From: Heptranchias perlo
Lineage: Eukaryota
Assembly: GCF_035084215.1 (NCBI RefSeq)
Contig: NC_090340.1
Span: 15,500,001 to 15,564,000, forward strand
Direction of reading: 5' to 3'
Length of the DNA: 64,000 nt
The notes under the pieces were generated by a model, which saw only the letters and a list, made by a program, of their open reading frames with translations, had not been told where the DNA came from and searched no databases. Of the stretch, positions 1 through 64,000 are shown piece by piece (position 1 is the stretch's first letter; every line of letters starts with the position of its first letter). A program made the position numbers and the translations under genes.

Positions 1-550
1 CTTATTTTTACCCAAATCACTACTCAACAGCCTTGACTTTTCTCTTTACACTTATAAATTTACCCTTACTTGAACCCTTCCCTTCTTTTATTAGTTTATA
101 GCCCTATCTACCGCCCTAGTTATTCAATTCGCCAGGACACTGGTCCCAGCCCAGTTTAAGTGCAGCCCATCTCAACAGAGCAGCTCCCTCTCTCCCCAGT
201 ACTGGGGGCAGGGCCCCATGAATTGAAACCCCTGCTTCCCACGCCATTCTTTCAGCCACGCATTTAACCATCTAATCTGTTTTTCCCCATGCCAATTTGC
301 ACGTGGCTCAGGTAGCAATCTAGAGATTATTACCTTTGAGGTTCTGCTTTTTAATTTAAACCCTAGCTCCTCAAACTCCCTCTGCAGAACCTCATTCCTA
401 GTTCTACCTATGTCGTTGGTTCCTACCTGGACTACGACAACTGGATCCTCCCCCTGCTGCTTCAAGTTCTTCTCCAGCCGCGAGGAGCTGTCCTTAACCC
501 TAGCACCGAGAAGGCAGTGCAGCCTTCGGGGCTCCCGGTCATGGCTGCAG
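1..550 (-). mobile_element. CR1 LINE fragment (ORF1 SGNH/GDSL-esterase region)
   Basis: ORF 172..564 contains 'CLLGARVKD...DPVVVVQVGTNDIG...KVIISRLLPEPRA...LNAWLKEW', the CR1 ORF1 esterase signature, also seen at 35453.. and 38053.. Confidence 0.85.
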
Positions 551-552
551 GA

Positions 553-2020
553 CTTCAGTTCCACACTCTAATCTTTGGCCATCCGATGAGGGGGGTAGGG
601 GGGTGCGGTCAAGTCGGAGAACCGCCTCTTGAGTCTGTTCCAAGGCCTCACGAAGGTGGCCATCCACAGGTCTAAGCTAGATGCGGCCCATGGGGGGGGG
701 TTCGCTCAAGCTGTCTGCCTGCCTCTCTTCCACGGCATTCTCCGTGCCCAGATGGCCCTGGAAAAGGAGCAGGCTGTGTCTGGCAGTATACTTGAGGCTT
801 TCCATGACCAATGGGCACTGCAGGGGCTGGAGTGCATCATCGACAAGGATATTAAAATCCTTATCTAATTGGTTCTGGTGATTGATCAGTCAGGATGACA
901 TGAGTTACAAGACCCAGTGTCATTGGTGGAGGGACACATTTGTGCCAAATCCCCCCCTCTTTTTTTAAGGTGATTTAAAAAGAGAAACCCCCTCCCCCCT
1001 ATTTTTAAGGGGCTTAAACAAACAAATGTTTTTAATTTAAAATGTTTTTAAAACCTAGAAGGAAACTGTTTCCCTCAACTAATCGAAGACACAATTTCAA
1101 ATACAAATATAGTACAGATTCCAGCAAAACACAGTATAATACGATGCGCAGTATAATACAATGGAGGATGATACAGAAGCACCACAGTTGTGGTAGAAAA
1201 AAAGGAAAAGAAACCTGGAAGGAATCTCCCTCAGGGCCTGCCCCACACAACTTGAGCCGTCTCTTGGAAATCCCCTCCATGCCATTCTACGCTGCCCACA
1301 ACTCTCTTCCGGACACACCTTGGCGTACCATCATGCCATCCGGTGGAGGCGAGGCTCCTCAATGGAGGGCTCTCTACATGGGAGTCCTCTCCTGCACCAC
1401 TGGTGATACGGGGTGGAGAGCGTTACACAGAGCAGTCCTCACAAATGGGCTGCTAAGCCGATTCCTGGACTCCCAGGCTGCTTGCAATTTCTGTGGACTG
1501 GATGAGTCCGTTCTCCATGATTACGTCGAGTGTGAGAGGTTGCAGCCCCGATTTCAATATTTAAAGGTGGCCATCCACAGGTCCAAGCTAGATGCAGCCT
1601 GTGGGGGAGTTCCCCCTGGCTGTCTGCCTCTCTTCCACGGCATTCTCCGCGACCGGGTGGCCCTGGAGAAGGAGCAGGCAGTGTCTGCTGGTACCCGTGA
1701 GGCTTTCCGTGACCAGTGGGCACCGCAGGGACTGGAGTACATCATCAACAAGGGATATTAAAATCCTTATCTAATTGGTTATGGTGATTGATGATTCAGG
1801 ATGACATGGGTTACAAGACCCAGTGTCATTTGTGGAGGGACACATTTGTGCCTAATCCCCAACCCCGCCCACACCCCCATTTTTAAAGGGGCTTAAACCA
1901 AAAAAAAACTAGAAGAAAACTATTTCCCTCAACTAATCTAATATACAATTTCAAATACAAATAAAACACAGATAAATACACAGTATAATACGCTGGAGGA
2001 TGGTACAAAAGCACCACACT
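553..2020 (+). mobile_element. Two tandem truncated 3' fragments of a Tx1/L1-clade non-LTR retrotransposon
   Basis: ORF 1042..1761 has a zf-RVT-like motif 'GDTGWRALHRAV...CNFCGLDESVLHDYVECERL'. The C-terminus 'KVAIHRSKLDAA...CLPLFHGILR..ALEKEQAVS' plus ~300 bp of following sequence occurs twice (~654-1190 and ~1565-2020). Confidence 0.7.
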
Positions 2021-2101
2021 CATGTAGTCAAGTGGACACAAATTCAAACTCTCCTCGGTCAAAACTCCCAGATAAGATAAAGATTTCCACACTTTGCCCA
2101 C

Positions 2102-2990
2102 TTCTCACTCCGCTGAAATCAGAGGGAATACATTTATGTAACCTGTCCTCATAATTTAACCCTTTTAGCCCCAGTATCATTCTGGTGAATCTGCGCTGCA
2201 CTCCCTCCGAGGCCAATATAGCCTTCCTGAGGTGCAGTGCCCAGAACTGAATGCAGTACTCCAGATGGGGGTCTAATCAGAGCTCTGTACAGCTGTAACA
2301 TAACATCCATCTCTTTGTATTCCAGCCTCCTTTGAGATAAAGGCCAACATTCCATTAGCCTTTTAAATTATTTTTAGTACCTGTCCACTAGCTTTTAGTG
2401 ATTTCTGTACTTGGACCCTTAAATCTCTCTGCTCATCCACAGTTCCTAGCTTCTCACATTTAGAAAATACAATGATCTATCTTTCTAAGGTCCAAAGTGG
2501 ATGACCTCACAGTTCCCCACACTGAACTCAATCTGTCACAATTGTGTTCACTCACTTAATCGATCAATGTCCCTTTGCAACTTTCTGCTCCCATCTACAC
2601 TATTTACTGTGTCACCTAACTTAGTGTCATCAACAAACTTAGATATACGGCTCTCTTTTGCTTTATCCAAGTTAATTATAAATATAGTGAAAAGCTGCGG
2701 CCCCAGTATAGATACCTGGGTGATACCACTAGTCACATCCTGACAATTTGAGTACATACCCATTATCCCTACTCTCTGTCTCCTACCTCCTAAACAATTC
2801 TCTATCCAAGCCAATAGTTTGCCTCAAATTCCATGCGCTCTCATTTTTGTTGACAGTCTCTTATGTGGAACCTTGTCGAATACCTTCTGGAAGTCCATAC
2901 AAATAACATCAATAGACACTCCCTTATCTACCACATTAGTTACCTGCTCAAAAAAATCAACTAGGTTCCTTAGACATGACTTACCCTTTA
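2102..2990 (-). mobile_element. CR1 LINE ORF2 reverse-transcriptase fragment (degenerate)
   Basis: Minus ORFs 'VTSGITQVSILGPQLFTIFIN...SKFVDDTKLG', 'MLQLYRALIRP', 'EGVQRRFTRMI'. Confidence 0.9.
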
Positions 2991-3246
2991 CAAATCCATG
3001 CTGGCTCTCTCTGATCAGCTCATATTACAAATCCATGCTGGCTATCTCTGATCAGCTCATATTACAAACCCATGCTGGCTCTCTCTGATCAGCTCATATT
3101 ACAAACCCATGCTGGCTCGCTCTGATCAGCTCACATTACAAACCCATGCTGGCTCTCTCTGATCAGCTCACATTACAAACCCATGCTGGCTCTCTCTGAT
3201 CAGCTCATATTACAAACCCATGCTGGCTCTCTCTGATCAGCTCATA
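2988..3246. repeat. 37-bp minisatellite, 7 copies, derived from CR1 RT sequence
   Basis: Unit ttacaaacccatgctggctctctctgatcagctcata starts at 2988, 3025, 3062, 3099, 3136, 3173, 3210; the first unit is continuous with the CR1 fragment. Confidence 0.95.
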
Positions 3247-3939
3247 AAAGATTGCAAAACTTTGGGTGTAAGTGAGTTACCTGCGTAACTACAGTACACG
3301 CAACTCTCTTGGATCATTTACGATCGTCTATCGATCCGTCCACCCGAATGCCTCTCTGCCCATGTCCCCAAGTAACAGAACCTCATATACAAGTTTCCTG
3401 CAATTATATTTGCTTAGAGTCTTTCGTTAAATTGTGACCAGATTTTGAGGCACAGTAGGAAATAGCCATTTTCCTAGTGTTTTATGGCAATTTTTTGAGC
3501 TTTTTTTTATGTATCCACTGTATTTTCCATTTCTTTTAATGCATTTTTATGGCATAAGTATAAGTCACATCAAAAATTGAAAAGCTTCCCCCGATTGCCC
3601 GTTATGAAACATGCTGTACCTAACGTGCAAGACTGATGGTTGAATGAGTTGAAACTAGAATTTTGATACTTAAAGAAGGAAAATATGGTGTGAGTTTGGT
3701 GCTTTGCTTGGGCCTCTATTGTTTACACTAATTTATGCCGATCTTTATATTTGGGCTTATTCCAATGAGATTGGCAGGAAATTTGAGTATGACTTGACGT
3801 CAATGGGATGGGCATGGAAATGGGCGCTTTTCCAGGTCTAACTTCCAGGTTGTGCCCACAGACGAAATTCCAGGCCTCTGAATCTTCCCAATTTCAAGGT
3901 TTCAATGTAGGGGCAGGATGGGTGTAATAGATGAGAGTC

Positions 3940-4500
3940 AGGCTCACCTGGAGTACTGTGTGCAGTTTTGGTCTCCTTATCTAAGGAAGGATATACTTAC
4001 CTTAGAGGTGGAGCAATGAAGGTTCACTAGATTGATTCCTGGGATGAGATGGTTGTCCTATGAAGAGAGGTTCAGTAGAATGGGCCTATACTTCCTGGAG
4101 TTTAGAAAAATGAGAGGTGATCACATTGAAACATATAAGATTGTGAGGGGGCTTGACAGGGTAGAGGCTGAGAGGTTGTTTCCCCTGGCTGGAGAGTCTA
4201 GAACTAGGGGGGCATAGTCTCAGGATAAGGGGCAGCCATTTAAGACTGAGATGAGGAGGAATTTCTTCACGCAGAGGGTGGTGAATCTTTGGAATTTTCT
4301 ACACCAGAGGGCTGTGGATGCTGAGTCATTGAGTATATTCAAGGCTGAGATAGACAGGTTTCTGGACTCTAAGGGAATCAAGGGATATGTGGATCAGGCA
4401 GGAAAATGGAGTTGAGTTCGAAGATCAGCCATAATCTTATTGAATGGCGGAGCAGGCTCGAGGGGCTGTATGGCCATTCCTACACCTATTTCTTATGAGG
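3940..4500 (+). mobile_element. CR1 LINE 3' end
   Basis: 'IPGMRWLSYEERFSRMGLYFLEFRKMRGDHIETYKI...RTRG' followed by a typical CR1 3' UTR ending in 'cctatttcttatg'. Confidence 0.9.
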
Positions 4501-5159
4501 CTGATTTGAGACTTGGGATTTTTGTGTCAGGGTGTTTTTATGTGATTGCTTCTTTTTTGAGTTGGGAGTCTGGCAAAAAACTAGGAGGTGGTCCTGATTT
4601 TTATGTATGGGGTCTTGCAATTTTTGTGTATGGTGGGGGGTGGAATTGTCTGTGTGAGTTTTCTGTATTTTATTCACATTTGACACAAGGATTCAGCTCC
4701 CCAGCTTCAAAAAGTTGGACATCCCTGCTTTAAGTTGACTCAACTGTATTGTTGCATGAATATTAAGGCATGGTAACATTAGTAAAGACCATTACATATG
4801 CTATGCGTTTCCACTATATTGCAAAAGAGTGACCTAAATACTTGACCATCTGCTCAAAGTTAGGTAGCCATAATCATTTCCTGTCTTACCCAAAGATAAT
4901 TATCTCCAAACTATAGTTCTGAACATTGAGAAGCCCCTGGGGTATAGAACAAACCACATATATTGAAATAGAAACAGCAGCTGCTTCCTTTTTTTGGTAT
5001 ATTTCAGTTTGTTTAAACAGTAAAGAGTAGTAGATCGTAACATTTAACCCTTTCATTACTGGAAAAACAGTTAAAGTGAAACGGTTTATTGTGTTGACCA
5101 CTAATGGGAAATTATGCTTTAACATAAAACATTGTGATGGGAAGGAGCTGCTGTGCATT

Positions 5160-5455
5160 TTTTATTATTCATTCTCGGGACGTAGGTGTCGCTGGCAAGA
5201 TCGGCATTTATTGCACTTCCCTAATTACCCTGAGAAGGTGGTGATGGGTCTTCTTCTTGAACTGCTGAAATTCTTTGTAGCAGTTTGATACAACTGAGTA
5301 GCCTGCTAGGCCACTTCAGGGAGCAGTTAAGAGTCAGCCACGTTGGTGCAGGACTGGAGTCTTATATAGGCCAGACTAGATAAGTACATTAGTGAGCCAG
5401 TTGGGTTTTTACAACAATCCGACAGCTTCATGATCATTTTTACTGATACCAGCTT
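5160..5455 (-). mobile_element. 3' fragment of a second CR1/L2-superfamily LINE family
   Basis: Shares 'cctaattgcccttgagaaggtggtg...cttcttgaac.gctg' with copies at 45671-46038, 54240-54495 and 60186-60760. Confidence 0.6.
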
Positions 5456-5543
5456 AGATTTGATTCATTCACTTCTCCCAAGGCTCAGTTGGTAAATGTC
5501 CATTAAAACTGAGCCACATGGAACAAAAAGGTCCCAAGTTTAA

Positions 5544-6505
5544 GGGCACAATTTTCAAACGGAGCCAGGAAGGGGGCAAGGTGGGTCAATTTGAGCTCGG
5601 AAAACCCATTAGTACGGGTTTCCCAGATGTGCTTACGACTTTGACGTAAGGACATTTTTTTTTTGTCGGTTTCCTTCCGACAAAAAATTCCTTCCTGATT
5701 GACAGGCTGGTCTCAGTCGGACCGGGAGACCAGCCAGGGAGAGGACGTCTGAAGGTAAATCTTTGTTTGCATGGATCCGGGGGGTGGGGGTGCATGGATG
5801 GGCACGGGGAGGCATAGGTCAGCAAGGGGCATAGGTGGGCACGGGGGTCTCGAGTCATGGGGGATAGGATCAGGGGTCATCACGGTGGTCCGAGGATCGG
5901 GGTCGGGGTGGGAGGGTCGGAGGATCGGAGTTGGGGTATTGGGGTCGGATGATCGGGGTCGGGAACGGATGATCGGGGTCGGATGATCAGGGTCAGGGGA
6001 TCGGGTCCGCTGATGGGAGTCGGGGGATTGGGGTCGGGGTTGGAGGGAGAGGATCAGGGTCGGAGAGGGAGGATCGGGGTGGCTCCATGATCGGGGCGGA
6101 GGGGCGGGAATCAGTGCAGGTAGGCTTGTTGGGCCTGGGGAAAGCACTCCTGCTCCTCTGGGCCCACAAGCTGTGCCTTTCTAGACACCTACCTGCAGTC
6201 TTGGGCCTTCTCGCCTCCTTTCATGAGGCGTAAAACAGATGGCCCGGGAATCCCGGCCCCCCGGGGTTGAAATCGAGAATTAGTTAAAAATGGAGGCCTG
6301 AAGCCTCCTTGACAGCTTTTAAGGCCCGACCCACCTCCTGGGAACTGGTTGGCTGCCTGCCCCTTGTCCCCCCCCACCCCTCCCCTTGAAAACCAGAAAT
6401 GGGTGGGTTGGAGGCGGGTTGTGGGGGGGGTGGTCTGAAATGGTGGCAATTTTCAATGCCCCCCTGTCCCCAACCCACCCATTTTTTACTTTGAAAATTG
6501 AGCCC
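5544..6505. mobile_element. Non-autonomous PIF/Harbinger-type DNA transposon (962 bp) with internal (GGATCG/GGGTCG)n low-complexity tract
   Basis: TIRs gggcacaattttcaaa (5544) / tttgaaaattgagccc (ends 6505), one mismatch; TAA on both sides (5541-5543, 6506-6508) is the TWA TSD typical of Harbinger. Confidence 0.8.
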
Positions 6506-6535
6506 TAAGTCTTTGAGTTAGCTTATCTCAACCAG

Positions 6536-6778
6536 TTGTAAACAATTTTACAACACCAAGTTATAGTCCAACGATTTTATTTTTAATCCCACAAGCTTTC
6601 GGGGGCTTTCCCCTTCCTCAGGCACTGCCTGAGGAAGGGGAAAGCCCCACACTGCCTGAGGAAGGGGAAAGCCCCCGAAAGCTTGTGGGATTAAAAATAA
6701 AATCGTTGGACTATAACTTGGTGTTGTAAAATTGTTTACAATTGTTAACCCCAGTCCATCACCGGCATCTCCACATCA
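6536..6778. mobile_element. Penelope-like-element-derived fold-back element with hammerhead-like motifs
   Basis: ~85-bp inverted arms spanning 6536-6741; CTGAGGA-A-GGGG-AAAGC-CCCC-GAAA-GCTT core on both strands; 12-bp TSD tatctcaaccag (6524-6535, 6779-6790). Confidence 0.75.
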
Positions 6779-8268
6779 TATCTCAACCAGAGTAGAAGTA
6801 CTGGAATTGACCTCAGTGTCCTTGAACTAGACTTGGGTGTCACACTATCATTCTACCAACTTCAGACAATTACACAAGAAACAGATGAACAAGTTAAGTT
6901 CTAATACAAGACACATTTCAAAATATTAATCATAACGAGAAATCATGCATTCTGCAAAAAAAACCTCTCAGATGAGAACAGGATTAGAATGGTTGTTCTT
7001 TCCACAATTCAATAGTTTGTTGAGATTCACCATCTATATTGAATCTTAAAGAATGACCACCTATTAAAGTGGAAGATGGTCGGTGCCTGTGGAAACTTAC
7101 CCCTGCATATGTCAGCTCCTTCAGGAGAGAAGGAGACAAAATTGAATGGGAAACGGTCACTGTGTTTAGTCCCTAGAAACTACTATGAAAAGTTAACATC
7201 TGTATGATGTTACATGAATGCAGTTGTTCATAGTGCTGAAAGGGACATGGGATCTATCCTTATATAAAGTACTTTTCTATTGTAAATCTGTTCATGTGAA
7301 CTTGTTACTTGAACAATTGACTTATTTTAAATGCAGCTATGTCTGGTGTTTCTGGAAGAATTGCCTTTTGTCTTGATGTGAGGGCCTGGGTGTAACAAAT
7401 CCACACCTGTTGGCTAGACATCCAAGATTCAAAGAGGACAGCCCACCTTTGTTCACATTATTTACCTACAGACAGCCTCCATCACATCAAAATTGGTTGA
7501 CTATCACCTCAGATAATCTGTTCAAGTTTGCCACAGTGAGAAGGAGAAAGAAGTGTCATCTGTAATGGCTGACCATCAGTGGGAAGGTGGTTGCTGTTTG
7601 CACAGTAACACCTGTGAAACACCTGTGTTTTGCTTTGCCAGCGTTGCAGTTATTCTTCAAAGGACCTGCCTGTATTTCAAAGGAACTGAGGGTTTTACTT
7701 AGGCAGAGCAGTCCTAGGCTCAAGTTCACTCAGTTCAATTATATTTCCACATCATAGCAGTGAGTTCCAACTCTGTGAGGACAAAGGCATATTCCACATA
7801 GAATATTAAAGGTTCAATTTAAGGACTCAAGAATTGAAAACTCTTGTTATTTTTGCTTCAGAAAATGGTCTTAAGTTTGGGTGAAGGTTCAGTACTGTAT
7901 TGCACTTTATCTGATGGTTTATTTTGCTTCTGTATAAACTTGCATCTCAATACAGAAACAATTCCCATTTAGCCTGAAATATATGATCTGAGGCTATGGT
8001 GTTTTTCAGCTCATCAGACAGCTCAAGAGTATACAGTGGGTACCCTATGCTACTTCTAGTGTATATTCCTGTGATTCAAGGTAGATTGTTAACCTTGAAG
8101 CATACAATCCCATTCACTTTACACACAAAATTAACCCAGATTAAAACAATGACCAAAGTAATGTTGTACACCCTTCTAGGTTAGAAATCTGCTTTATTTA
8201 AATTTAGGCCTCTTAGTCTATGGTTCTGAGTGGCAGGAAGCTGCAACTTCAACTGACCTATAATTGTT

Positions 8269-8340
8269 CAGTTGCACAATCTCTCGTGCTATCGACCTCA
8301 GTTGCACAATCTCTCATGCTATCGACCTCAGTTGCACAAT
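8269..8340. repeat. 30-bp tandem repeat (~2.4 copies) inside a diverged local duplication (~8175-8440 vs ~8770-8970)
   Basis: cagttgcacaatctctc(g/a)tgctatcgacct is repeated; flanks 'ttctagg.ttagaa.tctgcttt' and 'caacacaa.a.atgttt.cagcta' recur ~600 bp later. Confidence 0.7.
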
Positions 8341-10059
8341 GTTCTCAAATTCATAAAAGGACCCAGGAAATAATTAGTTTAGCTGCAACACAAGATATGT
8401 TTCAAGCTATCCAGCACAGCAATAAATTATTCATTCTGCCAATAGGATTGGGTGAGAACAGGATCAGAATTGGCCATGATGCCACCCCCAATGCTTTTTG
8501 ATATTCACCGTCTACATTTGGTCATGAAAAATGAACTTAGGTAAGGTAATGGCAAGTAGCCAGGGCCTGTGGAATCTTAAACCCACACATCAGCTTCTCC
8601 CACACAGGAGAGAAAAAACTTCCAATGACTCTTAACTTTTTATATGCTAAAGAAACACAACGCATTTGTATGTCTGCTATGAGAAAGAAGTTGTTAGCCC
8701 ACTTAATGTAAACGGTTTAGTGTGCCTGTTAATAAAGCAATTAATGTCGTAGAATAATATCACACAATAATTTCTAGGCTTAGAATCTGCTTTGTAAAAT
8801 TTATCCATCTGAGCTAAGATTCTGGCACCTTGATCTCCTGACCTCTAATTGTTCATGGTTTACTGGCTCTCGTAAGACCAACTTCAGCCAACTGCCCAGG
8901 AACCAGATACACAGTTTAGTTCCAACACAAAACATGTTTTCAGCTACACACCACATCATTAAATTTATGATTTACACCGCTGAAAAAGTTTCAGTGTAGA
9001 CTTAGTTACCTGAGATTGGCTGTACTTTAATTTAATCAACATAGAGTTGGGCAAAAACAAAAAAAACATAATTGAGAAAGATTTAAACTAGGTATGGGGC
9101 TGAGAATAGTAAATGGTAAAATGGAGCAAGGCCAAAATCTGCAGTAGCTGACAGGCAGGTGAAGTGCATTAGAGTGAAAAGAAGCCAGGAGAAACGCAAC
9201 GACTGCCGCTCGAAACAGGGGCAAAGTTGGTGGAGCGACCGCCCCTCCCACCCAAAACTGCCGTCAAGAGACCAAAAGCTTTTTTTTGGCTCAGGTCTCA
9301 TTTAAATGTCACTGGACCATTGTGAACCCCAAACAGGCGCCTCGCTGCAGGTCGCCAGTTGTGGGGAAATCGTCCGGCTCCCATGCTGAGCCGGCCAGCA
9401 CATCGGGCCTGGAAAGAGGTGGAGCCCATCCCAGGGGCGGTGGGGGGCGGGGGGGGGGGGTGGTGGTGATGGTGGCCTCGCACAGCCAGCAGTGGGCTGG
9501 AGTTTTTTGTGAGAACAGGAGGTGCACTCATGCTCCTCCCACAAAAATAAAAATTAGAAATTTCTTCAGCTGTTTTTTTCAGCAGGCTCCAGCGGACCCT
9601 TGAAGGCAGCTTAACGTGTGGCACAAATCTGCGGAGTGCACACGATGCCACTTCACCCAAAAATTATGATTGGGGTCCTGAGATCAGCGCAGGATCCCAA
9701 TTTACATATTTAAACAGCCTCCGGCCAAAAACAGGCTGGTGGGCTGCTCACCCATTTATAGGCCCGCCTGAAAATCGTATCAGATGGCCCTTACGTGACA
9801 ATGGGGCTACCAAGGTGCTTCCCCCAATTTTCAGGGGAGAAATAGGCAGCTGGCAGTCGAAAATCACCCCCAATATTTATACATGGACAAAGTACAAGCA
9901 CTTTTACATTAACACAAGCAGCATTGGGAATAATGCTGGAACTCGGAGCTTGTGCAAGTAATAAATGAGTAGATGTTACTAATTAGGAAGGTCGTTGAGT
10001 GAAAATCTATGGTCTTGTTTTGTAACAATGTATATAACCAAGTTATAAATCAAATAGTA

Positions 10060-11225
10060 TGAACTTTCAAAGGGCATTTAATAAAGTACCAGATAATAGG
10101 CTTGTTAGCAAAATTGAAGAATTAAAGGGACAGTGGCAGCGTGGATACGAAATTGGCTAAGGGACAGAAAGCAGAGAGTAGTGGTGAACTGTTATTTTTC
10201 AGACTGGAGGGAAGTATACAGTGGTGTCCCCCTGGGATCAGTATTAGGACCACTGCTCTTTTTGATATACATTAATGACATGGACTTGGGTATACAGGAC
10301 ATAATTTCTAAGTTTGCAGATGACACAAAACTCGGAAATGTAGTAAACAATGAGGAGGATAGTAACAGACTTCAGGAGGACATAGACAGATTGGTGAAAT
10401 GGGCAGACACATGGCAGATCAAATTTAACACAGGGAAGTGTGAAGTGCTACATTTTGGTAGGAAGAATGAGGAGAGGCAATGTAAACTAAATGGTACAAT
10501 ATTAAAGGGGGTGCAGCAACAGAGAAACCTGGGGATGCACATACACAAATCTTTGAAGGTGGCAGGACAAGTTGAGAAGGCTGCTAAAAAAGCATATGGC
10601 ATCCTTGGCTTTATAAATAGAGGTGTTGAATACAAAAGCAAGGAAGTTATGCTAAATCTTTATAAGACACTGGTTATGCTGCAGCTGGAGGATTGTGTTC
10701 AATTCTGGGCACCACACTTTAGGAAGGATGTCAAGGCCTTAGAGAGGGTGCAGAAGAGATTGATTAGAATGGTACCAGGGATGAGGGACTTCAGTCACGT
10801 GGAGAGACTGGAGAAGCTGGAGTTGTTCTCCTTAGAACAGAGAACGTGAAGAGGCGATTTGATAGAGGTGTTCAAAATCATGAATGGTTTTGATAGAGTA
10901 AATAAGGAGAAACTGTTTCCAGTGGCAGAAGGGTCGGTAACCAGAAGACACAGATTTAAGGTAATTGGCATAAGAACCAGAGGCGACATTTACGCAGTGA
11001 GTTTTTATGATCTGGAATGCACTGCCTGAAAGGATGGTGGAGGCAAATTCAATAACAACTTTCAAAAGGGAATTGGATAAATATTTGAAGGGGAAAAATT
11101 TGCAGGGCTATGGGGAAAAGGCAGGGGAATGGGATTAATTAAATAGCTCTTCCAAAGAGTTGGCACAGGCACAATGGGCCAAATGGCATCCTTCCGTGCT
11201 GTATCATTCTATGTTTCTATGATTA
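10060..11225 (+). mobile_element. CR1 LINE, 5'-truncated (RT domain to 3' UTR)
   Basis: ORF 10133..10849 'SGVPLGSVLGPLLFLIYIND...SKFADDTKLG...QFWAPHFRKD'; tail 'attctatgtttctatgatt'. Confidence 0.95.
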
Positions 11226-12019
11226 TATTCAATTGCTGGTTTGTGCTGAGTTAGGTAACATCACCTGCAATTTATCAGAGCATTTCCAGGCTCCAGAGTG
11301 GTTATAAAAAAAAGCCAGGTTTTCTCTGCCAATCGCTATAGACTGATCCTGTGTCAGATAGTGCATGTCTATTTACATCAGCTGTGATGCCACTCACGGT
11401 GCAACAGGCTCAGTGATGAAAATTCCACCTCTCAGGCAAGGTAGCAGAGATGCCTGGTATCCAGCACTTGCAGATCTGTACTGCAGCATGAGATAGAACA
11501 GAAAAATAATGGATGAAAAATAATGCTTAAAGTAGATTTTCACCAAGTATGTTTTAAAAATAAAAACTTATTTTCTTTTTGCATAAATCATAGGTTGATA
11601 AATTATTCATTGACTTCCAGAGTCTGGTCAATATCCCAAAATAAGCAGCAAAAGCCTTTAAGGGACAAACGAGAAGCTGATGCAATGTTTTGTACTGTAC
11701 TGCATCATTTACTCATTTATTAAAACAAAAAGGTGTTAGTTATATTTTTATTATGTTAAACTCAATTACCACAGCAATATTAGACAAAAGTAAACACTCG
11801 GAATACAGTCCATTGTAGCAAATGGCTATCGGTGCTGGATAACAGTATAAATAGCTGGCTTACTGGAATACTGAAATATTACTCAAAATGTGCTCCCTCA
11901 CAACCGTGATCACTTTTAAATTAGTATCGATTTATAGCTTGATTTAACATAACAATGAAAGCACTTGTATAATGTAGATTTAGAAAGCGATCAAATGTGT
12001 AATTTTGGTGAAGTATAGA

Positions 12020-12615
12020 CAGAAATTGATAGATGAAATTGGATATAATTGGAGTTCTGCACACTAGATATAAATGGTACTAGAATTCTGCACAGTGGAT
12101 TTGAATGGGTACTAGAATTCTGTACACATGGTGAGAATGGGCAGTGGAATTCAATCCACTGAGTGTAAAAAGGAAATTGAAATTCTACAGAGTGGATGTG
12201 ACTGGAGCACTGAAATTTTATGCAATGTATCTGAATAAGCAGTTAAATTCTGCTCTCCGTATGTGAAGGAGGCAGTATAATTCTATATACTGGATGGAAA
12301 TGGACACTAACATTCCATATAGTGGGGGTAATTGACTTCAATGGAAATAAGAACTGAGAGAGATGTAAAACAGGCTGTCGATTCGCTATCACCCATTTTA
12401 CACTATCACACAAAGTCAAAATTACCCCAGTGGATGCGAAAAAGGACCTGAATTCCATACAAAGGGTATGAATGGAGAATGAGATTTTTTTATACTGGGT
12501 GTCAATGGGGCACTGAATTTCTGTCACTGGATGTGAAGAGGCAATATATTCTCTAAAGTGGAAGTGAATGGGCAAGGAAATTCCATACAGTGGGTGTGGC
12601 TGGGGCACTGGAATT
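12020..12615. repeat. Degenerate ~30-40-bp minisatellite interrupted by a small palindromic MITE (~12325-12429)
   Basis: Recurring 'gaattct.cacagtggat.tgaatggg.act' units; insert bounded by ggggtaatt...aattacccc. Confidence 0.6.
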
Positions 12616-12988
12616 GGGTTAGGTTGTGTTGATCACACCTTCCTTTGTGGGGGATTCCTTCAAAAATTGATGCACACCTAGTCATCCAATACAAATATGA
12701 ACACCTTTCTGAAGACCCCTGCCCTAACTACCAAAAGATGGTGTCAGCAATCAAAGAAACGAGTATTATCAATTCAGAAATATTAGTACATAGAACAGAA
12801 ATTATGTTTTAGTAAGTGATCAAATACAGAAAAATGCAGCAATCTGATGATCTTGCAAACTTCCTGGGTTTCTCTTATTGACCCCCCTATGGTTTATCTG
12901 GAGTATGCTGCACATATAATTGAAGGCATTCTTTAGAGAGAAACTATGATGATTATAAAATGTTTTTCTGATTTGTTCCACCACGCGA

Positions 12989-13191
12989 TCAGGCACAGAT
13001 AGGGTCCCTGTCTCTCTTACGGTGTTTCTTGACCTTTGGTGCGGTGTCGTTAACTTTTGCTACTCTGTTTGGGTTCCTCGGTGGCGGCTGGGTGTTGCCT
13101 TTTTTTGCTCCCTCTTCTTTTCTTTTGGGCCTTGCTGTTTTTGACTCAGAGCAGCGTACACAAGGCTGCATTTCAACATTGTCTTCAGGGG
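12989..13191 (-). CDS. VJ-C1-TM IgSF receptor, exon 5 (cytoplasmic tail and stop)
   Basis: Acceptor ttcttacag at 13192; phase 1 matches the TM exon; encodes APEDNVEMQPCVRCSESKTARPKRKEEGAKKGNTQPPPRNPNRVAKVNDTAPKVKKHRKRDRDPICA*. It is the only long non-repeat open frame with a good acceptor that I found downstream of the TM exon. Confidence 0.7.
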
Positions 13192-13619
13192 CTGTAAGAA
13201 AAACAGCATGAAATATAAGGGACAAAATGTTCATTAAAAAATATAAGATGCTGGAACATCCCTGATGTTAGTAAATGTATTGCCTGGTGCAGTACTGAAC
13301 CATGTTGACCAGGAAGATCGACGTTGTAATCTTACCAAGGTGCTGGTAGGGCCACTAAAATTGACCTCAGCACCTGTGGCCTAGGAAGTGGGAACGTCAA
13401 GCAAAATTTCCACTCCTGTGATTCCTGCTAGAAAGTGCATGTGTGAACATCAGGATCAGGAGCTGCCTCCCACAGCTTAATAGCTTGGCTGGATTTACAA
13501 ATGAAGAATGGCCATTTGGAAGAAAAAGATGCAAAGATTAGGCCTCCTTGTCGTGATTTCCAGACTACAATACAAAGCTTTAAAGTTTGTGCTTGTTTTG
13601 TCAATTTTCTAAGAAGAAG

Positions 13620-13945
13620 AACTTGCATTTATATTAAACCTTTCACGACATCCCAAAGCACTTTACAGCCAATTAAGTACTTTTTGAAGTGTAGTCACTA
13701 TTGTAATGTAGGAAACAGAGCAGCCAAATTGCCCATAGCAAGGTCCACGAATGAGATGATAACCAGGTAATCTGTTTTAGTGATGTTGGTTGAGGGATAT
13801 ATATTGGCTGTGGGTTCTTTTACGTCCATCTGCAGGGGCAGACAGGACCTTAGTTTAACATCTCATCCAAAAGACGGCGCCTCCGACAGTGCAGCACTCC
13901 CTCAGTACTGCACTGGACTGTCAGCCTAGATTATGTGCTCAAGAC
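13620..13945 (-). mobile_element. tRNA-derived DeuSINE (SacSINE1/AmnSINE1-like); further copies ~20325-20600, 25890-26015, 30260-30460, 37460-37850 (all -)
   Basis: Reverse complement of the Deu-domain 'gcagtactgagggagtgctgcactgtcggagg..ccgtcttttggatgag' with an L2-like tail; same family as 53568-53995. Confidence 0.75.
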
Positions 13946-13958
13946 TCTTTCCTCACTA

Positions 13959-16097
13959 AGAGAGGAAAATTGAGTGTAAATCAGATTTAAAGAGATAGGG
14001 ACAATTAAAGGGCAGTATCACAATAGGCAACAAAAATTCACCATGTAACAGCTGATCAGTCCTATAGCCATAAATTACAGGATCACCCTCTCCAATGAAG
14101 GATAATTGACTCAGGATATGGAATTGAAATAGGGCTGCAGGAGAGATGCTATAATATCGCAATATTATGATACAGCATATTGACAGCTAGAAAATCCAAC
14201 CAATGCTTGTAACCTACAAGCTAAAAATTAGTATGAAAGGCTGTAAAAGGGAGGAACACTTTTATTTTACTACATGTAGCACGATGAATATTTAAATAAC
14301 TTATTATTTAAATATTTATACTATTTGCTTCTAATGCATTTTTTAAGGCATTATTAAAGTTTCTACAATTCCAAATCAAGGATATCGTGGGGTTAAATTT
14401 CTCCTCAGGTTCTCCCACTCGTCTGCTGAAACTTCAGAAGAGCCGCGGAAACCGTAGAAAAACATTGTAAAGGCCATTTTTCCAGGATTTGCATGGTACA
14501 TCCGTGGAAACTACAGCAGGCAAGTAGGAAAACACCGAGAAATCTGCCCCCCCCCCCCCCGCCCCCCAATGGTCTGGAATGTGTTTAACTTGTGTTTTTT
14601 TTTAAACACACCTTTCAATCAGATGGATTAATACTTTATTTATTTTGGTAGTACCTAGTTTAACACTTTAACAATGCACCACCAAAATATAATACAACAT
14701 TAATCCCTCTGACTGTGAATTGCAGGAAAAAAAGTTAAGCACATACCATACTTCCTTTATCCAGCAACTCCCATAACTCCAAAAGGAAGTCCTGAAAGTT
14801 GCAATCAACTCAGGAAAAAAAATTAAATTCAAAAATGACTCGCAAAATCAGAATGTCCTAATTAAATTGGGACAGTTGAGGTATGGGCCAAAGACACATG
14901 GAGCAACTGATATTTTGCGATAGGACTAGATATTTCGTGAAAATTAATTTACAGCTGAAATAATTCAGATGCAATGACTGACAAACATATGGGATCTGGT
15001 TTCCATTTTTACTCAGTTCAAAGAAATGCTCACTTTTGTTTCATAATTTAATAGACCATAAAATACAATTCATACCATGAGAGCAGACAGGTTTCTTTAT
15101 AAACTGAGAAAACTACATTAAGGAACAAGACCCATAGTATAGGATACAATTAAAGTTGGAGAGTAAAAGAGAATACAATGTAATTCAGGAAGTAGTAATT
15201 AGGCGATGCCAAGCTTGGGTTTCAATGCTTGTAGGTTGTAGGAGGAAGGAAAGACTGTGGAGGTAAGGAGCTCCACAGTTTTGAGGTTTTGGGAAGGAAT
15301 GAGTTAGTGTTGGGGACAGAGCGATGAGTCTTCATTTCAAAAAAGTGAGGTTGCAGGGATGACTTATTTGGAACTTAGCAGAAATAAGAGAGGAAAATTC
15401 AATAGATAAATAACCATTGTAAGAATCATTAAAATAAAGACAGATGAAAAAAGGTGCAATGGAGAGAAAGGAGTTGGAGACAAGAAGTGAGAGAAGAATC
15501 ACCCTAAGACAGGACTGTGAGCTTGGCTGTAAGAAAATTATAATTCTATATAATTGAAAACAATTATATAGAATTACATAGAATGTACAGCACAGAAACA
15601 GGCCATTCAGCCAACTGGTCCATGCCAGTGTTTATGCTCCATATAAGCCTCCTCCCTCCCTACTTCATTGACTACTTCAAGAACTGCTGAATGTGGAACA
15701 AGTGTTTGGCATAGAAAAGGAAGCCAAGCTTCTTGAGGGCAACATTTAGTGGTGGAGATGTACGAGTTTCAGTTGAGATAAAGAGAGATAACAAAGATAA
15801 AGAATGCAGTGGTTGAAGGACTAAACATTGAACAAAAAAGATAAGAGGTGACAGTTTTTAGTTTATTTGTAAGCAACTTGAAGAAACTATCTTTGAAGAA
15901 TTGAAAAAAACTGAAATGTTTGTTGCACTCAATGCTCTGTTGTAAACTCATCTGCATAATTATTTATAGGACATGGTGCAGAGTGAGACAGGTGTAGAAA
16001 GGACAGTAATGCTGGGAGAGGAAAATTGAGTGTAAATCAAATTTAAAGGGATAGGGACAATTAAAGGGCAGTGTCACAATAGGCAACAAAAATTCAG
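13959..16097. repeat. ~80-bp direct repeat pair (13959-14040 and 16016-16097)
   Basis: gagaggaaaattgagtgtaaatca.atttaaag.gatagggacaattaaagggcagt.tcacaataggcaacaaaaattca present twice with 3 mismatches. Confidence 0.9.
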
Positions 16098-17569
16098 AAA
16101 GTCTTTGGAGAGCCTCAAAAGCCATCTCAAGCATTGAGCAACCTTTGTCATGGCCGAAGTGATAGGGGATTAATAAATAGACCACAAAAATAAAGGGAAA
16201 GGGAACCCTCGGTGTAGGCGTAAGTCTGAAGACAAGTGGTGGGGAACCAAACGCCCAATTTCCTGTTTGATGGCTGCATAACTAGCGGTGGTGCTGCATG
16301 AGATGCTTGTGAGGTGGTTGCACTCTGTACCACTCCACGGTAATATATCTCCATAGGCCAAAATTGCAACAGGTCTGCAAAGAGGTTCAGCCAAGTTTGA
16401 GATCACAGCTGACTGTTACTATCCCCATGTGTGCCAGTTTAAAGCTACATGGTTGCCGCAGGTGTCCTTGTAGAAGATGGTACAGCTCTGCATCTGCCTC
16501 TCTGTTGGCCCAGACCTTAAGAAGACTGGCTCCCATAATCATTGCCAGGTCTGTGTACCAGGGCCTGCAGAAAGGTTGATGGCAACTTGGTAGTTGCAGC
16601 CAATGTTAAGTCTTGATCACCCTGCCATTCATTCTTTCATGTAGTACTATATAAAGGATGATTTGCCATCCAGTATAACAGTTAGTCGGCTTAGCTGACA
16701 CAGCTTCCTTTGGGAACAGGATCATTCACTGCCAAATCTGCCAAAGTGAAGTAATTTCATCTCTCTGCAGATGTGGGTGTTGGTAGGACAGCACTGCGCA
16801 CCTCTCGGACAGCCTGACCTGCCAGATATCCCTCTACAGATCTATTCCTTTTCTGCCAAACATGTCAGCTCAGAAGAATCCTATTGGAAAACCCACTGGT
16901 GTCAATAAAGGCGTTGGGGGCAAAACAATAATAATTAAGGCAAATGGCACAAAGGCTCATGAAAGCGCAAGTGCCAGCAGAGAGAAAAAAAAAAGGAGTT
17001 TGTCCAAATGGCCCAGGAATTACCTAAAAACATTCAGTGCCCTTTAACTATCTGAAAGGTCCACTCATGGAATGATGTATGCCTGGTTTCCTGGGTATAG
17101 GTTGGACTTGGTGCTCAGCAGGTCTACCAGCTGACTGGAAAGTTAAATGGGGGACTTGTGCACCCCTATTTTAAAATGCTATTAAGCTCCCACCTGCTTC
17201 AGCTGGAACTTCTATCACACACTCTCGACCTGAAAAGAAACTTATGGAGAGCTGATTTTCACCTCATTTAGCTCTCGCTTGCTCCAGTTTTTGGAGTCAC
17301 AGTGAAGATGAAAGTTGGCCCCATTCTATTAAGAAACAAGAGCCAGGACCCATGATTCCCCACACAGAGTTCTTAATGTAGAGAGGGGATGGCCAGTGGT
17401 TTAACCACCCAAGGAGCTGGGAAAATAAGCTGATTCAACTTGGGCTGTTCTTAAGAACTGCCTTGATTGATATTGGCAGACTCCTAGGAGTAGGTAACCA
17501 ATGGGGAATGCAGCATGGAATGGAGAAGAAAATAATTTAAAATGGGGACAAAACGTGACTGGACGATGC

Positions 17570-17920
17570 AGGGATTAGACAGTGCCCTTTGAATTCTGGA
17601 ATCTGAGTTTGAATCAGCCCAGATTTAAGGGATGAAAACCTTCTCTGTCTGTGCCTGTGAGGACGTTACAAGCGATGGGTTTGGGCACTTTCATTTCAGC
17701 TCCTAGTGGTTATGAGGTACCAGAGCACAGACTCTGATAAATAATCATTAACTGACAATCTCACACCAGAATGGGTGGTGTGGGAAATGGAAAAATGTCA
17801 CACTGGTGCAGTGAGACATGCTCTGTAGAGATGGGCACTGAAGCACATCTCTGGGAAGAGCAGAAGGAACTTTACTCTGTGCTATACCTAATCTGTGAGT
17901 TCTTAGTGTCCAGTATGGAT
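17570..17920 (+). mobile_element. LF-SINE-like SINE (degenerate)
   Basis: Same family as 28850-29195 (tRNA-like head, 'cctagtgg', 'gtgctatacct' tail). Confidence 0.5.
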
Positions 17921-18154
17921 GAGTTCCAATTTGCAGCACTAACATCCTTCATCTTGCTCAGCTCAAAAAAAATCACACAAAGCATCATTTAAAAACTGAG
18001 ACAATAGTTTTGATCCTAAAGCCTAGTTATTTCAGATTAATATAATTCATTCACAATATTTTTTCAGCTTGTTATCATTTCTGTATTTGTACAATTGATA
18101 AATATTAAATCTGAAAATCTAACTATCGTTAATGAAATGAGATGACACCCTTAC

Positions 18155-18265
18155 CTTTACATTTACAGAACTTACAACAAAGTACTGGTGCAATAATCAG
18201 GAGCAGTAGAGATAATGCTCCACACAGATAGATCCACCAAGGGAAAGAGGAAATGAAACTTCTGT
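18155..18265 (-). CDS. VJ-C1-TM IgSF receptor, exon 4 (transmembrane)
   Basis: Acceptor tgtgttgcag (18266), donor AAAG|gtaagg; 111 nt, phase 1-1; DRSFISSFPWWIYLCGALSLLLLIIAPVLCCKFCKCK is a ~20-aa hydrophobic segment followed by a basic/Cys stop-transfer. Confidence 0.85.
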
Positions 18266-18422
18266 CTGCAACACACATACAACACAGAAAAATAAAGTCA
18301 TTCACTTTTAGAAGGAAAATGATGGTGTAGCAGGTTAGCACATTCTTTCTGGTGGCTCTAAACAGATGAAATTATGAATTTAAGCTCCTCGCACAAAAAC
18401 GACACACCAACCTTCATGACTC

Positions 18423-19397
18423 TTGATATATATTAATGACTTGGATTTGGGCGTACAGGGCACAATTTCAAAATTTGCTGATGACACAAAACTTGGAAGT
18501 GTAGTGAACAGTGAGGAGGATAGTGATAGACTTCAAGAGGACATAGACATGCTGGTGGAATGGGTGGACAGGTGGCAGATGAAATTTAACTCAGAAAAAT
18601 GTGAGGTGATATATTTTGGTAGGAAGAACGAGGAGAGGCAATATAAATTAAAGGGCACAATCCTAAAAGGGGTACAGGAACAGAGTGATCTGGGGGTATA
18701 TGTACACAAATCGTTGAAGGTGGCAGGACAGGTTGAGAAAGTGGTTAAAAAAGCATACGGGATCCTGGGCTTTATAAATAGAGGCATAGAGTACAAAAGC
18801 AAGGAAGTCATGATGAACTTTTATAAAACATTGATTCGGCCACAACTGGAGTATTGTGTCCAGTTCTGGGCACTGCACTTTAGCAAGGATGTGACTGCCT
18901 TAGAGAGAGTGCAGAAGAGATTTACTAGAATGATTCCAGGGATGAGGGACTTTAGTTACGTTGATAGACTGGAGAAGCTGGGGTTGTTTTCCTTGGAACA
19001 GAGAAGGTTGAGAGGTTTGATAGAGGTATTCAAAATCATGAAGAGTCTAAACAGAGTAGATAGAGAGAAACTGTTCCCATTGGCGGAAGGGTCAAGAGCC
19101 AGAGGACATAGATTTAAGGTGATTGACAAACAAACCAAAGGTGATATGAGGAAAAACTTTTTTACACAGCGAGTGGTTAGGATCTGGAATGCACTGCCCG
19201 AGGGGGTGATGGAGGCAGATTCAATCATAGCCTTCAAAAGGGAACTGGATAAGTACTTGAAAGGAAAAAATCTGCAGGGCTATGGGGATAGGGCAGGGGA
19301 GTGGGACTAGCTGAATTGCTTTTGCATAGAGCCAGCATGGACCGAATGGGCCGAATGCCTCCTTCCATGCTGTAACCTTTCTATGATTCTATGATTC
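18423..19397 (+). mobile_element. CR1 LINE, 5'-truncated, with open RT C-terminal ORF (295 aa)
   Basis: 'IYINDLDLGVQGTISKFADDTKLG...RVVRIWNALP...FKRELDKYL'; tail (ttctatga)n. Confidence 0.95.
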
Positions 19398-20614
19398 ACA
19401 CCCAATATTCCAATTAATGTTCCTGGGACATATAGGTTTGTGCCAGGGGTGCCAAGCTCATACAATTACACCTCATAAGCCTTCTGTGTAATGAATTTGA
19501 GAATCTCAATCCAGTTCCTGGTTGGTGTGGGTCAAAACTGTTCACAATTCAGTCCAAATTAGCAATAAATAGGCTATCTCAATTAGAGAATCCACAGAGT
19601 TGGCTGATGGGAGTGAAAAAATGACTGGAATCATAGAATCACAGAATCATAGAAATTTACGGCACAGAAGGAGGCCATTCGGCCCATTGTGTCTGTGCCG
19701 GCTGAAAAAGAGCTATGCAGCCTAATCCCACTTTGCAGCTCTTGGTCCGTAGCCTTGTAGGTTACAGCACTTCAAGCGCATATCCAAGTGTCATAGATGG
19801 TGCTCTTCTGAAGTTGGAGTTAAGAGTCCTTTATCAGAGTCTTGCATCTTACCCACATCACATTTGACTTGGGAATGTTTGATGCTGGAACAAGGAAAAT
19901 GTTCTTTTCCACAGCACTCACCTTGATTAAGCTCGAAATAAAATTCCCCCTATATATACACATTTTAAAAATATTTAGAAAATAAAGCAGTAATAAAACG
20001 TTGTAAATTGAAACAGTGGTGGGGGGGGGGGGACTTTATCCGTTTGCTACATGTAGCAACAACTTCATAAATGTTTTTGTGAAGATTTTTGCTGCTTTTT
20101 CCAATGAAATTGTAAACACATTGATAAAGAACACAACTACAATTTCACTAGAAATGCTGAACAGAGGAAATCTTTACAAATGCATTCATCACTTGAACTC
20201 TTACTACGATGTGTTTTATCTTGGTTAGCACACATTACAGTAGTCAAATGTTGAACCCTTAACTTTTTAAATGGAAGTCACATGGCTAATTTGGATTATG
20301 TCGTACATTTTTTGCTGCTTAAAGAAAGAACATGCATTTATACAGCACCTTTCACAGCCTTAGGACGTCCCAAAGTGCTTTACAGCCAATTAAGTACTTT
20401 TTGAAGTGTAGTCGCTGTTGTAATATAGGAAGCACAGCAGCCAATTCACACATAGCAAGATCCCACAAATAGCAATGAAATAAATGACCGGATAATCTAT
20501 TTTAGTGAAGTTGGTTGAGGGATAAATTTTGGCCAGGACACTGGGGAAATTCCCCTGATCTTCTTCGAAAAGTGCAGTGGGATTTTTACAGACTAGGGGC
20601 AGACTGGGGTAACA

Positions 20615-20800
20615 TGCACATGTATTTGTGTGTGCGTGTACACGTGTGTGCATATATGTGTATGTTTATACGTGTGTGTATACATGTCTATGTGTACACG
20701 TGTGTATCTGTACATATGTGTACGTGTGCAGGTGTATATGTGTACATAGGTGTATATGTGTGTGTATGTGTGCATGTGGGTGTGTATGTGTTTGTGTGTG
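20615..20800. repeat. Degenerate (TG/TA)n microsatellite
   Basis: Alternating purine-pyrimidine tract, e.g. gtgtgtatgtgtgcatgtgggtgtg. Confidence 0.9.
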
Positions 20801-21200
20801 CCTGGGATGAGATCAGGAGTCGGTTTGGTTGCCATGGTCTCCACATCCTGATCATACATGAAGAATAGGCAATTAAGTGAGGTAGCAGAGGGCTGCCAAC
20901 ACCTGTGCAACATTGCCTCAACAAGAGTCAGTGCACCCAGGAAAGGAGAGAAAGAAGGGGAAAAATTGAGTAAAAGTAAGCTTCAAAAGTAGGGTAAAAT
21001 CATGTTGCTGAGCTCAGCAGCTGCAATTGGTACACAGCACTATCAGCCTAAACCACCACCACCGAGCTCTCAATTCCTGCAAAATCAGCAGCACTGCACT
21101 GCCTGGTTGGCATTATTACAGTGCTACCAAACTTGTCCTACCAAATCCAGTGTAACTGCGGCATACAACGATTTCACGCCAAACAAGGTGTTGTTCCTAC

Positions 21201-21497
21201 CTGCAATGCTGACAGTGTAGTTGACCCTGGTTGGAACCTTGAGGGTAGAGTGAAATACCTCACAGATATAAATAGTCCCACTCTGAACAGGCTGTGTCTC
21301 TTCCAAATAACTGGAAACTTCATATAGTCCCTCGGCATTCTGCTCAGTGAATGTGTCTACTTTAGTCACAACTTCTTGACCATTTTTATGCCAAGCAATG
21401 GTGTACTTAGCAGGGTAGAACCCAGATGTTTTACACAAACACATTCGAGAACCATTTGCAAACAGCGTTGACGAAATCTTCAGAGGATCTGGAGAAG
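21201..21497 (-). CDS. VJ-C1-TM IgSF receptor, exon 3 (C1-set Ig constant domain)
   Basis: Acceptor tttttctatag (21498), donor GCAG|gtagga; 297 nt, phase 1-1. C1 hallmarks: C-KTSGFYP, W in 'IAWHKNG', 'NAEGLYEVSSYL', 'YICEVFHSTL'. Confidence 0.93.
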
Positions 21498-21979
21498 CTA
21501 TAGAAAAATTTTTAAAATAAATAAATTTGTTGATTTCTATGTTAGATACAAATATGGGTTTCATTTACAATATTGCAGTAATGCTTTACCTATTGATATT
21601 TAACTGTTCTACAGTTCAGAGAGACTGCTTGTTGGTGCGATCATGAATTTCTTCAATTTTCAATTAATTTTCAGAGTCTGGATGCCCAAATATAGAACAT
21701 TCTGACTTAAGCAATAAAGAAAGAGCAACTTGGTGTGTTCATACACACTGTCATATAGGACTCATTGGGTGAATGCATTGTTTGTTGGTTCAATCTCTGG
21801 TGTGTGCTGGATTAGCCAATGTCATCTTCGATGGCTACAATTCGGCTCAGCATTCCAAAGATAGGGAGGGAAAAATAAATCAGCCCATGCTTCACATTGC
21901 TCACCACTAGGGCCTATTGGAAGTGTCTGCCTGTAACTGTCCATTCAGGATATCATTGGGCTTAATTGTAATGTTCCCA

Positions 21980-22718
21980 TAGATATTTACGGGGAGGTGG
22001 GGAGGGTGCAGGGGAGCGGGGTAGCACAGGGAAAACTCGGCAAGGCCAGGGATGCAGAAGTCCTGCCGAGTTTAACGGCAGGACCTCATTATAATGTTTT
22101 TCTTCCATTTCCCATCCGGCAGCCGGCCAAATTGACAGGCTGGAGGCCGCAGCCAGGGACCCTTGGGGACGGTCCCCATCAATCGGGAAGGAGGGAGGTA
22201 CAGATCGAGGCTGGTGGGGGGGGGTGGGGGGGGGGAAAGAGAGCGGCAATCGGGATGGAGAGAGCAAGAGAGCGGGGTTGGTGTGGGCGGTGGTCGCTGA
22301 TCGCGGCGGGGGGAGAGGGAGGCCGTGATCGGCAGAGGGGAGGCCGAAGGCTTCCTTGAGGAGCCGTCGGGAGCACTCCTGCTCCCCCTGGCCCACAAGG
22401 AATGTTGTAGGAGGCACTTACCTTGTGGAGCCAACAGCTCCCACCTCCATTTCAGTGCCGGGTTTCCCAAGCTCTGGGAAACCCAACCAGCAACGGTTAC
22501 ATTTAAATCAGGCTCTCAATTGCACTGTGGGAGCCTGATTGAAATATGTTAATGAAGTAGAAGTGGGACACTCGCCCGGCCTGCTACCAGCTGCCATAAA
22601 AATGGCAATCGGCATGTACACAGCAGGTTGCGGACGCGTTACCCGTTTTATTAATTTTTACCCCCTCCCCCCTGCCAACGTTCTCCCATCCTTCGTTAGG
22701 GGGTTAATATCGAGACCT
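21980..22718. mobile_element. GC-rich non-autonomous DNA-transposon-like repeat related to 5544-6505 (weaker relatives ~9150-9870 and ~23950-24880)
   Basis: Shares 'agcactcctgctcc..ctggcccacaag' and G-rich gatcgg tracts with the Harbinger element; ends not resolved. Confidence 0.55.
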
Positions 22719-24104
22719 GTCCAGGCTAATACATTGGACATTTGAGCACTATTACTGGTATACAAATAAGGGAGGGAGAGCTGGATGATAACGGTAAATG
22801 ATGTAATCTACTTGTGTATAACATGACATTTAGCATAGGAACAAGAGTAGGCCATTCAGCTCCTCGAGCCAGCTCCACCAGTCAATTAGATCATGGCTGA
22901 TCTGTACCTCAACTCCATTTATCTGCCTTTGCTCCATATCCCTTGATACCCTTACCTATCAAAAATCTATCAACCTCAGTCTTGAAAGATTCAAGTAGTT
23001 GAGAGCTTCAAATAATTTGAATTAGTTGAGACCTTTTTTCCCAGAATATTTTTAACCAGAATAATAATTGACAATTTCAACATTTGGTGCATGTTGGTGC
23101 AGATAAGGTCACAGTAAAGGACCCAGGACTAGAATCTGCAACACAGAAATAGGACAATCAGCCCAACTGGGTGTATGCCAGTGTTTATACTCTACACTCT
23201 AATGACCTCTTCCCATCATGCCACATATCTCTCTATTCACTTCTTCCATGTATGCACCAAGCCTTTCCTTAAATGTGTCAACGCTACTTGCTTCAACCAC
23301 TGATAGGTGGTACAGATTTTCTGGAACATAGACAATGTCATTGATACCATTTCTCTTTCTCCAAACAGTTGGCAAGGGTTCACAGTCACAGTTGAGAAAT
23401 TAAGCAGAATATTCGGTTCACTCTGTGCATTAACTATTTACTAAATCAGATTTAGCTGTTGGGAGATCATGGGGGAAGAGCATTGCTGGGTGCTCTGAGT
23501 TGCAACATTGTAAATGCATTCATGGTAAGTCTATTCCAAATAAATGCGTTAAGCATTTCTACACTAGTATCCCACAGTATAATTTCACAGCCGACGATTT
23601 CCTTTGATCAGATTTTCTAGTGAAATTGTAAACATACTATTTATAATTTCACTGGAAATACCAACCAGCGGAAATCTTTATGACTCATTTACATGGTGCT
23701 ACACATAAGGACCACAATAATTGCCCGCCCTCCATGTCTTTTAACACTGAGCAGCGTGCAATCTTTAAAGTGGAATTCACACTACTTTTCTGAAGTTTTA
23801 CCGTTTCATTTTAATTTATCTTTCTGCTTTGTATCACTTTGTGACTGGGAGAAGTGCAAACATAATTAAAATACAAAAATTTGAATTCATTTTAATTTTA
23901 CCATTTACACAAAGCTGGGGTAAGTGACCTTAAAGCAAGACAACAGGGGGAATTTTAACTCTCTCCATCCAGCAGAAACTGGGCGGCTCCATTTACTGCT
24001 CCATCCACACCCCTCAGCAGGTTTTACCCAGCTCTTTCTGCCGGTGGCTGAGGTGCACCCTAACTCAGATGGCAGCCTCATTAATGTATCAGTCTACTCT
24101 CAAT

Positions 24105-24510
24105 CATCAGCAAAGTGATGGATGGTATCGTCGACAGTGCTATCGAGCGGCACTTACTCACCAATAACCTGCTCACCGATGCTCAGTTTGGGTTCCGCCA
24201 GGACCACTTGGCTCCAGACCTCATTGCAGCCTTGGTCCAAACATGAACAAAAGAGCTGAATTCCAGAGGTGAGGTGAGATTGACTGCCTTTGACATCTAT
24301 GCAGCATTTGACCAAGTGCGGCACCAAAGAACCCTAATAAAATTGAAGTCAATGGGAATCAGGGGGAAAACTCTCCAGTGGCTGGAGTCATACCTAGAAC
24401 AAAGGAAGATGGTAGTGGTTGTTGGAGGCCAATCATCTCAGCCCCAGGACATTGCTACAGGAGTTCCTCAGGGCAGTGTCCTAGGCCCAACCCATCTTCA
24501 GCTGCTTTAT
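24105..24510 (+). mobile_element. RT fragment of the second CR1/L2-superfamily LINE family
   Basis: 'DAQFGFRQ...AFDIYAAFDQVRH...WLESYLEQRKMVVVV...GVPQGSVLGP'. Confidence 0.85.
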
Positions 24511-27500
24511 CAATAAAACCCATCGGGGAAGAAGTGGAGGCCCTAAGAGGTCAGTTTTAAACTTATCTATGTGGGCTAGGAAGAGCAGGAGCGCTGCTAT
24601 GGGCCCGACAAGAAAAGCTTGGCCCTCTGTTGTCTCGAACCCCGCATTCCCATCCATGAGACCCTGCAGAAGCCCTCCCCCAAACTTCTGAGTGACAGTG
24701 GGAAGCCTCTGGGCCGCCCGATCTCCGCCTGCCGGTAGCTGACCACCTGCCTCTTTACACCCATTTCAGGCGGGCAGCTGGTCAGCTAATATCAGCCAGG
24801 CCTCCCACACAGTCTCCCAGACAGGCAGCCTGCCAGCTTCTAGTCCAGGAGTTAACCCCACCCCAATAAAATCGCTCCTTTATATATTTCTGCTACCCCA
24901 TGTCACAGGCCTTGGTGCCAGTGTAGCAGCAAGTGATTAGAATTCTATAACGTTCTTATATCTCTCAAATATGTTTTCTTTTGCCCATACTCTTCATTGC
25001 ACGTGTGCAATACATTTGATTATTGTAGCTTAGATCGTGGAGTAGATTGTACGAATTCGGACTCCCAGCAGGAAGCTTCGCACACCGGGAGTGCACATCA
25101 GGAATTTGGGGGTGGAGCTCTGCTGCTCACAGGATTTTCTGCCAATTTAAATGAATGGACAGGAAATCGTCTGGCCTGAATTCCCAATATGTCCTCCTGG
25201 CAGGAAAAGTACTGCATTGGTATTATGAATTTTACTGTATTATGCCGTCTTTTAACATAGCCTATACTCCTGGTTCCAATGCCCTGATTATTCCAGCTTC
25301 ACTGTGGGGAATTATACCTGTAAATCTCTTACAATTCATGAAAAGGTTCACTGCCAAAGCATTCATTCAGCTTTTACTTTCCTCTTTGAAAATGTGAATG
25401 GTGCCTGATTTAACAAGGTAGGAGTATTGTATAGTATACAAACAGTATGCCTCTTCTACAGGTTGAGTAGAATTCCTCTCCAGTCTTCGGTACAATAAAG
25501 CATCTTTACGGGATTTCTTTTCATTTTATATTAAGTGTTTCTAGTGCTAAAGACCCAAGAACCTTTGCTTTTTCTTCAAAGTGCTCAAAAATTTGGGTGG
25601 GGGAGTGAGAAATGTTCTTTGATCATGATATGTAATCATATGATCAATTCATTTACAAAGAATGTATTTATCATTCCGCCATCTATAGCACACAGAGGAA
25701 ACCTCTCCCCTCCAGTATTTACTTTCTCCACTACCTTACTCAGTCCATATAATGAAAGGCTGGACTGTGTTTTCCATTATATAAATTGAAACGTTAGTCT
25801 GCAATAATTAGTTGTAAAGTCCTGGGGGGTAATTTTAACTTTGGCCGATAGTGTAAAATTGGCAATGTCAAATTGGTCGCCCATTATAGATGTTGCAGCA
25901 CTCCCTCGGTACTGCACTGAAGTTCGAGCCTAGATTGTGTACTCAAGTCCCTGCAGTGGAGCTTAAACCCACAAACTTCTGACTCAGAGCCAAGAGTGCT
26001 ACTACTGAGCCCAGGCTAATAAACAAGAACATCTGCATCTAGAATTAAAGCAAATCCATGAAATTATAATAAATTAGTCTGGAACCAGGGGATATACATA
26101 TAAGGTTAATTGTGAAAAATTTAGAATAGGGAGCAGAAAACGCATTTTTTTGACAAATAGGCTTGTGAGGCAGTAGGATGCTCTACGAGAGTTAGTGATT
26201 GAAGCAGAGATCATGTTAACATTTAATAGGTTAGAAAGGTGGGTGAACAAAGGGGGAATAAAAGGATATGGGAACAGGGTGGGTATTCCGGATACGGACT
26301 ACTGCTTTTATGGAGAATAAAGACCAACATCGACTGGGTGGGCGAACCAGCCTCTTTCCCTTTTATAATATCTAAGTAATTCTAAGCTGTAAATAAATTA
26401 CTGTCAACAATCTGAAGCATCCTTTAATTAAACAATAGTTTGGTGCTATGGACAGTGGATAGGCTGTCGGGTTGATTGCTGAGTCTGTCAATTCTATACA
26501 TCTTCAGACATTTTGAAAGTCACTATAAAACAGGAATACATTTACAACGGGGGCTGTTGAACCTCAGGCCAGTGACAGTACTTTTAAGCTACACCAACAG
26601 CCCATCTAATAATGAAACCCTCAGCCTAGTGAGAAACGATGATTGGGAGCTAACCAGGATAGGCTAAGATCATAAATTACAGGATATAGTTTTATAACTA
26701 ACAAAATATATCCCAGCCCTGGTCCCTAATGTGGTCCTGATTCAAACGATAATTAAAGATCCAACATCCCAAAACTAGACCTTGAATTTTTTTACCCAAT
26801 TATTAGTTGGCACCGCTATTCATTAGAGCTGTTCCACTGGAGCACATTAAGGTTTGAAAAGCTAATGTTAAGTCAATGGTTGGGTTTGGACCTGTTGGGT
26901 GGAATTGTTTGTTAACATGAGGTTGAATGGTTATAGAAACATAGAAAATAGGAGCAAGAATAGGCCATTCGGCCCTTCGGGCCTGCTCCACCATTCAAAA
27001 TCATCGTGGCTGATTGTCTAACTCAATACCCTATTCCCACTTTTTCCCCATATCCCTTGATCCCTATAGCATTAAGAAATATATCTATCTCTTTCTTGAA
27101 TACATCTAATGACTTGGCCTCCATTGCCTTCTGTGGTAGAGAATTCCACAGGTTAAATATGATTTAACATTTAAACACTAAACGTTCTGATTGGAATACT
27201 ATTTCCCATTACTTTTCAGGGATCGGGGATCTGGGATCTGTTATTTAAAATTTGGGACTAATCCAATGAGTGTTTCACTTGAACCAGAGGGGTGCGTTAG
27301 GGCCGGCGGGCCGAGTGTCGTGAACGAGCCCTCGGGAGGGAGAATCGCCCTCTTGAAGGCCACTCCTGAAATAACAGCCGCAGCACCAGCACACTGAAAA
27401 ACAGGTTTTGTAATTCAATTTGGGTAGAAATTGCTCTCGTGTTTAATCCTGGAACTTCGGTGCTTGTTATTGTAATTCTATATATGTGGCCCGCGGGTCT

Positions 27501-28849
27501 ATACGATGTATAATTAAGTGACCCATTAACACAGGGAGTTGGACAGCCGCTGCCATGAATTGCAATTTGTTGTAACGTTTATAATTTCAACAATAGTTTA
27601 AGGGCCATTGGAGGTAATTTTGACATTGTACGATGGTGTAAAACGGGTGAAGCCAATGGAAATAAAAATGGGGAGATGTAAAACGGGCTGCCGATTCGCT
27701 ACCACTGGTTTTACACTATGGCACCGTGTAAAAGTTACCCCCACTTTCTTCAGAAGTCCGAATACTTAAGAGAAATTTATCTCTGAATGCATAGGGGTTA
27801 ATTTTAACTTTGGCCGAAATTGGGACCAGCCGTCTATTATACACCTATTCAACATTTTTTTAAAAATAAACGTAGGCAGGGAAAGAGCTGGCGGTACACT
27901 CAATTCAGACTGTACCAATTCATAGGTCGCGGGAATATTTTCATGTTTGATTTACAGCACCGTTTGATGGTAAGTATCGTGCAATAACTGCAGCCGGTGG
28001 AATGCCATAATTCGGTTAACAAACCCTTTCCTTGCAGAATTCTTCTGCTCCCTGTGTGGAATGACATCCCGGGTTTGGGAAGATTTGATCGGTGGCTATT
28101 TGGAGAAAACTGATAGAAAGACAGTGTCAACAATTTCGCTAGAGATATACAACCAGAGGAGATCTGCACCCGTGTCTACGCCGACCGGGAGAGACACATC
28201 CTATCCCGGCGTCATTTAGAATGAATCACTGACCCTCCCGTGGGCTCGAGTGTCCACGTTATTCAGTACACGGATTTTCTTCCATTTAGTTTCTATTGGC
28301 TTCAGTTCCGGTGGCAGTTTCTCAAAGCAGGCAAAACAGTGTTTCTCGGAACCCAGGAACCGTTGATTTTTCTTTTATGTTCAAAAATGTTGGGGTGAAG
28401 CGGGAAATGTTCTTTGTTCACGATGTGTAATGATATGATCAATACATTTATAAATAATTAATTTACCATTCCGCTACCTATAGCACACAGAGGAAACCTC
28501 TCCCCTCTCAGAGACTGGACTGTGTTGTCCATTATTTAAATTGAAACGTTAGTCTGCAATAATTAGTTTGAAAGACTGGGGGGTAATTTTAACTTTGGGC
28601 GCTAGTATAAAATTGGCGATATCGAATTGCTCGCCCGTTATAGTCCTGCAGGATTTTCCCTGCCGTTGACTTCAATGAAAACGAAATGCGGGCGTGGTGT
28701 ATAAATGAGCAGCTAATTCGACATCGCCCAAAGGTAAAATTATCCCCAGATATTTATGATTGGCTCCTTCATATTTAACCAATTACTAGTATAACTGGTT
28801 TCACAAACAACGTGCCTATCACTGTATCAACTGCCTGCAACAAGTGGGG

Positions 28850-29195
28850 AAATGGGTGCTATAGTGGTTTAGACACTGGGTTTTTGCCTCTGGGACCTGG
28901 GTTCAAATCCCAACCAGACTGATGGGATAAAAGTATCATCTTTCTGCCAGCTGTAAAGGTCCTATGTGAAATGAAAGAGTCGCTAGTGGGCATGGACCTA
29001 CAACACAAAGCTGTCCTGAAAGCTGTGATACTGAATAGCTGCTATGAAAGATGGGAAAAAATCCACACTGCTGCTCTATGAGGTGCTCTCCCGAGGCTGG
29101 GGTTGGAGCAGAGTGGAGAGAACTATACTGTGCATTTGGTTATGCTGTACCTGACCTGGGAGTGCTTGATGCTAACACTGGGTGCCTGAAATGGG
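28850..29195 (+). mobile_element. LF-SINE-like SINE
   Basis: 'gcctctgggacctgggttcaaatcc..ccagac...aaagt..tc..tctg...gctgt....gtcctatgtgaaatga...ctagtgg...atgctgtacctg' matches my recollection of the LF-SINE consensus; minus-strand copy at ~56875-57230. Confidence 0.55.
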
Positions 29196-29279
29196 AAGAA
29201 TCACAAAAAAAATTGCTGAGCTTTGTGATGTTATATTTTCTCTGGAGCTAAACTGCCAAAATATTTGCGAATGAACTAT

Positions 29280-30250
29280 ATATTAATGACTTGGACTTGG
29301 GTGTACAGGGCACAATTTCAAAATCTGCAGATGACAAAAAACTTGGAAAGTTAGTAAACAGTGAGGAGGATAGTGATAGATTTCAAGAGGATACAGACAG
29401 GCTGGTGGCTTGGGTGGACACGTGGCAGATGAAATTTGACACAGAAAAATGCAAAGTGATAATTTCAGTAGGAAGAACGAGGAGAGGCAATATAAACTAG
29501 AGGGCTCAACTCTAAGAGAGTTACAGGAACAGAGAGATCTGGGGGTATATGTACACAAATCATTGAAGGTGGCAGGGCAGGTTGAGAAAGTGGTTAAAAA
29601 AACATTTGGGATCCTGGGTTTTATAAATAGAGGCATTGAGTTCAAAAGTACGGAAGTCATGATGAACCTTTATAAAACATTGGTTCGGCCACAACTGGAG
29701 TATTGAGTCCAGTTCTGGGCACCGCACTTCAGGAAAGATGTGAAGGCCTTAGAGAGGGTGCAGAAGAGATTTACAAGAATAATTCGCAAGTGATTAGGAA
29801 GGCAAATGGAATGTTGTCATTTATCGCAAGGGGAATGGAATATAAAAGTAGAGATGTTTTGCTACAGTTGTACAGGGCATTGGTGAGACCACATCGAGAA
29901 TACTGTGTGCAGTTTTGGTCTCCTTATTTAAGAAAGGACATAATTGCTTTAAAGGCAGTTCAGAGAAGGTTCACTCAACCGATTCCTGGGATGAGGGGGT
30001 TATCTTATGAGGAAAGGTTGGACAAGTTGAGCCTGTATACTCTGGAGTTTAGAAGAATGAGAGGTAATCTTATTGAAACATATAAGTTCCTGAGGGGACT
30101 TGAAGGGGTAGAAACTGTAAGGATGTTTCCCCTTGTGGGAGAGACTAGAACTAGGGGGTCACAGTTTAAAAATAAGGGGTCTCCCATTTAAGACGGAGAT
30201 GGTGAGAAATTTTCTCTCTCAGGTCGTGAGTTTGTGGAACTCCCTTCCCC
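29280..30250 (+). mobile_element. Two juxtaposed CR1 ORF2 fragments from different subfamilies (junction ~29780)
   Basis: First part 'SKSADDKKLG...VRPQLEY'; second part restarts upstream in the RT region with 'QVIRKANGMLSFIARG...QFWSPYLRKD'. Confidence 0.85.
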
Positions 30251-31789
30251 ATGTAGAAGCAGAACATGCATTTATTTAGCATCTTTCATGTTGTTCCAAA
30301 GCACTTTGCAGCCAATAAAGTGTGAGATGTTGGTTGAGGGGTTAGGGCAGGATAGGACACTGGGACAATGCCCCTACTCTTCTTCAAATAGTGGCATGGG
30401 ATCTTCCACCCAAGTGGGCAGATGGGGCCTCAGTTTAAAGTTTCATCTGAAAGACAGCACCATAAAACAGGAATACTTAAGAAAATGACTGTTTGAAGAT
30501 AAAAGTCGTCACATTCTTTGCATTTACAATGAGGGCTGTTGAACCTCAGGCCTGGGAGAGTAATTTTAAGTTACACCAATAGCCCATCTAATAATGGAAC
30601 CCTCAGCCTAGTGAGAAACGATGGTTGGGAGCTAACCAGGATAGGCTGAGATCATAAATTATGGGACATAGTTTGTAAAACCCTAACAAAATATATCCCA
30701 GCCCTCGTCTCTAATGTGGTTCTGATTCAAACGGTGATTAAAGATGCAATATCCCAAAATTAGACCTTGATTTTTTTTTTAACCCAATCATTAGATGGCA
30801 TCGCTATTCATTAGAGCTGTGCCACTGGAACACGTCAAAGTTTGAAATGCTAATGTGAAGTCATAGGTTGGGTTTGGACCCATTGACATCATGGATGGAA
30901 TTGTCCGTTAACAGTTTTGGAAGAACATACATTTGACATGAAGTTGAATGGTTAAAAGTTTCAACATTTATGCACTAAATATTCTGATTCAAATAATATT
31001 TCCCATTACTTTTCAGGGATCAGCGGGTTCGTGATTTAGATTTGGGACTAATCCAATGAGTGTTTCACTTCGACTAGAGGGGTGCGTGTAGTGAACAAGC
31101 CCTGGCAATCCTTTCCCTGGAGGGAGACTCACCCTCTTGAAGACCACTCATGAAGTAACAGCACCAGCACATCTAAAAACAGTTGTTGTAAATTAGTTTG
31201 AGGAGGAATTGCTCTCGTGTTTAAGAACACAGGAACAGGAGTTTAGCCCCTCGAGCCTGTTCTGCCATTCAATAAGGTCATGTCTGATCTGTGACCTAAC
31301 TCCACATACCTGCCTTAGCCCCATATCCCTTAATACCTTTGGTTAACAAAAATCTATCAATCTCAGGTTTAAAATTATCAAGTTAATCCTGGAACTTCGG
31401 TTTTTGGCATTGTAATTCTTTATATGTGGCCCGCCAGCCTCTACAATACATAATTAAGTGACCCATTTACAGGTGGCTTTGGACAGCCTCCAGCATGAGT
31501 TGCACATTGTTTATAATTTCAACAATAGTAAAGGGACACTGGGGGTAATTTAGACTTTGTGCCATAATGTAAAACGGGTGACGACAATGGAAATAAAAAT
31601 CCTGAGAGATGTAAAACTACTTAGAGAAACTTAGCTCTGAATGCATGGGGGAGGGGGGAGGGGGGAGTAATTTTAACTTTGGGCGATATTGGACCTGCCG
31701 CCTGTTGTACGCCTATTCAACATTTTTTTTAATTAAATGAAGGCAGGAAAAGAGCTGGCCGTACAGTCAATACAGACTACCAATTAATA

Positions 31790-32036
31790 ATTGTAAACAA
31801 TTTTACAACACCAAGTTATAGTCCAACAAATTTATTTTAAATTCCACAAGCTTTCGGAGGCTTCCTCCTTCCTCAGGTGAACGGTGGGGAACGGTGTCCA
31901 CACCGTTCACCTGAGGAAGGACGAAGCCTCCGAAAGCTTGTGGAATTTAAAATAAATTGGTTGGACTATAACTTGGTGTTGTAAAATTGTTTACAATTGT
32001 CAACCCCTGTCCATCAGCGGCATCTCCATATCATGG
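31790..32036. mobile_element. Penelope-like-element-derived fold-back element with two inverted hammerhead-like motifs
   Basis: Long inverted arms; 13-bp TSD ctaccaattaata (31777-31789, 32037-32049); empty site visible in duplicate copy A (~27908-27928); same family as 6536-6778. Confidence 0.8.
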
Positions 32037-33274
32037 CTACCAATTAATAGGTCCCGGTAATATTTTTCATGTTTGATTTACAGCACCGTTTGATGGTAAG
32101 TATCGTGCAATAACTGCAGCCGGTGGAATGCCATAATTCGGTTACCAAACCCCTTTCCTTGCAGAATTCTTCAGCTCCCTGTGTGGAATGACATCCCGGG
32201 TTCAGGAAAGTTTTGCTCGTTGGCTCCATTTGTGCCTACGCCAACCGGGAGAGAGAAATCCTACCCCGGCCTCATTTAGTATGAATCGTTGACACTCCCC
32301 TGGGCTTAGGTGTCCATGTTATTCAGGACATTGTTTTTCTTTTGTTTATTTGATATTGGCTTCAGTCCCGGTGGCAGTTTCTGAAAACATGAAATTTATT
32401 CTGGACAAGAGCCTTGAAATTCCCAGTTTACTCCCTCCAGCCGAGCGCTACATTGCAGGATATTGTAACTAAATCAAAGCGGACGGGTACGGTTTGCTTT
32501 AAAATCTGCAGGAAACATTGCAGTTTCCCTTGCGTGAAACGACTACATTTTTCCTGGTAAGAGTTGAAATATTTCAATCGGCGGACGTCCAGGCGGGTTT
32601 CCGCTTCTGCGCTGCCCAGCCTGCGATTTTCCATTCGGAAACAAACGACTAGCTGTTTTTAAGGGGTATTAATGAAAAGTGAAAGATCCGAGATCATTGG
32701 ACTGGATGTTATGGATAATGGGAAACGCTTCGGTTACATTTCACATCGACATCTTGTAACCGTACCAGAGCAAATTATGGAATATACTTTTTAAAAAGAC
32801 TGTCATCTTCTGCAGTAAATGATTTCGAAAAAGCTGTTCAGGCAGGAGCCTGCGGTAACCCCAGAACAATAGACGAATGCCGAGGTATGAGGCGGTTTGT
32901 GCAATACTCAGCACTCGGCTTTCTTCTCTCAACCTTCACCAGACTTTCTTGCGCAACAAAAGCCCCGACTCCCGTGGCCACAGTGACAGTGATGCTGGAT
33001 ACAGCTGCACCCAGTCAGCTCTCCAGTCACCGAAACAACGGTCTGCCGTGCACTGGTTATTGTTTAAGTATACCATAATGAAGAGTCGCAAATGAGAAAT
33101 TAATGGCAATTCGCTTTATCCGTCCCTCTCGTTCTCTCACTCCTTCTCAGTGTCCTATCTCACTGGCCCGCTATCCCACTGTTTAATCTCACTGGCCCGC
33201 TATTCCATCCCAGTGTCCCGCTGTCTAATATTTGGAGAAACAGATGTAAGGGCCCCGTTCCCCAGGTCACTCAC

Positions 33275-33580
33275 CTCTTACACTAAGCTTTACGCCGGTT
33301 CCATTTCCAATAAATTCACCTTCCACTCTGCAATAATAGACACCAGCGTCTCCGATTTTCACTTTCCAAAGGCGCAACGTGGCGCTTGCTTTAGACTCAA
33401 TCCGGTAGCTTTTTCTGGGATCTTGTCTCGAGTTTAAGAATTCCCGTTCGGCATCTTTCCACCAGTAGACTTTGACGTTGTTTATATTTCTGAACAGGGG
33501 GAATATGCAATGAAACGTCACGTTCTCTCCTGTCATTACATCGCTTACATCAGGGGTCTGCGTCACTTGGAGATCGGCAA
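33275..33580 (-). CDS. VJ-C1-TM IgSF receptor, exon 2 (V-set domain with germline-encoded J-like G strand)
   Basis: Acceptor ttttttgtaatag (33581), donor AGAG|gtgagt; 306 nt, phase 1-1. VADLQVTQTP...GENVTFHC...VYWWK...ATLRLWKVKIGDAGVYYCRVEGEFIGNGTGVKLSVR has canonical C-W-C, DxGxYxC and a GxGxKLxV end. Confidence 0.93.
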
Positions 33581-33907
33581 CTATTACAAAAAATAAACAA
33601 AAACACCAGGCATTTATTTAAGACAGGGGAGAACAATTGGAATAAAACTTCTGGAGGAAAACGGGGCAGCAACATCCCCTCCAGTCGCTAAGTGTTGGCG
33701 AACGGCATTTATTATTTCGCTAGAAATAGCCTCTGTCCTTAATACATAGCGATTAGAGAAAATATTACCCTCCAAAGAACACAATGGAACTATCTCGGTT
33801 ATAAATAACGATATAAATTAAAATATACATAAATTATGATTTTTGTTGGATTACAAGTTTTTTTTTCTATGTAGAGGTTTAATCCCGTGTTAAATGAAGA
33901 CTCTTAC

Positions 33908-33956
33908 CTGTAACGGCCAGGATGAATATGGGGTAAAGTTGGGGTCTTCCAAACAT
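33908..33956 (-). CDS. VJ-C1-TM IgSF receptor, exon 1 (leader peptide)
   Basis: ATG at 33956; MFGRPQLYPIFILAVT plus one G, then a strong donor CAG|gtaaga; 49 nt, phase 1, 327-bp intron to the V exon - the classic Ig/TCR split leader. Confidence 0.75.
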
Positions 33957-34084
33957 ACTGAGCGCTGACATTTGGAACTGAGTACCCGCTGGGCACCAGA
34001 CACTGCGTTGGTTTTGGGGGGAGGGGGGGAGTAATTGTTTTTCCAGTTAATGTGATGTGCAATTCGTTCGAATTGAGACCGAAG

Positions 34085-34245
34085 ATCACACGTGGTTGCG
34101 GTTACAATAACTGGGTTTTGGTAGGTGAGATCTGCAGACCATGTTGAGTGCTGGAAATATAAATCGAGGCTTTTTTTTCTCTGCAGACCTACTCGAACGA
34201 ACAAAACTTTTATCTGAAGCAGAAATGAAAGGTCACGTCACGTAG
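34085..34245 (-). promoter_or_regulatory. Candidate proximal promoter of the IgSF gene (E-box, RUNX site, CRE-like half sites) in a CpG-enriched segment
   Basis: CACGTG 34089-34094 next to TGCGGTT 34097-34103, ~140 bp upstream of the ATG; gtcacgtcacgt at ~34232; CpG visibly enriched over ~32400-34500. Confidence 0.35.
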
Positions 34246-34596
34246 AGGGGAGAGCGAGCGAGTTATGTTGCTCAACTCGTTTCCTCCCTCGAGGCGCAAT
34301 CTTCAGCCCCTACACATCCACGGGCGTTGGCTGTAAAATTCACAGCTCCAGAAAAGCCAAACGCACAAGATGCCCCTCAAATTACCCGCCTCCTTAATGC
34401 TCTGTAACTCTTACCCTTATCTGCGGACTAAACCACCCTCCAAACAGCGCAGAGTGCTGGTGATAAAGGTGGACCTGGCAGAAGACGCGAGCTCCTCCCC
34501 ACATCCCAAGCCAAAGGAGCCCTGCATCTAATTTGTTCATTTAAGGAGAAGTGGTCCCCACAATAGGGACATTTCATGGGCACTCATTAAGAGTTC

Positions 34597-34724
34597 AAAA
34601 GCAAAATGCTACGGATGCTGGAAATCTGAAATCAAAACAGAAAATGCTGGAGCAGCTCAGCAAGTCAGGCAGTATCTGTGGATTAAAATGCTGCCTGACT
34701 TGCTGAGCTTCTCCCAACATTTTC
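34597..34724. mobile_element. Short Penelope-type fold-back repeat (different subfamily)
   Basis: gaaaatgctggagcagctcagcaagtcaggcag ... ctgcctgacttgctgagcttctcccaacattttc inverted pair. Confidence 0.55.
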
Positions 34725-34949
34725 AGCTACTAAGAGTTAATACCTAACTGTTTTAGTGCCGTACCTGTGGCCGGAGGTTCTTATCGTTTTGGTATAAAGG
34801 ATGGAAATCGCTCGAAATACACAACAGGTCGGTCAATAAACTGAAAGGGGAAGAAAATTGGACAGTTGGGGCACTACCAGAAGAGAAATCGCTTTAAAGG
34901 ACTGAGTGAGAAAAGGGGAGGCAAAGCAAAACTAAGCAGGATTAGAGAG

Positions 34950-37460
34950 CTTTAAGCACAGAGTTTGGGGAGAGTTGGGTGAATCTGCTAAACGGAGTGG
35001 CTTGCTAAACAGGGTGATGACGGGAATTTGGTGCAGAGGGGGAAGGAGGCGCTAAATAATTTAAACCAAGATGCAACAATAAATAGTAAATATATAAATA
35101 AATAATCCGTAATTAATTAGATCTAAGGGAATAAAATTAAAATTAAAATGAACTAAATAGAGGACACCAACATTAAAGGTATCCGAATTGCATTAAATAA
35201 AAATCTTATGAATAAATAATAAATAGGAGTTAAGGGGATACTAAAATAAAGAAGTTAATAAACAAAAAACAGGACTAGTTACAAATTAATCTGAAATCAT
35301 CTACTAAAATCCATCTACTAAATACAATCTAGATCTCAAGTAATTCTATTATACCTAGAGTTAAATTACTACTAACAAACAAATAAATAAATAAATTGAT
35401 TATAAAAAGAAACTAGAAATGACAGTGCAAGCTTTGTGCCAGACTGTAATATGTGGGAGTTTGGGAGTTTGTGGACAGTCAGATTGTCCCGGAGTCACAT
35501 CTGCAGGAAATGCCTTGCCTTAAGACACTCCAGCTCAGGGTCCTTGAGCTGGAATGCGAGTTAGAGACACTCCGACATATAAGGGAGGAGGAGGAGTTTC
35601 TGGATAGTTTTCTCCAAAGTAGTCACAGCTCAGAGGAAAGCACAGGTACAGGAAGGAGAGAGTGTGACTGTCAGGGGGGGGGGGGGGTGCAAAGGGAGAT
35701 AGAGGAAGAGGTCCCGCAGACACTGGTCCTATCCAACATGTACAATGTACTTCATACCTGTGAGAATAAAGAGAAAGACTGCAGGGAGGACCGCCACAAT
35801 GCTGATCTGGGCACCATGGAGCAGAGGGCTGTCCAAAGGGGGAAGGAGCAGAATAGAAATGTAATAGTTATAGAGGATTCAATAACTCGGGGCATTGATA
35901 GCATCCTCTGCAGCTACGATCGAGAGTCCCGAAGGGTGTGTTACCTACCTGGTGCCAGGGAAAGGGATATCTCGATATGGCTGGAAAGGAATTTGGAAAC
36001 AGAGGGCAAAGATCCAGTTGTCGTGGTCCATGTCGGGACCGATGACATAGGGAGGAAAAGGGAGGAGGTCCTGCTGAGGAAGCATCAGGAGTTAGGAGCT
36101 AAATTAAAAAGCTGAACCTCAAGGATGGTAATCTCAGGATTACCCAAGCCACATGTTAATTGGCACAGGGACAAACAGATCATGGAGGGGAACGTGTGGC
36201 TAAATGAGTGGTGTAGGAAGGAGGGGTTCGATTTTATGGGACACTGGCACTAGTACCGGGGCAGGGGAGAGTTGTACCGTTGGGACGAGCTGCACCAAGG
36301 TCCTAGTGGAAAGGATAAGTAGGGTGGTAAAAAGGACTTTAAATTAATAAATGGGAAGTGGGGGTGGGGGAAAAGACATCTTGGTCAGAAACAATAGTAA
36401 AAATTATAGTTTAAAGATAACAAAAAGGGATAAGACCAGAGTTCAGGTCAAGAACAGTGAAAGAGATACTCCAAGTGAAGGGAATACGCAAATAACTAAA
36501 GTAGTTATGTAAACTAAAGCAGCAGAAATGACATAAGAAATATGTTAAGTTAAATATTGTGAGAAAGACAGCATCAGGGCAGAAGGACAGGTCAGGGTCT
36601 CTTCCCCAAATAAGTGTTTTATATACTAATGCACAGAGTATAAGAAATAAATTGAGTGAATTAAGGCTCAAATACAGATTAGAGGGTATGACATGGTGGC
36701 AAGCTGGTCATGATTGCGAGTTAACTATTCCAGGTTATAAGGTCCTTAGAAAGGATAGGGAAACTAGAAGAGGAGGAGGGGTAGCCTTATTGATTAAAGA
36801 TACTATCACATTAGTAAGGAAGGGTATAAGTAAGGGAGAGCAATCAGCAGAGACTCTATGCTTAGAATTGAGGAACAAGAGAGGACTTAAAACTGTAATG
36901 GGAGTTGTCTACAGGCCTCCTGATAGCAGCAATGAAGTGGCAGAATGTACTCAGAGATTAGATTGGGAAGAGCAGAGTAGCTCGAGTCAGAAAGGTATTG
37001 AATTTCTTGAGTGCATTCAAAATAGTTTTCTGGAGCAATATGTTCTAGAACCAACAAGAGGGCATGCCATACTAGATTTAGTAATGAGTATATGAGCCAG
37101 ACTTAGTTAATAATCTAACAGTAACAGAACATTTATTTAACAGTGATCATAATATGATCGAATTCAATGTTATGTTTGAAAAGGAGAAACAGTTACCAAG
37201 ATTTTAGATTTTGGAAGGCTAACTTTAAAGGGATGAGACAGAGACTGACAACAGCAAACTGGTCAAAACTGATCAGGTAAAACTACAGATGAACTGTGGG
37301 AGGTGTTCAAAAAAGTATTTAGCTTAATACAGGACCAATATATATCCCTAAGGGGTAAGAGCTCTACTTGCCAAATAAAACAGCCATGGTCGACAAACGA
37401 GATAAGAGATAACATAAAACTAAAGCAAAAAGAGTGTACAAAAGTGCAAAGAATAGTGTC
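34950..37460 (+). mobile_element. CR1 LINE 5' half (5' UTR, ORF1 zinc-finger/esterase, ORF2 APE endonuclease), degenerate
   Basis: ORF1 'RRVCYLPGARERDI...DPVVVVHVGTDDIG'; ORF2 'LYTNAQSIRNKLSEL...RKDRETRRGGGVALLIK...GVVYRPP...EPTRGHAILDLV'; truncated by a SINE at ~37460. Confidence 0.88.
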
Positions 37461-37954
37461 CTCATGACATCTCTAAACACTGCACAAGTAATTACTTTTG
37501 GAAGTCTAGTTACTGTTGTTACGTAGGCAAATATGGCAATGTGCACACAGCAGGGTCCTGAGATAATGAGATAAATGACCAGATAATCTGTTTTTGGTGG
37601 TGTTGGTTGGCTGGAGAATAAATGTTGGCCGACACACCAGGAGAACTTCCCTTCCCTTCTTTGAATTGTGCCATGGGATCTTTCAGGTCCACCTGAACAG
37701 GCAGACAGAGCCTCAATTTAACATCTCATCCAAAAGACAGTACCTCTGAAAACACAGTGCTTCCTGTACTGTACTGTAGTATCAGCCTAGATTACGTGCT
37801 CAAGTCCACGAGTGAAATGAGGGCAACCAATGAGCCAAAGAGACACTCTAGCTTTATTAATAATGCTCTCCCTCTCTAATCTCAAGCCTAGACCTTCCCT
37901 ACCCAATGCCATACCAGTTTAAATCCTCCCCCACTCTCCCCACAAGAATATTGC

Positions 37955-40900
37955 TATACAGGAGGGAGGAGAAAGGTCAGGAGAGCAATAGTGATAGGGG
38001 ATTCAATAGTTAGGGGAACAGGTGTTTCTGCGGCTGCAGATGTGATTCCAGGATGGTATGTTGCCTCCCTGGTGCCAGGGTCAAGGATGTCACTGAGCGG
38101 CTGCAGAACATTCTGAAGGGGGAGGTTGAACAGCCAGAGGTCGTGGTCCATATCGGTACCAACGACATAGGTAGAAAGAGAGATGAGGTCCTGCAGGCAG
38201 ATTTTAGGGAGCTAGGAAAGAGATTAGTAAGCAGGACCTCAAAAGTAGTAATCTCTGGATTACTCCCGGTGCCACGCGCTAGTGAGTATAGAAATAGGAG
38301 GATAGAGAAGATGAATGCATGGCTGGAGAGATGGTGCAGGAGGGAGGGCTTTAGATTTCTGGGGCATTGGGATCAGTTCTGGGGGAGGTGGGACCTGTAC
38401 AGGCCAGATGGGTTACACCTCAACAGAGCTGGGACCAATGTCCTCGCAGGGAGGTTTGCTAGTGCAGTGGTGGGGGTGGGGGTTAAACCAATTTGGCAGG
38501 GGGATAGACACCAGGATGTAGCATTGGAAAGGAGAAACAAGGTGCACAAAGGATTGGGTGAGAAAGATAACACTAGTGTAAGAAATAGTACAGTATAATG
38601 TGGAATCAGACTAAGAGAGAATACAAGAAGGTCTAAGATAGGTTTACAGTGCATGTGCGTAAACACACGAAGCGTAGTAAACAAGGTTAGTGAGCTGCAG
38701 GCGCAATTAGCCACATGGGAATATGATGTTGTGGCAATAATGGAGACCTGGTTCAAAAAAGGGCACGATTGGGTACTAAATATTCCTGGATACAAGGTGT
38801 TCAGGAAAGATAGGGGAAGAAAGAAAGGGGGAGGGGGTGGGGGTGGCAGGATTGATTAAGGAGAATGTTGCAGTGCTGGAGAGAGAGAGGATGTCCTGGA
38901 GGGGTCAAGGACAGAATCTATTTGGTTACAGTTAAGAAACAATAGAAGTGCCATTACACTACTGGGTGTATTCTATAGGCCACCAACTAGTTGGAAGGAT
39001 ATAGGGGAGCAAATTTACAGGGAAATTACAGAGGTGCATGAGCACTGGAGTAGTGACAATGGGGGACTTCAACTCTCCTAATATAGACTGGGATAGTAAT
39101 AGTGTAAAGGGCAAAGAGGGGGAGGAATTTTTGAAATATGTTCAGGAGAATTTTCTTGACTAGTACGTTTCCGGCCCAACAAGGAAGGAGGCATTGCTGG
39201 ATCTGGTTCTGGGGAATGAGGGGGCCAAGTGGAGCAAGAGTCAGTGGGGGAACATTTAGGGAACAGTGATCATAGTATCATAAGGTTTAGATTAGCTATG
39301 GAAAAGGACAAGTAACAATCTAGAGTAAAAATACTCAAATAGAGGAGGGCTAATTTCAGTGGGATGAAAACAGATCTGGCCCAGGTAAATTGGAATTAAA
39401 GATTGGCAGGCAAAACTGTAATTGAACAATGGGCGGCCTTTAAAGAAGTGATGGTTCAGGTACAGTCTAGGTACATTCCCACAAGGGGGAAAGGTAGGGC
39501 AACTAAAGCCAAAGCTTTTAGTACAGAGGGAAAGTGAAAAAGGAAATAAGATGGGCAAAGAGACAGAATGAGAATAGACTGGTTGCTAACATAAAAGGGA
39601 ATCCAAAACTCTTCTATAGGCATATAAACAGCAAATGGGTAGTAAGAGGAGAGGTGGGACCGATTAGGGACCAAAAAGATCTACGCATGGAGGCAGAGGG
39701 CATGACTGAGGTACTAAATGAGTACTTTGCATCTGTCTTTACCAAGGAAGATGCTGCAAAAATCGCAGTAAAAGAGGTAATTGAGATACTGGATGGACTA
39801 AAAATTGATAAAGAGGAGGTATTAGAAAGGCTAGCTGTACTTAAAGTAGATAAGTCACCCGGTCCGGATGGGATGCATCCTAGGTTGCTGAGGGAAGTAA
39901 GGGTGGAAATTGTGAAGGTGCTGGCCATAACCTTCCAATCATCCTTAGATACGGGGGTGGTGCCAGAGGACTAGAGAATTGCAAATGTTACACCCTTGTT
40001 CAAAAAATGGTGTAAGGATAAACCCGGCAACTACAAGCCAGCCAGTTTAACCTCGGTGGTGTGGAAACTTTTAGAAACAATAAACCAGGACAAAGTTAAT
40101 AGTCACTAGGACAAGTGTGGATTAATTAAGGAAAGCCAGCACTGATTTGTTAAAGTCAAATCATGTTTAACTAACTTGATTGAGTTTTTTGATGAGGAAA
40201 CAGAGAGGGTCGAAGAGGGCAATGCAGTTGATGTGGTCTATATGGACTTCCAAAAGACGTTTGATAAAGTGCTGCATAATAGGCTTGTCATCAAAGTTGA
40301 AGCCCATGGAATAAAAGGGGCCGTGGCAGCATGGAAACAAAATTGGCTAAGTGACAGGAAACAGAGTAGTGGTGAACGGTTGTTTTTCGGACTGGAGGGA
40401 GGTATACAGTGGTGTTCCCCAGGGGTCGGTGACGATCCGGATTCTTTCCCCTCAGTCTGGTTCAGTAATAACTGAAGTCGAATACATTTTAAAGTTCAAC
40501 ACATCTTTAATAGCAGGGTTCTTAGTCTGCAGCATTGATTTGGACTCCTGATAGAGTCCCTCTATGCTGGCAGAGCAAGAACAAAAACATACAGAAATCC
40601 ACACGTTTTTATACAGATGAATAGGGTTGGAACATACTTAACGAGGGTCAACACCAATCATAAGCCGGGCATAGGTTGCCATGCGAGGTTACATTATTTC
40701 CGGCCAATCATAAATCGTCCATGTGCTGATCATGCTGCTGTTAGACATCAAAGGGGATAACTTCCTCACTTTCCAACTTAGAATGTTCTTCCCTGTTCCT
40801 TCTGTTCCTTATCTCCCAACCTGGAATGTCTTTCAACTTTGGCTAAGCTCGTTCCCTATATTGATCTGCCATAAACATGGAGACATTCAGACCAGTCCTT

Positions 40901-42100
40901 GACTCACATCAAAGACCTATCATTGATAAGACAATGCAGGCCTGCTGACTAAGCAAACATATGGCCCAGCAGGAGGGCCAGGCCACTTGTATCAATCTCA
41001 GTTACTAACTAATTAACCCTTTCTAACCATTTTGCATTCTGCTTCTTTGCCACGTAGGCATCTTAATATTTTACCGAAAACTGACCACGTAGGGATTCTC
41101 ATCGGTACTGGGACCACTGCTTTTCTTGATATAAATTAATGACTTGGACTTGGGTGTACAGGGCACAATTTCAAAATTTGCAGATGACACAAAACTTGGA
41201 AGTGTAGTGAACAGTGAGGAGTCTAGTGATAGACTTCAAGAGGATATAGACAGGCTGGTGGAATGGGTGGACACGTTACAGATGAAATTTAATACAGAAA
41301 AGTGCAAAATGAAACATTTTGGTCCTAAAAACGAGCAGAGGCAATATAAAGGGTACAATTCTAAAAGGGGTGCAGGAACAGAGAGATCTGGGGGTACATG
41401 TGCACTAGTCTTTGAAGGTGGCAGGACAGGTTGAGAAAGCGGTTACAAAAGCATACAGGATCCTAGGCTTTATAAATAGAGGCCACAGAGTACAAAAGCA
41501 AGGAAGTTATGATGAACCTTTATAAGACACTGATTTGGCTACAACTGGAGTATTGTGTCCAGTTCTGGGCACCACATTTTCAGAAGGATGTGAAGGCCTT
41601 TGAGAGTATGCAGAAGAGATTTACTAGAATGGTTCCAGGGATGAAGGACATTCAGTTACATGGATAGATTGGAGAAGCTGGGGTTGTTTTCCTTAGAGCA
41701 GAGAAGGTTGATAGGAGATTTGATAGGGGTATTCAAAATCATGAAGGGTCTAGACAGAGTAGATAGAGAGAAACCGTTCCCATTGGCAGAAAGGTTAAGG
41801 ACCAGAGGACATAGATTTAAGGTGATTGGCAAAAGAACCAAAGGTGACATGAGGAAAAACTTTTTTTTTTAACACAGCGAGTGGTTGTGATCTGGAATGC
41901 ACTGCCTGAAGGGGTGGTGGAGGCAGATTCAATTGTGGCATTCAAAAGGGAACTGGATAAGTACGTGAAAGGAAAAAATTTGCAGGGCTACGGGGAAAGG
42001 GCGGGGGAGTAGGACTAGCTGGATTGCTCTTGCAGAGCGCCGGCATGGGCTCGACGGGTTGAATGGCCTCCTTCCGTGCTGTAACCATTCTAGGATTTAA
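37955..42100 (+). mobile_element. Near full-length degenerate CR1 LINE (ORF1 esterase, endonuclease, RT, 3' UTR) interrupted by a solo LTR
   Basis: Successive ORFs 38053.. (esterase), 38653.. (APE), 39534.. ('KSPGPDGMHPRLL'), 40176.., 41144.. ('FADDTKLG'), 41660..; multiple stops and frameshifts. Confidence 0.93.
40430..41101 (-). mobile_element. Solo LTR (672 bp; ERV or Gypsy type)
   Basis: Starts TGACGATCC, ends GGATTCTCA; 4-bp TSD TCGG (40426-40429, 41102-41105) splits the CR1 'GVPQGSVLGP' codons; on the minus strand TATAAAA at ~40612 then ATTAAA at ~40511, with CCAAT motifs upstream. Confidence 0.85.
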
Positions 42101-44307
42101 GCTCAGGTCCCTTCTGTACAGCTTTCAATTGTTCCAAAACTGACACCAATACCTGAAGAATGTGAACCCTTCCCTCCTGGATCAGCCCAGCAGAAACGTG
42201 TTGACCTTCCTAATTGACCTCTTCTTGGCCTGTCCAGCCGTGTCCAGAGATTACCAACTGAGGATGGTGTCTCACTTCTCTCTTCCTATACTATCCCTAC
42301 ATTCTCACCTACCACTGCTTGTTGGGGGACTACATTCTGGCAAGTATAATCCAGATACTCCTATCCTCCCTAATGCTGTGGAATGTGGCCAATTGATCTC
42401 CACGCACAGAAATCCTCTGCTCCAGCAACTCAATTTTACAACACTTAGTGCAAAGATGTGTTGCCCCAGGATACATTGAGGATCCATGATGCTCACATAT
42501 CATACCCCATACACATCATGAGGCCCCCACCTCTCCATGCCTAACTGACTAACCTCAAAATGTAATTACCATTAGATTGAACTCGCACCAGCACTAAACT
42601 CCAGAAGCAAATTCTGTTTACTCATTTCACACACGTATTAGTTATAGAAAAACATATCACTTACTTGGACGTCTTCAGGTCAAATGTCTCCGCAGTACCA
42701 ATTTCTGAACTGAGCAAAACTTTCTGCCTTAAATCTCATACCTTTGCCTTTGATGAAATAAATCAGGTAGCTTTTTATTGATTAATGGAAGAGGGCAAGT
42801 GGGAGAAAACAATGCAGTAAAGGAAAACTTACCTGTCCTCACTGTTATTCGTTATGCAAATGAGCGATTGTTAGGGAGAAATCTCAGCATTCATCCATTC
42901 CTAGCTTCTGTCCAACCTTGGAAATAGACAGTAGGCGACCTAACCTGTCCTCACCTTCCACTCAGAGTTACTCCTTTATCCAAATTATGCAAAGTGACGT
43001 ACCTCAGGGCAAAATTAAAGGACCAAAGCTTCGACAGTATCTATTTACTTAGCATGTGCTTGTCAACGTGTGTAACTTAATCAACCAAGTTGTTAATTTT
43101 CATGACTTCTCTTGGTTGTTATTCTGTCCCTAGGGCTGTCCTTATCTCCTTTATCTTGAATCCATTCTCAATCTGTATCAACTTCATTCTCTGCTCAGAG
43201 CATTGCTGTCCAAAGTCGTGTGATGTATATCGAACTGGTTTCCACAGCATTTAGTTAGCTAATTTGGTATGCTTGTCACTACGAAGGATGTAAGTGAAGA
43301 GGGAGTGAAAAGCTTTCCCTATTTTGTGCACCGAGAGCCAGCATCAAACATCCTGGGCCAGGCAGATATATATTCTGCAACATGGTTAGGTGCAGAGAAT
43401 GTTCAGAACAGCAGCCCCTCTTGCACATTGGTGACTACCCAGGGCCTTTAATGTCACAAAAAGTCCCAAGGTGCTTGACACTTGTATATTTCCTATGACA
43501 ATCATCTTTGTTGCTTCTCTGAGTGAGACTATCAATTTCACATTAATTAGAGCCTAATTTTGTGATGGAGGGAAAGGCAAAGAAGCAGTTGTTGCTTCAG
43601 CTACCTGTGTACTTTCCAGCAGCCCGTTTCAGAGCAGCATTGGCAGAATACTGGCAACAGCTCTCTCAACCAAGGAGTGGTGCATGGCAGAGGGAGATTC
43701 AGAGATGGAGAGAATAATATAATCTGTTAAACTGGAGGAAACACAAGGAGGAAATACACCAAAAAAAAATCATCCCAAGATTACATCACTACAAAAGTAA
43801 AGCAGCATCACTACACCTGCTGCAATGAGCAACAACCCCACTGCAACATTCAGTCTGGAAAATCCTTGAAATTTAGAGGACACCATCACAAGAATTTTAT
43901 GGCTTGCAAGCTGGAAATAGATGATTGTAAAGAAGGGCCAATCCCAGAGAGACAATGGAAATTGAAGGAGGTGTAATTCACAATTTTTTAAAAAATGTTT
44001 AATTTTTTTTAAAAATCACAACTGTTCAAAAAATATTTCAATGACTATTACAACAGACTGATGAGGCAATTGGGACTTTAACACCACCCTTTCCCAGGCA
44101 AAATGAGTCTTTCTTCAAATGAAGGAAGTTCTGGCAAAGACAATAAGTGCAGTGGCGATCTAACTGCCACCAACATATATCGGATCTTATGCGGCACTGG
44201 TGTACATACTACAAAAAGCCTCTATCAATAAAACCACGTCATTCAGTATTTTCATATTTCACCCCATATCAAATGCAAAGTTTTAGTCACAGAAGACAGA
44301 CGTGTCA

Positions 44308-44469
44308 TCACTCATAATACACAAAGGAAAAGTCCCAGAACCCGGTTCCCTCACGCGTCCTCTTACACTGACTGATGCTTCGCTGGTTAATGTGTTTCAC
44401 AAACTTCAGTGTTTCCTTATCTCGGTAGATCAAGGCCAATGAGTTGTCTTCTGGGCAAAGGGTAAGTAA
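44308..44469 (-). CDS. OGFOD1: OGFOD1 prolyl 3-hydroxylase, last coding exon
   Basis: Acceptor tgtgtttcag; [31 protein letters not shown]...[11 protein letters not shown] matches the vertebrate OGFOD1 C-terminus. Confidence 0.97.
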
Positions 44470-45584
44470 CTGAAACACAACACAAACCATTAAAGTGTTT
44501 TTATTATAGTAAGTTAACACTTCAGTTCTTCTTTTCCTCCTCTCCGAGACTCCCTACTTACATTTTATCTCTGGTCAAGATGGTAGGCATATGACCAACT
44601 CCCAGGCCTTCGCTGTTTTGCTAGGAGCTAATATTTTGCTGGTCAGTGCACAGAGGCCTTCCTGGATGATTCACTATCCGCATTTTGCTCCTTCTCCGTA
44701 CTTGGCCTTCACTCAGTGCCTCCTTAGGATGACATGGTCCCCTTCTAAGTGACTTGGCTAAAACTAACAGTTCACTGTATGGGGAATCACATTTGGAATC
44801 TTGCCACCCTACTGCAGGCACCAATTAGGGATCTGGTGCATTTAAGGGCACCGCTCTTCCAACCCCAAAGGTTATTGTTCCATTAATGTTTTTAAACATT
44901 TTTTTCCCCCCCAAGATCTTCATGCAAGTGCACATTTTCCACAAGGGGCAATGGTTTTTTCCCCAGTGGTCATTGCCAATGCTGCTCTCTGATTGACCGG
45001 CTCACAGACCCTGACTCAGATGGGAAGAGAATGTCAGTTTTAACTTCCCGAGATGCAGAATGCCATGGCTGCACACAGGTCTGCTTTTGGAATGCCAGCT
45101 GTTATCTGACAAGACTCATTCAAATGAAACAGGCAAGTTACAATGCTGGGTATTTCTGCACCCCAAACTCATGAGCTTCTGGCTGAAAGACAATTGATAT
45201 TCCACTTGGATAACCAGGCTGCTTGAGATTATTATTTTCCTATCTGTCAGGATCTAACACAAGTAAAGCCAAGGTTAAGAAAAGGCCACTTAGCCCTTAA
45301 AGCTCATACTTCTAGGGCTCCAAATTACCCAGGCTAGCATCCAACTGCATTTTGAATGCTCCAATGTTTTTATGGTAATTATATGGCAAATTATTCATCA
45401 CCTTTTGAGCAAGACTCTTTTTTCTAACACCTGTTTTAAATTTACTTTTCACTCATTTAAATTGATGCGGTCTAATCTTACTGCGCTGACTTACCTTACA
45501 CTAATATTCTGGGTTCGCTTTAGCATTTGATACTTTATATATCTCCATTGAGGTCACCCCTTAACCTTCTTCAAGTCTCACTCG

Positions 45585-46290
45585 AGACCTGAGAACATGA
45601 TCCAGGCCAGCATTTCAGTGCAGTACTGAGAGAGTGCCGCACTGTCGAAAGTGACGTCTTTCGGATGAGACAGTGTGTACCATGCACAAGATGCACTGCA
45701 GCAACTCGCCAAGGCTTCTTCGACAGCACCTCCCAAACCCGCAACCTCTACCACCTAGAAGGACAAGGGCAGCAGGCACATGGGAACAACATCACCTGCA
45801 TGTTCCCCTCCAAGTCACACACCATCCTGACTTGGAAATATATCGCCGTTCCTTCATCGTCGCTGGGTCAAAATCCTGGAACTCCCTTCCTAACAGCACT
45901 GTGGGAGAACCCTCACCACACGGACTGCAGCGGTTCAAGAAGGCAGCTCACCACCAACTTCTCAAGGGCAATTAGGGATGGGCAATAAATGCTGGCCTCG
46001 CCAGCGACGCCCACATCCCATGAACGAATAAAAAAAAACTGGGGCCCCTTCTGCCCTCTCCGGTAAAAGAACCCATGGCACTATACCAAAGCCAATATTT
46101 ATCCCTCAACCAATATCACTAAAACTGATTACCTGGCCATTATCTCATTGCCCTTTGTGGGACATTGCCGTGCGCAAATTGGCTACCAGGTTTCCTACCT
46201 TACAACAGTGACTACACTTACAAATTACTTCTTTGGTTGTAAAGCGCTTTGGGCCGTCCCGAGATCGTGAAAGGCGCTAGTACTTTCTTT
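45585..46290 (+). mobile_element. DeuSINE interrupted by the 3' end of the second LINE family (45671-46038)
   Basis: The SINE Deu-domain breaks at 'tcggatgagac'; the insert encodes 'KSWNSLPNSTVGEPSPHGLQRFKKAAHHQLLKGN' plus an A-tail, then the SINE resumes. Confidence 0.8.
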
Positions 46291-46327
46291 CTTCGCTGAA
46301 TTGAACTTGAATGAACTCAAAATATAC

Positions 46328-46386
46328 CTCTTCATCTTCTGCTTTAGCGATGTATGAAGTAATACCACCAAACTCCTCGTCCCAGC
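46328..46386 (-). CDS. OGFOD1: OGFOD1 coding exon (59 nt)
   Basis: ctgtttcag|...|gtatat; (G)WDEEFGGITSYIAKAEDEE. Confidence 0.95.
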
Positions 46387-48328
46387 CTGAAACAGAGACA
46401 ATGACACATGTTGACTTTTCAATTCCTAATCAGATCTCTTTCTGGTGCCTTCCGTTGCCATGTGTTCCTTGTCCCCACAATGGCAGGACAGGGTTTTCAA
46501 TATTGGCATCCCACGATCATTGGACAGGATGATGGCTTCTGTAGGCCAGGCCGGGCTCGGAGAATTATTGCCCCCCTCATTTCAATAGACAGCTCTCCAC
46601 CGCTACACTGTGGCCCAACTAAGCAAATCACCCAGTGATGGCAACCAATTCAAACTCAACCTTCCTTGGGGCAGAATCCAACCCAACTTTCTCGGGGCCA
46701 ATGTCCAACCTGAACTCCTTAGGGCAGCAGGTCCACACAGTCAAGCTGCTCAGTTGCTAATATGTGAATTATAGACTGCATTACAAACCCTCCATAAATA
46801 AAAATAGTCCAAAGATTGCCAAGTGTTTGGGTGGAGTAGGAAGGAGGAAGCAAGAAGAAAACCACCTTAAAAACCATTGGAATGGTGTTAGCCCAAGTGC
46901 TGTTGATAAATTGAGGGTCTTGGCTTGAAGGAATCACCCAGGCCAACTATAATGGTGCTAGACAATTATTAGAGACAGATTCTAAACTCTCCAGGGATGA
47001 TTTGCATTAACTGTGTCTGCATCACACAGTTGATCTCAGTAACTCCTCTTAGCCAGAACACTGTTAATGATATTACCTCTACTGCTGTTAATTCATCTCA
47101 CCCATTCTGCTGGGTTCTGTGACCCTGTAAAATCAGTGCTCCCGATAACATCAGTATTTGCAATTTAAACAAATATATTTAAAATCAAACTGAAATGAAC
47201 AGAAAAAAAGAATGTTAAAAATAAAATGTTAAAAATAATGTTAAATCATAATTCTGTGCAGCAGTTTGATTTTTAAAAGGAGACCTGATAGGGGAACACT
47301 CTGCTAGTTTGCATTATCACAAATAACTATTATAATAATATTATTAATAACGATTATACTCTTAAACGTCTCAACTTCTATTACAAACGTTGATCACTGC
47401 ACGAGGAAGACTTTCCTGACATTAGTCTTAAATTTGTGTCATATTAGTTTTTATATTAAGGGTTAGCGGGAGAAGCATATTTGTTGCTTTGACATTGAGG
47501 AGAATTAGGGATTATAATTACAGTAAATATACTGTTTGTACTGTGAGCTGTTCATTTTCCTCTTTATGTTAAATAAAATTTTCTGTTGTTTTAAAACCTG
47601 AGCCACAGTCCGCTATATTCTCCCACCTATCAAAGTCAAGGAGCTCATGTAACACGTGATCTATATGGAGTTCAGCCCCTAGATCTCACCATGTTCATCT
47701 AGATATTGTACAAGTACTGGCACATCTCGTTCATACAGGATGCAAAGTCTGCAAAGTCTGCATATAGTAGCAGCCAGTGACACTAAACCCAGGTAAATAT
47801 GCTGGGCAAACTCAAAAAATAACACAATGCTACTTTTTAAGATGGGTATCTGGTGCACTGATATATAATAAAATCCACGTGGAACAGCAATATCTCAACA
47901 GAAGTGGAATAGACTATTGTTTCCTCTTTATTTCAATTCGTCTCCATTTTTGCCCACTTTCTTCCATCTCCCACCACATTTACAAGATCCTGCTTGATCA
48001 AGAGTGGGTCAATCTGCATCTTCAGCCCACGTCAATTGTTAGTCAATCCACCAGAGGATGCCCACCCACCTACGCAGTTAGCGTTCACTCTCTTCCAGAG
48101 ACAGTTCATCCGAGAGTGGTGAAACTCATTCTCTGTGGCAAACGCGAGTGCAAATGGCAGCAAAGAACGTGGCTGAAATTCAGATGTCCTAGTTGAGAAG
48201 CCGAGTGCCGTAACATAATTATCTGGCTGCATACCTGTATGGTTTTTCTAAGGAGGGTCCCTAGTGATCCCAACTCCACAAGCAGGTTAGTAGTACAGGT
48301 GTTGTAGGCTAAAACCAGCAACATTTAC

Positions 48329-48457
48329 CTTCACACCCGCAGCACAACTGCAGGTCCAAGGCAAACTCTGAATTTTCCACGTTGGTATCATGGATAAGCG
48401 TGTAGTATCCGTTTCTCCAGTGTCGTAATTCCCCTCGGCAAACAGGAACACCAGGAT
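48329..48457 (-). CDS. OGFOD1: OGFOD1 coding exon (129 nt)
   Basis: ccttctcag|...|gtaaat; [42 protein letters not shown]. Confidence 0.95.
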
Positions 48458-48759
48458 CTGAGAAGGACAGATGTAATGAAAGCATGTTCACAGTCTTTAA
48501 CCCATTGTTGTTGAGTAAGCGAAGAGCCAAACATTGACTCAAGCTGTTATTTTAATTTATAATATCTTTTCCCCTTTTAAATAAAGGACATCCCTGGGAC
48601 ATTCACCAGTCGACACATAGGTGATCTGGTCTCAGTCCAGTGTCAATGCTACTGAAACGTACATGAGTGGCTTACAGCAACACCCTCCAGCTCATTGGGA
48701 ATGCACCAGGTTTCTTCTCCCACTCTTCATCTGCGTGCTACCCCCACAGTAATATCAAG

Positions 48760-49140
48760 TGGCAGCACGAGCTCAGATTCCACACATATGCCAACAACAC
48801 ATAACTCTGTGTACCACCAGCACTGACTCCAGAGATTTTGCTGTGCTGTATGACTGCCTGTTGCAACAAGTCCGAGAGAAGCTGTAATTTCCTGCAGCTC
48901 AACACCAAGACTGATGTCACCTAGTTCGGCTCTGGCCAGCATCTGCATGCCGCCGACTCTATCAACCTCCCTGGCTGCAAATTCAGACCGAACCCAGTGG
49001 TGCGTAATCTCAGTGTTTTGTTCAATCTGTTGCCAAGACCGTTTTCTCCTGCCTCCAGAACACTGCCCATTTATGCCCTTACCTCACCCGATGTTACTAA
49101 ATGCTGCTCCATGCCTTCATCTAGTCACGGATTGATTTCT
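48760..49140 (+). mobile_element. Old L2 LINE RT fragment
   Basis: Degenerate 'FHTYANNT*L...NFLQLNTKT...VVRNLSVLF' resembling L2 'HCYADDTQLY...NFLQLN..KT...VRNLGVIF'. Confidence 0.6.
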
Positions 49141-49148
49141 GAAACAAT

Positions 49149-49334
49149 AGGGGCAATTTTAACCTAACCCAACAGTCGAGAAACTAACAGACCGGGTGTA
49201 ATGCTGGTTTTACACCCCACCCGATTTTACTCTCCATTGAAGTCAGCGGAGAGTAGTATCGGATGGGGTGTAAACCAGCGTTACAGCCGATTCTGTCAAT
49301 TTCCCGATAGGCGAGTTAGGTTGAAATTTCCCCC
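49149..49334. mobile_element. Palindromic MITE (related small MITEs at ~27610-27741, 28578-28747 and partial copies nearby)
   Basis: ggggcaattttaacctaac ... gttaggttgaaatttcccc terminal inverted repeats with internal symmetry. Confidence 0.7.
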
Positions 49335-49800
49335 AATGACCTCAATGGCCTCCCCAGTTTCACAAACATCATCTAATCAGGACTGTTCTTTATGGTTTAA
49401 TACTGCACCAGGACATGCAGTTATCCATTTAGGCCACTGGAACAGCTTATCGAATGTAAATTAAACCATTCATTGAAACTCACAGTACTGAATTCCACGC
49501 ATGCAGTACACGCGAGTAAATGTCTTTCAAATCACAGCCATCAGCAATCTCATCAGCTGAGATTGATGAATATTCCTTTATTTTGACCCTCTTGCCATAT
49601 ATCCTGCACAGTTTAAATTATCCTCAGGAGTCTGGGGGTAAAATATTTCCAAACAACAACAGTAGCTTCTAAAAGCAGAGCTTTAATATGATTATTTTAC
49701 TGGCCTCATTTCCAAAATGGCCTCATATATAATCAGTTCTGAAACCCCAATAGCACTTATTAACCTGCTAGATTTTGAAATATTTTTCAGTAAAGCTTAC

Positions 49801-50138
49801 TTCTTGGACTTTCTCCTGGCGCCTCATTTTCCTTTGTTCCAACCTTTTCTCCCTCGCTGCTCCCATCGCCTTCGTGATCTGTTGAATCAGATTTGATGTC
49901 TTTTTCAGTGCTAGAGCTTGCGTGTTCATTGACATCAGAAGCCTCCACTTCACCTTCCTCCTCCTCCTCCTTCTCCTCCTCCTCCTCATCATCATCCTCA
50001 TCATTCGACGCTGCGAGGAAATGCAGTTTTAAGCCAGTAAAATTGGATAGAAGGAGGAACATGGCCTCAGAACAAAACAGCTCCATACACTTGGCAAGAA
50101 TGTCAGGGAGGCCATCTTCCTCTGCTCGATCATAGCAT
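49801..50138 (-). CDS. OGFOD1: OGFOD1 coding exon (338 nt) including the acidic linker
   Basis: tttgttttatag|...|gtaagc; [42 protein letters not shown] followed by a D/E-rich tract. Confidence 0.95.
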
Positions 50139-51321
50139 CTATAAAACAAAGAGGTAATATTACAGGGCCGGTCACATATCTGAGAAATAAAAGGACCAGA
50201 TACCTCAATACTAACAAGGCTTGTTATTTATTTCAGTGGTTCCCGTCATATCTCAAAAGTCTGCAACATACCTGAACACCAACTGGGCTTCTCACATTTC
50301 TCAGTACTAAAAGGACCAGTCACGTATCTCAACATCAGCAGGATTGTCAAAGGATGCAGGCTGTGGCTGTGCCTTCAGTTGAGGTCCAGTGAGGATGGGT
50401 GTAAGATAGCAGGCAGACCATGAGCAGGAGGCTATGGCAAGGAGGGAGGCTGACTGCAGAATCAGGCTGGGAGAGGGCAGGGAAAGGCTGGTTGCAGTGT
50501 CGGGTGGGATTAGGGATGTTGGTATGCGATCAAACATGGACATTTTGTTTTCAATCTGATGGGTCCCCTGCTAATCACATAACTGATAATACAACAACAA
50601 CACGGTTATCATGGACCAAATGGTAAGTCTCAAAGGGCTCTATAACAGGTCATGACGCAGACATATACTCACACAGGGATAGGGTTTTTTCTTTAGATAG
50701 ATGGAGAGATAGATAGATAATTGCCCCCACCCCAACCCAACTGCTATAATCAAAAGCTTGTCTTTGCTTCTCAAGGGGTCTGCTGAACAAACAAAATGTT
50801 TTTGGAGGGAAGCACAATGTGTTATAGCAACAATGCATAGTACCACTGAGCAAAGGGAAAGATGCTCAACTGTACAACTGTGCAGAGCTCATCAACCATA
50901 CTGTTGCGGGGAATGAAAAATGAGAAAAAAGATAAATGGCAGGCCTATTATATAAGCCTAGCAACCTGCTGGTGGAGCCTCTGAGCAGGTTGCAAAGCCC
51001 ACCTTTTAAGTACATGGAGGAAAAAGGGAAAGATAGAGAAATTTCATAAAGGTTTAACATTTTTGAACTTATATAGTGCAGTGCAAACGATAACAGTTTT
51101 TTTCCCTAAATCGAGGCAGTGCTGTGACATTGCCGTTCTCTTCTGTTCCAGATTTAGACCTCCTTTATTTCTAGTATGATACAGGGTTACAGAAATGCCC
51201 TGCTGCATTTGCTCTGCAGGTGCTTATTGGGAAAGCAAACTATCAGTTAATTGTGCCTTTAATCACTCTGCAGCCTTAATATCCACGAGAGCCAATGTTG
51301 GCAGAGTTCTGATCGACCTAC

Positions 51322-51401
51322 CTCTTGTTGGCAGGTCCTCTTCTCTTCCATTTAATCTCCGGGCTATGTAAAGCCTCACACACCATCTGAAACTTTTCTT
51401 T
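51322..51401 (-). CDS. OGFOD1: OGFOD1 coding exon (80 nt)
   Basis: cacttatgcag|...|gtaggt; KEKFQMVCEALHSPEIKWKRRGPANK(R). Confidence 0.93.
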
Positions 51402-52134
51402 CTGCATAAGTGAAGGAAAATGTGGACATTACGTTCACATTCAGGGGTGCCAACACGGTAGCGGCATTTCCATTTGTACGGTACATTGCTGGTAAATAAA
51501 CACCATTTACTCCATCCAATACTGCATGGCTCATGTATTTCTTGGTATCAGCTTCCTTGCATGTACAGTACACATCAGGCAAAATACAAGTCACTCCAAT
51601 ATGGGACCACATAGTATGTGTCTTAATGTCAATTCTTCACTATTTACAATATACAGCAGGTAAAAGGCAATTATGTGCTCCCAATGCAATATAGTTTATG
51701 TCTCAGAGCCAAGTTCTACATGTAAACTGGTGTATGAGAAACTACTGCAACCCAGACACTAATGTTTAATATCTCTGCATGAGAGAGGCACCACTAGCTC
51801 CAAGATAGTTGATGGATTTCTCTATTTCACGCTAAGATTCAAGCAGACATTTCTAACCTTTTAGTATTAAGCCAATGCTACAGTTTGGGTTTTTACCAGC
51901 ACCTTTTCCCTCATTTAAGCATCTCACAACTTTCCACAAGCAGAAAACATCTTACAAACTGAAACTAGTCTCTGCTGCATCAAGTCAGCATAGCCCTGGA
52001 CTAACAATGATCATGGTAAACTGCTTACTGAAGAACACATAGGATGCCCGCTCCATCTCCTGTCACTTCAAAAGGTCGAAGATATTCACAATACTCAACC
52101 GTTTTATGTAGCTTGAACTATTGCCCAGCTTTAT

Positions 52135-53565
52135 TTACGGTGTCAAAATTCCCTAGATTCTGGAATGGTCCCAGTGGATTGGAAGGAAGCAAATGTGACC
52201 CCGCTATTCAAGAAAGGAGGGAGAGAGAAAACAGGGAACTACAGGCCAGTTAGCCTGACATCAGGAAAATGCTGGAATCCATGATTAAGGAAGTGGTAAA
52301 AGTGCACTTAGAAAATCATAATATGATTAGGTAGAGTTTTATGAAAGGGAAATCATGTTTGACAAATCTATGTGAGGTTTTTGAGGATGTAACTAGCAGG
52401 GTAGATAAAGGGGAGCCAGTGAATGTAGAGTATTTGGATTTTCAAAAGGCATTTGATAAGGTGCCACACAAAAAGTTGTTACGCTAGATAAGGGCTCATG
52501 GGGTTGGGGGTAATATATTAGCATGGATAAAAGATTGGTTAATGGACACAAAACAGAGAGTAGGAATAAACGGGTCATTTTTGGGTTGGCTGGCTGTAAC
52601 TAGTGGGGTGCCGCAAGGATCAGTGCTTGGGCCTCAGCTGTTTATATTAATGACTTATATGAAGGGACCGAGTGTAATGTATCCAAGTTTACTGACAATA
52701 CAAAGCTAGGTGGGGAAGTAAGCTGTGAGAAGGACACAGAGTCTGCAAAGGGATATAGACAGGTTAAGTGAGTGGGCAAGAAGGTGGCAGTCGGCATATA
52801 ATGTGGGGAAATGTGAGATTATTCACTTTGGTAGGAAGAACAGAAAAACAGAATATTTATAAATGATGAGAAACTATTAAATGTTGGTATGCAGGTACAG
52901 CAAACAATTAGGAAGGCAAATGGTATGTTGGCCTTTATTGCAAGGGGGTTAGAGTGCAAGAGTAAGGAAATCTTGCTACAATTGTACAGGACTTTGGGTG
53001 AGACCACACCTGGAGTACTGTGGACGGTTTTGGTCTCCTTATCTCAGGAAGGATATACTTGCCTTAGAGGAGGTCCAACAAAGGTTCACTAGATTGAGTC
53101 CTGGGATGAGAGGGTTGTCCTATGAGGAAAGATTGAGTAGAATGGGCCTATATTCTCTGGAGTTTAGAAGAATGAGAGGTGATCTCACTGAAACGTATAA
53201 TATTCTTAGAGGGCTTGACAGGGTAAATACGGATAGACTGTTTCCCCTAGCTGGAGAGTCTAGAACTAGGGGGGCATAGTCTCAGGATAAGGGTTGTGCG
53301 ATTTAGGACTGAGATGAAGAAGAATTTCTTCACTCAGAGGGTGGTGAATCTTTGGAATTCTCTACCCCAGACGGCTGTGAATGCTCAGTCGATGAGTATA
53401 TCAAGACTGAGATCAATAGATTTTTGGGCCGTAAGGGAACCAAGGGATATGGGGATCGGGCAGAAAAGTGGAGTTGAGGTCGATGATCAGCCATGATATT
53501 ATTGAATGGCAGGGCAGCGCAAGGGGCTGTATGGCCTACACCTGTTTCTATTTCTTATGTTCTTA
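52135..53565 (+). mobile_element. CR1 LINE (RT to 3' UTR), degenerate
   Basis: 'IRKANGMLAFIARGLE', 'RPHLEYCGRFWSPYLRKD', 3' tail 'tttcttatgttcttatg'. Confidence 0.92.
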
Positions 53566-53567
53566 TG

Positions 53568-53995
53568 TCAGCCTTGGCTCAGTGGTAACATTCTCACCTC
53601 TGATTCAGAAGGTTGTGAGATTTGAACCCATAATCTAGGCTGACACTTCAGTGCAGTACTGAGGGAGTGCTGCACTATCGGAGGTTCCGTCTTTTGGATT
53701 AGACATTTAACCGAGGCGCTGTCTGTCCTCTCAGGTGGGGGCAAAAGATCCCAATGCACTTGTTCAAAGAGAAGAGGAATTCTTTTGGTGTCCTGGCTAA
53801 CATTTATCCCTTAACCAACATTATTAAAAGAGATTATCGGGTCATCATCTCATTGTTGTTTGTGGGAGCTTGCTGTGTGCAAATTGGCTGCTATGTTTCC
53901 CTACATAACAACAGTGACTACACTTCAAAAGTACTTCACTGGCTGTGAATTGCCTTGGGACATCCTGCGTTCATGAAAGGCGCTGTATAAATGAA
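53568..53995 (+). mobile_element. Near full-length DeuSINE (tRNA head, Deu domain, L2-like tail)
   Basis: A-box-like 'tggctcagtggt', Deu core 'cagtactgagggagtgctgcact.tcggagg', tail 'gccttgggacatcctg...aaaggcgctgtataaatg' shared with the L2 end at ~63180-63240. Confidence 0.8.
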
Positions 53996-54239
53996 ATTAT
54001 AACAAACCGAATCACAGAAACAAAAACAGAGTCAAAATATTAACCAGCACATTCAGTAATTCGCTATATGTATAACAAAGATGCTAGTTTAAAGAAGTCT
54101 GCTATTCTTTCAGCTTGTTAGAAATTTGGTTCGGTCACAGATACTTTTCGGTTCAGTGGCGCCAATCGCTCATGTGAGTGGTCTGTGCCTCTTACTTTTA
54201 TGGGAGTTGACTCATACTGCCCGATATCTACTTTTTTTA

Positions 54240-54495
54240 AAATTCATTTTTGGAACATGGGCATCGTTGGCAAAGCCAGCCATGCCTAGTTGCCCTTGAA
54301 AAGCTGGTGGTGAGCCGCCTTCTTGAACCGCTGCAGTCTGTATGATGAAGTTACTCCCACAATGCAGTTAGGTAGGGAGTTCCAGGATTTTAACCCACTG
54401 ATGAAGGAACAGCAATATATCTCCAAGTTGGGATGGTGTGTGACCTTAGAGATGATGGTGTTCCCACGCACCTGCTGCCCTTATCTGGTATGGTA
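54240..54495 (-). mobile_element. 3' end of the second LINE family
   Basis: ORF 54286..54471 'KSWNSLPNCIVG...RLQRFKKAAHHQLFKGN'. Confidence 0.8.
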
Positions 54496-55198
54496 GTGAG
54501 ACCCAGGATTGTAACAATAGAATCCTCTTGCAATCCAGACATGTATGTATCACTTTTGCATTTGTGTTTCTTCAATCTCTCTGAAGGCAGACCAAGTTAA
54601 AGTAGATGAGGCAATTATTAGTTTTAATCCTTAAACTGCTCTGCATGCTTCAGTAGGTGAAATGTACGGAGGAATAGGTCGCTTACTTTAATTGATACAA
54701 CTCGGCTTCACAATGATATTAAAAAATGAACGCTATTCAACTTTGGTGCATCGTCTTACTTTAATCTAAACAGAAAAACCCCTCTGTATTCTGCCCTACA
54801 ATCCTGGGACAGAACCTCTTCTCCCTTCATTCTCTTGACTTTCACAGCCTTTTGCTGCCTGTGCAGTCGGTTTCCAAAAGCCAGGCTAGCTGTCGATGTC
54901 CGTGTCTCTTTATTTAAAAGCCTGACTCCAGTGTCAGCTTTTCGTCAAAAAAATAACAACCCCCTCCTCCCCTGCCAAGAGCAAATTCCACCATCATGCA
55001 AGACATCTGTTTATGATAAGCATCATTAAAATAAATCAGCAGTGAATGAAAAAAGACATCTCACACTGAAACAATGAAATGGAATCACTCCAAGGGCCGA
55101 TGTCACTGAATCACATCCATTATCCTGTTCATGCTCTATAAGCATTTTCTAAAGGGCTCTTGTCTTTCAACTGAATTAATCCCCTACTGAGCTCTCAC

Positions 55199-55312
55199 CT
55201 TGAAAAAATCCTTTAGAAACATCTCTGATCTCTCCTCGAATTCCTCCTGGATGTGGACCTGAGCTGACATATCCAGGTAAATCGGATTGATCCAGTCATA
55301 AAGAATTTGTTC
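55199..55312 (-). CDS. OGFOD1: OGFOD1 coding exon (114 nt)
   Basis: tatgtttcag|...|gtgaga; [38 protein letters not shown]. Confidence 0.95.
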
Positions 55313-55429
55313 CTGAAACATAATAAAAGGAAACATATATTTCACCTGAAACAAATGTAAGTAAACAAACAAACATAATAAAAGGAAACATATTTCACCC
55401 GCTCGATGTCACGCTGCCATACTGAGATC

Positions 55430-55812
55430 ACCCTGAGATCTGATCGAAGTTTAAAAGATATTAAGGGGAACAGATAGGGTGGACAGAGAGAAACTATTTC
55501 CGCTGGTTGGGGATTTTGGGAGTAGGGGGCACAGTCTAAAAATTAGAGCCAGACCTTTCAGGAGTGAGATTAGAAAACATTTCTACACACAAAGGGTGGT
55601 AGAAGTTTGGAACTCTCTTCTGCAAATGGCAATTGATACTAGCTCAATTGCTAAATTTAAATCTGAGATAGATAGCTTTTTGGCAACCAAAGGTATTAAG
55701 GGATATGGGCCAAAGGCAGGTATATGGAGCTAGATCACAGATCAGCCATGATCTTATCAAATGGGGGAGCAGGCACGAAGGGCTGAATGGCCTACTCCTG
55801 TTCCATGTTCCT
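55430..55812 (+). mobile_element. CR1 3' end
   Basis: 'DREKLFPLVG...RGHSLKIR...FYTQRVVEVWNSL'. Confidence 0.85.
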
Positions 55813-56414
55813 ACCCCACCACGTCAGCTTCCTGTTCTGTTCCAGTACTGCACTGTTGCTGGATGTTGTTTCTGCCACTATAGCACACAGCCTACAATTT
55901 CAGTCATTTTTTTCCACTTAAAAAAAAAATTGAATTATCCAACAGTTTGACTTAAGCGATATAAATAACACAGCAAAATGGGAGTTTGGTGTCAAAAACT
56001 TAAAATTAGCGGATAATTAGACTGTAGGCTGTTGCTGAAATAATGATGCAGTGGCTTTTTGAGGTGGAATTAGGGTAATGCACCATGTTGCACTCGCAGC
56101 TGCTGGTCGCAGTTTACAGGGCAGTATGGGCAGAGGCCTGTGAGTAGGCTAATGGCTTGGGCACAGTAGTTAGAGGCTTCTTAGTTGGGGAATGGTGTGT
56201 GGCACAAAAATTCCAACCTGCTGGTTAGTGAAAAGGTGTAAAATAAAATAGTAAAACAAATGATTTAATATAGCCTTATGCAGAAGAGGTTCTCCAATGA
56301 ATCTTCAATTTATAAAAGTAATCGATAAGCGTCCTTCAGGTGAGAGTGAAACATTTCTACTATCTCAGGATCAGCCTGCATCTCAAACTCAAAAATGATA
56401 ATATGTACCATAAT

Positions 56415-56816
56415 ACACCAGAATCATACCGGGGCTTAGAGGGAGAAATAAACTCAGCTTGTATTCCCTTGAGTATAGAAGATTGAGGGGTGATCGGATC
56501 GAGGTGTTTAAAATGTTAAATGGATTGGATGCGGAACAGCTGCTTCCTCTGCTGAGGGAATCACGAACGAGGGGACATAATCTTAAAATTAGAGCTAGAC
56601 CAATCAGGAGCGAAATCGGTAAGCATTTTTTCACACAAAGGGTAGCAGGAACCTGGAACTCTCTCCCCCAAAGGACTGTGCATGCTAGGAGCTTTCAAGA
56701 CTGCGATAGATAGACTTTTATTAGCCAAGGGTATCAAGGGATATGGAACCATAATCTAACTGAATGGCAGAGCATGCTGGAGGGGCTGAATGGCCTACTC
56801 CTGCCCCTATGTTCCT
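56415..56816 (+). mobile_element. CR1 3' end
   Basis: 'YSLEYRRLRGDRIEVFKML...RTRGHNLKI...WNSLP'. Confidence 0.85.
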
Positions 56817-57313
56817 AATTTTTTGGTGACTTTTGCATTAATTTAAGCGAGGGACGTCAGTGTTGGAAATGGAGTGCTTTGGATAACCATTGTCACCATC
56901 AAGCACTCTCAGATCAGGTATAACAGTTAGACACAGAGTGAAGCTTCCGATACTCTGCCAACAACATACCTCAGCCCCAGAAGACCCCTACTGCATCAGT
57001 GTGATTATTTCCATTTCCAACGCCAGCCGCTTTTGTGGTCTTTCTAACGAGTGCCAATTTGTGCCAAACGATGGAAGCATTTATACAATGGTTTATGTCC
57101 CAAGCTCATTGCATGTATTGTACAGCTGAAAGGAAGAGACGACTTTATCATCCTCATCTACCATGGACTGGATTGGAACCCAAGTCTCAGAGATGAAAGG
57201 GCAGTATGATAATCCACAGCAGCACTAAGTTCCCTCTCCAAAAGCATATTAATTTAATCAGAGTGAAACTTTGGCGTGCTGATTGTAACCGAGATGCTGG
57301 GATCTGAACTTAC

Positions 57314-57442
57314 ATCGCTTGCAATATGTGGGCATCGAGGAGAAAGAGGTTCGATGTAACGAGGTGGCCTCTCCAACAATGACCCGTGGAACCAGCCACT
57401 GACAGACAGACGACACTTTCCCTCCACCAGAATTTCAGACAC
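57314..57442 (-). CDS. OGFOD1: OGFOD1 coding exon (129 nt; 2OG-binding Arg region)
   Basis: cctgtccag|...|gtaagt; [43 protein letters not shown]. Confidence 0.96.
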
Positions 57443-59095
57443 CTGGACAGGTAAAGCATGCAGCGCAGCGTTAAGCATCAAATGCTAAAACCCAGCCAGA
57501 CATGTTACACACTGCAATGAGAACAAGCTACTTACTGCTTCATTAAATCACATTTCAATAAAGTGGGGTTTTTTTTAGCATTCCCAGATCATGAGCAACT
57601 TTTTCTGCATTCCCCCCCACTTCTGGCCATAAGAATAAAAAAGCACAAAGAAGTGTATTGTTCTGATACTTTTCTGTTTAGTAAACGATAAATACAATAG
57701 CTCCAACTGGTTGAGACAGATGTATCACGTTAGCCCACAAGTGGGGCGCGGGAGTTGAAGGTTGCAAGTTTGATAATGTTTGATTAATCCCCATGGAGTA
57801 CACTTGTTCTGGTTCATCTAGTTTTATGGGGTAGTTTTACACCATACATTTAGCTTTACTGCACAGCAATTTAAGTAGCCAAACCAACTTCCAGAATGTA
57901 GTACTATCTAGGCCATGAAAGATCGTTTAAGAATCAATGAAGCTAATGATAAAGCTGACTTCGTTTATTCATTGAAAAACTTAACACTTTGGCAAATTCT
58001 ACACTGCGAATTTCCTTATAAATAGCAAACCATCCCTCGGAATGAAATTCAAACAACAGCAATGCCTGATGTACCCTACTATATGGCACGTAAACCAGGC
58101 CAGTGGCAAAAGCTACACTTCACACTTTCAACATCAAATGGTGAATTTTGTGATTGAGTCTCCAATAAGGTGCTAGTCAGGTGGTGTATTAAAAACACCC
58201 GCCCAACCATTACTGGTCCCACCTGATTTTTCAACACCATTTAAATAGTGGGCAAGCTTCCAGTCAACAATGGGCCTGATAATTGGGAGTTCGCCAGGGG
58301 GCAGGGGGAGAAATCTTCTGCAAGCAGCCTTAAAGGGTTAAGTGGCTGGATACTGCCTTTACAAAGATTGCCAGTACTTTTAATGTATATTTCAGCATTT
58401 ACAAACATTGTTAAGGTTACAAAAATGGCTGGCAAAACCCACTGGGGGCTGACAGTAAAATATGGAGGCAGGAAACTGAATGCCTGGCCAAGAGATGGAG
58501 TGGGGCAACACTCCAACCCCCATTTGACAGCTAGTGAAGTGGAGGCAGTGCAAAGTGAGCTAAAAGTAAAGAGGACGAGCCTGCTTTCCACTCTAGGGTA
58601 CCATTCCCCCGGGACAGCATTGCGCATGCCTGGAAAGAAGCAGAGCATTTGGGACACAGCTAACCACTGACAGTGCCACCCTTTATGGTACACATTATCT
58701 ACAGCTTCCTTGCAACAGATGGTGCAGCTCTGTATCTGGCTCTCTGCGGACCAGGAACCTACGTAGTGAGTTCCACACAGTCATTGCCAGGCAGGGGATG
58801 GGCTTCTGTCTGTAAATATGGATGAACGCAGTCTGCCACAGGTATAGCCTGACCTCTGTTCCTGCTCTTTTTACATAAGTAAAGGGGAATTCGAAGTGGG
58901 AAACCCATTGTCCTAATATTATGGACATACTAAAATAAACATAGCAGCGCAGGAACACTTGGCACGAAACCCCCTGGCCAAGTCAATGGAAACCAGAACA
59001 AAGGTTCAGAAATACACTCTATATTATTTAGGCATAACTTCATTGTCCATGTTAAGTTACTGCCCAGCTTGTCCTGAACTTTGTCACATCTGTAC

Positions 59096-59187
59096 CTGAT
59101 GGTGAGACGTGGGGGAAACCTCAAAGAAAACTAATGTGTTCCACGAAGGAGTCAGAGACTTGGCAATCTGCTGAGGCTGATAATGTT
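59096..59187 (-). CDS. OGFOD1: OGFOD1 coding exon (92 nt; distal Fe-binding His)
   Basis: tcttttacag|...|gtacag; (E)[30 protein letters not shown]. Confidence 0.95.
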
Positions 59188-59329
59188 CTGTAAAAGACAA
59201 TGAATTCAGTTGCGTAATCATAAGACAGCTTGGAGGGTATTTTTATTTAATGCTAGTTATAAATTGCAATATCATTTTGTGTTCATTCCACTTTAGAATG
59301 TCAGATCAAAACTTCTATCCTCCAGCCTG

Positions 59330-61928
59330 TCCTGACCTTGAAACTAGACACTGGAAGAGAAACAAAAGAAATCTAATCAACTGGATGACAAAGGAAATAG
59401 AAGTTAAAATAAAACAGATAAAAAGAGGTTTATAACGAACATCAGCTACAGAATACAGTCGAAAACCAGGCAAAATACAGTGCGTGTAGGGGGAAATTGA
59501 AAAAGGATATAAGAAGGGCAAAGAGACAGTATGAGAAAAGATTAGCAGGTAACATAAAAGGGAACCCAAAAATCTATTATAAACATCTAAAAACTAAAAG
59601 GATAGTTAAAGGAATGGTTAGGGACAAAAAAAAAATCTTCTTGGAGGCAGAGGGTATAACTGAGGTACCGAATTAATACTTCTCAACTGTCGTCACAAAA
59701 GAGGATGACGTTAATGTTGCAGTAGAGATGGGGGGAGTAGAGATATTGGATAAGATAAAAAGAGAGAGGAGGTGCTAATTAGATTGGCATCGGTCAAAGT
59801 TAACAGGTCACCCGGTCCAGATGGGATGCATCCTCGGTTGCTGAGGGAAGCAAGAGTGGAGATAGCTGAAGCTCTGACCACAATCTTTCAATCCTCCTTG
59901 GATGAGGGAGTGGTGCCAGAGGACTGGAGGATTGCAAATGTTACACCCCTGTTCAAAAAAGGGGAGGGGGATAAACCTGGTAACTACAGGCCCATCAGTC
60001 TAAAGTAAGTGGTAGGAAAACTACTAGAGACCATTGTCAAGGACAAAATTAATTCTCACTTGGAGAAGCAAGGATTAATCAGGGATAGCTAGCACAGACT
60101 TGTTAAAGGCAAATTGTGTCTAACTAACCTGATTGAATTCTTCGATGAAGTAACAGAGGATAAAGATAGTGCAGAAGATCTTGTATTTTTTTTAATTCAT
60201 TCATGAGATGTGGGCCTTGCTGGCAAGGCCAGCATTTATCGCCCATCCCTAATTGCCCTTGAGAAGGTGCTGGTGAGCCGCCTTCTTGAACCGCTGCAGT
60301 CCGTGTGGTGAAGGTTTTCCCACAGTGCTGTTAGGAAGCGAGTTCCAGGATTTTGATCCAGCAACGTTGAAGGAACAGCAATATACTTACAAGTCGGGAT
60401 GGTGTGTGACTTGGAGGGGAACGTGCAGGTGGTGTTCTTCCCATGTGCCTGCTGCCCTTGTCCATCTAGGTGGTAGAGGCCGCAGGTTTGGGGGGTGCTG
60501 TCGAAGAAGCCTTGGCGAGTTGCTGCAGTGCATCCTATGGATGGTACACACTGCAGCCACTGTGCGCCGGCAGTGAAGGGATTGAATGTTAGGGTGATGG
60601 ATGGGGTGCCAATCAAGCGGGCTGCTTTGTCCTGGATGGTGTCGAGCTTCTTGAGTGTTGTTGGAGCTGCATTCATCCAAGCAAGTGGAGAGTATTCCAT
60701 CACAAACCTGACTTGTGCCTTGTAAATGGTGGAAAGGCTTTGGGGAGTCAGGAGGTGAGTATATATGGACTTTCAAAAGGCATTTGATAAAGTACCACAT
60801 AATCGGCTTATTCGGAAAACAGAAGCACATGGTATTAAATGGACGGTGGTAACTTGGGTACATAATTGGCTAAGGGATAGGAGGGAGAGAGTTGTGGTGA
60901 ACGGATGTTTTTCTGATGAGAGAAGTATGCAGTGGGGTCCCTCAGGGGTTATTAGGTCCATTGGTTTTCTTGTTATATATAAATGACCTGGGAGTACAAT
61001 TTCGAAATTTGCGGAGGATACAAAGCTTGGCAACGTAGTAAATAGTGAGCAGAATAGTAGCAGACTTCAGGAGGACATAAACAGACTGGTGAAATGGGCA
61101 GTCACATGGCAGATGCAATTTAATGCAGATAAGTGTGAAGTGATGAACTTTGGGAGGAACAACATGGAGAGGCAGTATAATCTAAATGATACTATTTTGA
61201 GGGGGATGCAAGAGCAGAGGGACCTGGGGGTGCATATTCAGAAATGTTTGAAGGTGGCAGGGCAAGTTGATAAGGTTAAGAAAATGTATGGAATACTTAG
61301 CTTTGTAAATAGCAGCACTGAATACAAAAACAAGGAAGTCATGCTAAACCTTTACAAATCACTGGTTAGGCCTCAGCTAGAGCATTGCGTACAATTCTGG
61401 GCACCACACTTTAGGAAGGATGTCAAGGCTTTGGAGAGGGTACAGAGGTGGTTTACCAGGATGATACCAGTGTTGAGGGACTTCAGTTATGCGGAGAGAT
61501 TGGAGAAGCTGGGATTGTTCTCCTTAGAGCAGAGAAGGTTAAGGGGAGAACTAATAGAGGTATTCAAAATTATGGGGGGGGTTTTGGTAGAGCAAGTAGG
61601 GAGAAACTGTTTCCTCTGGCAAATGGGTCGGTAACCAGAGGTCATTGATTTAAAATAATTGGCAAATGAACTAGGGGGGAAATGAGGAGAATTTTTATCA
61701 CACAGAAATTTGTTAAGTTCTGGAACGCGTTACCTGAAAGAGTGGAGGAGTCAGATTCCTCAGGAACTATCAAAAGGCAATTGGACACGTACTTGAAGAG
61801 GACCAATTTGCAGAGTTATGGGGCAAAGGCTGGGGTGTGGGAATAAATTGGATAGCTCTTTCGAAGAGCCAGCACAGGCATGAAAGGCTGAATGGCCTCC
61901 TTCTGTACTGTAAGATTCTATGATTCTA
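59330..61928 (+). mobile_element. CR1 LINE ORF2 to 3' UTR, interrupted by an inverted copy of the second LINE family (60186-60760)
   Basis: 'SPGPDGMHPRLL...NYRPISL' and '[12 protein letters not shown]' flank a minus-strand insert 'AAPTTLKKLDTIQDKAARLIGTPS'; CR1 tail at ~61915. Confidence 0.92.
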
Positions 61929-62749
61929 ACTGCAAGATCCAGTTCTGCATCCGGCAGTGGATACTTTCAGCCACAATGCAGAATTGAGATTCAAGAGTTC
62001 TAACCCATTACACCATCCAGTCCTACATTCAAAAGCGGAGATCTTCATCTTCGACGCCTCAGCTGGGTTTGTTACATTATCTCAGACCTAAAAAAAGGCT
62101 TCTAACATTGGCCCAACTCTACAATAATAGACTGCGGCATTCTAATATCTCTGCACAAGATTCCCTTGCTTACATAAGCTAACCTGTTTGTTGTTTCCTC
62201 ATTTTAATTTGGTCCAACACAATAGTAATTTTAATTCTGAATTCCACCATTAGAAACTGGCCCAAGACCACAAGTTCTGTTTGCCCTGTTGTAGCCTCAA
62301 CAGTCCGTAAATACTCTGAATCCTATCGCCCGAGAACGTAAACCCATATCAACAATAACTACTTTACATTCATTCAAGACCCTGATATCAAGGCAGCCTT
62401 AAAGCCGCAGCATCCCACAGCTAGCCCATAAACAGATTCAATGACTTGTTGTGGTAGGTGATTTGTCACCGCTCAGATACCGCTCTTTCCACAGTCACCA
62501 TTTGTTATACAAAAACTTGGGTATCAAATCATGCCACATGAGGTAAGAAATTTAGGGAGTTTGTTGCCCTGTCCATAGGAGAATGCTCCCTAAGGGGTAG
62601 GTGGTAGACAAAGAAGCCACCCTCGAAGAAAATAGTGATGATCGCACCATCCTCATTACAACTATTTTAACTCTGTGCAAGCTGTAACTAGGAATGTGTA
62701 CACTCATGTACATTGTCCAGTGCTCCCCTGGCCAGCCTCACACCTTTCA

Positions 62750-63246
62750 CCCTCTAAACACTGCTGCCTGTACCCTAACTCGCACTAAGTTCCGTTCACC
62801 CATCACCCCTGTGCTAAATGGCCTACATTGGCTCCCAGCCCAGCAAAGCCTCGATTTTAAAATTCTCATCCTTGTTTTCAAATTCTTCCATGGCCTTGCC
62901 CCTCCCTATCTCTGTAACCTCCTCTAGCCCTACAACCCACCTAAATCTCTGTGCTCCTCTAATTCTTGCCTCTTGCACATCTCCGATTTTCATCGCTCCA
63001 CCATTGGCGGCCATGCCCTCAGCTGCCTATCCCTAAGTTCTGTAATTCTCTCCCTAAACCTCTCCGCCGCTCTACCTCTCTCTCCCCCTTTAAGATGCTC
63101 CTTAAAACCTACCTTTTTGACCACCTGTCCTAATATCTCCTTATATGGCTCAGTGTCAAATCTTGGTTGATAACGCTCCTGTGATGTGTCTTGGGACGTT
63201 TTACTATGTTAAAGGCACTATATGAATGCAAGTTGTTGTTATTGTT
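62750..63246 (+). mobile_element. L2 LINE 3' end
   Basis: 'ITPVLNGLHWLPAQQSLDFKILILVFKFFHGLAPPYL' and a (ttg)n tail. Confidence 0.88.
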
Positions 63247-63689
63247 GTCCATCCATACCCCCTTTTTCCGGGTTCTAGCTCCCTGACTCATAGGAACCCC
63301 GAGCGAAGCAGAGAGATCATCAGTGCAATTGCACGTTGGTACATTACTGAAACTGAGCTTGGATATTAAAAAACAGATTCAAAATTAACACATTTTCAAA
63401 TTCATTTGTCACTCTGCCTGTCAACAGGGAATGTTTCATTGCATTAATCACAGTGCTAGTATGTACACACGTGCATTGTGATAAACACAATGATCATGCC
63501 CAGTACACAGCAGTTTGCCAGGGTATTCACAATGTCAACTGTAACTTTGAGTTCAACACAAAACTAATGCCTATAACTATGATGGATGTCAGACAGACAC
63601 CTCTTGTGGTGGGGGGTGGGGGGTGGAGAGCACTAATGAGTCAGGGCTAAAGCTGTAAAGATTGAAAATGTTTAGTGAATCCTACTCAC

Positions 63690-63806
63690 CATCTGAATCA
63701 TAAAGGTCCAATGTGCCGCCGTTACTTGTTCCCCACTCAGGAACAAGATACAAGATGAACGCTATTTTCCGCCCTTCTAACTCGTCATCATGACAGAGCA
63801 ACACAT
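63690..63806 (-). CDS. OGFOD1: OGFOD1 coding exon (117 nt; HxD iron-binding motif); upstream exons lie outside the window
   Basis: gctgttgcag|...|gtgagt; (D)[38 protein letters not shown]; all nine exons splice in frame to the stop at 44308. Confidence 0.96.
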
Positions 63807-64000
63807 CTGCAACAGCATCGGGTTCAAAATTTCAGTGCAGTTGTTACCTAAACAATGCTTAATGATGCTTGAGCATTTCTTTCAGTTTAACAACTTTTAC
63901 TGATATATTCAGTTTTTTTTAAGTTTGAAGTCAGGATTTCTTTTTAAAAAGTGTTCCTCTGGGGCTCTGCTGATGGCTTAGTGAATAAACATCCAACATC

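What the first reader, a model, noticed from the sequence alone, without database searches (positions are those of the whole stretch)
12989..33956. Intact non-rearranging antigen-receptor-like gene: leader / germline-joined VJ / C1 / TM / tail
Seen in sequence: five minus-strand exons (33956-33908, 33580-33275, 21497-21201, 18265-18155, 13191-12989), all phase-1 GT-AG junctions, splice into an open 321-aa frame. The V exon runs from YYC through a short CDR3-like loop (RVEGEFI) into a J-like strand (GNGTGVKLSV) and directly into a splice donor, with no RSS. The second domain is clearly C1-set. Established: C1-set domains are confined to a few jawed-vertebrate immune families (Ig, TCR, MHC, B2M, tapasin/TAPBPR, SIRP, B7-H6), and single-exon VJ domains occur in NKp30, CD28/CTLA4, CD8 and SIRP. 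A VJ-C1-TM gene is the architecture proposed for the pre-RAG ancestor of Ig/TCR (PRARP/VJ-C1-type genes). Inference: this is a shark VJ-C1 receptor that fits none of the named families cleanly (one C1 only, unlike SIRP; no TM charge, unlike TCR/NKp30; has a TM, unlike IgL) and may be undescribed.
Basis: partly seen in the sequence, partly recalled or inferred. Interest (0 to 1): 0.85.

Follow-up and report, generated by a model that had tools for sequence, protein, structure and literature searches.

The report
Conserved shark VJ-C1 membrane receptor gene
This is a real, intact five-exon gene of the sevengill shark for a non-rearranging, antibody-like (V plus C1 domain) membrane protein that sharks, rays and chimaeras all keep, that databases name inconsistently, and whose function is still unknown.

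Summary
Five minus-strand exons with GT-AG, phase-1 junctions encode leader, germline-joined VJ-type V domain, C1-set domain, membrane anchor and a basic tail. A public predicted protein of Heptranchias perlo matches the five exon translations where I compared them; it starts five codons further upstream (326 aa, not 321). A second predicted isoform skips the membrane exon.

The gene is not isolated. It is one conserved lineage, seen in 17 cartilaginous-fish species, inside a large chondrichthyan family of VJ-C1 receptors. This scan had already met that family on other DNA of this genome. The lineage differs from its tyrosine-motif paralogues: no tyrosine in the tail, no charge in the membrane span, a conserved cysteine-rich and basic tail, and V-domain loops as conserved as the framework.

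No named family fits. Human B7-H6 is the best structural match and SIRP-alpha the best whole V-C1 sequence match, both at family-distant levels. I found no paper describing the gene, but key Flajnik-laboratory papers were not readable.

Verdict: a real new member of the known kind "non-rearranging VJ-C1 IgSF receptor". It probably binds a fixed partner and does not signal through ITIM or DAP12-type routes.

The parts
33908..33971 (-). Exon 1: start codon and signal peptide. The ATG is at 33971 in the database model, or at 33956, which is the Met conserved in all orthologues. The donor GT follows 33908.
   Evidence: P0164; Met invariant in 11 of 11 rows of alignment A1.
33275..33580 (-). Exon 2: V domain with a germline-joined J-like G strand (GNGTGVKLSV) that runs into the splice donor. 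There is no RSS.
   Evidence: Pfam V-set 1.5e-11; no heptamer in or beside the exon; pLDDT above 90.
21201..21497 (-). Exon 3: C1-set constant domain.
   Evidence: Pfam C1-set 2.8e-13; single-domain structural matches to MHC class II, Ig CL, IgNAR C and TCR C domains at rmsd 1.4-2.0 over 91-101 residues.
18155..18265 (-). Exon 4: stalk, uncharged TM helix (PWWIYLCG...) and a cysteine-rich juxtamembrane stretch (CCKFCKCK). It is 37 codons long and is skipped in the predicted isoform X2.
   Evidence: TM helix 232-255 in the model; P0169 lacks exactly this exon.
12989..13191 (-). Exon 5: 67-residue basic tail (18 K/R, 9 D/E, no Tyr) with a conserved CxRC motif and a KKHRKR stretch, then the stop codon.
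   Evidence: invariant C270, R272, C273 and nearly invariant N299, H316 in A1; predicted disordered.

Best explanation
What it is (about 0.9). It is a functional gene of Heptranchias perlo for a type I membrane glycoprotein: signal peptide, one VJ-type V domain made without rearrangement, one C1-set domain, an uncharged TM helix, and a cysteine-rich, basic, tyrosine-free tail. It lies 10 kb downstream of OGFOD1 on the same strand. It represents a lineage seen in 17 species of sharks, rays and a chimaera. That lineage sits inside a large chondrichthyan family of VJ-C1 receptors, most of which carry tyrosine motifs. I saw one copy per species among the proteins I fetched, but no genome was searched for further copies. 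The family stands at roughly equal, distant similarity to B7-H6, SIRP, NKp30-type V domains and Ig/UrIg C1 domains. I file it under none of them.

How it probably works (inferred, about 0.35). The V-domain loops are as conserved as the framework, so it binds one fixed, probably endogenous, partner. It has no ITIM, ITSM or ITAM tyrosine and no TM charge. It therefore cannot signal through SHP phosphatases or DAP12/FcR-gamma-type adaptors as its paralogues would. It acts instead as a non-signalling counter-structure, that is, a ligand, adhesion partner or decoy. It is made as a membrane form and, by skipping the TM exon, as a soluble form. One candidate partner is the set of receptors of its own family that earlier scan notes place in clusters 124 kb and 317 kb away. 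That would parallel other homologous ligand-receptor pairs such as CD200/CD200R (recalled).
For: Gene structure and domains.

Database model: P0164 matches the exon translations (against 38), and the TM-less isoform is P0169. Further TM-less predictions: Heterodontus P0165 (read), Callorhinchus P0011 (read) and P0172 (same length and near-identical scores, not read), and Hemiscyllium P0158 and Chiloscyllium P0159 (judged from length and loss of the PWW motif).

Orthologues: 16 proteins carry both the PWW membrane motif and the CxRC tail motif, and Pristiophorus has the PWW motif with another tail. These come from 17 species.

Tree (V-C1 columns, 52 rows, two mammalian SIRPs as outgroup): 15 elasmobranch orthologues form one clade (94/98) whose order broadly follows the species tree. 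A sister clade with the same TM motif but a tyrosine tail has 100/99 support.

Exhaustive V-exon search: of the 97 hits of 600 aa or less among the best 150, 53 score at least 100 bits to P0164.

Loop conservation: BC loop 0.78 and FG loop 0.86 in 11 orthologues, against 0.42 and 0.58 in 29 paralogues.

Tail and TM: no Tyr and no TM charge.

Fold. Nearest structures: B7-H6 at Z 15.9 and 29% identity over 192 residues. Nearest profiles: SIRP-alpha 80 bits and B7-H6 77.8 bits.

OGFOD1 exons. Linked clusters: earlier scan notes only.
Against: - The four runs that hold 0.46-0.63 of the sampled words of the exon 1-2 stretch are only guessed to be RNA.
- The ligand or decoy role is inference from absent motifs. 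No partner was tested.
- The conserved TM and tail could equally mean an unknown way of signalling.
- The chimaera orthologue sits on a long branch and groups weakly (86/60) with the sister clade. The AU test merely does not reject its inclusion (p 0.378).
- Placement relative to B7-H6, NKp30, PRARP, IgL and TCR was not tested by a tree, because no sequences of those families could be fetched.
- The resemblance of the paralogues' tails to the SIRP-alpha tail did not hold up. BLAST of a monotreme SIRP-alpha tail against all stored proteins gave only one hit, at E 0.18.
- A search with the tail alone found only Heptranchias and Heterodontus proteins.
Confidence: 0.55

Rival explanations
1. It is the cartilaginous-fish orthologue or co-orthologue of B7-H6 (NCR3LG1). 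On this reading it is a V-C1 cell-surface ligand recognised by NKp30-type VJ receptors, and the large neighbouring family supplies the receptors.
For: Human B7-H6 is the top structural match: 4zso_E, Z 15.9, 192 residues aligned, 29% identity, the highest identity among the two-domain rows. The A1 profile scores B7-H6 at 77.8 bits over profile positions 84-225. Over a similar span, Ig lambda scores 49.3 and UrIg2 49.8. NCBI names the orthologues of 5 species 'NCR3 ligand 1-like'. Like a ligand, it lacks signalling motifs. From a recalled abstract, Flajnik et al. 2012 reported B7H6 and NKp30 genes 'from sharks to mammals'.
Against: The B7-H6 Z-score is tied within 1 unit with PD-L2, Rst, B7-H3, PD-L1, Neph1 and butyrophilin. 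The HMM match does not cover the first 60 residues of the V domain. The V domain carries a J-like GxG bulge, which the passage seen in PMC11599192 lists for SIRP, NKp30, CD8, CD79, NITR and PRARP. The only neighbour seen is OGFOD1, which by recall is not near human NCR3LG1. The automatic names are just as often 'SIRP-alpha-like'. No tree with B7-H6 could be built.
Confidence: 0.2
2. It is a SIRP-family member. On this reading it is a one-C1 shark counterpart of the non-signalling SIRP-gamma type, derived from inhibitory SIRP-alpha-like paralogues.
For: In the profile search of 5.8 billion proteins, the only hits outside cartilaginous fishes were two mammalian SIRP-like proteins (107 and 67 bits) and one teleost protein. 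SIRP-alpha 2wng is matched in one stretch across the whole V-C1 region (positions 23-209, 80 bits). Offline, the V-C1 stretch scores 61.8 and 52.4 bits to two SIRPs. The V domain is VJ-type. The paralogues carry several tyrosine motifs. Earlier scan notes call the family SIRP-like.
Against: There is one C1 domain, not two, and no further Ig exon was found in the introns. SIRP-alpha is not among the 50 best structural representatives. The SIRP tail shows no significant similarity to any stored shark tail. The word index can miss families. A 2026 survey dates the SIRP family to Tetrapoda (passage in PMC13262535).
Confidence: 0.15
3. It is a signalling co-receptor of an unusual type. The invariant TM motif recruits an unknown membrane partner. 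Alternatively, the cysteine motifs (CKC in the juxtamembrane stretch, CxRC in the tail) bind a Src-family kinase or dimerise through zinc, as the CD4/CD8-Lck zinc clasp does (recalled).
For: The TM and juxtamembrane residues W232, W233, Y235, C237, L243, L244 and C256, and the tail residues C270, R272 and C273, are invariant in 11 orthologues. The TM-exon region is as conserved as the Ig domains: 0.57 mean pairwise identity against 0.57 and 0.55. The sister clade shares the TM motif.
Against: No known motif was matched. Pfam finds nothing in the TM or tail exons, and the tail-only search finds no other family. The tail is predicted disordered. The TM-less isoform would place this tail outside the cell.
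Confidence: 0.12
4. It is a relic of the pre-RAG VJ-C1 antigen-receptor precursor. It would have been kept for more than 400 million years (recalled date), with membrane and secreted forms made by exon choice, as in immunoglobulins.
For: The architecture is VJ-C1-TM with phase-1 exons. Membrane and TM-less isoforms are predicted in 5 species. Among the single domains shown, the C1 domain is nearest to UrIg2 C1 (39.6 bits) and Ig lambda C (37.9 bits). The Foldseek hits shown are all Fab light chains. Passages in PMC10751288 treat VJ-C1 genes as remnants of the precursor.
Against: The similarity to Ig, TCR and UrIg is no higher than to B7-H6 or SIRP. The gene sits beside OGFOD1, not in a region I could tie to the MHC or the antigen-receptor complex. 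The loops are invariant.
Confidence: 0.06
5. It is a germline-joined immunoglobulin light-chain or TCR gene, a secondary derivative of a rearranging locus.
For: Sharks have germline-joined Ig genes (recalled). NCBI calls three orthologues 'immunoglobulin lambda-1 light chain-like'. The Foldseek hits shown are light chains.
Against: It has a TM exon and a long tail. In the exhaustive V search, all 58 hits of 138-493 aa with a single matched stretch that I read are family members. Hits looked up further down the list are SIRP-, pIgR- and NCR3-named proteins, not Ig or TCR. Identity to light chains is 20-24%. The Fab lead in Foldseek reflects the make-up of the PDB.
Confidence: 0.02

Closest known systems
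B7-H6 (NCR3LG1)
   Same: The ectodomain is V plus a C1-type domain on a single-pass TM. It is the best structural representative (Z 15.9, 29% identity over 192 residues). It scores 77.8 bits from the end of the V domain through the C1 domain. Neither protein carries receptor-type signalling through a TM charge.
   Different: The shark V domain has a J-like GxG G strand, and its N-terminal half does not align by HMM. The tail is unrelated and basic. The genomic neighbour is OGFOD1. Orthology was not tested.
SIRP family (SIRP-alpha/beta/gamma)
   Same: Non-rearranging VJ-type V domain followed directly by a C1 domain, with phase-1 exons. SIRPs are the only mammalian hits of the family profile. 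The alignment is continuous across V-C1. Both families mix inhibitory-type and motif-less members.
   Different: One C1 domain instead of two. No ITIM tail and no TM lysine. No tail similarity. Not among the top 50 structures.
NKp30 (NCR3)
   Same: A germline VJ-type V domain. The nearest V domains outside cartilaginous fishes include a frog protein named NCR3 (P0130). One TM-less short isoform in Pristis is auto-named NCR3-like.
   Different: NKp30 has no C domain and has a charged TM (recalled). This gene has a C1 domain and an uncharged TM. NKp30 chains are not among the best 60 PDB matches of the V exon.
UrIg / UrIg2 (shark non-rearranging Ig-like genes)
   Same: A shark germline-joined V followed by C1. 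UrIg2 C1 is the best single C1 match shown (39.6 bits).
   Different: The solved UrIg2 construct is V-C1-C2-C3, forms disulfide-linked homodimers, and the gene is linked to the antigen-receptor complex (abstract of PMC12227049). This gene has a single C1, a TM and a tail, and lies next to OGFOD1. Structural Z is 14.1 at rmsd 12.3.
PRARP genes (Fu et al. 2019, recalled abstract only)
   Same: [quoted passage not shown]
   Different: PRARPs are reported from bony vertebrates with an ITIM-like tail (recalled). This lineage has no tyrosine in its tail. No PRARP sequence could be fetched, so the relationship is untested.
Tyrosine-motif VJ-C1 paralogues of cartilaginous fishes (automatic names only)
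   Same: Same exon plan and same V and C1 families (100-209 bits to P0164). The sister clade shares the PWWIY...CKFC membrane motif.
   Different: The paralogues have ITIM-like tyrosine motifs, several copies in at least some genomes (four distinct proteins on the Heptranchias chromosome), and variable BC and FG loops (0.42 and 0.58). This lineage showed one copy per species among the proteins fetched, has no tyrosine in the tail, and has conserved loops (0.78 and 0.86).

Membership tests
C1-set Ig domain | Sequence profile of the C1-set and a C1 fold | tested here: met
   Pfam PF07654 at 2.8e-13 and 50.5 bits against a cut-off of 21. Matches to MHC class II, Ig CL, IgNAR C and TCR C domains at rmsd 1.4-2.0.
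VJ-type (germline-joined) V domain | V-set domain whose G strand carries the GxG bulge of the J consensus, encoded in one exon without an RSS | tested here: met
   V-set at 1.5e-11. G115 is nearly invariant and G117 invariant in the orthologues. The exon runs into the donor. No heptamer lies in or beside the exon. The J consensus is quoted from PMC11599192.
Rearranging Ig/TCR | Separate V and J segments flanked by recombination signal sequences | tested here: not met
   V and J are continuous in one exon. Only 4 heptamers occur in 21 kb, and none adjoins the exon.
SIRP | V domain followed by two C1 domains | tested here: not met
   One C1 exon. tblastn with the V and C1 exons and a six-frame ORF scan find no further Ig exon in the window. 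The database model has two Ig domains.
SIRP | ITIM tail (alpha) or positively charged TM that recruits DAP12 (beta) | tested here: not met
   No Tyr in the 67-residue tail and no charged residue in the hydrophobic span.
SIRP | Groups with SIRPs in a tree, or shares synteny with the SIRP cluster | tested here: inconclusive
   SIRPs were used only as the outgroup. Profile scores are 52-107 bits. The only neighbour seen is OGFOD1.
B7-H6 | V plus C1-type ectodomain with a B7-like extended arrangement | tested here: met
   Top of 48,161 representative chains, Z 15.9, 29% identity over 192 residues, but tied within 1 Z with other B7, Neph and butyrophilin chains.
B7-H6 | Orthology (tree, synteny) and binding to NKp30 | not testable with these tools
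NKp30 | Single V domain without a C domain, and a TM arginine (recalled) | tested here: not met
   A C1 exon is present and the TM is uncharged.
UrIg/UrIg2 | V-C1-C2-C3 ectodomain, as in the solved UrIg2 construct | tested here: not met
   Only one C domain, followed by a TM. The UrIg2 construct and dimer are taken from the abstract and section headings of PMC12227049.
PRARP | VJ(-C1) membrane protein with an ITIM-like tail; sequence relationship to chicken PRARP1/2 | not testable with these tools
   The paper (pmid 30770416) is not held and no PRARP sequence was available. The tail here has no tyrosine.
Chondrichthyan VJ-C1 receptor family (unnamed) | Shared V and C1 sequence families and exon plan; placed among them in a tree | tested here: met
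   53 of the 97 hits of 600 aa or less among the best 150 score at least 100 bits to P0164. The tree places the lineage among them, apart from the SIRP outgroup, at 100/100.

The most novel reading that the evidence does not exclude
This lineage is a surviving non-rearranging VJ-C1 relative of the antigen-receptor precursor. It would have been kept since before the split of chimaeras and sharks, and it makes a membrane form and a secreted form by skipping one exon, as immunoglobulins do. Its secreted form, a V-C1 chain with a cysteine-bearing basic C-terminal extension, would work as an innate, invariant, light-chain-like recognition molecule.
Probability: 0.07. Interest if true: 0.85.

Novelty: new member of a known kind. 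Interest (0 to 1): 0.5.

Why it matters
Non-rearranging VJ-C1 genes are the raw material in every model of how antibodies and T-cell receptors arose. Each well-defined one in cartilaginous fishes is a data point for those models.

This gene adds a member of the shark VJ-C1 family that is conserved across Chondrichthyes, lacks tyrosine motifs and has invariant binding loops. It is therefore a natural candidate for a fixed ligand or counter-structure of the fast-evolving paired receptors that earlier scan notes place next to it.

It also shows that genome pipelines label one orthologous gene under seven different family names: Ig lambda, tapasin or tapasin-related, NCR3, NCR3LG1, SIRP-alpha, CD276 and BTNL10. 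That can mislead surveys that date the origin of these families.

If the ligand idea holds, it would give a tractable receptor-ligand pair for studying innate self-recognition in the oldest jawed vertebrates.

Tried and rejected
Read evidence. I chose exons 3-4 with their intron for the single read-laying run, so as to see one joint and two loose ends.

I could not read the synteny of OGFOD1 in other species or the chromosome positions of the Heptranchias paralogues. A look-up of earlier notes by the sequence of P0020 was blank.

SIRP-like tail. The spacing of the paralogues' tyrosine motifs reminded me of SIRP-alpha. BLAST of a monotreme SIRP-alpha tail against all stored proteins gave one hit at E 0.18, so I dropped that argument.

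Tail homologues. A search scored on residues 255-326 of P0164 alone found 4 proteins among 4 candidates, all Heptranchias or Heterodontus. There is no lead to a function.

C1-only profile against the PDB. I meant it to show the B7-H6 alignment, but multi-domain antibodies filled the 60 rows and B7-H6 was not visible. It gave only the single-domain scores for UrIg2 (39.6 bits) and Ig lambda (37.9 bits).

Foldseek against the PDB. All rows shown are Fab light chains at rmsd 9-10, so it does not discriminate between families.

ESM Atlas. The neighbours are generic Ig-like, CD80, OX-2, butyrophilin, kappa-like and tapasin-related clusters, all scoring 0.95-0.96. Nothing decisive.

Further Ig exons or paralogues in the window. 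There are none.

Literature.
- Searches: 'VJ-C1' + shark (1 paper); PRARP alone (106 papers, and the 15 listed were all unrelated); 'antigen receptor precursor' or nonrearranging (44); PRARP + antigen receptor (3); NKp30/shark/C1-set/SIRP (17); a six-term SIRP/shark search that was too loose (1,516); SIRP + shark + immunoglobulin superfamily (23); B7H6 + NKp30 + shark (16). None describes this gene or its family.
- Seen as passages: PMC10751288, PMC11599192, PMC13262535, PMC8236899, PMC3964593, PMC6514059.
- Seen as abstract, outline and a term search: PMC12227049.
- Not held, so nothing seen and cited only from recall: PMC10530332 (UrIg 2023), pmid 30770416 (PRARP 2019), PMC3709836 (B7H6/NKp30 2012), PMC4594805 (2015 review).
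- Supplements were closed and may hold gene lists that bear on 'undescribed'.

Tree. I picked 61 of the 189 stored proteins by hand. I dropped 9 before building: P0170 and P0189 because they matched only in part, and seven multi-V proteins (P0009, P0014, P0021, P0072, P0063, P0061, P0103) that matched on the V domain only.

Full report
OBSERVATION

Exon 1 (to 33908) ends in a GT donor. Exons 2 (33580-33275), 3 (21497-21201) and 4 (18265-18155) are each bounded by AG and GT. Exon 5 (13191-12989) follows an AG and ends in a stop codon.

Translated one by one, the exons give:
- a hydrophobic leader;
- a 101-residue V domain;
- a 98-residue constant domain;
- a 36-residue stalk/TM/cysteine-rich piece;
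- a 66-residue tail.

The lengths add up to 321 codons plus stop, and every junction is in phase 1. Pfam calls exon 2 V-set (1.5e-11) and exon 3 C1-set (2.8e-13), and finds nothing in the last two exons.

The V exon runs from YYC through a short loop and a J-like strand (GNGTGVKLSV) directly into the donor. No recombination-signal heptamer lies in or beside the exon. Four lie in the 21-kb span, where I estimate about 2.6 by chance, and the nearest is about 300 bases into the intron. All whole-length work used proteins returned by the databases.

INDEPENDENT MODEL AND SPECIES

An exhaustive HMMER search with the V exon, followed by a search with its best full-length hit, returned P0164. This is a 326-residue NCBI prediction from Heptranchias perlo. 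It matches the five exon translations where I compared them by eye, and the exon lengths from 33971 give 326 codons.

A second prediction, P0169 (289 aa), lacks exactly exon 4. That would give a secreted V-C1 chain carrying the basic tail. Similar TM-less predictions exist for four more species:
- Heterodontus P0165 (read);
- Callorhinchus P0011 (read) and P0172 (same length and near-identical scores, not read);
- Hemiscyllium P0158 and Chiloscyllium plagiosum P0159 (judged from length and loss of the membrane motif).

These are pipeline predictions. I could not see reads. The four runs that hold 0.46-0.63 of the sampled words of the exon 1-2 stretch, whose exons make up about half of it, are only guessed to be RNA.

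FOLD

An AlphaFold2 model built on a 44-row family alignment has both Ig domains at pLDDT above 90, a TM helix at 232-255 and a disordered tail.

Alone, the C1 domain superposes on MHC class II, Ig CL, IgNAR C and TCR C domains at rmsd 1.4-2.0 over 91-101 residues. The 'clearly C1-set' call therefore stands.

FAMILY

Of the 150 best V-exon hits, 53 are giant multi-Ig proteins and 97 have 600 aa or less. Of those 97, 53 score at least 100 bits to P0164 over V plus C1. Every named V-C1 member I looked up is from a shark, ray, skate or chimaera. That is 10 of 10, and all but three rows.

Within this large family the window's gene belongs to a sharply marked lineage. Sixteen proteins carry both an invariant membrane motif (PWWIY.C) and a tail motif (CxRC). 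One more, from Pristiophorus, has the membrane motif with a different tail. Together they come from 17 species.

I built a careful ML tree on the V-C1 columns, using 52 rows and two mammalian SIRPs as outgroup. Nine rows were dropped first, as listed under Tried and rejected.
- The 15 elasmobranch orthologues form one clade (94/98). Rays and sharks separate, and the shark order broadly follows the species tree, as expected for orthologues.
- A sister clade of five sharks (100/99) shares the membrane motif but has a tyrosine-bearing tail.
- The chimaera sequence sits on a long branch and joins that sister clade weakly (86/60). An AU test does not reject placing it with the orthologues (p 0.378). 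Its tail, which was not used for the tree, carries the CxRC and basic motifs.

WHAT SETS THE LINEAGE APART

The 67-residue tail has 18 K/R, 9 D/E and no tyrosine. The membrane span has no charged residue. Most paralogues carry one to five ITIM-like motifs.

Mean pairwise identity among 10 orthologues is 0.57 for V, 0.55 for C1, 0.57 for the stalk/TM exon and 0.44 for the tail. The membrane piece is thus as constrained as the Ig domains.

In the V domain, the BC (CDR1-like) and FG (CDR3-like) loops are more conserved (0.78 and 0.86) than the A and G strands (0.50 and 0.61). In 29 paralogues the BC loop is the least conserved segment (0.42).

I read this as a fixed binding face, and hence one conserved partner. 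That is the opposite of what an antigen-receptor-like or pathogen-driven receptor would show.

COMPARISON WITH NAMED FAMILIES

By sequence, the orthologue profile finds only two mammalian SIRP-like proteins (107 and 67 bits) and one teleost protein outside cartilaginous fishes. That search depends on shared five-residue words.

Against all solved structures, the same profile gives:
- SIRP-alpha: 80 bits, in one stretch across V-C1;
- B7-H6: 77.8 bits, from the end of V through C1;
- Ig lambda: 49.3 bits for the V-end plus C1 stretch;
- UrIg2: 49.8 bits for the same stretch.

By structure, B7-H6 heads 48,161 representative chains (Z 15.9, 29% identity over 192 residues). It is tied within one Z unit with PD-L2, Rst, B7-H3, PD-L1, Neph1 and butyrophilin. 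SIRP-alpha is not among the 50 rows shown. Foldseek returns only Fab light chains, which reflects the make-up of the PDB.

The V exon alone is nearest to kappa V and PD-L1 V domains at about 31 bits. NKp30 is not among the best 60.

Outside cartilaginous fishes, the nearest V domains belong to turtle and lizard multi-V proteins, a frog protein named NCR3, and teleost proteins.

NCBI's names for the orthologues are spread over Ig lambda-like, tapasin(-related)-like, NCR3-like, NCR3 ligand 1-like, SIRP-alpha-like, CD276 and BTNL10. That is what roughly equal distance to many families looks like.

Defining features of SIRP (two C1 domains; ITIM or charged TM), NKp30 (no C domain; charged TM), UrIg (three more C domains) and rearranging receptors (RSS) were tested and are not met. 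B7-H6 cannot be excluded as the closest relative, and I rate that reading at 0.2.

SURROUNDINGS

Three minus-strand ORFs match human OGFOD1:
- 57257-57484 matches chain residues 239-282;
- 49790-50227 matches residues 347-441;
- 44311-44553 matches the C-terminal 54 residues.
E-values range from 9e-13 to 1e-19.

OGFOD1 therefore ends about 10.3 kb upstream of this gene, on the same strand. There is no second Ig gene in the window. The rest of the window is largely LINE debris.

Earlier notes of this scan place clusters of VJ-C1 receptors 124 kb and 317 kb before the window on the same piece of the genome, and others 11-13 Mb away. I did not check those notes.

MECHANISM

Shown:
- a type I membrane architecture with four N-glycosylation sequons in the ectodomain;
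- no rearrangement;
- no classical signalling motif;
- conserved loops, TM and tail cysteines;
- a predicted TM-less isoform.

Inferred (about 0.35): the protein binds one conserved, probably endogenous, partner. It acts as a non-signalling counter-structure (ligand, adhesion partner or decoy) in membrane and soluble forms, possibly for receptors of its own family encoded nearby.

Rival (0.12): the invariant TM and the cysteine motifs mediate an unrecognised kind of signalling.

LITERATURE

None of the searches listed under Tried and rejected produced a description of this gene or of the chondrichthyan VJ-C1 family.
- Passages of PMC10751288 name UrIg, NKp30 and PRARP as non-rearranging VJ genes and treat VJ-C1 genes as possible remnants of the precursor.
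- PMC12227049 (abstract, outline and a term search) describes UrIg2 and does not mention PRARP, SIRP or OGFOD1.
- A 2026 survey lists the SIRP family as Tetrapoda-age (passage).
- The four papers most likely to overlap were not held.

VERDICT

It needs three corrections: the gene belongs to a large family, it is already predicted in RefSeq, and its invariant loops argue for a fixed partner.

I class it as a new member of a known kind. Interest is moderate. The same family has been met several times in this genome by this scan.

Noticed in passing
window 44311-44553, 49790-50227, 57257-57484 (minus strand): Three coding exons of OGFOD1 (2-oxoglutarate and iron-dependent oxygenase domain-containing protein 1), matching human chain residues 509-562, 347-441 and 239-282. 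The gene ends about 10.3 kb upstream of the VJ-C1 gene, on the same strand. Its 5' part presumably lies beyond the window's end.
   Followed up: partly
window 33956-33971 (minus strand): There are two in-frame start codons 15 bases apart. The database model uses the upstream one. Among the 11 aligned orthologues, only Heptranchias and Pristiophorus have it, while the downstream Met is invariant.
   Followed up: partly
window 13040-13060 (minus strand), residue 307 of P0164: An N-x-T/S sequon sits in the supposedly cytoplasmic tail. By my reading of alignment A1 it recurs at or near this position in 8 of the 10 orthologues with a full tail. It could only be used if the tail is outside the cell, as it would be in the TM-less isoform.
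   Followed up: no
window 10118-10846 (+), 18420-19307 (+, intron 3): Reverse-transcriptase fragments of LINE-type retroelements (Pfam RVT_1 at 4.4e-13 and 2.3e-05). Several other plus-strand ORFs with similar translations (29252-30188, 41135-41431, 60987-61631) gave no Pfam match or were not tested.
   Followed up: partly
window 38014-38595 (+): An ORF with a GDSL-like esterase domain (PF13472 at 4.7e-14) lies next to retroelement-like ORFs at 38599-40472. By recall, this resembles the esterase-bearing ORF1 of some vertebrate LINEs.
   Followed up: no
stored proteins P0035, P0050, P0088, P0110 (other cartilaginous-fish loci, not in the window): Some family members have the V domain joined directly to a TM and a tyrosine-motif tail, with no C1 domain. 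That is an NKp30-like layout. The family therefore includes both V-only and V-C1 forms.
   Followed up: no
stored proteins P0009, P0014, P0021, P0072, P0130: I looked up P0009 (turtle), P0072 (lizard) and P0130 (frog). They carry three to five matched V-domain stretches. P0009 and P0130 have a J-like motif; the scan found one in P0072 too. Automatic names include 'pIgR-like', 'titin-like' and 'NCR3'. P0014 and P0021 have similar motifs but were not looked up, so their species is unknown. These are the nearest V relatives outside cartilaginous fishes in the exhaustive search.
   Followed up: partly
window 11721 and 11752 (minus strand): Two AATAAA signals lie about 1.2 kb downstream of the stop codon. 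They may mark the end of the 3' UTR. This was not checked with reads.
   Followed up: no
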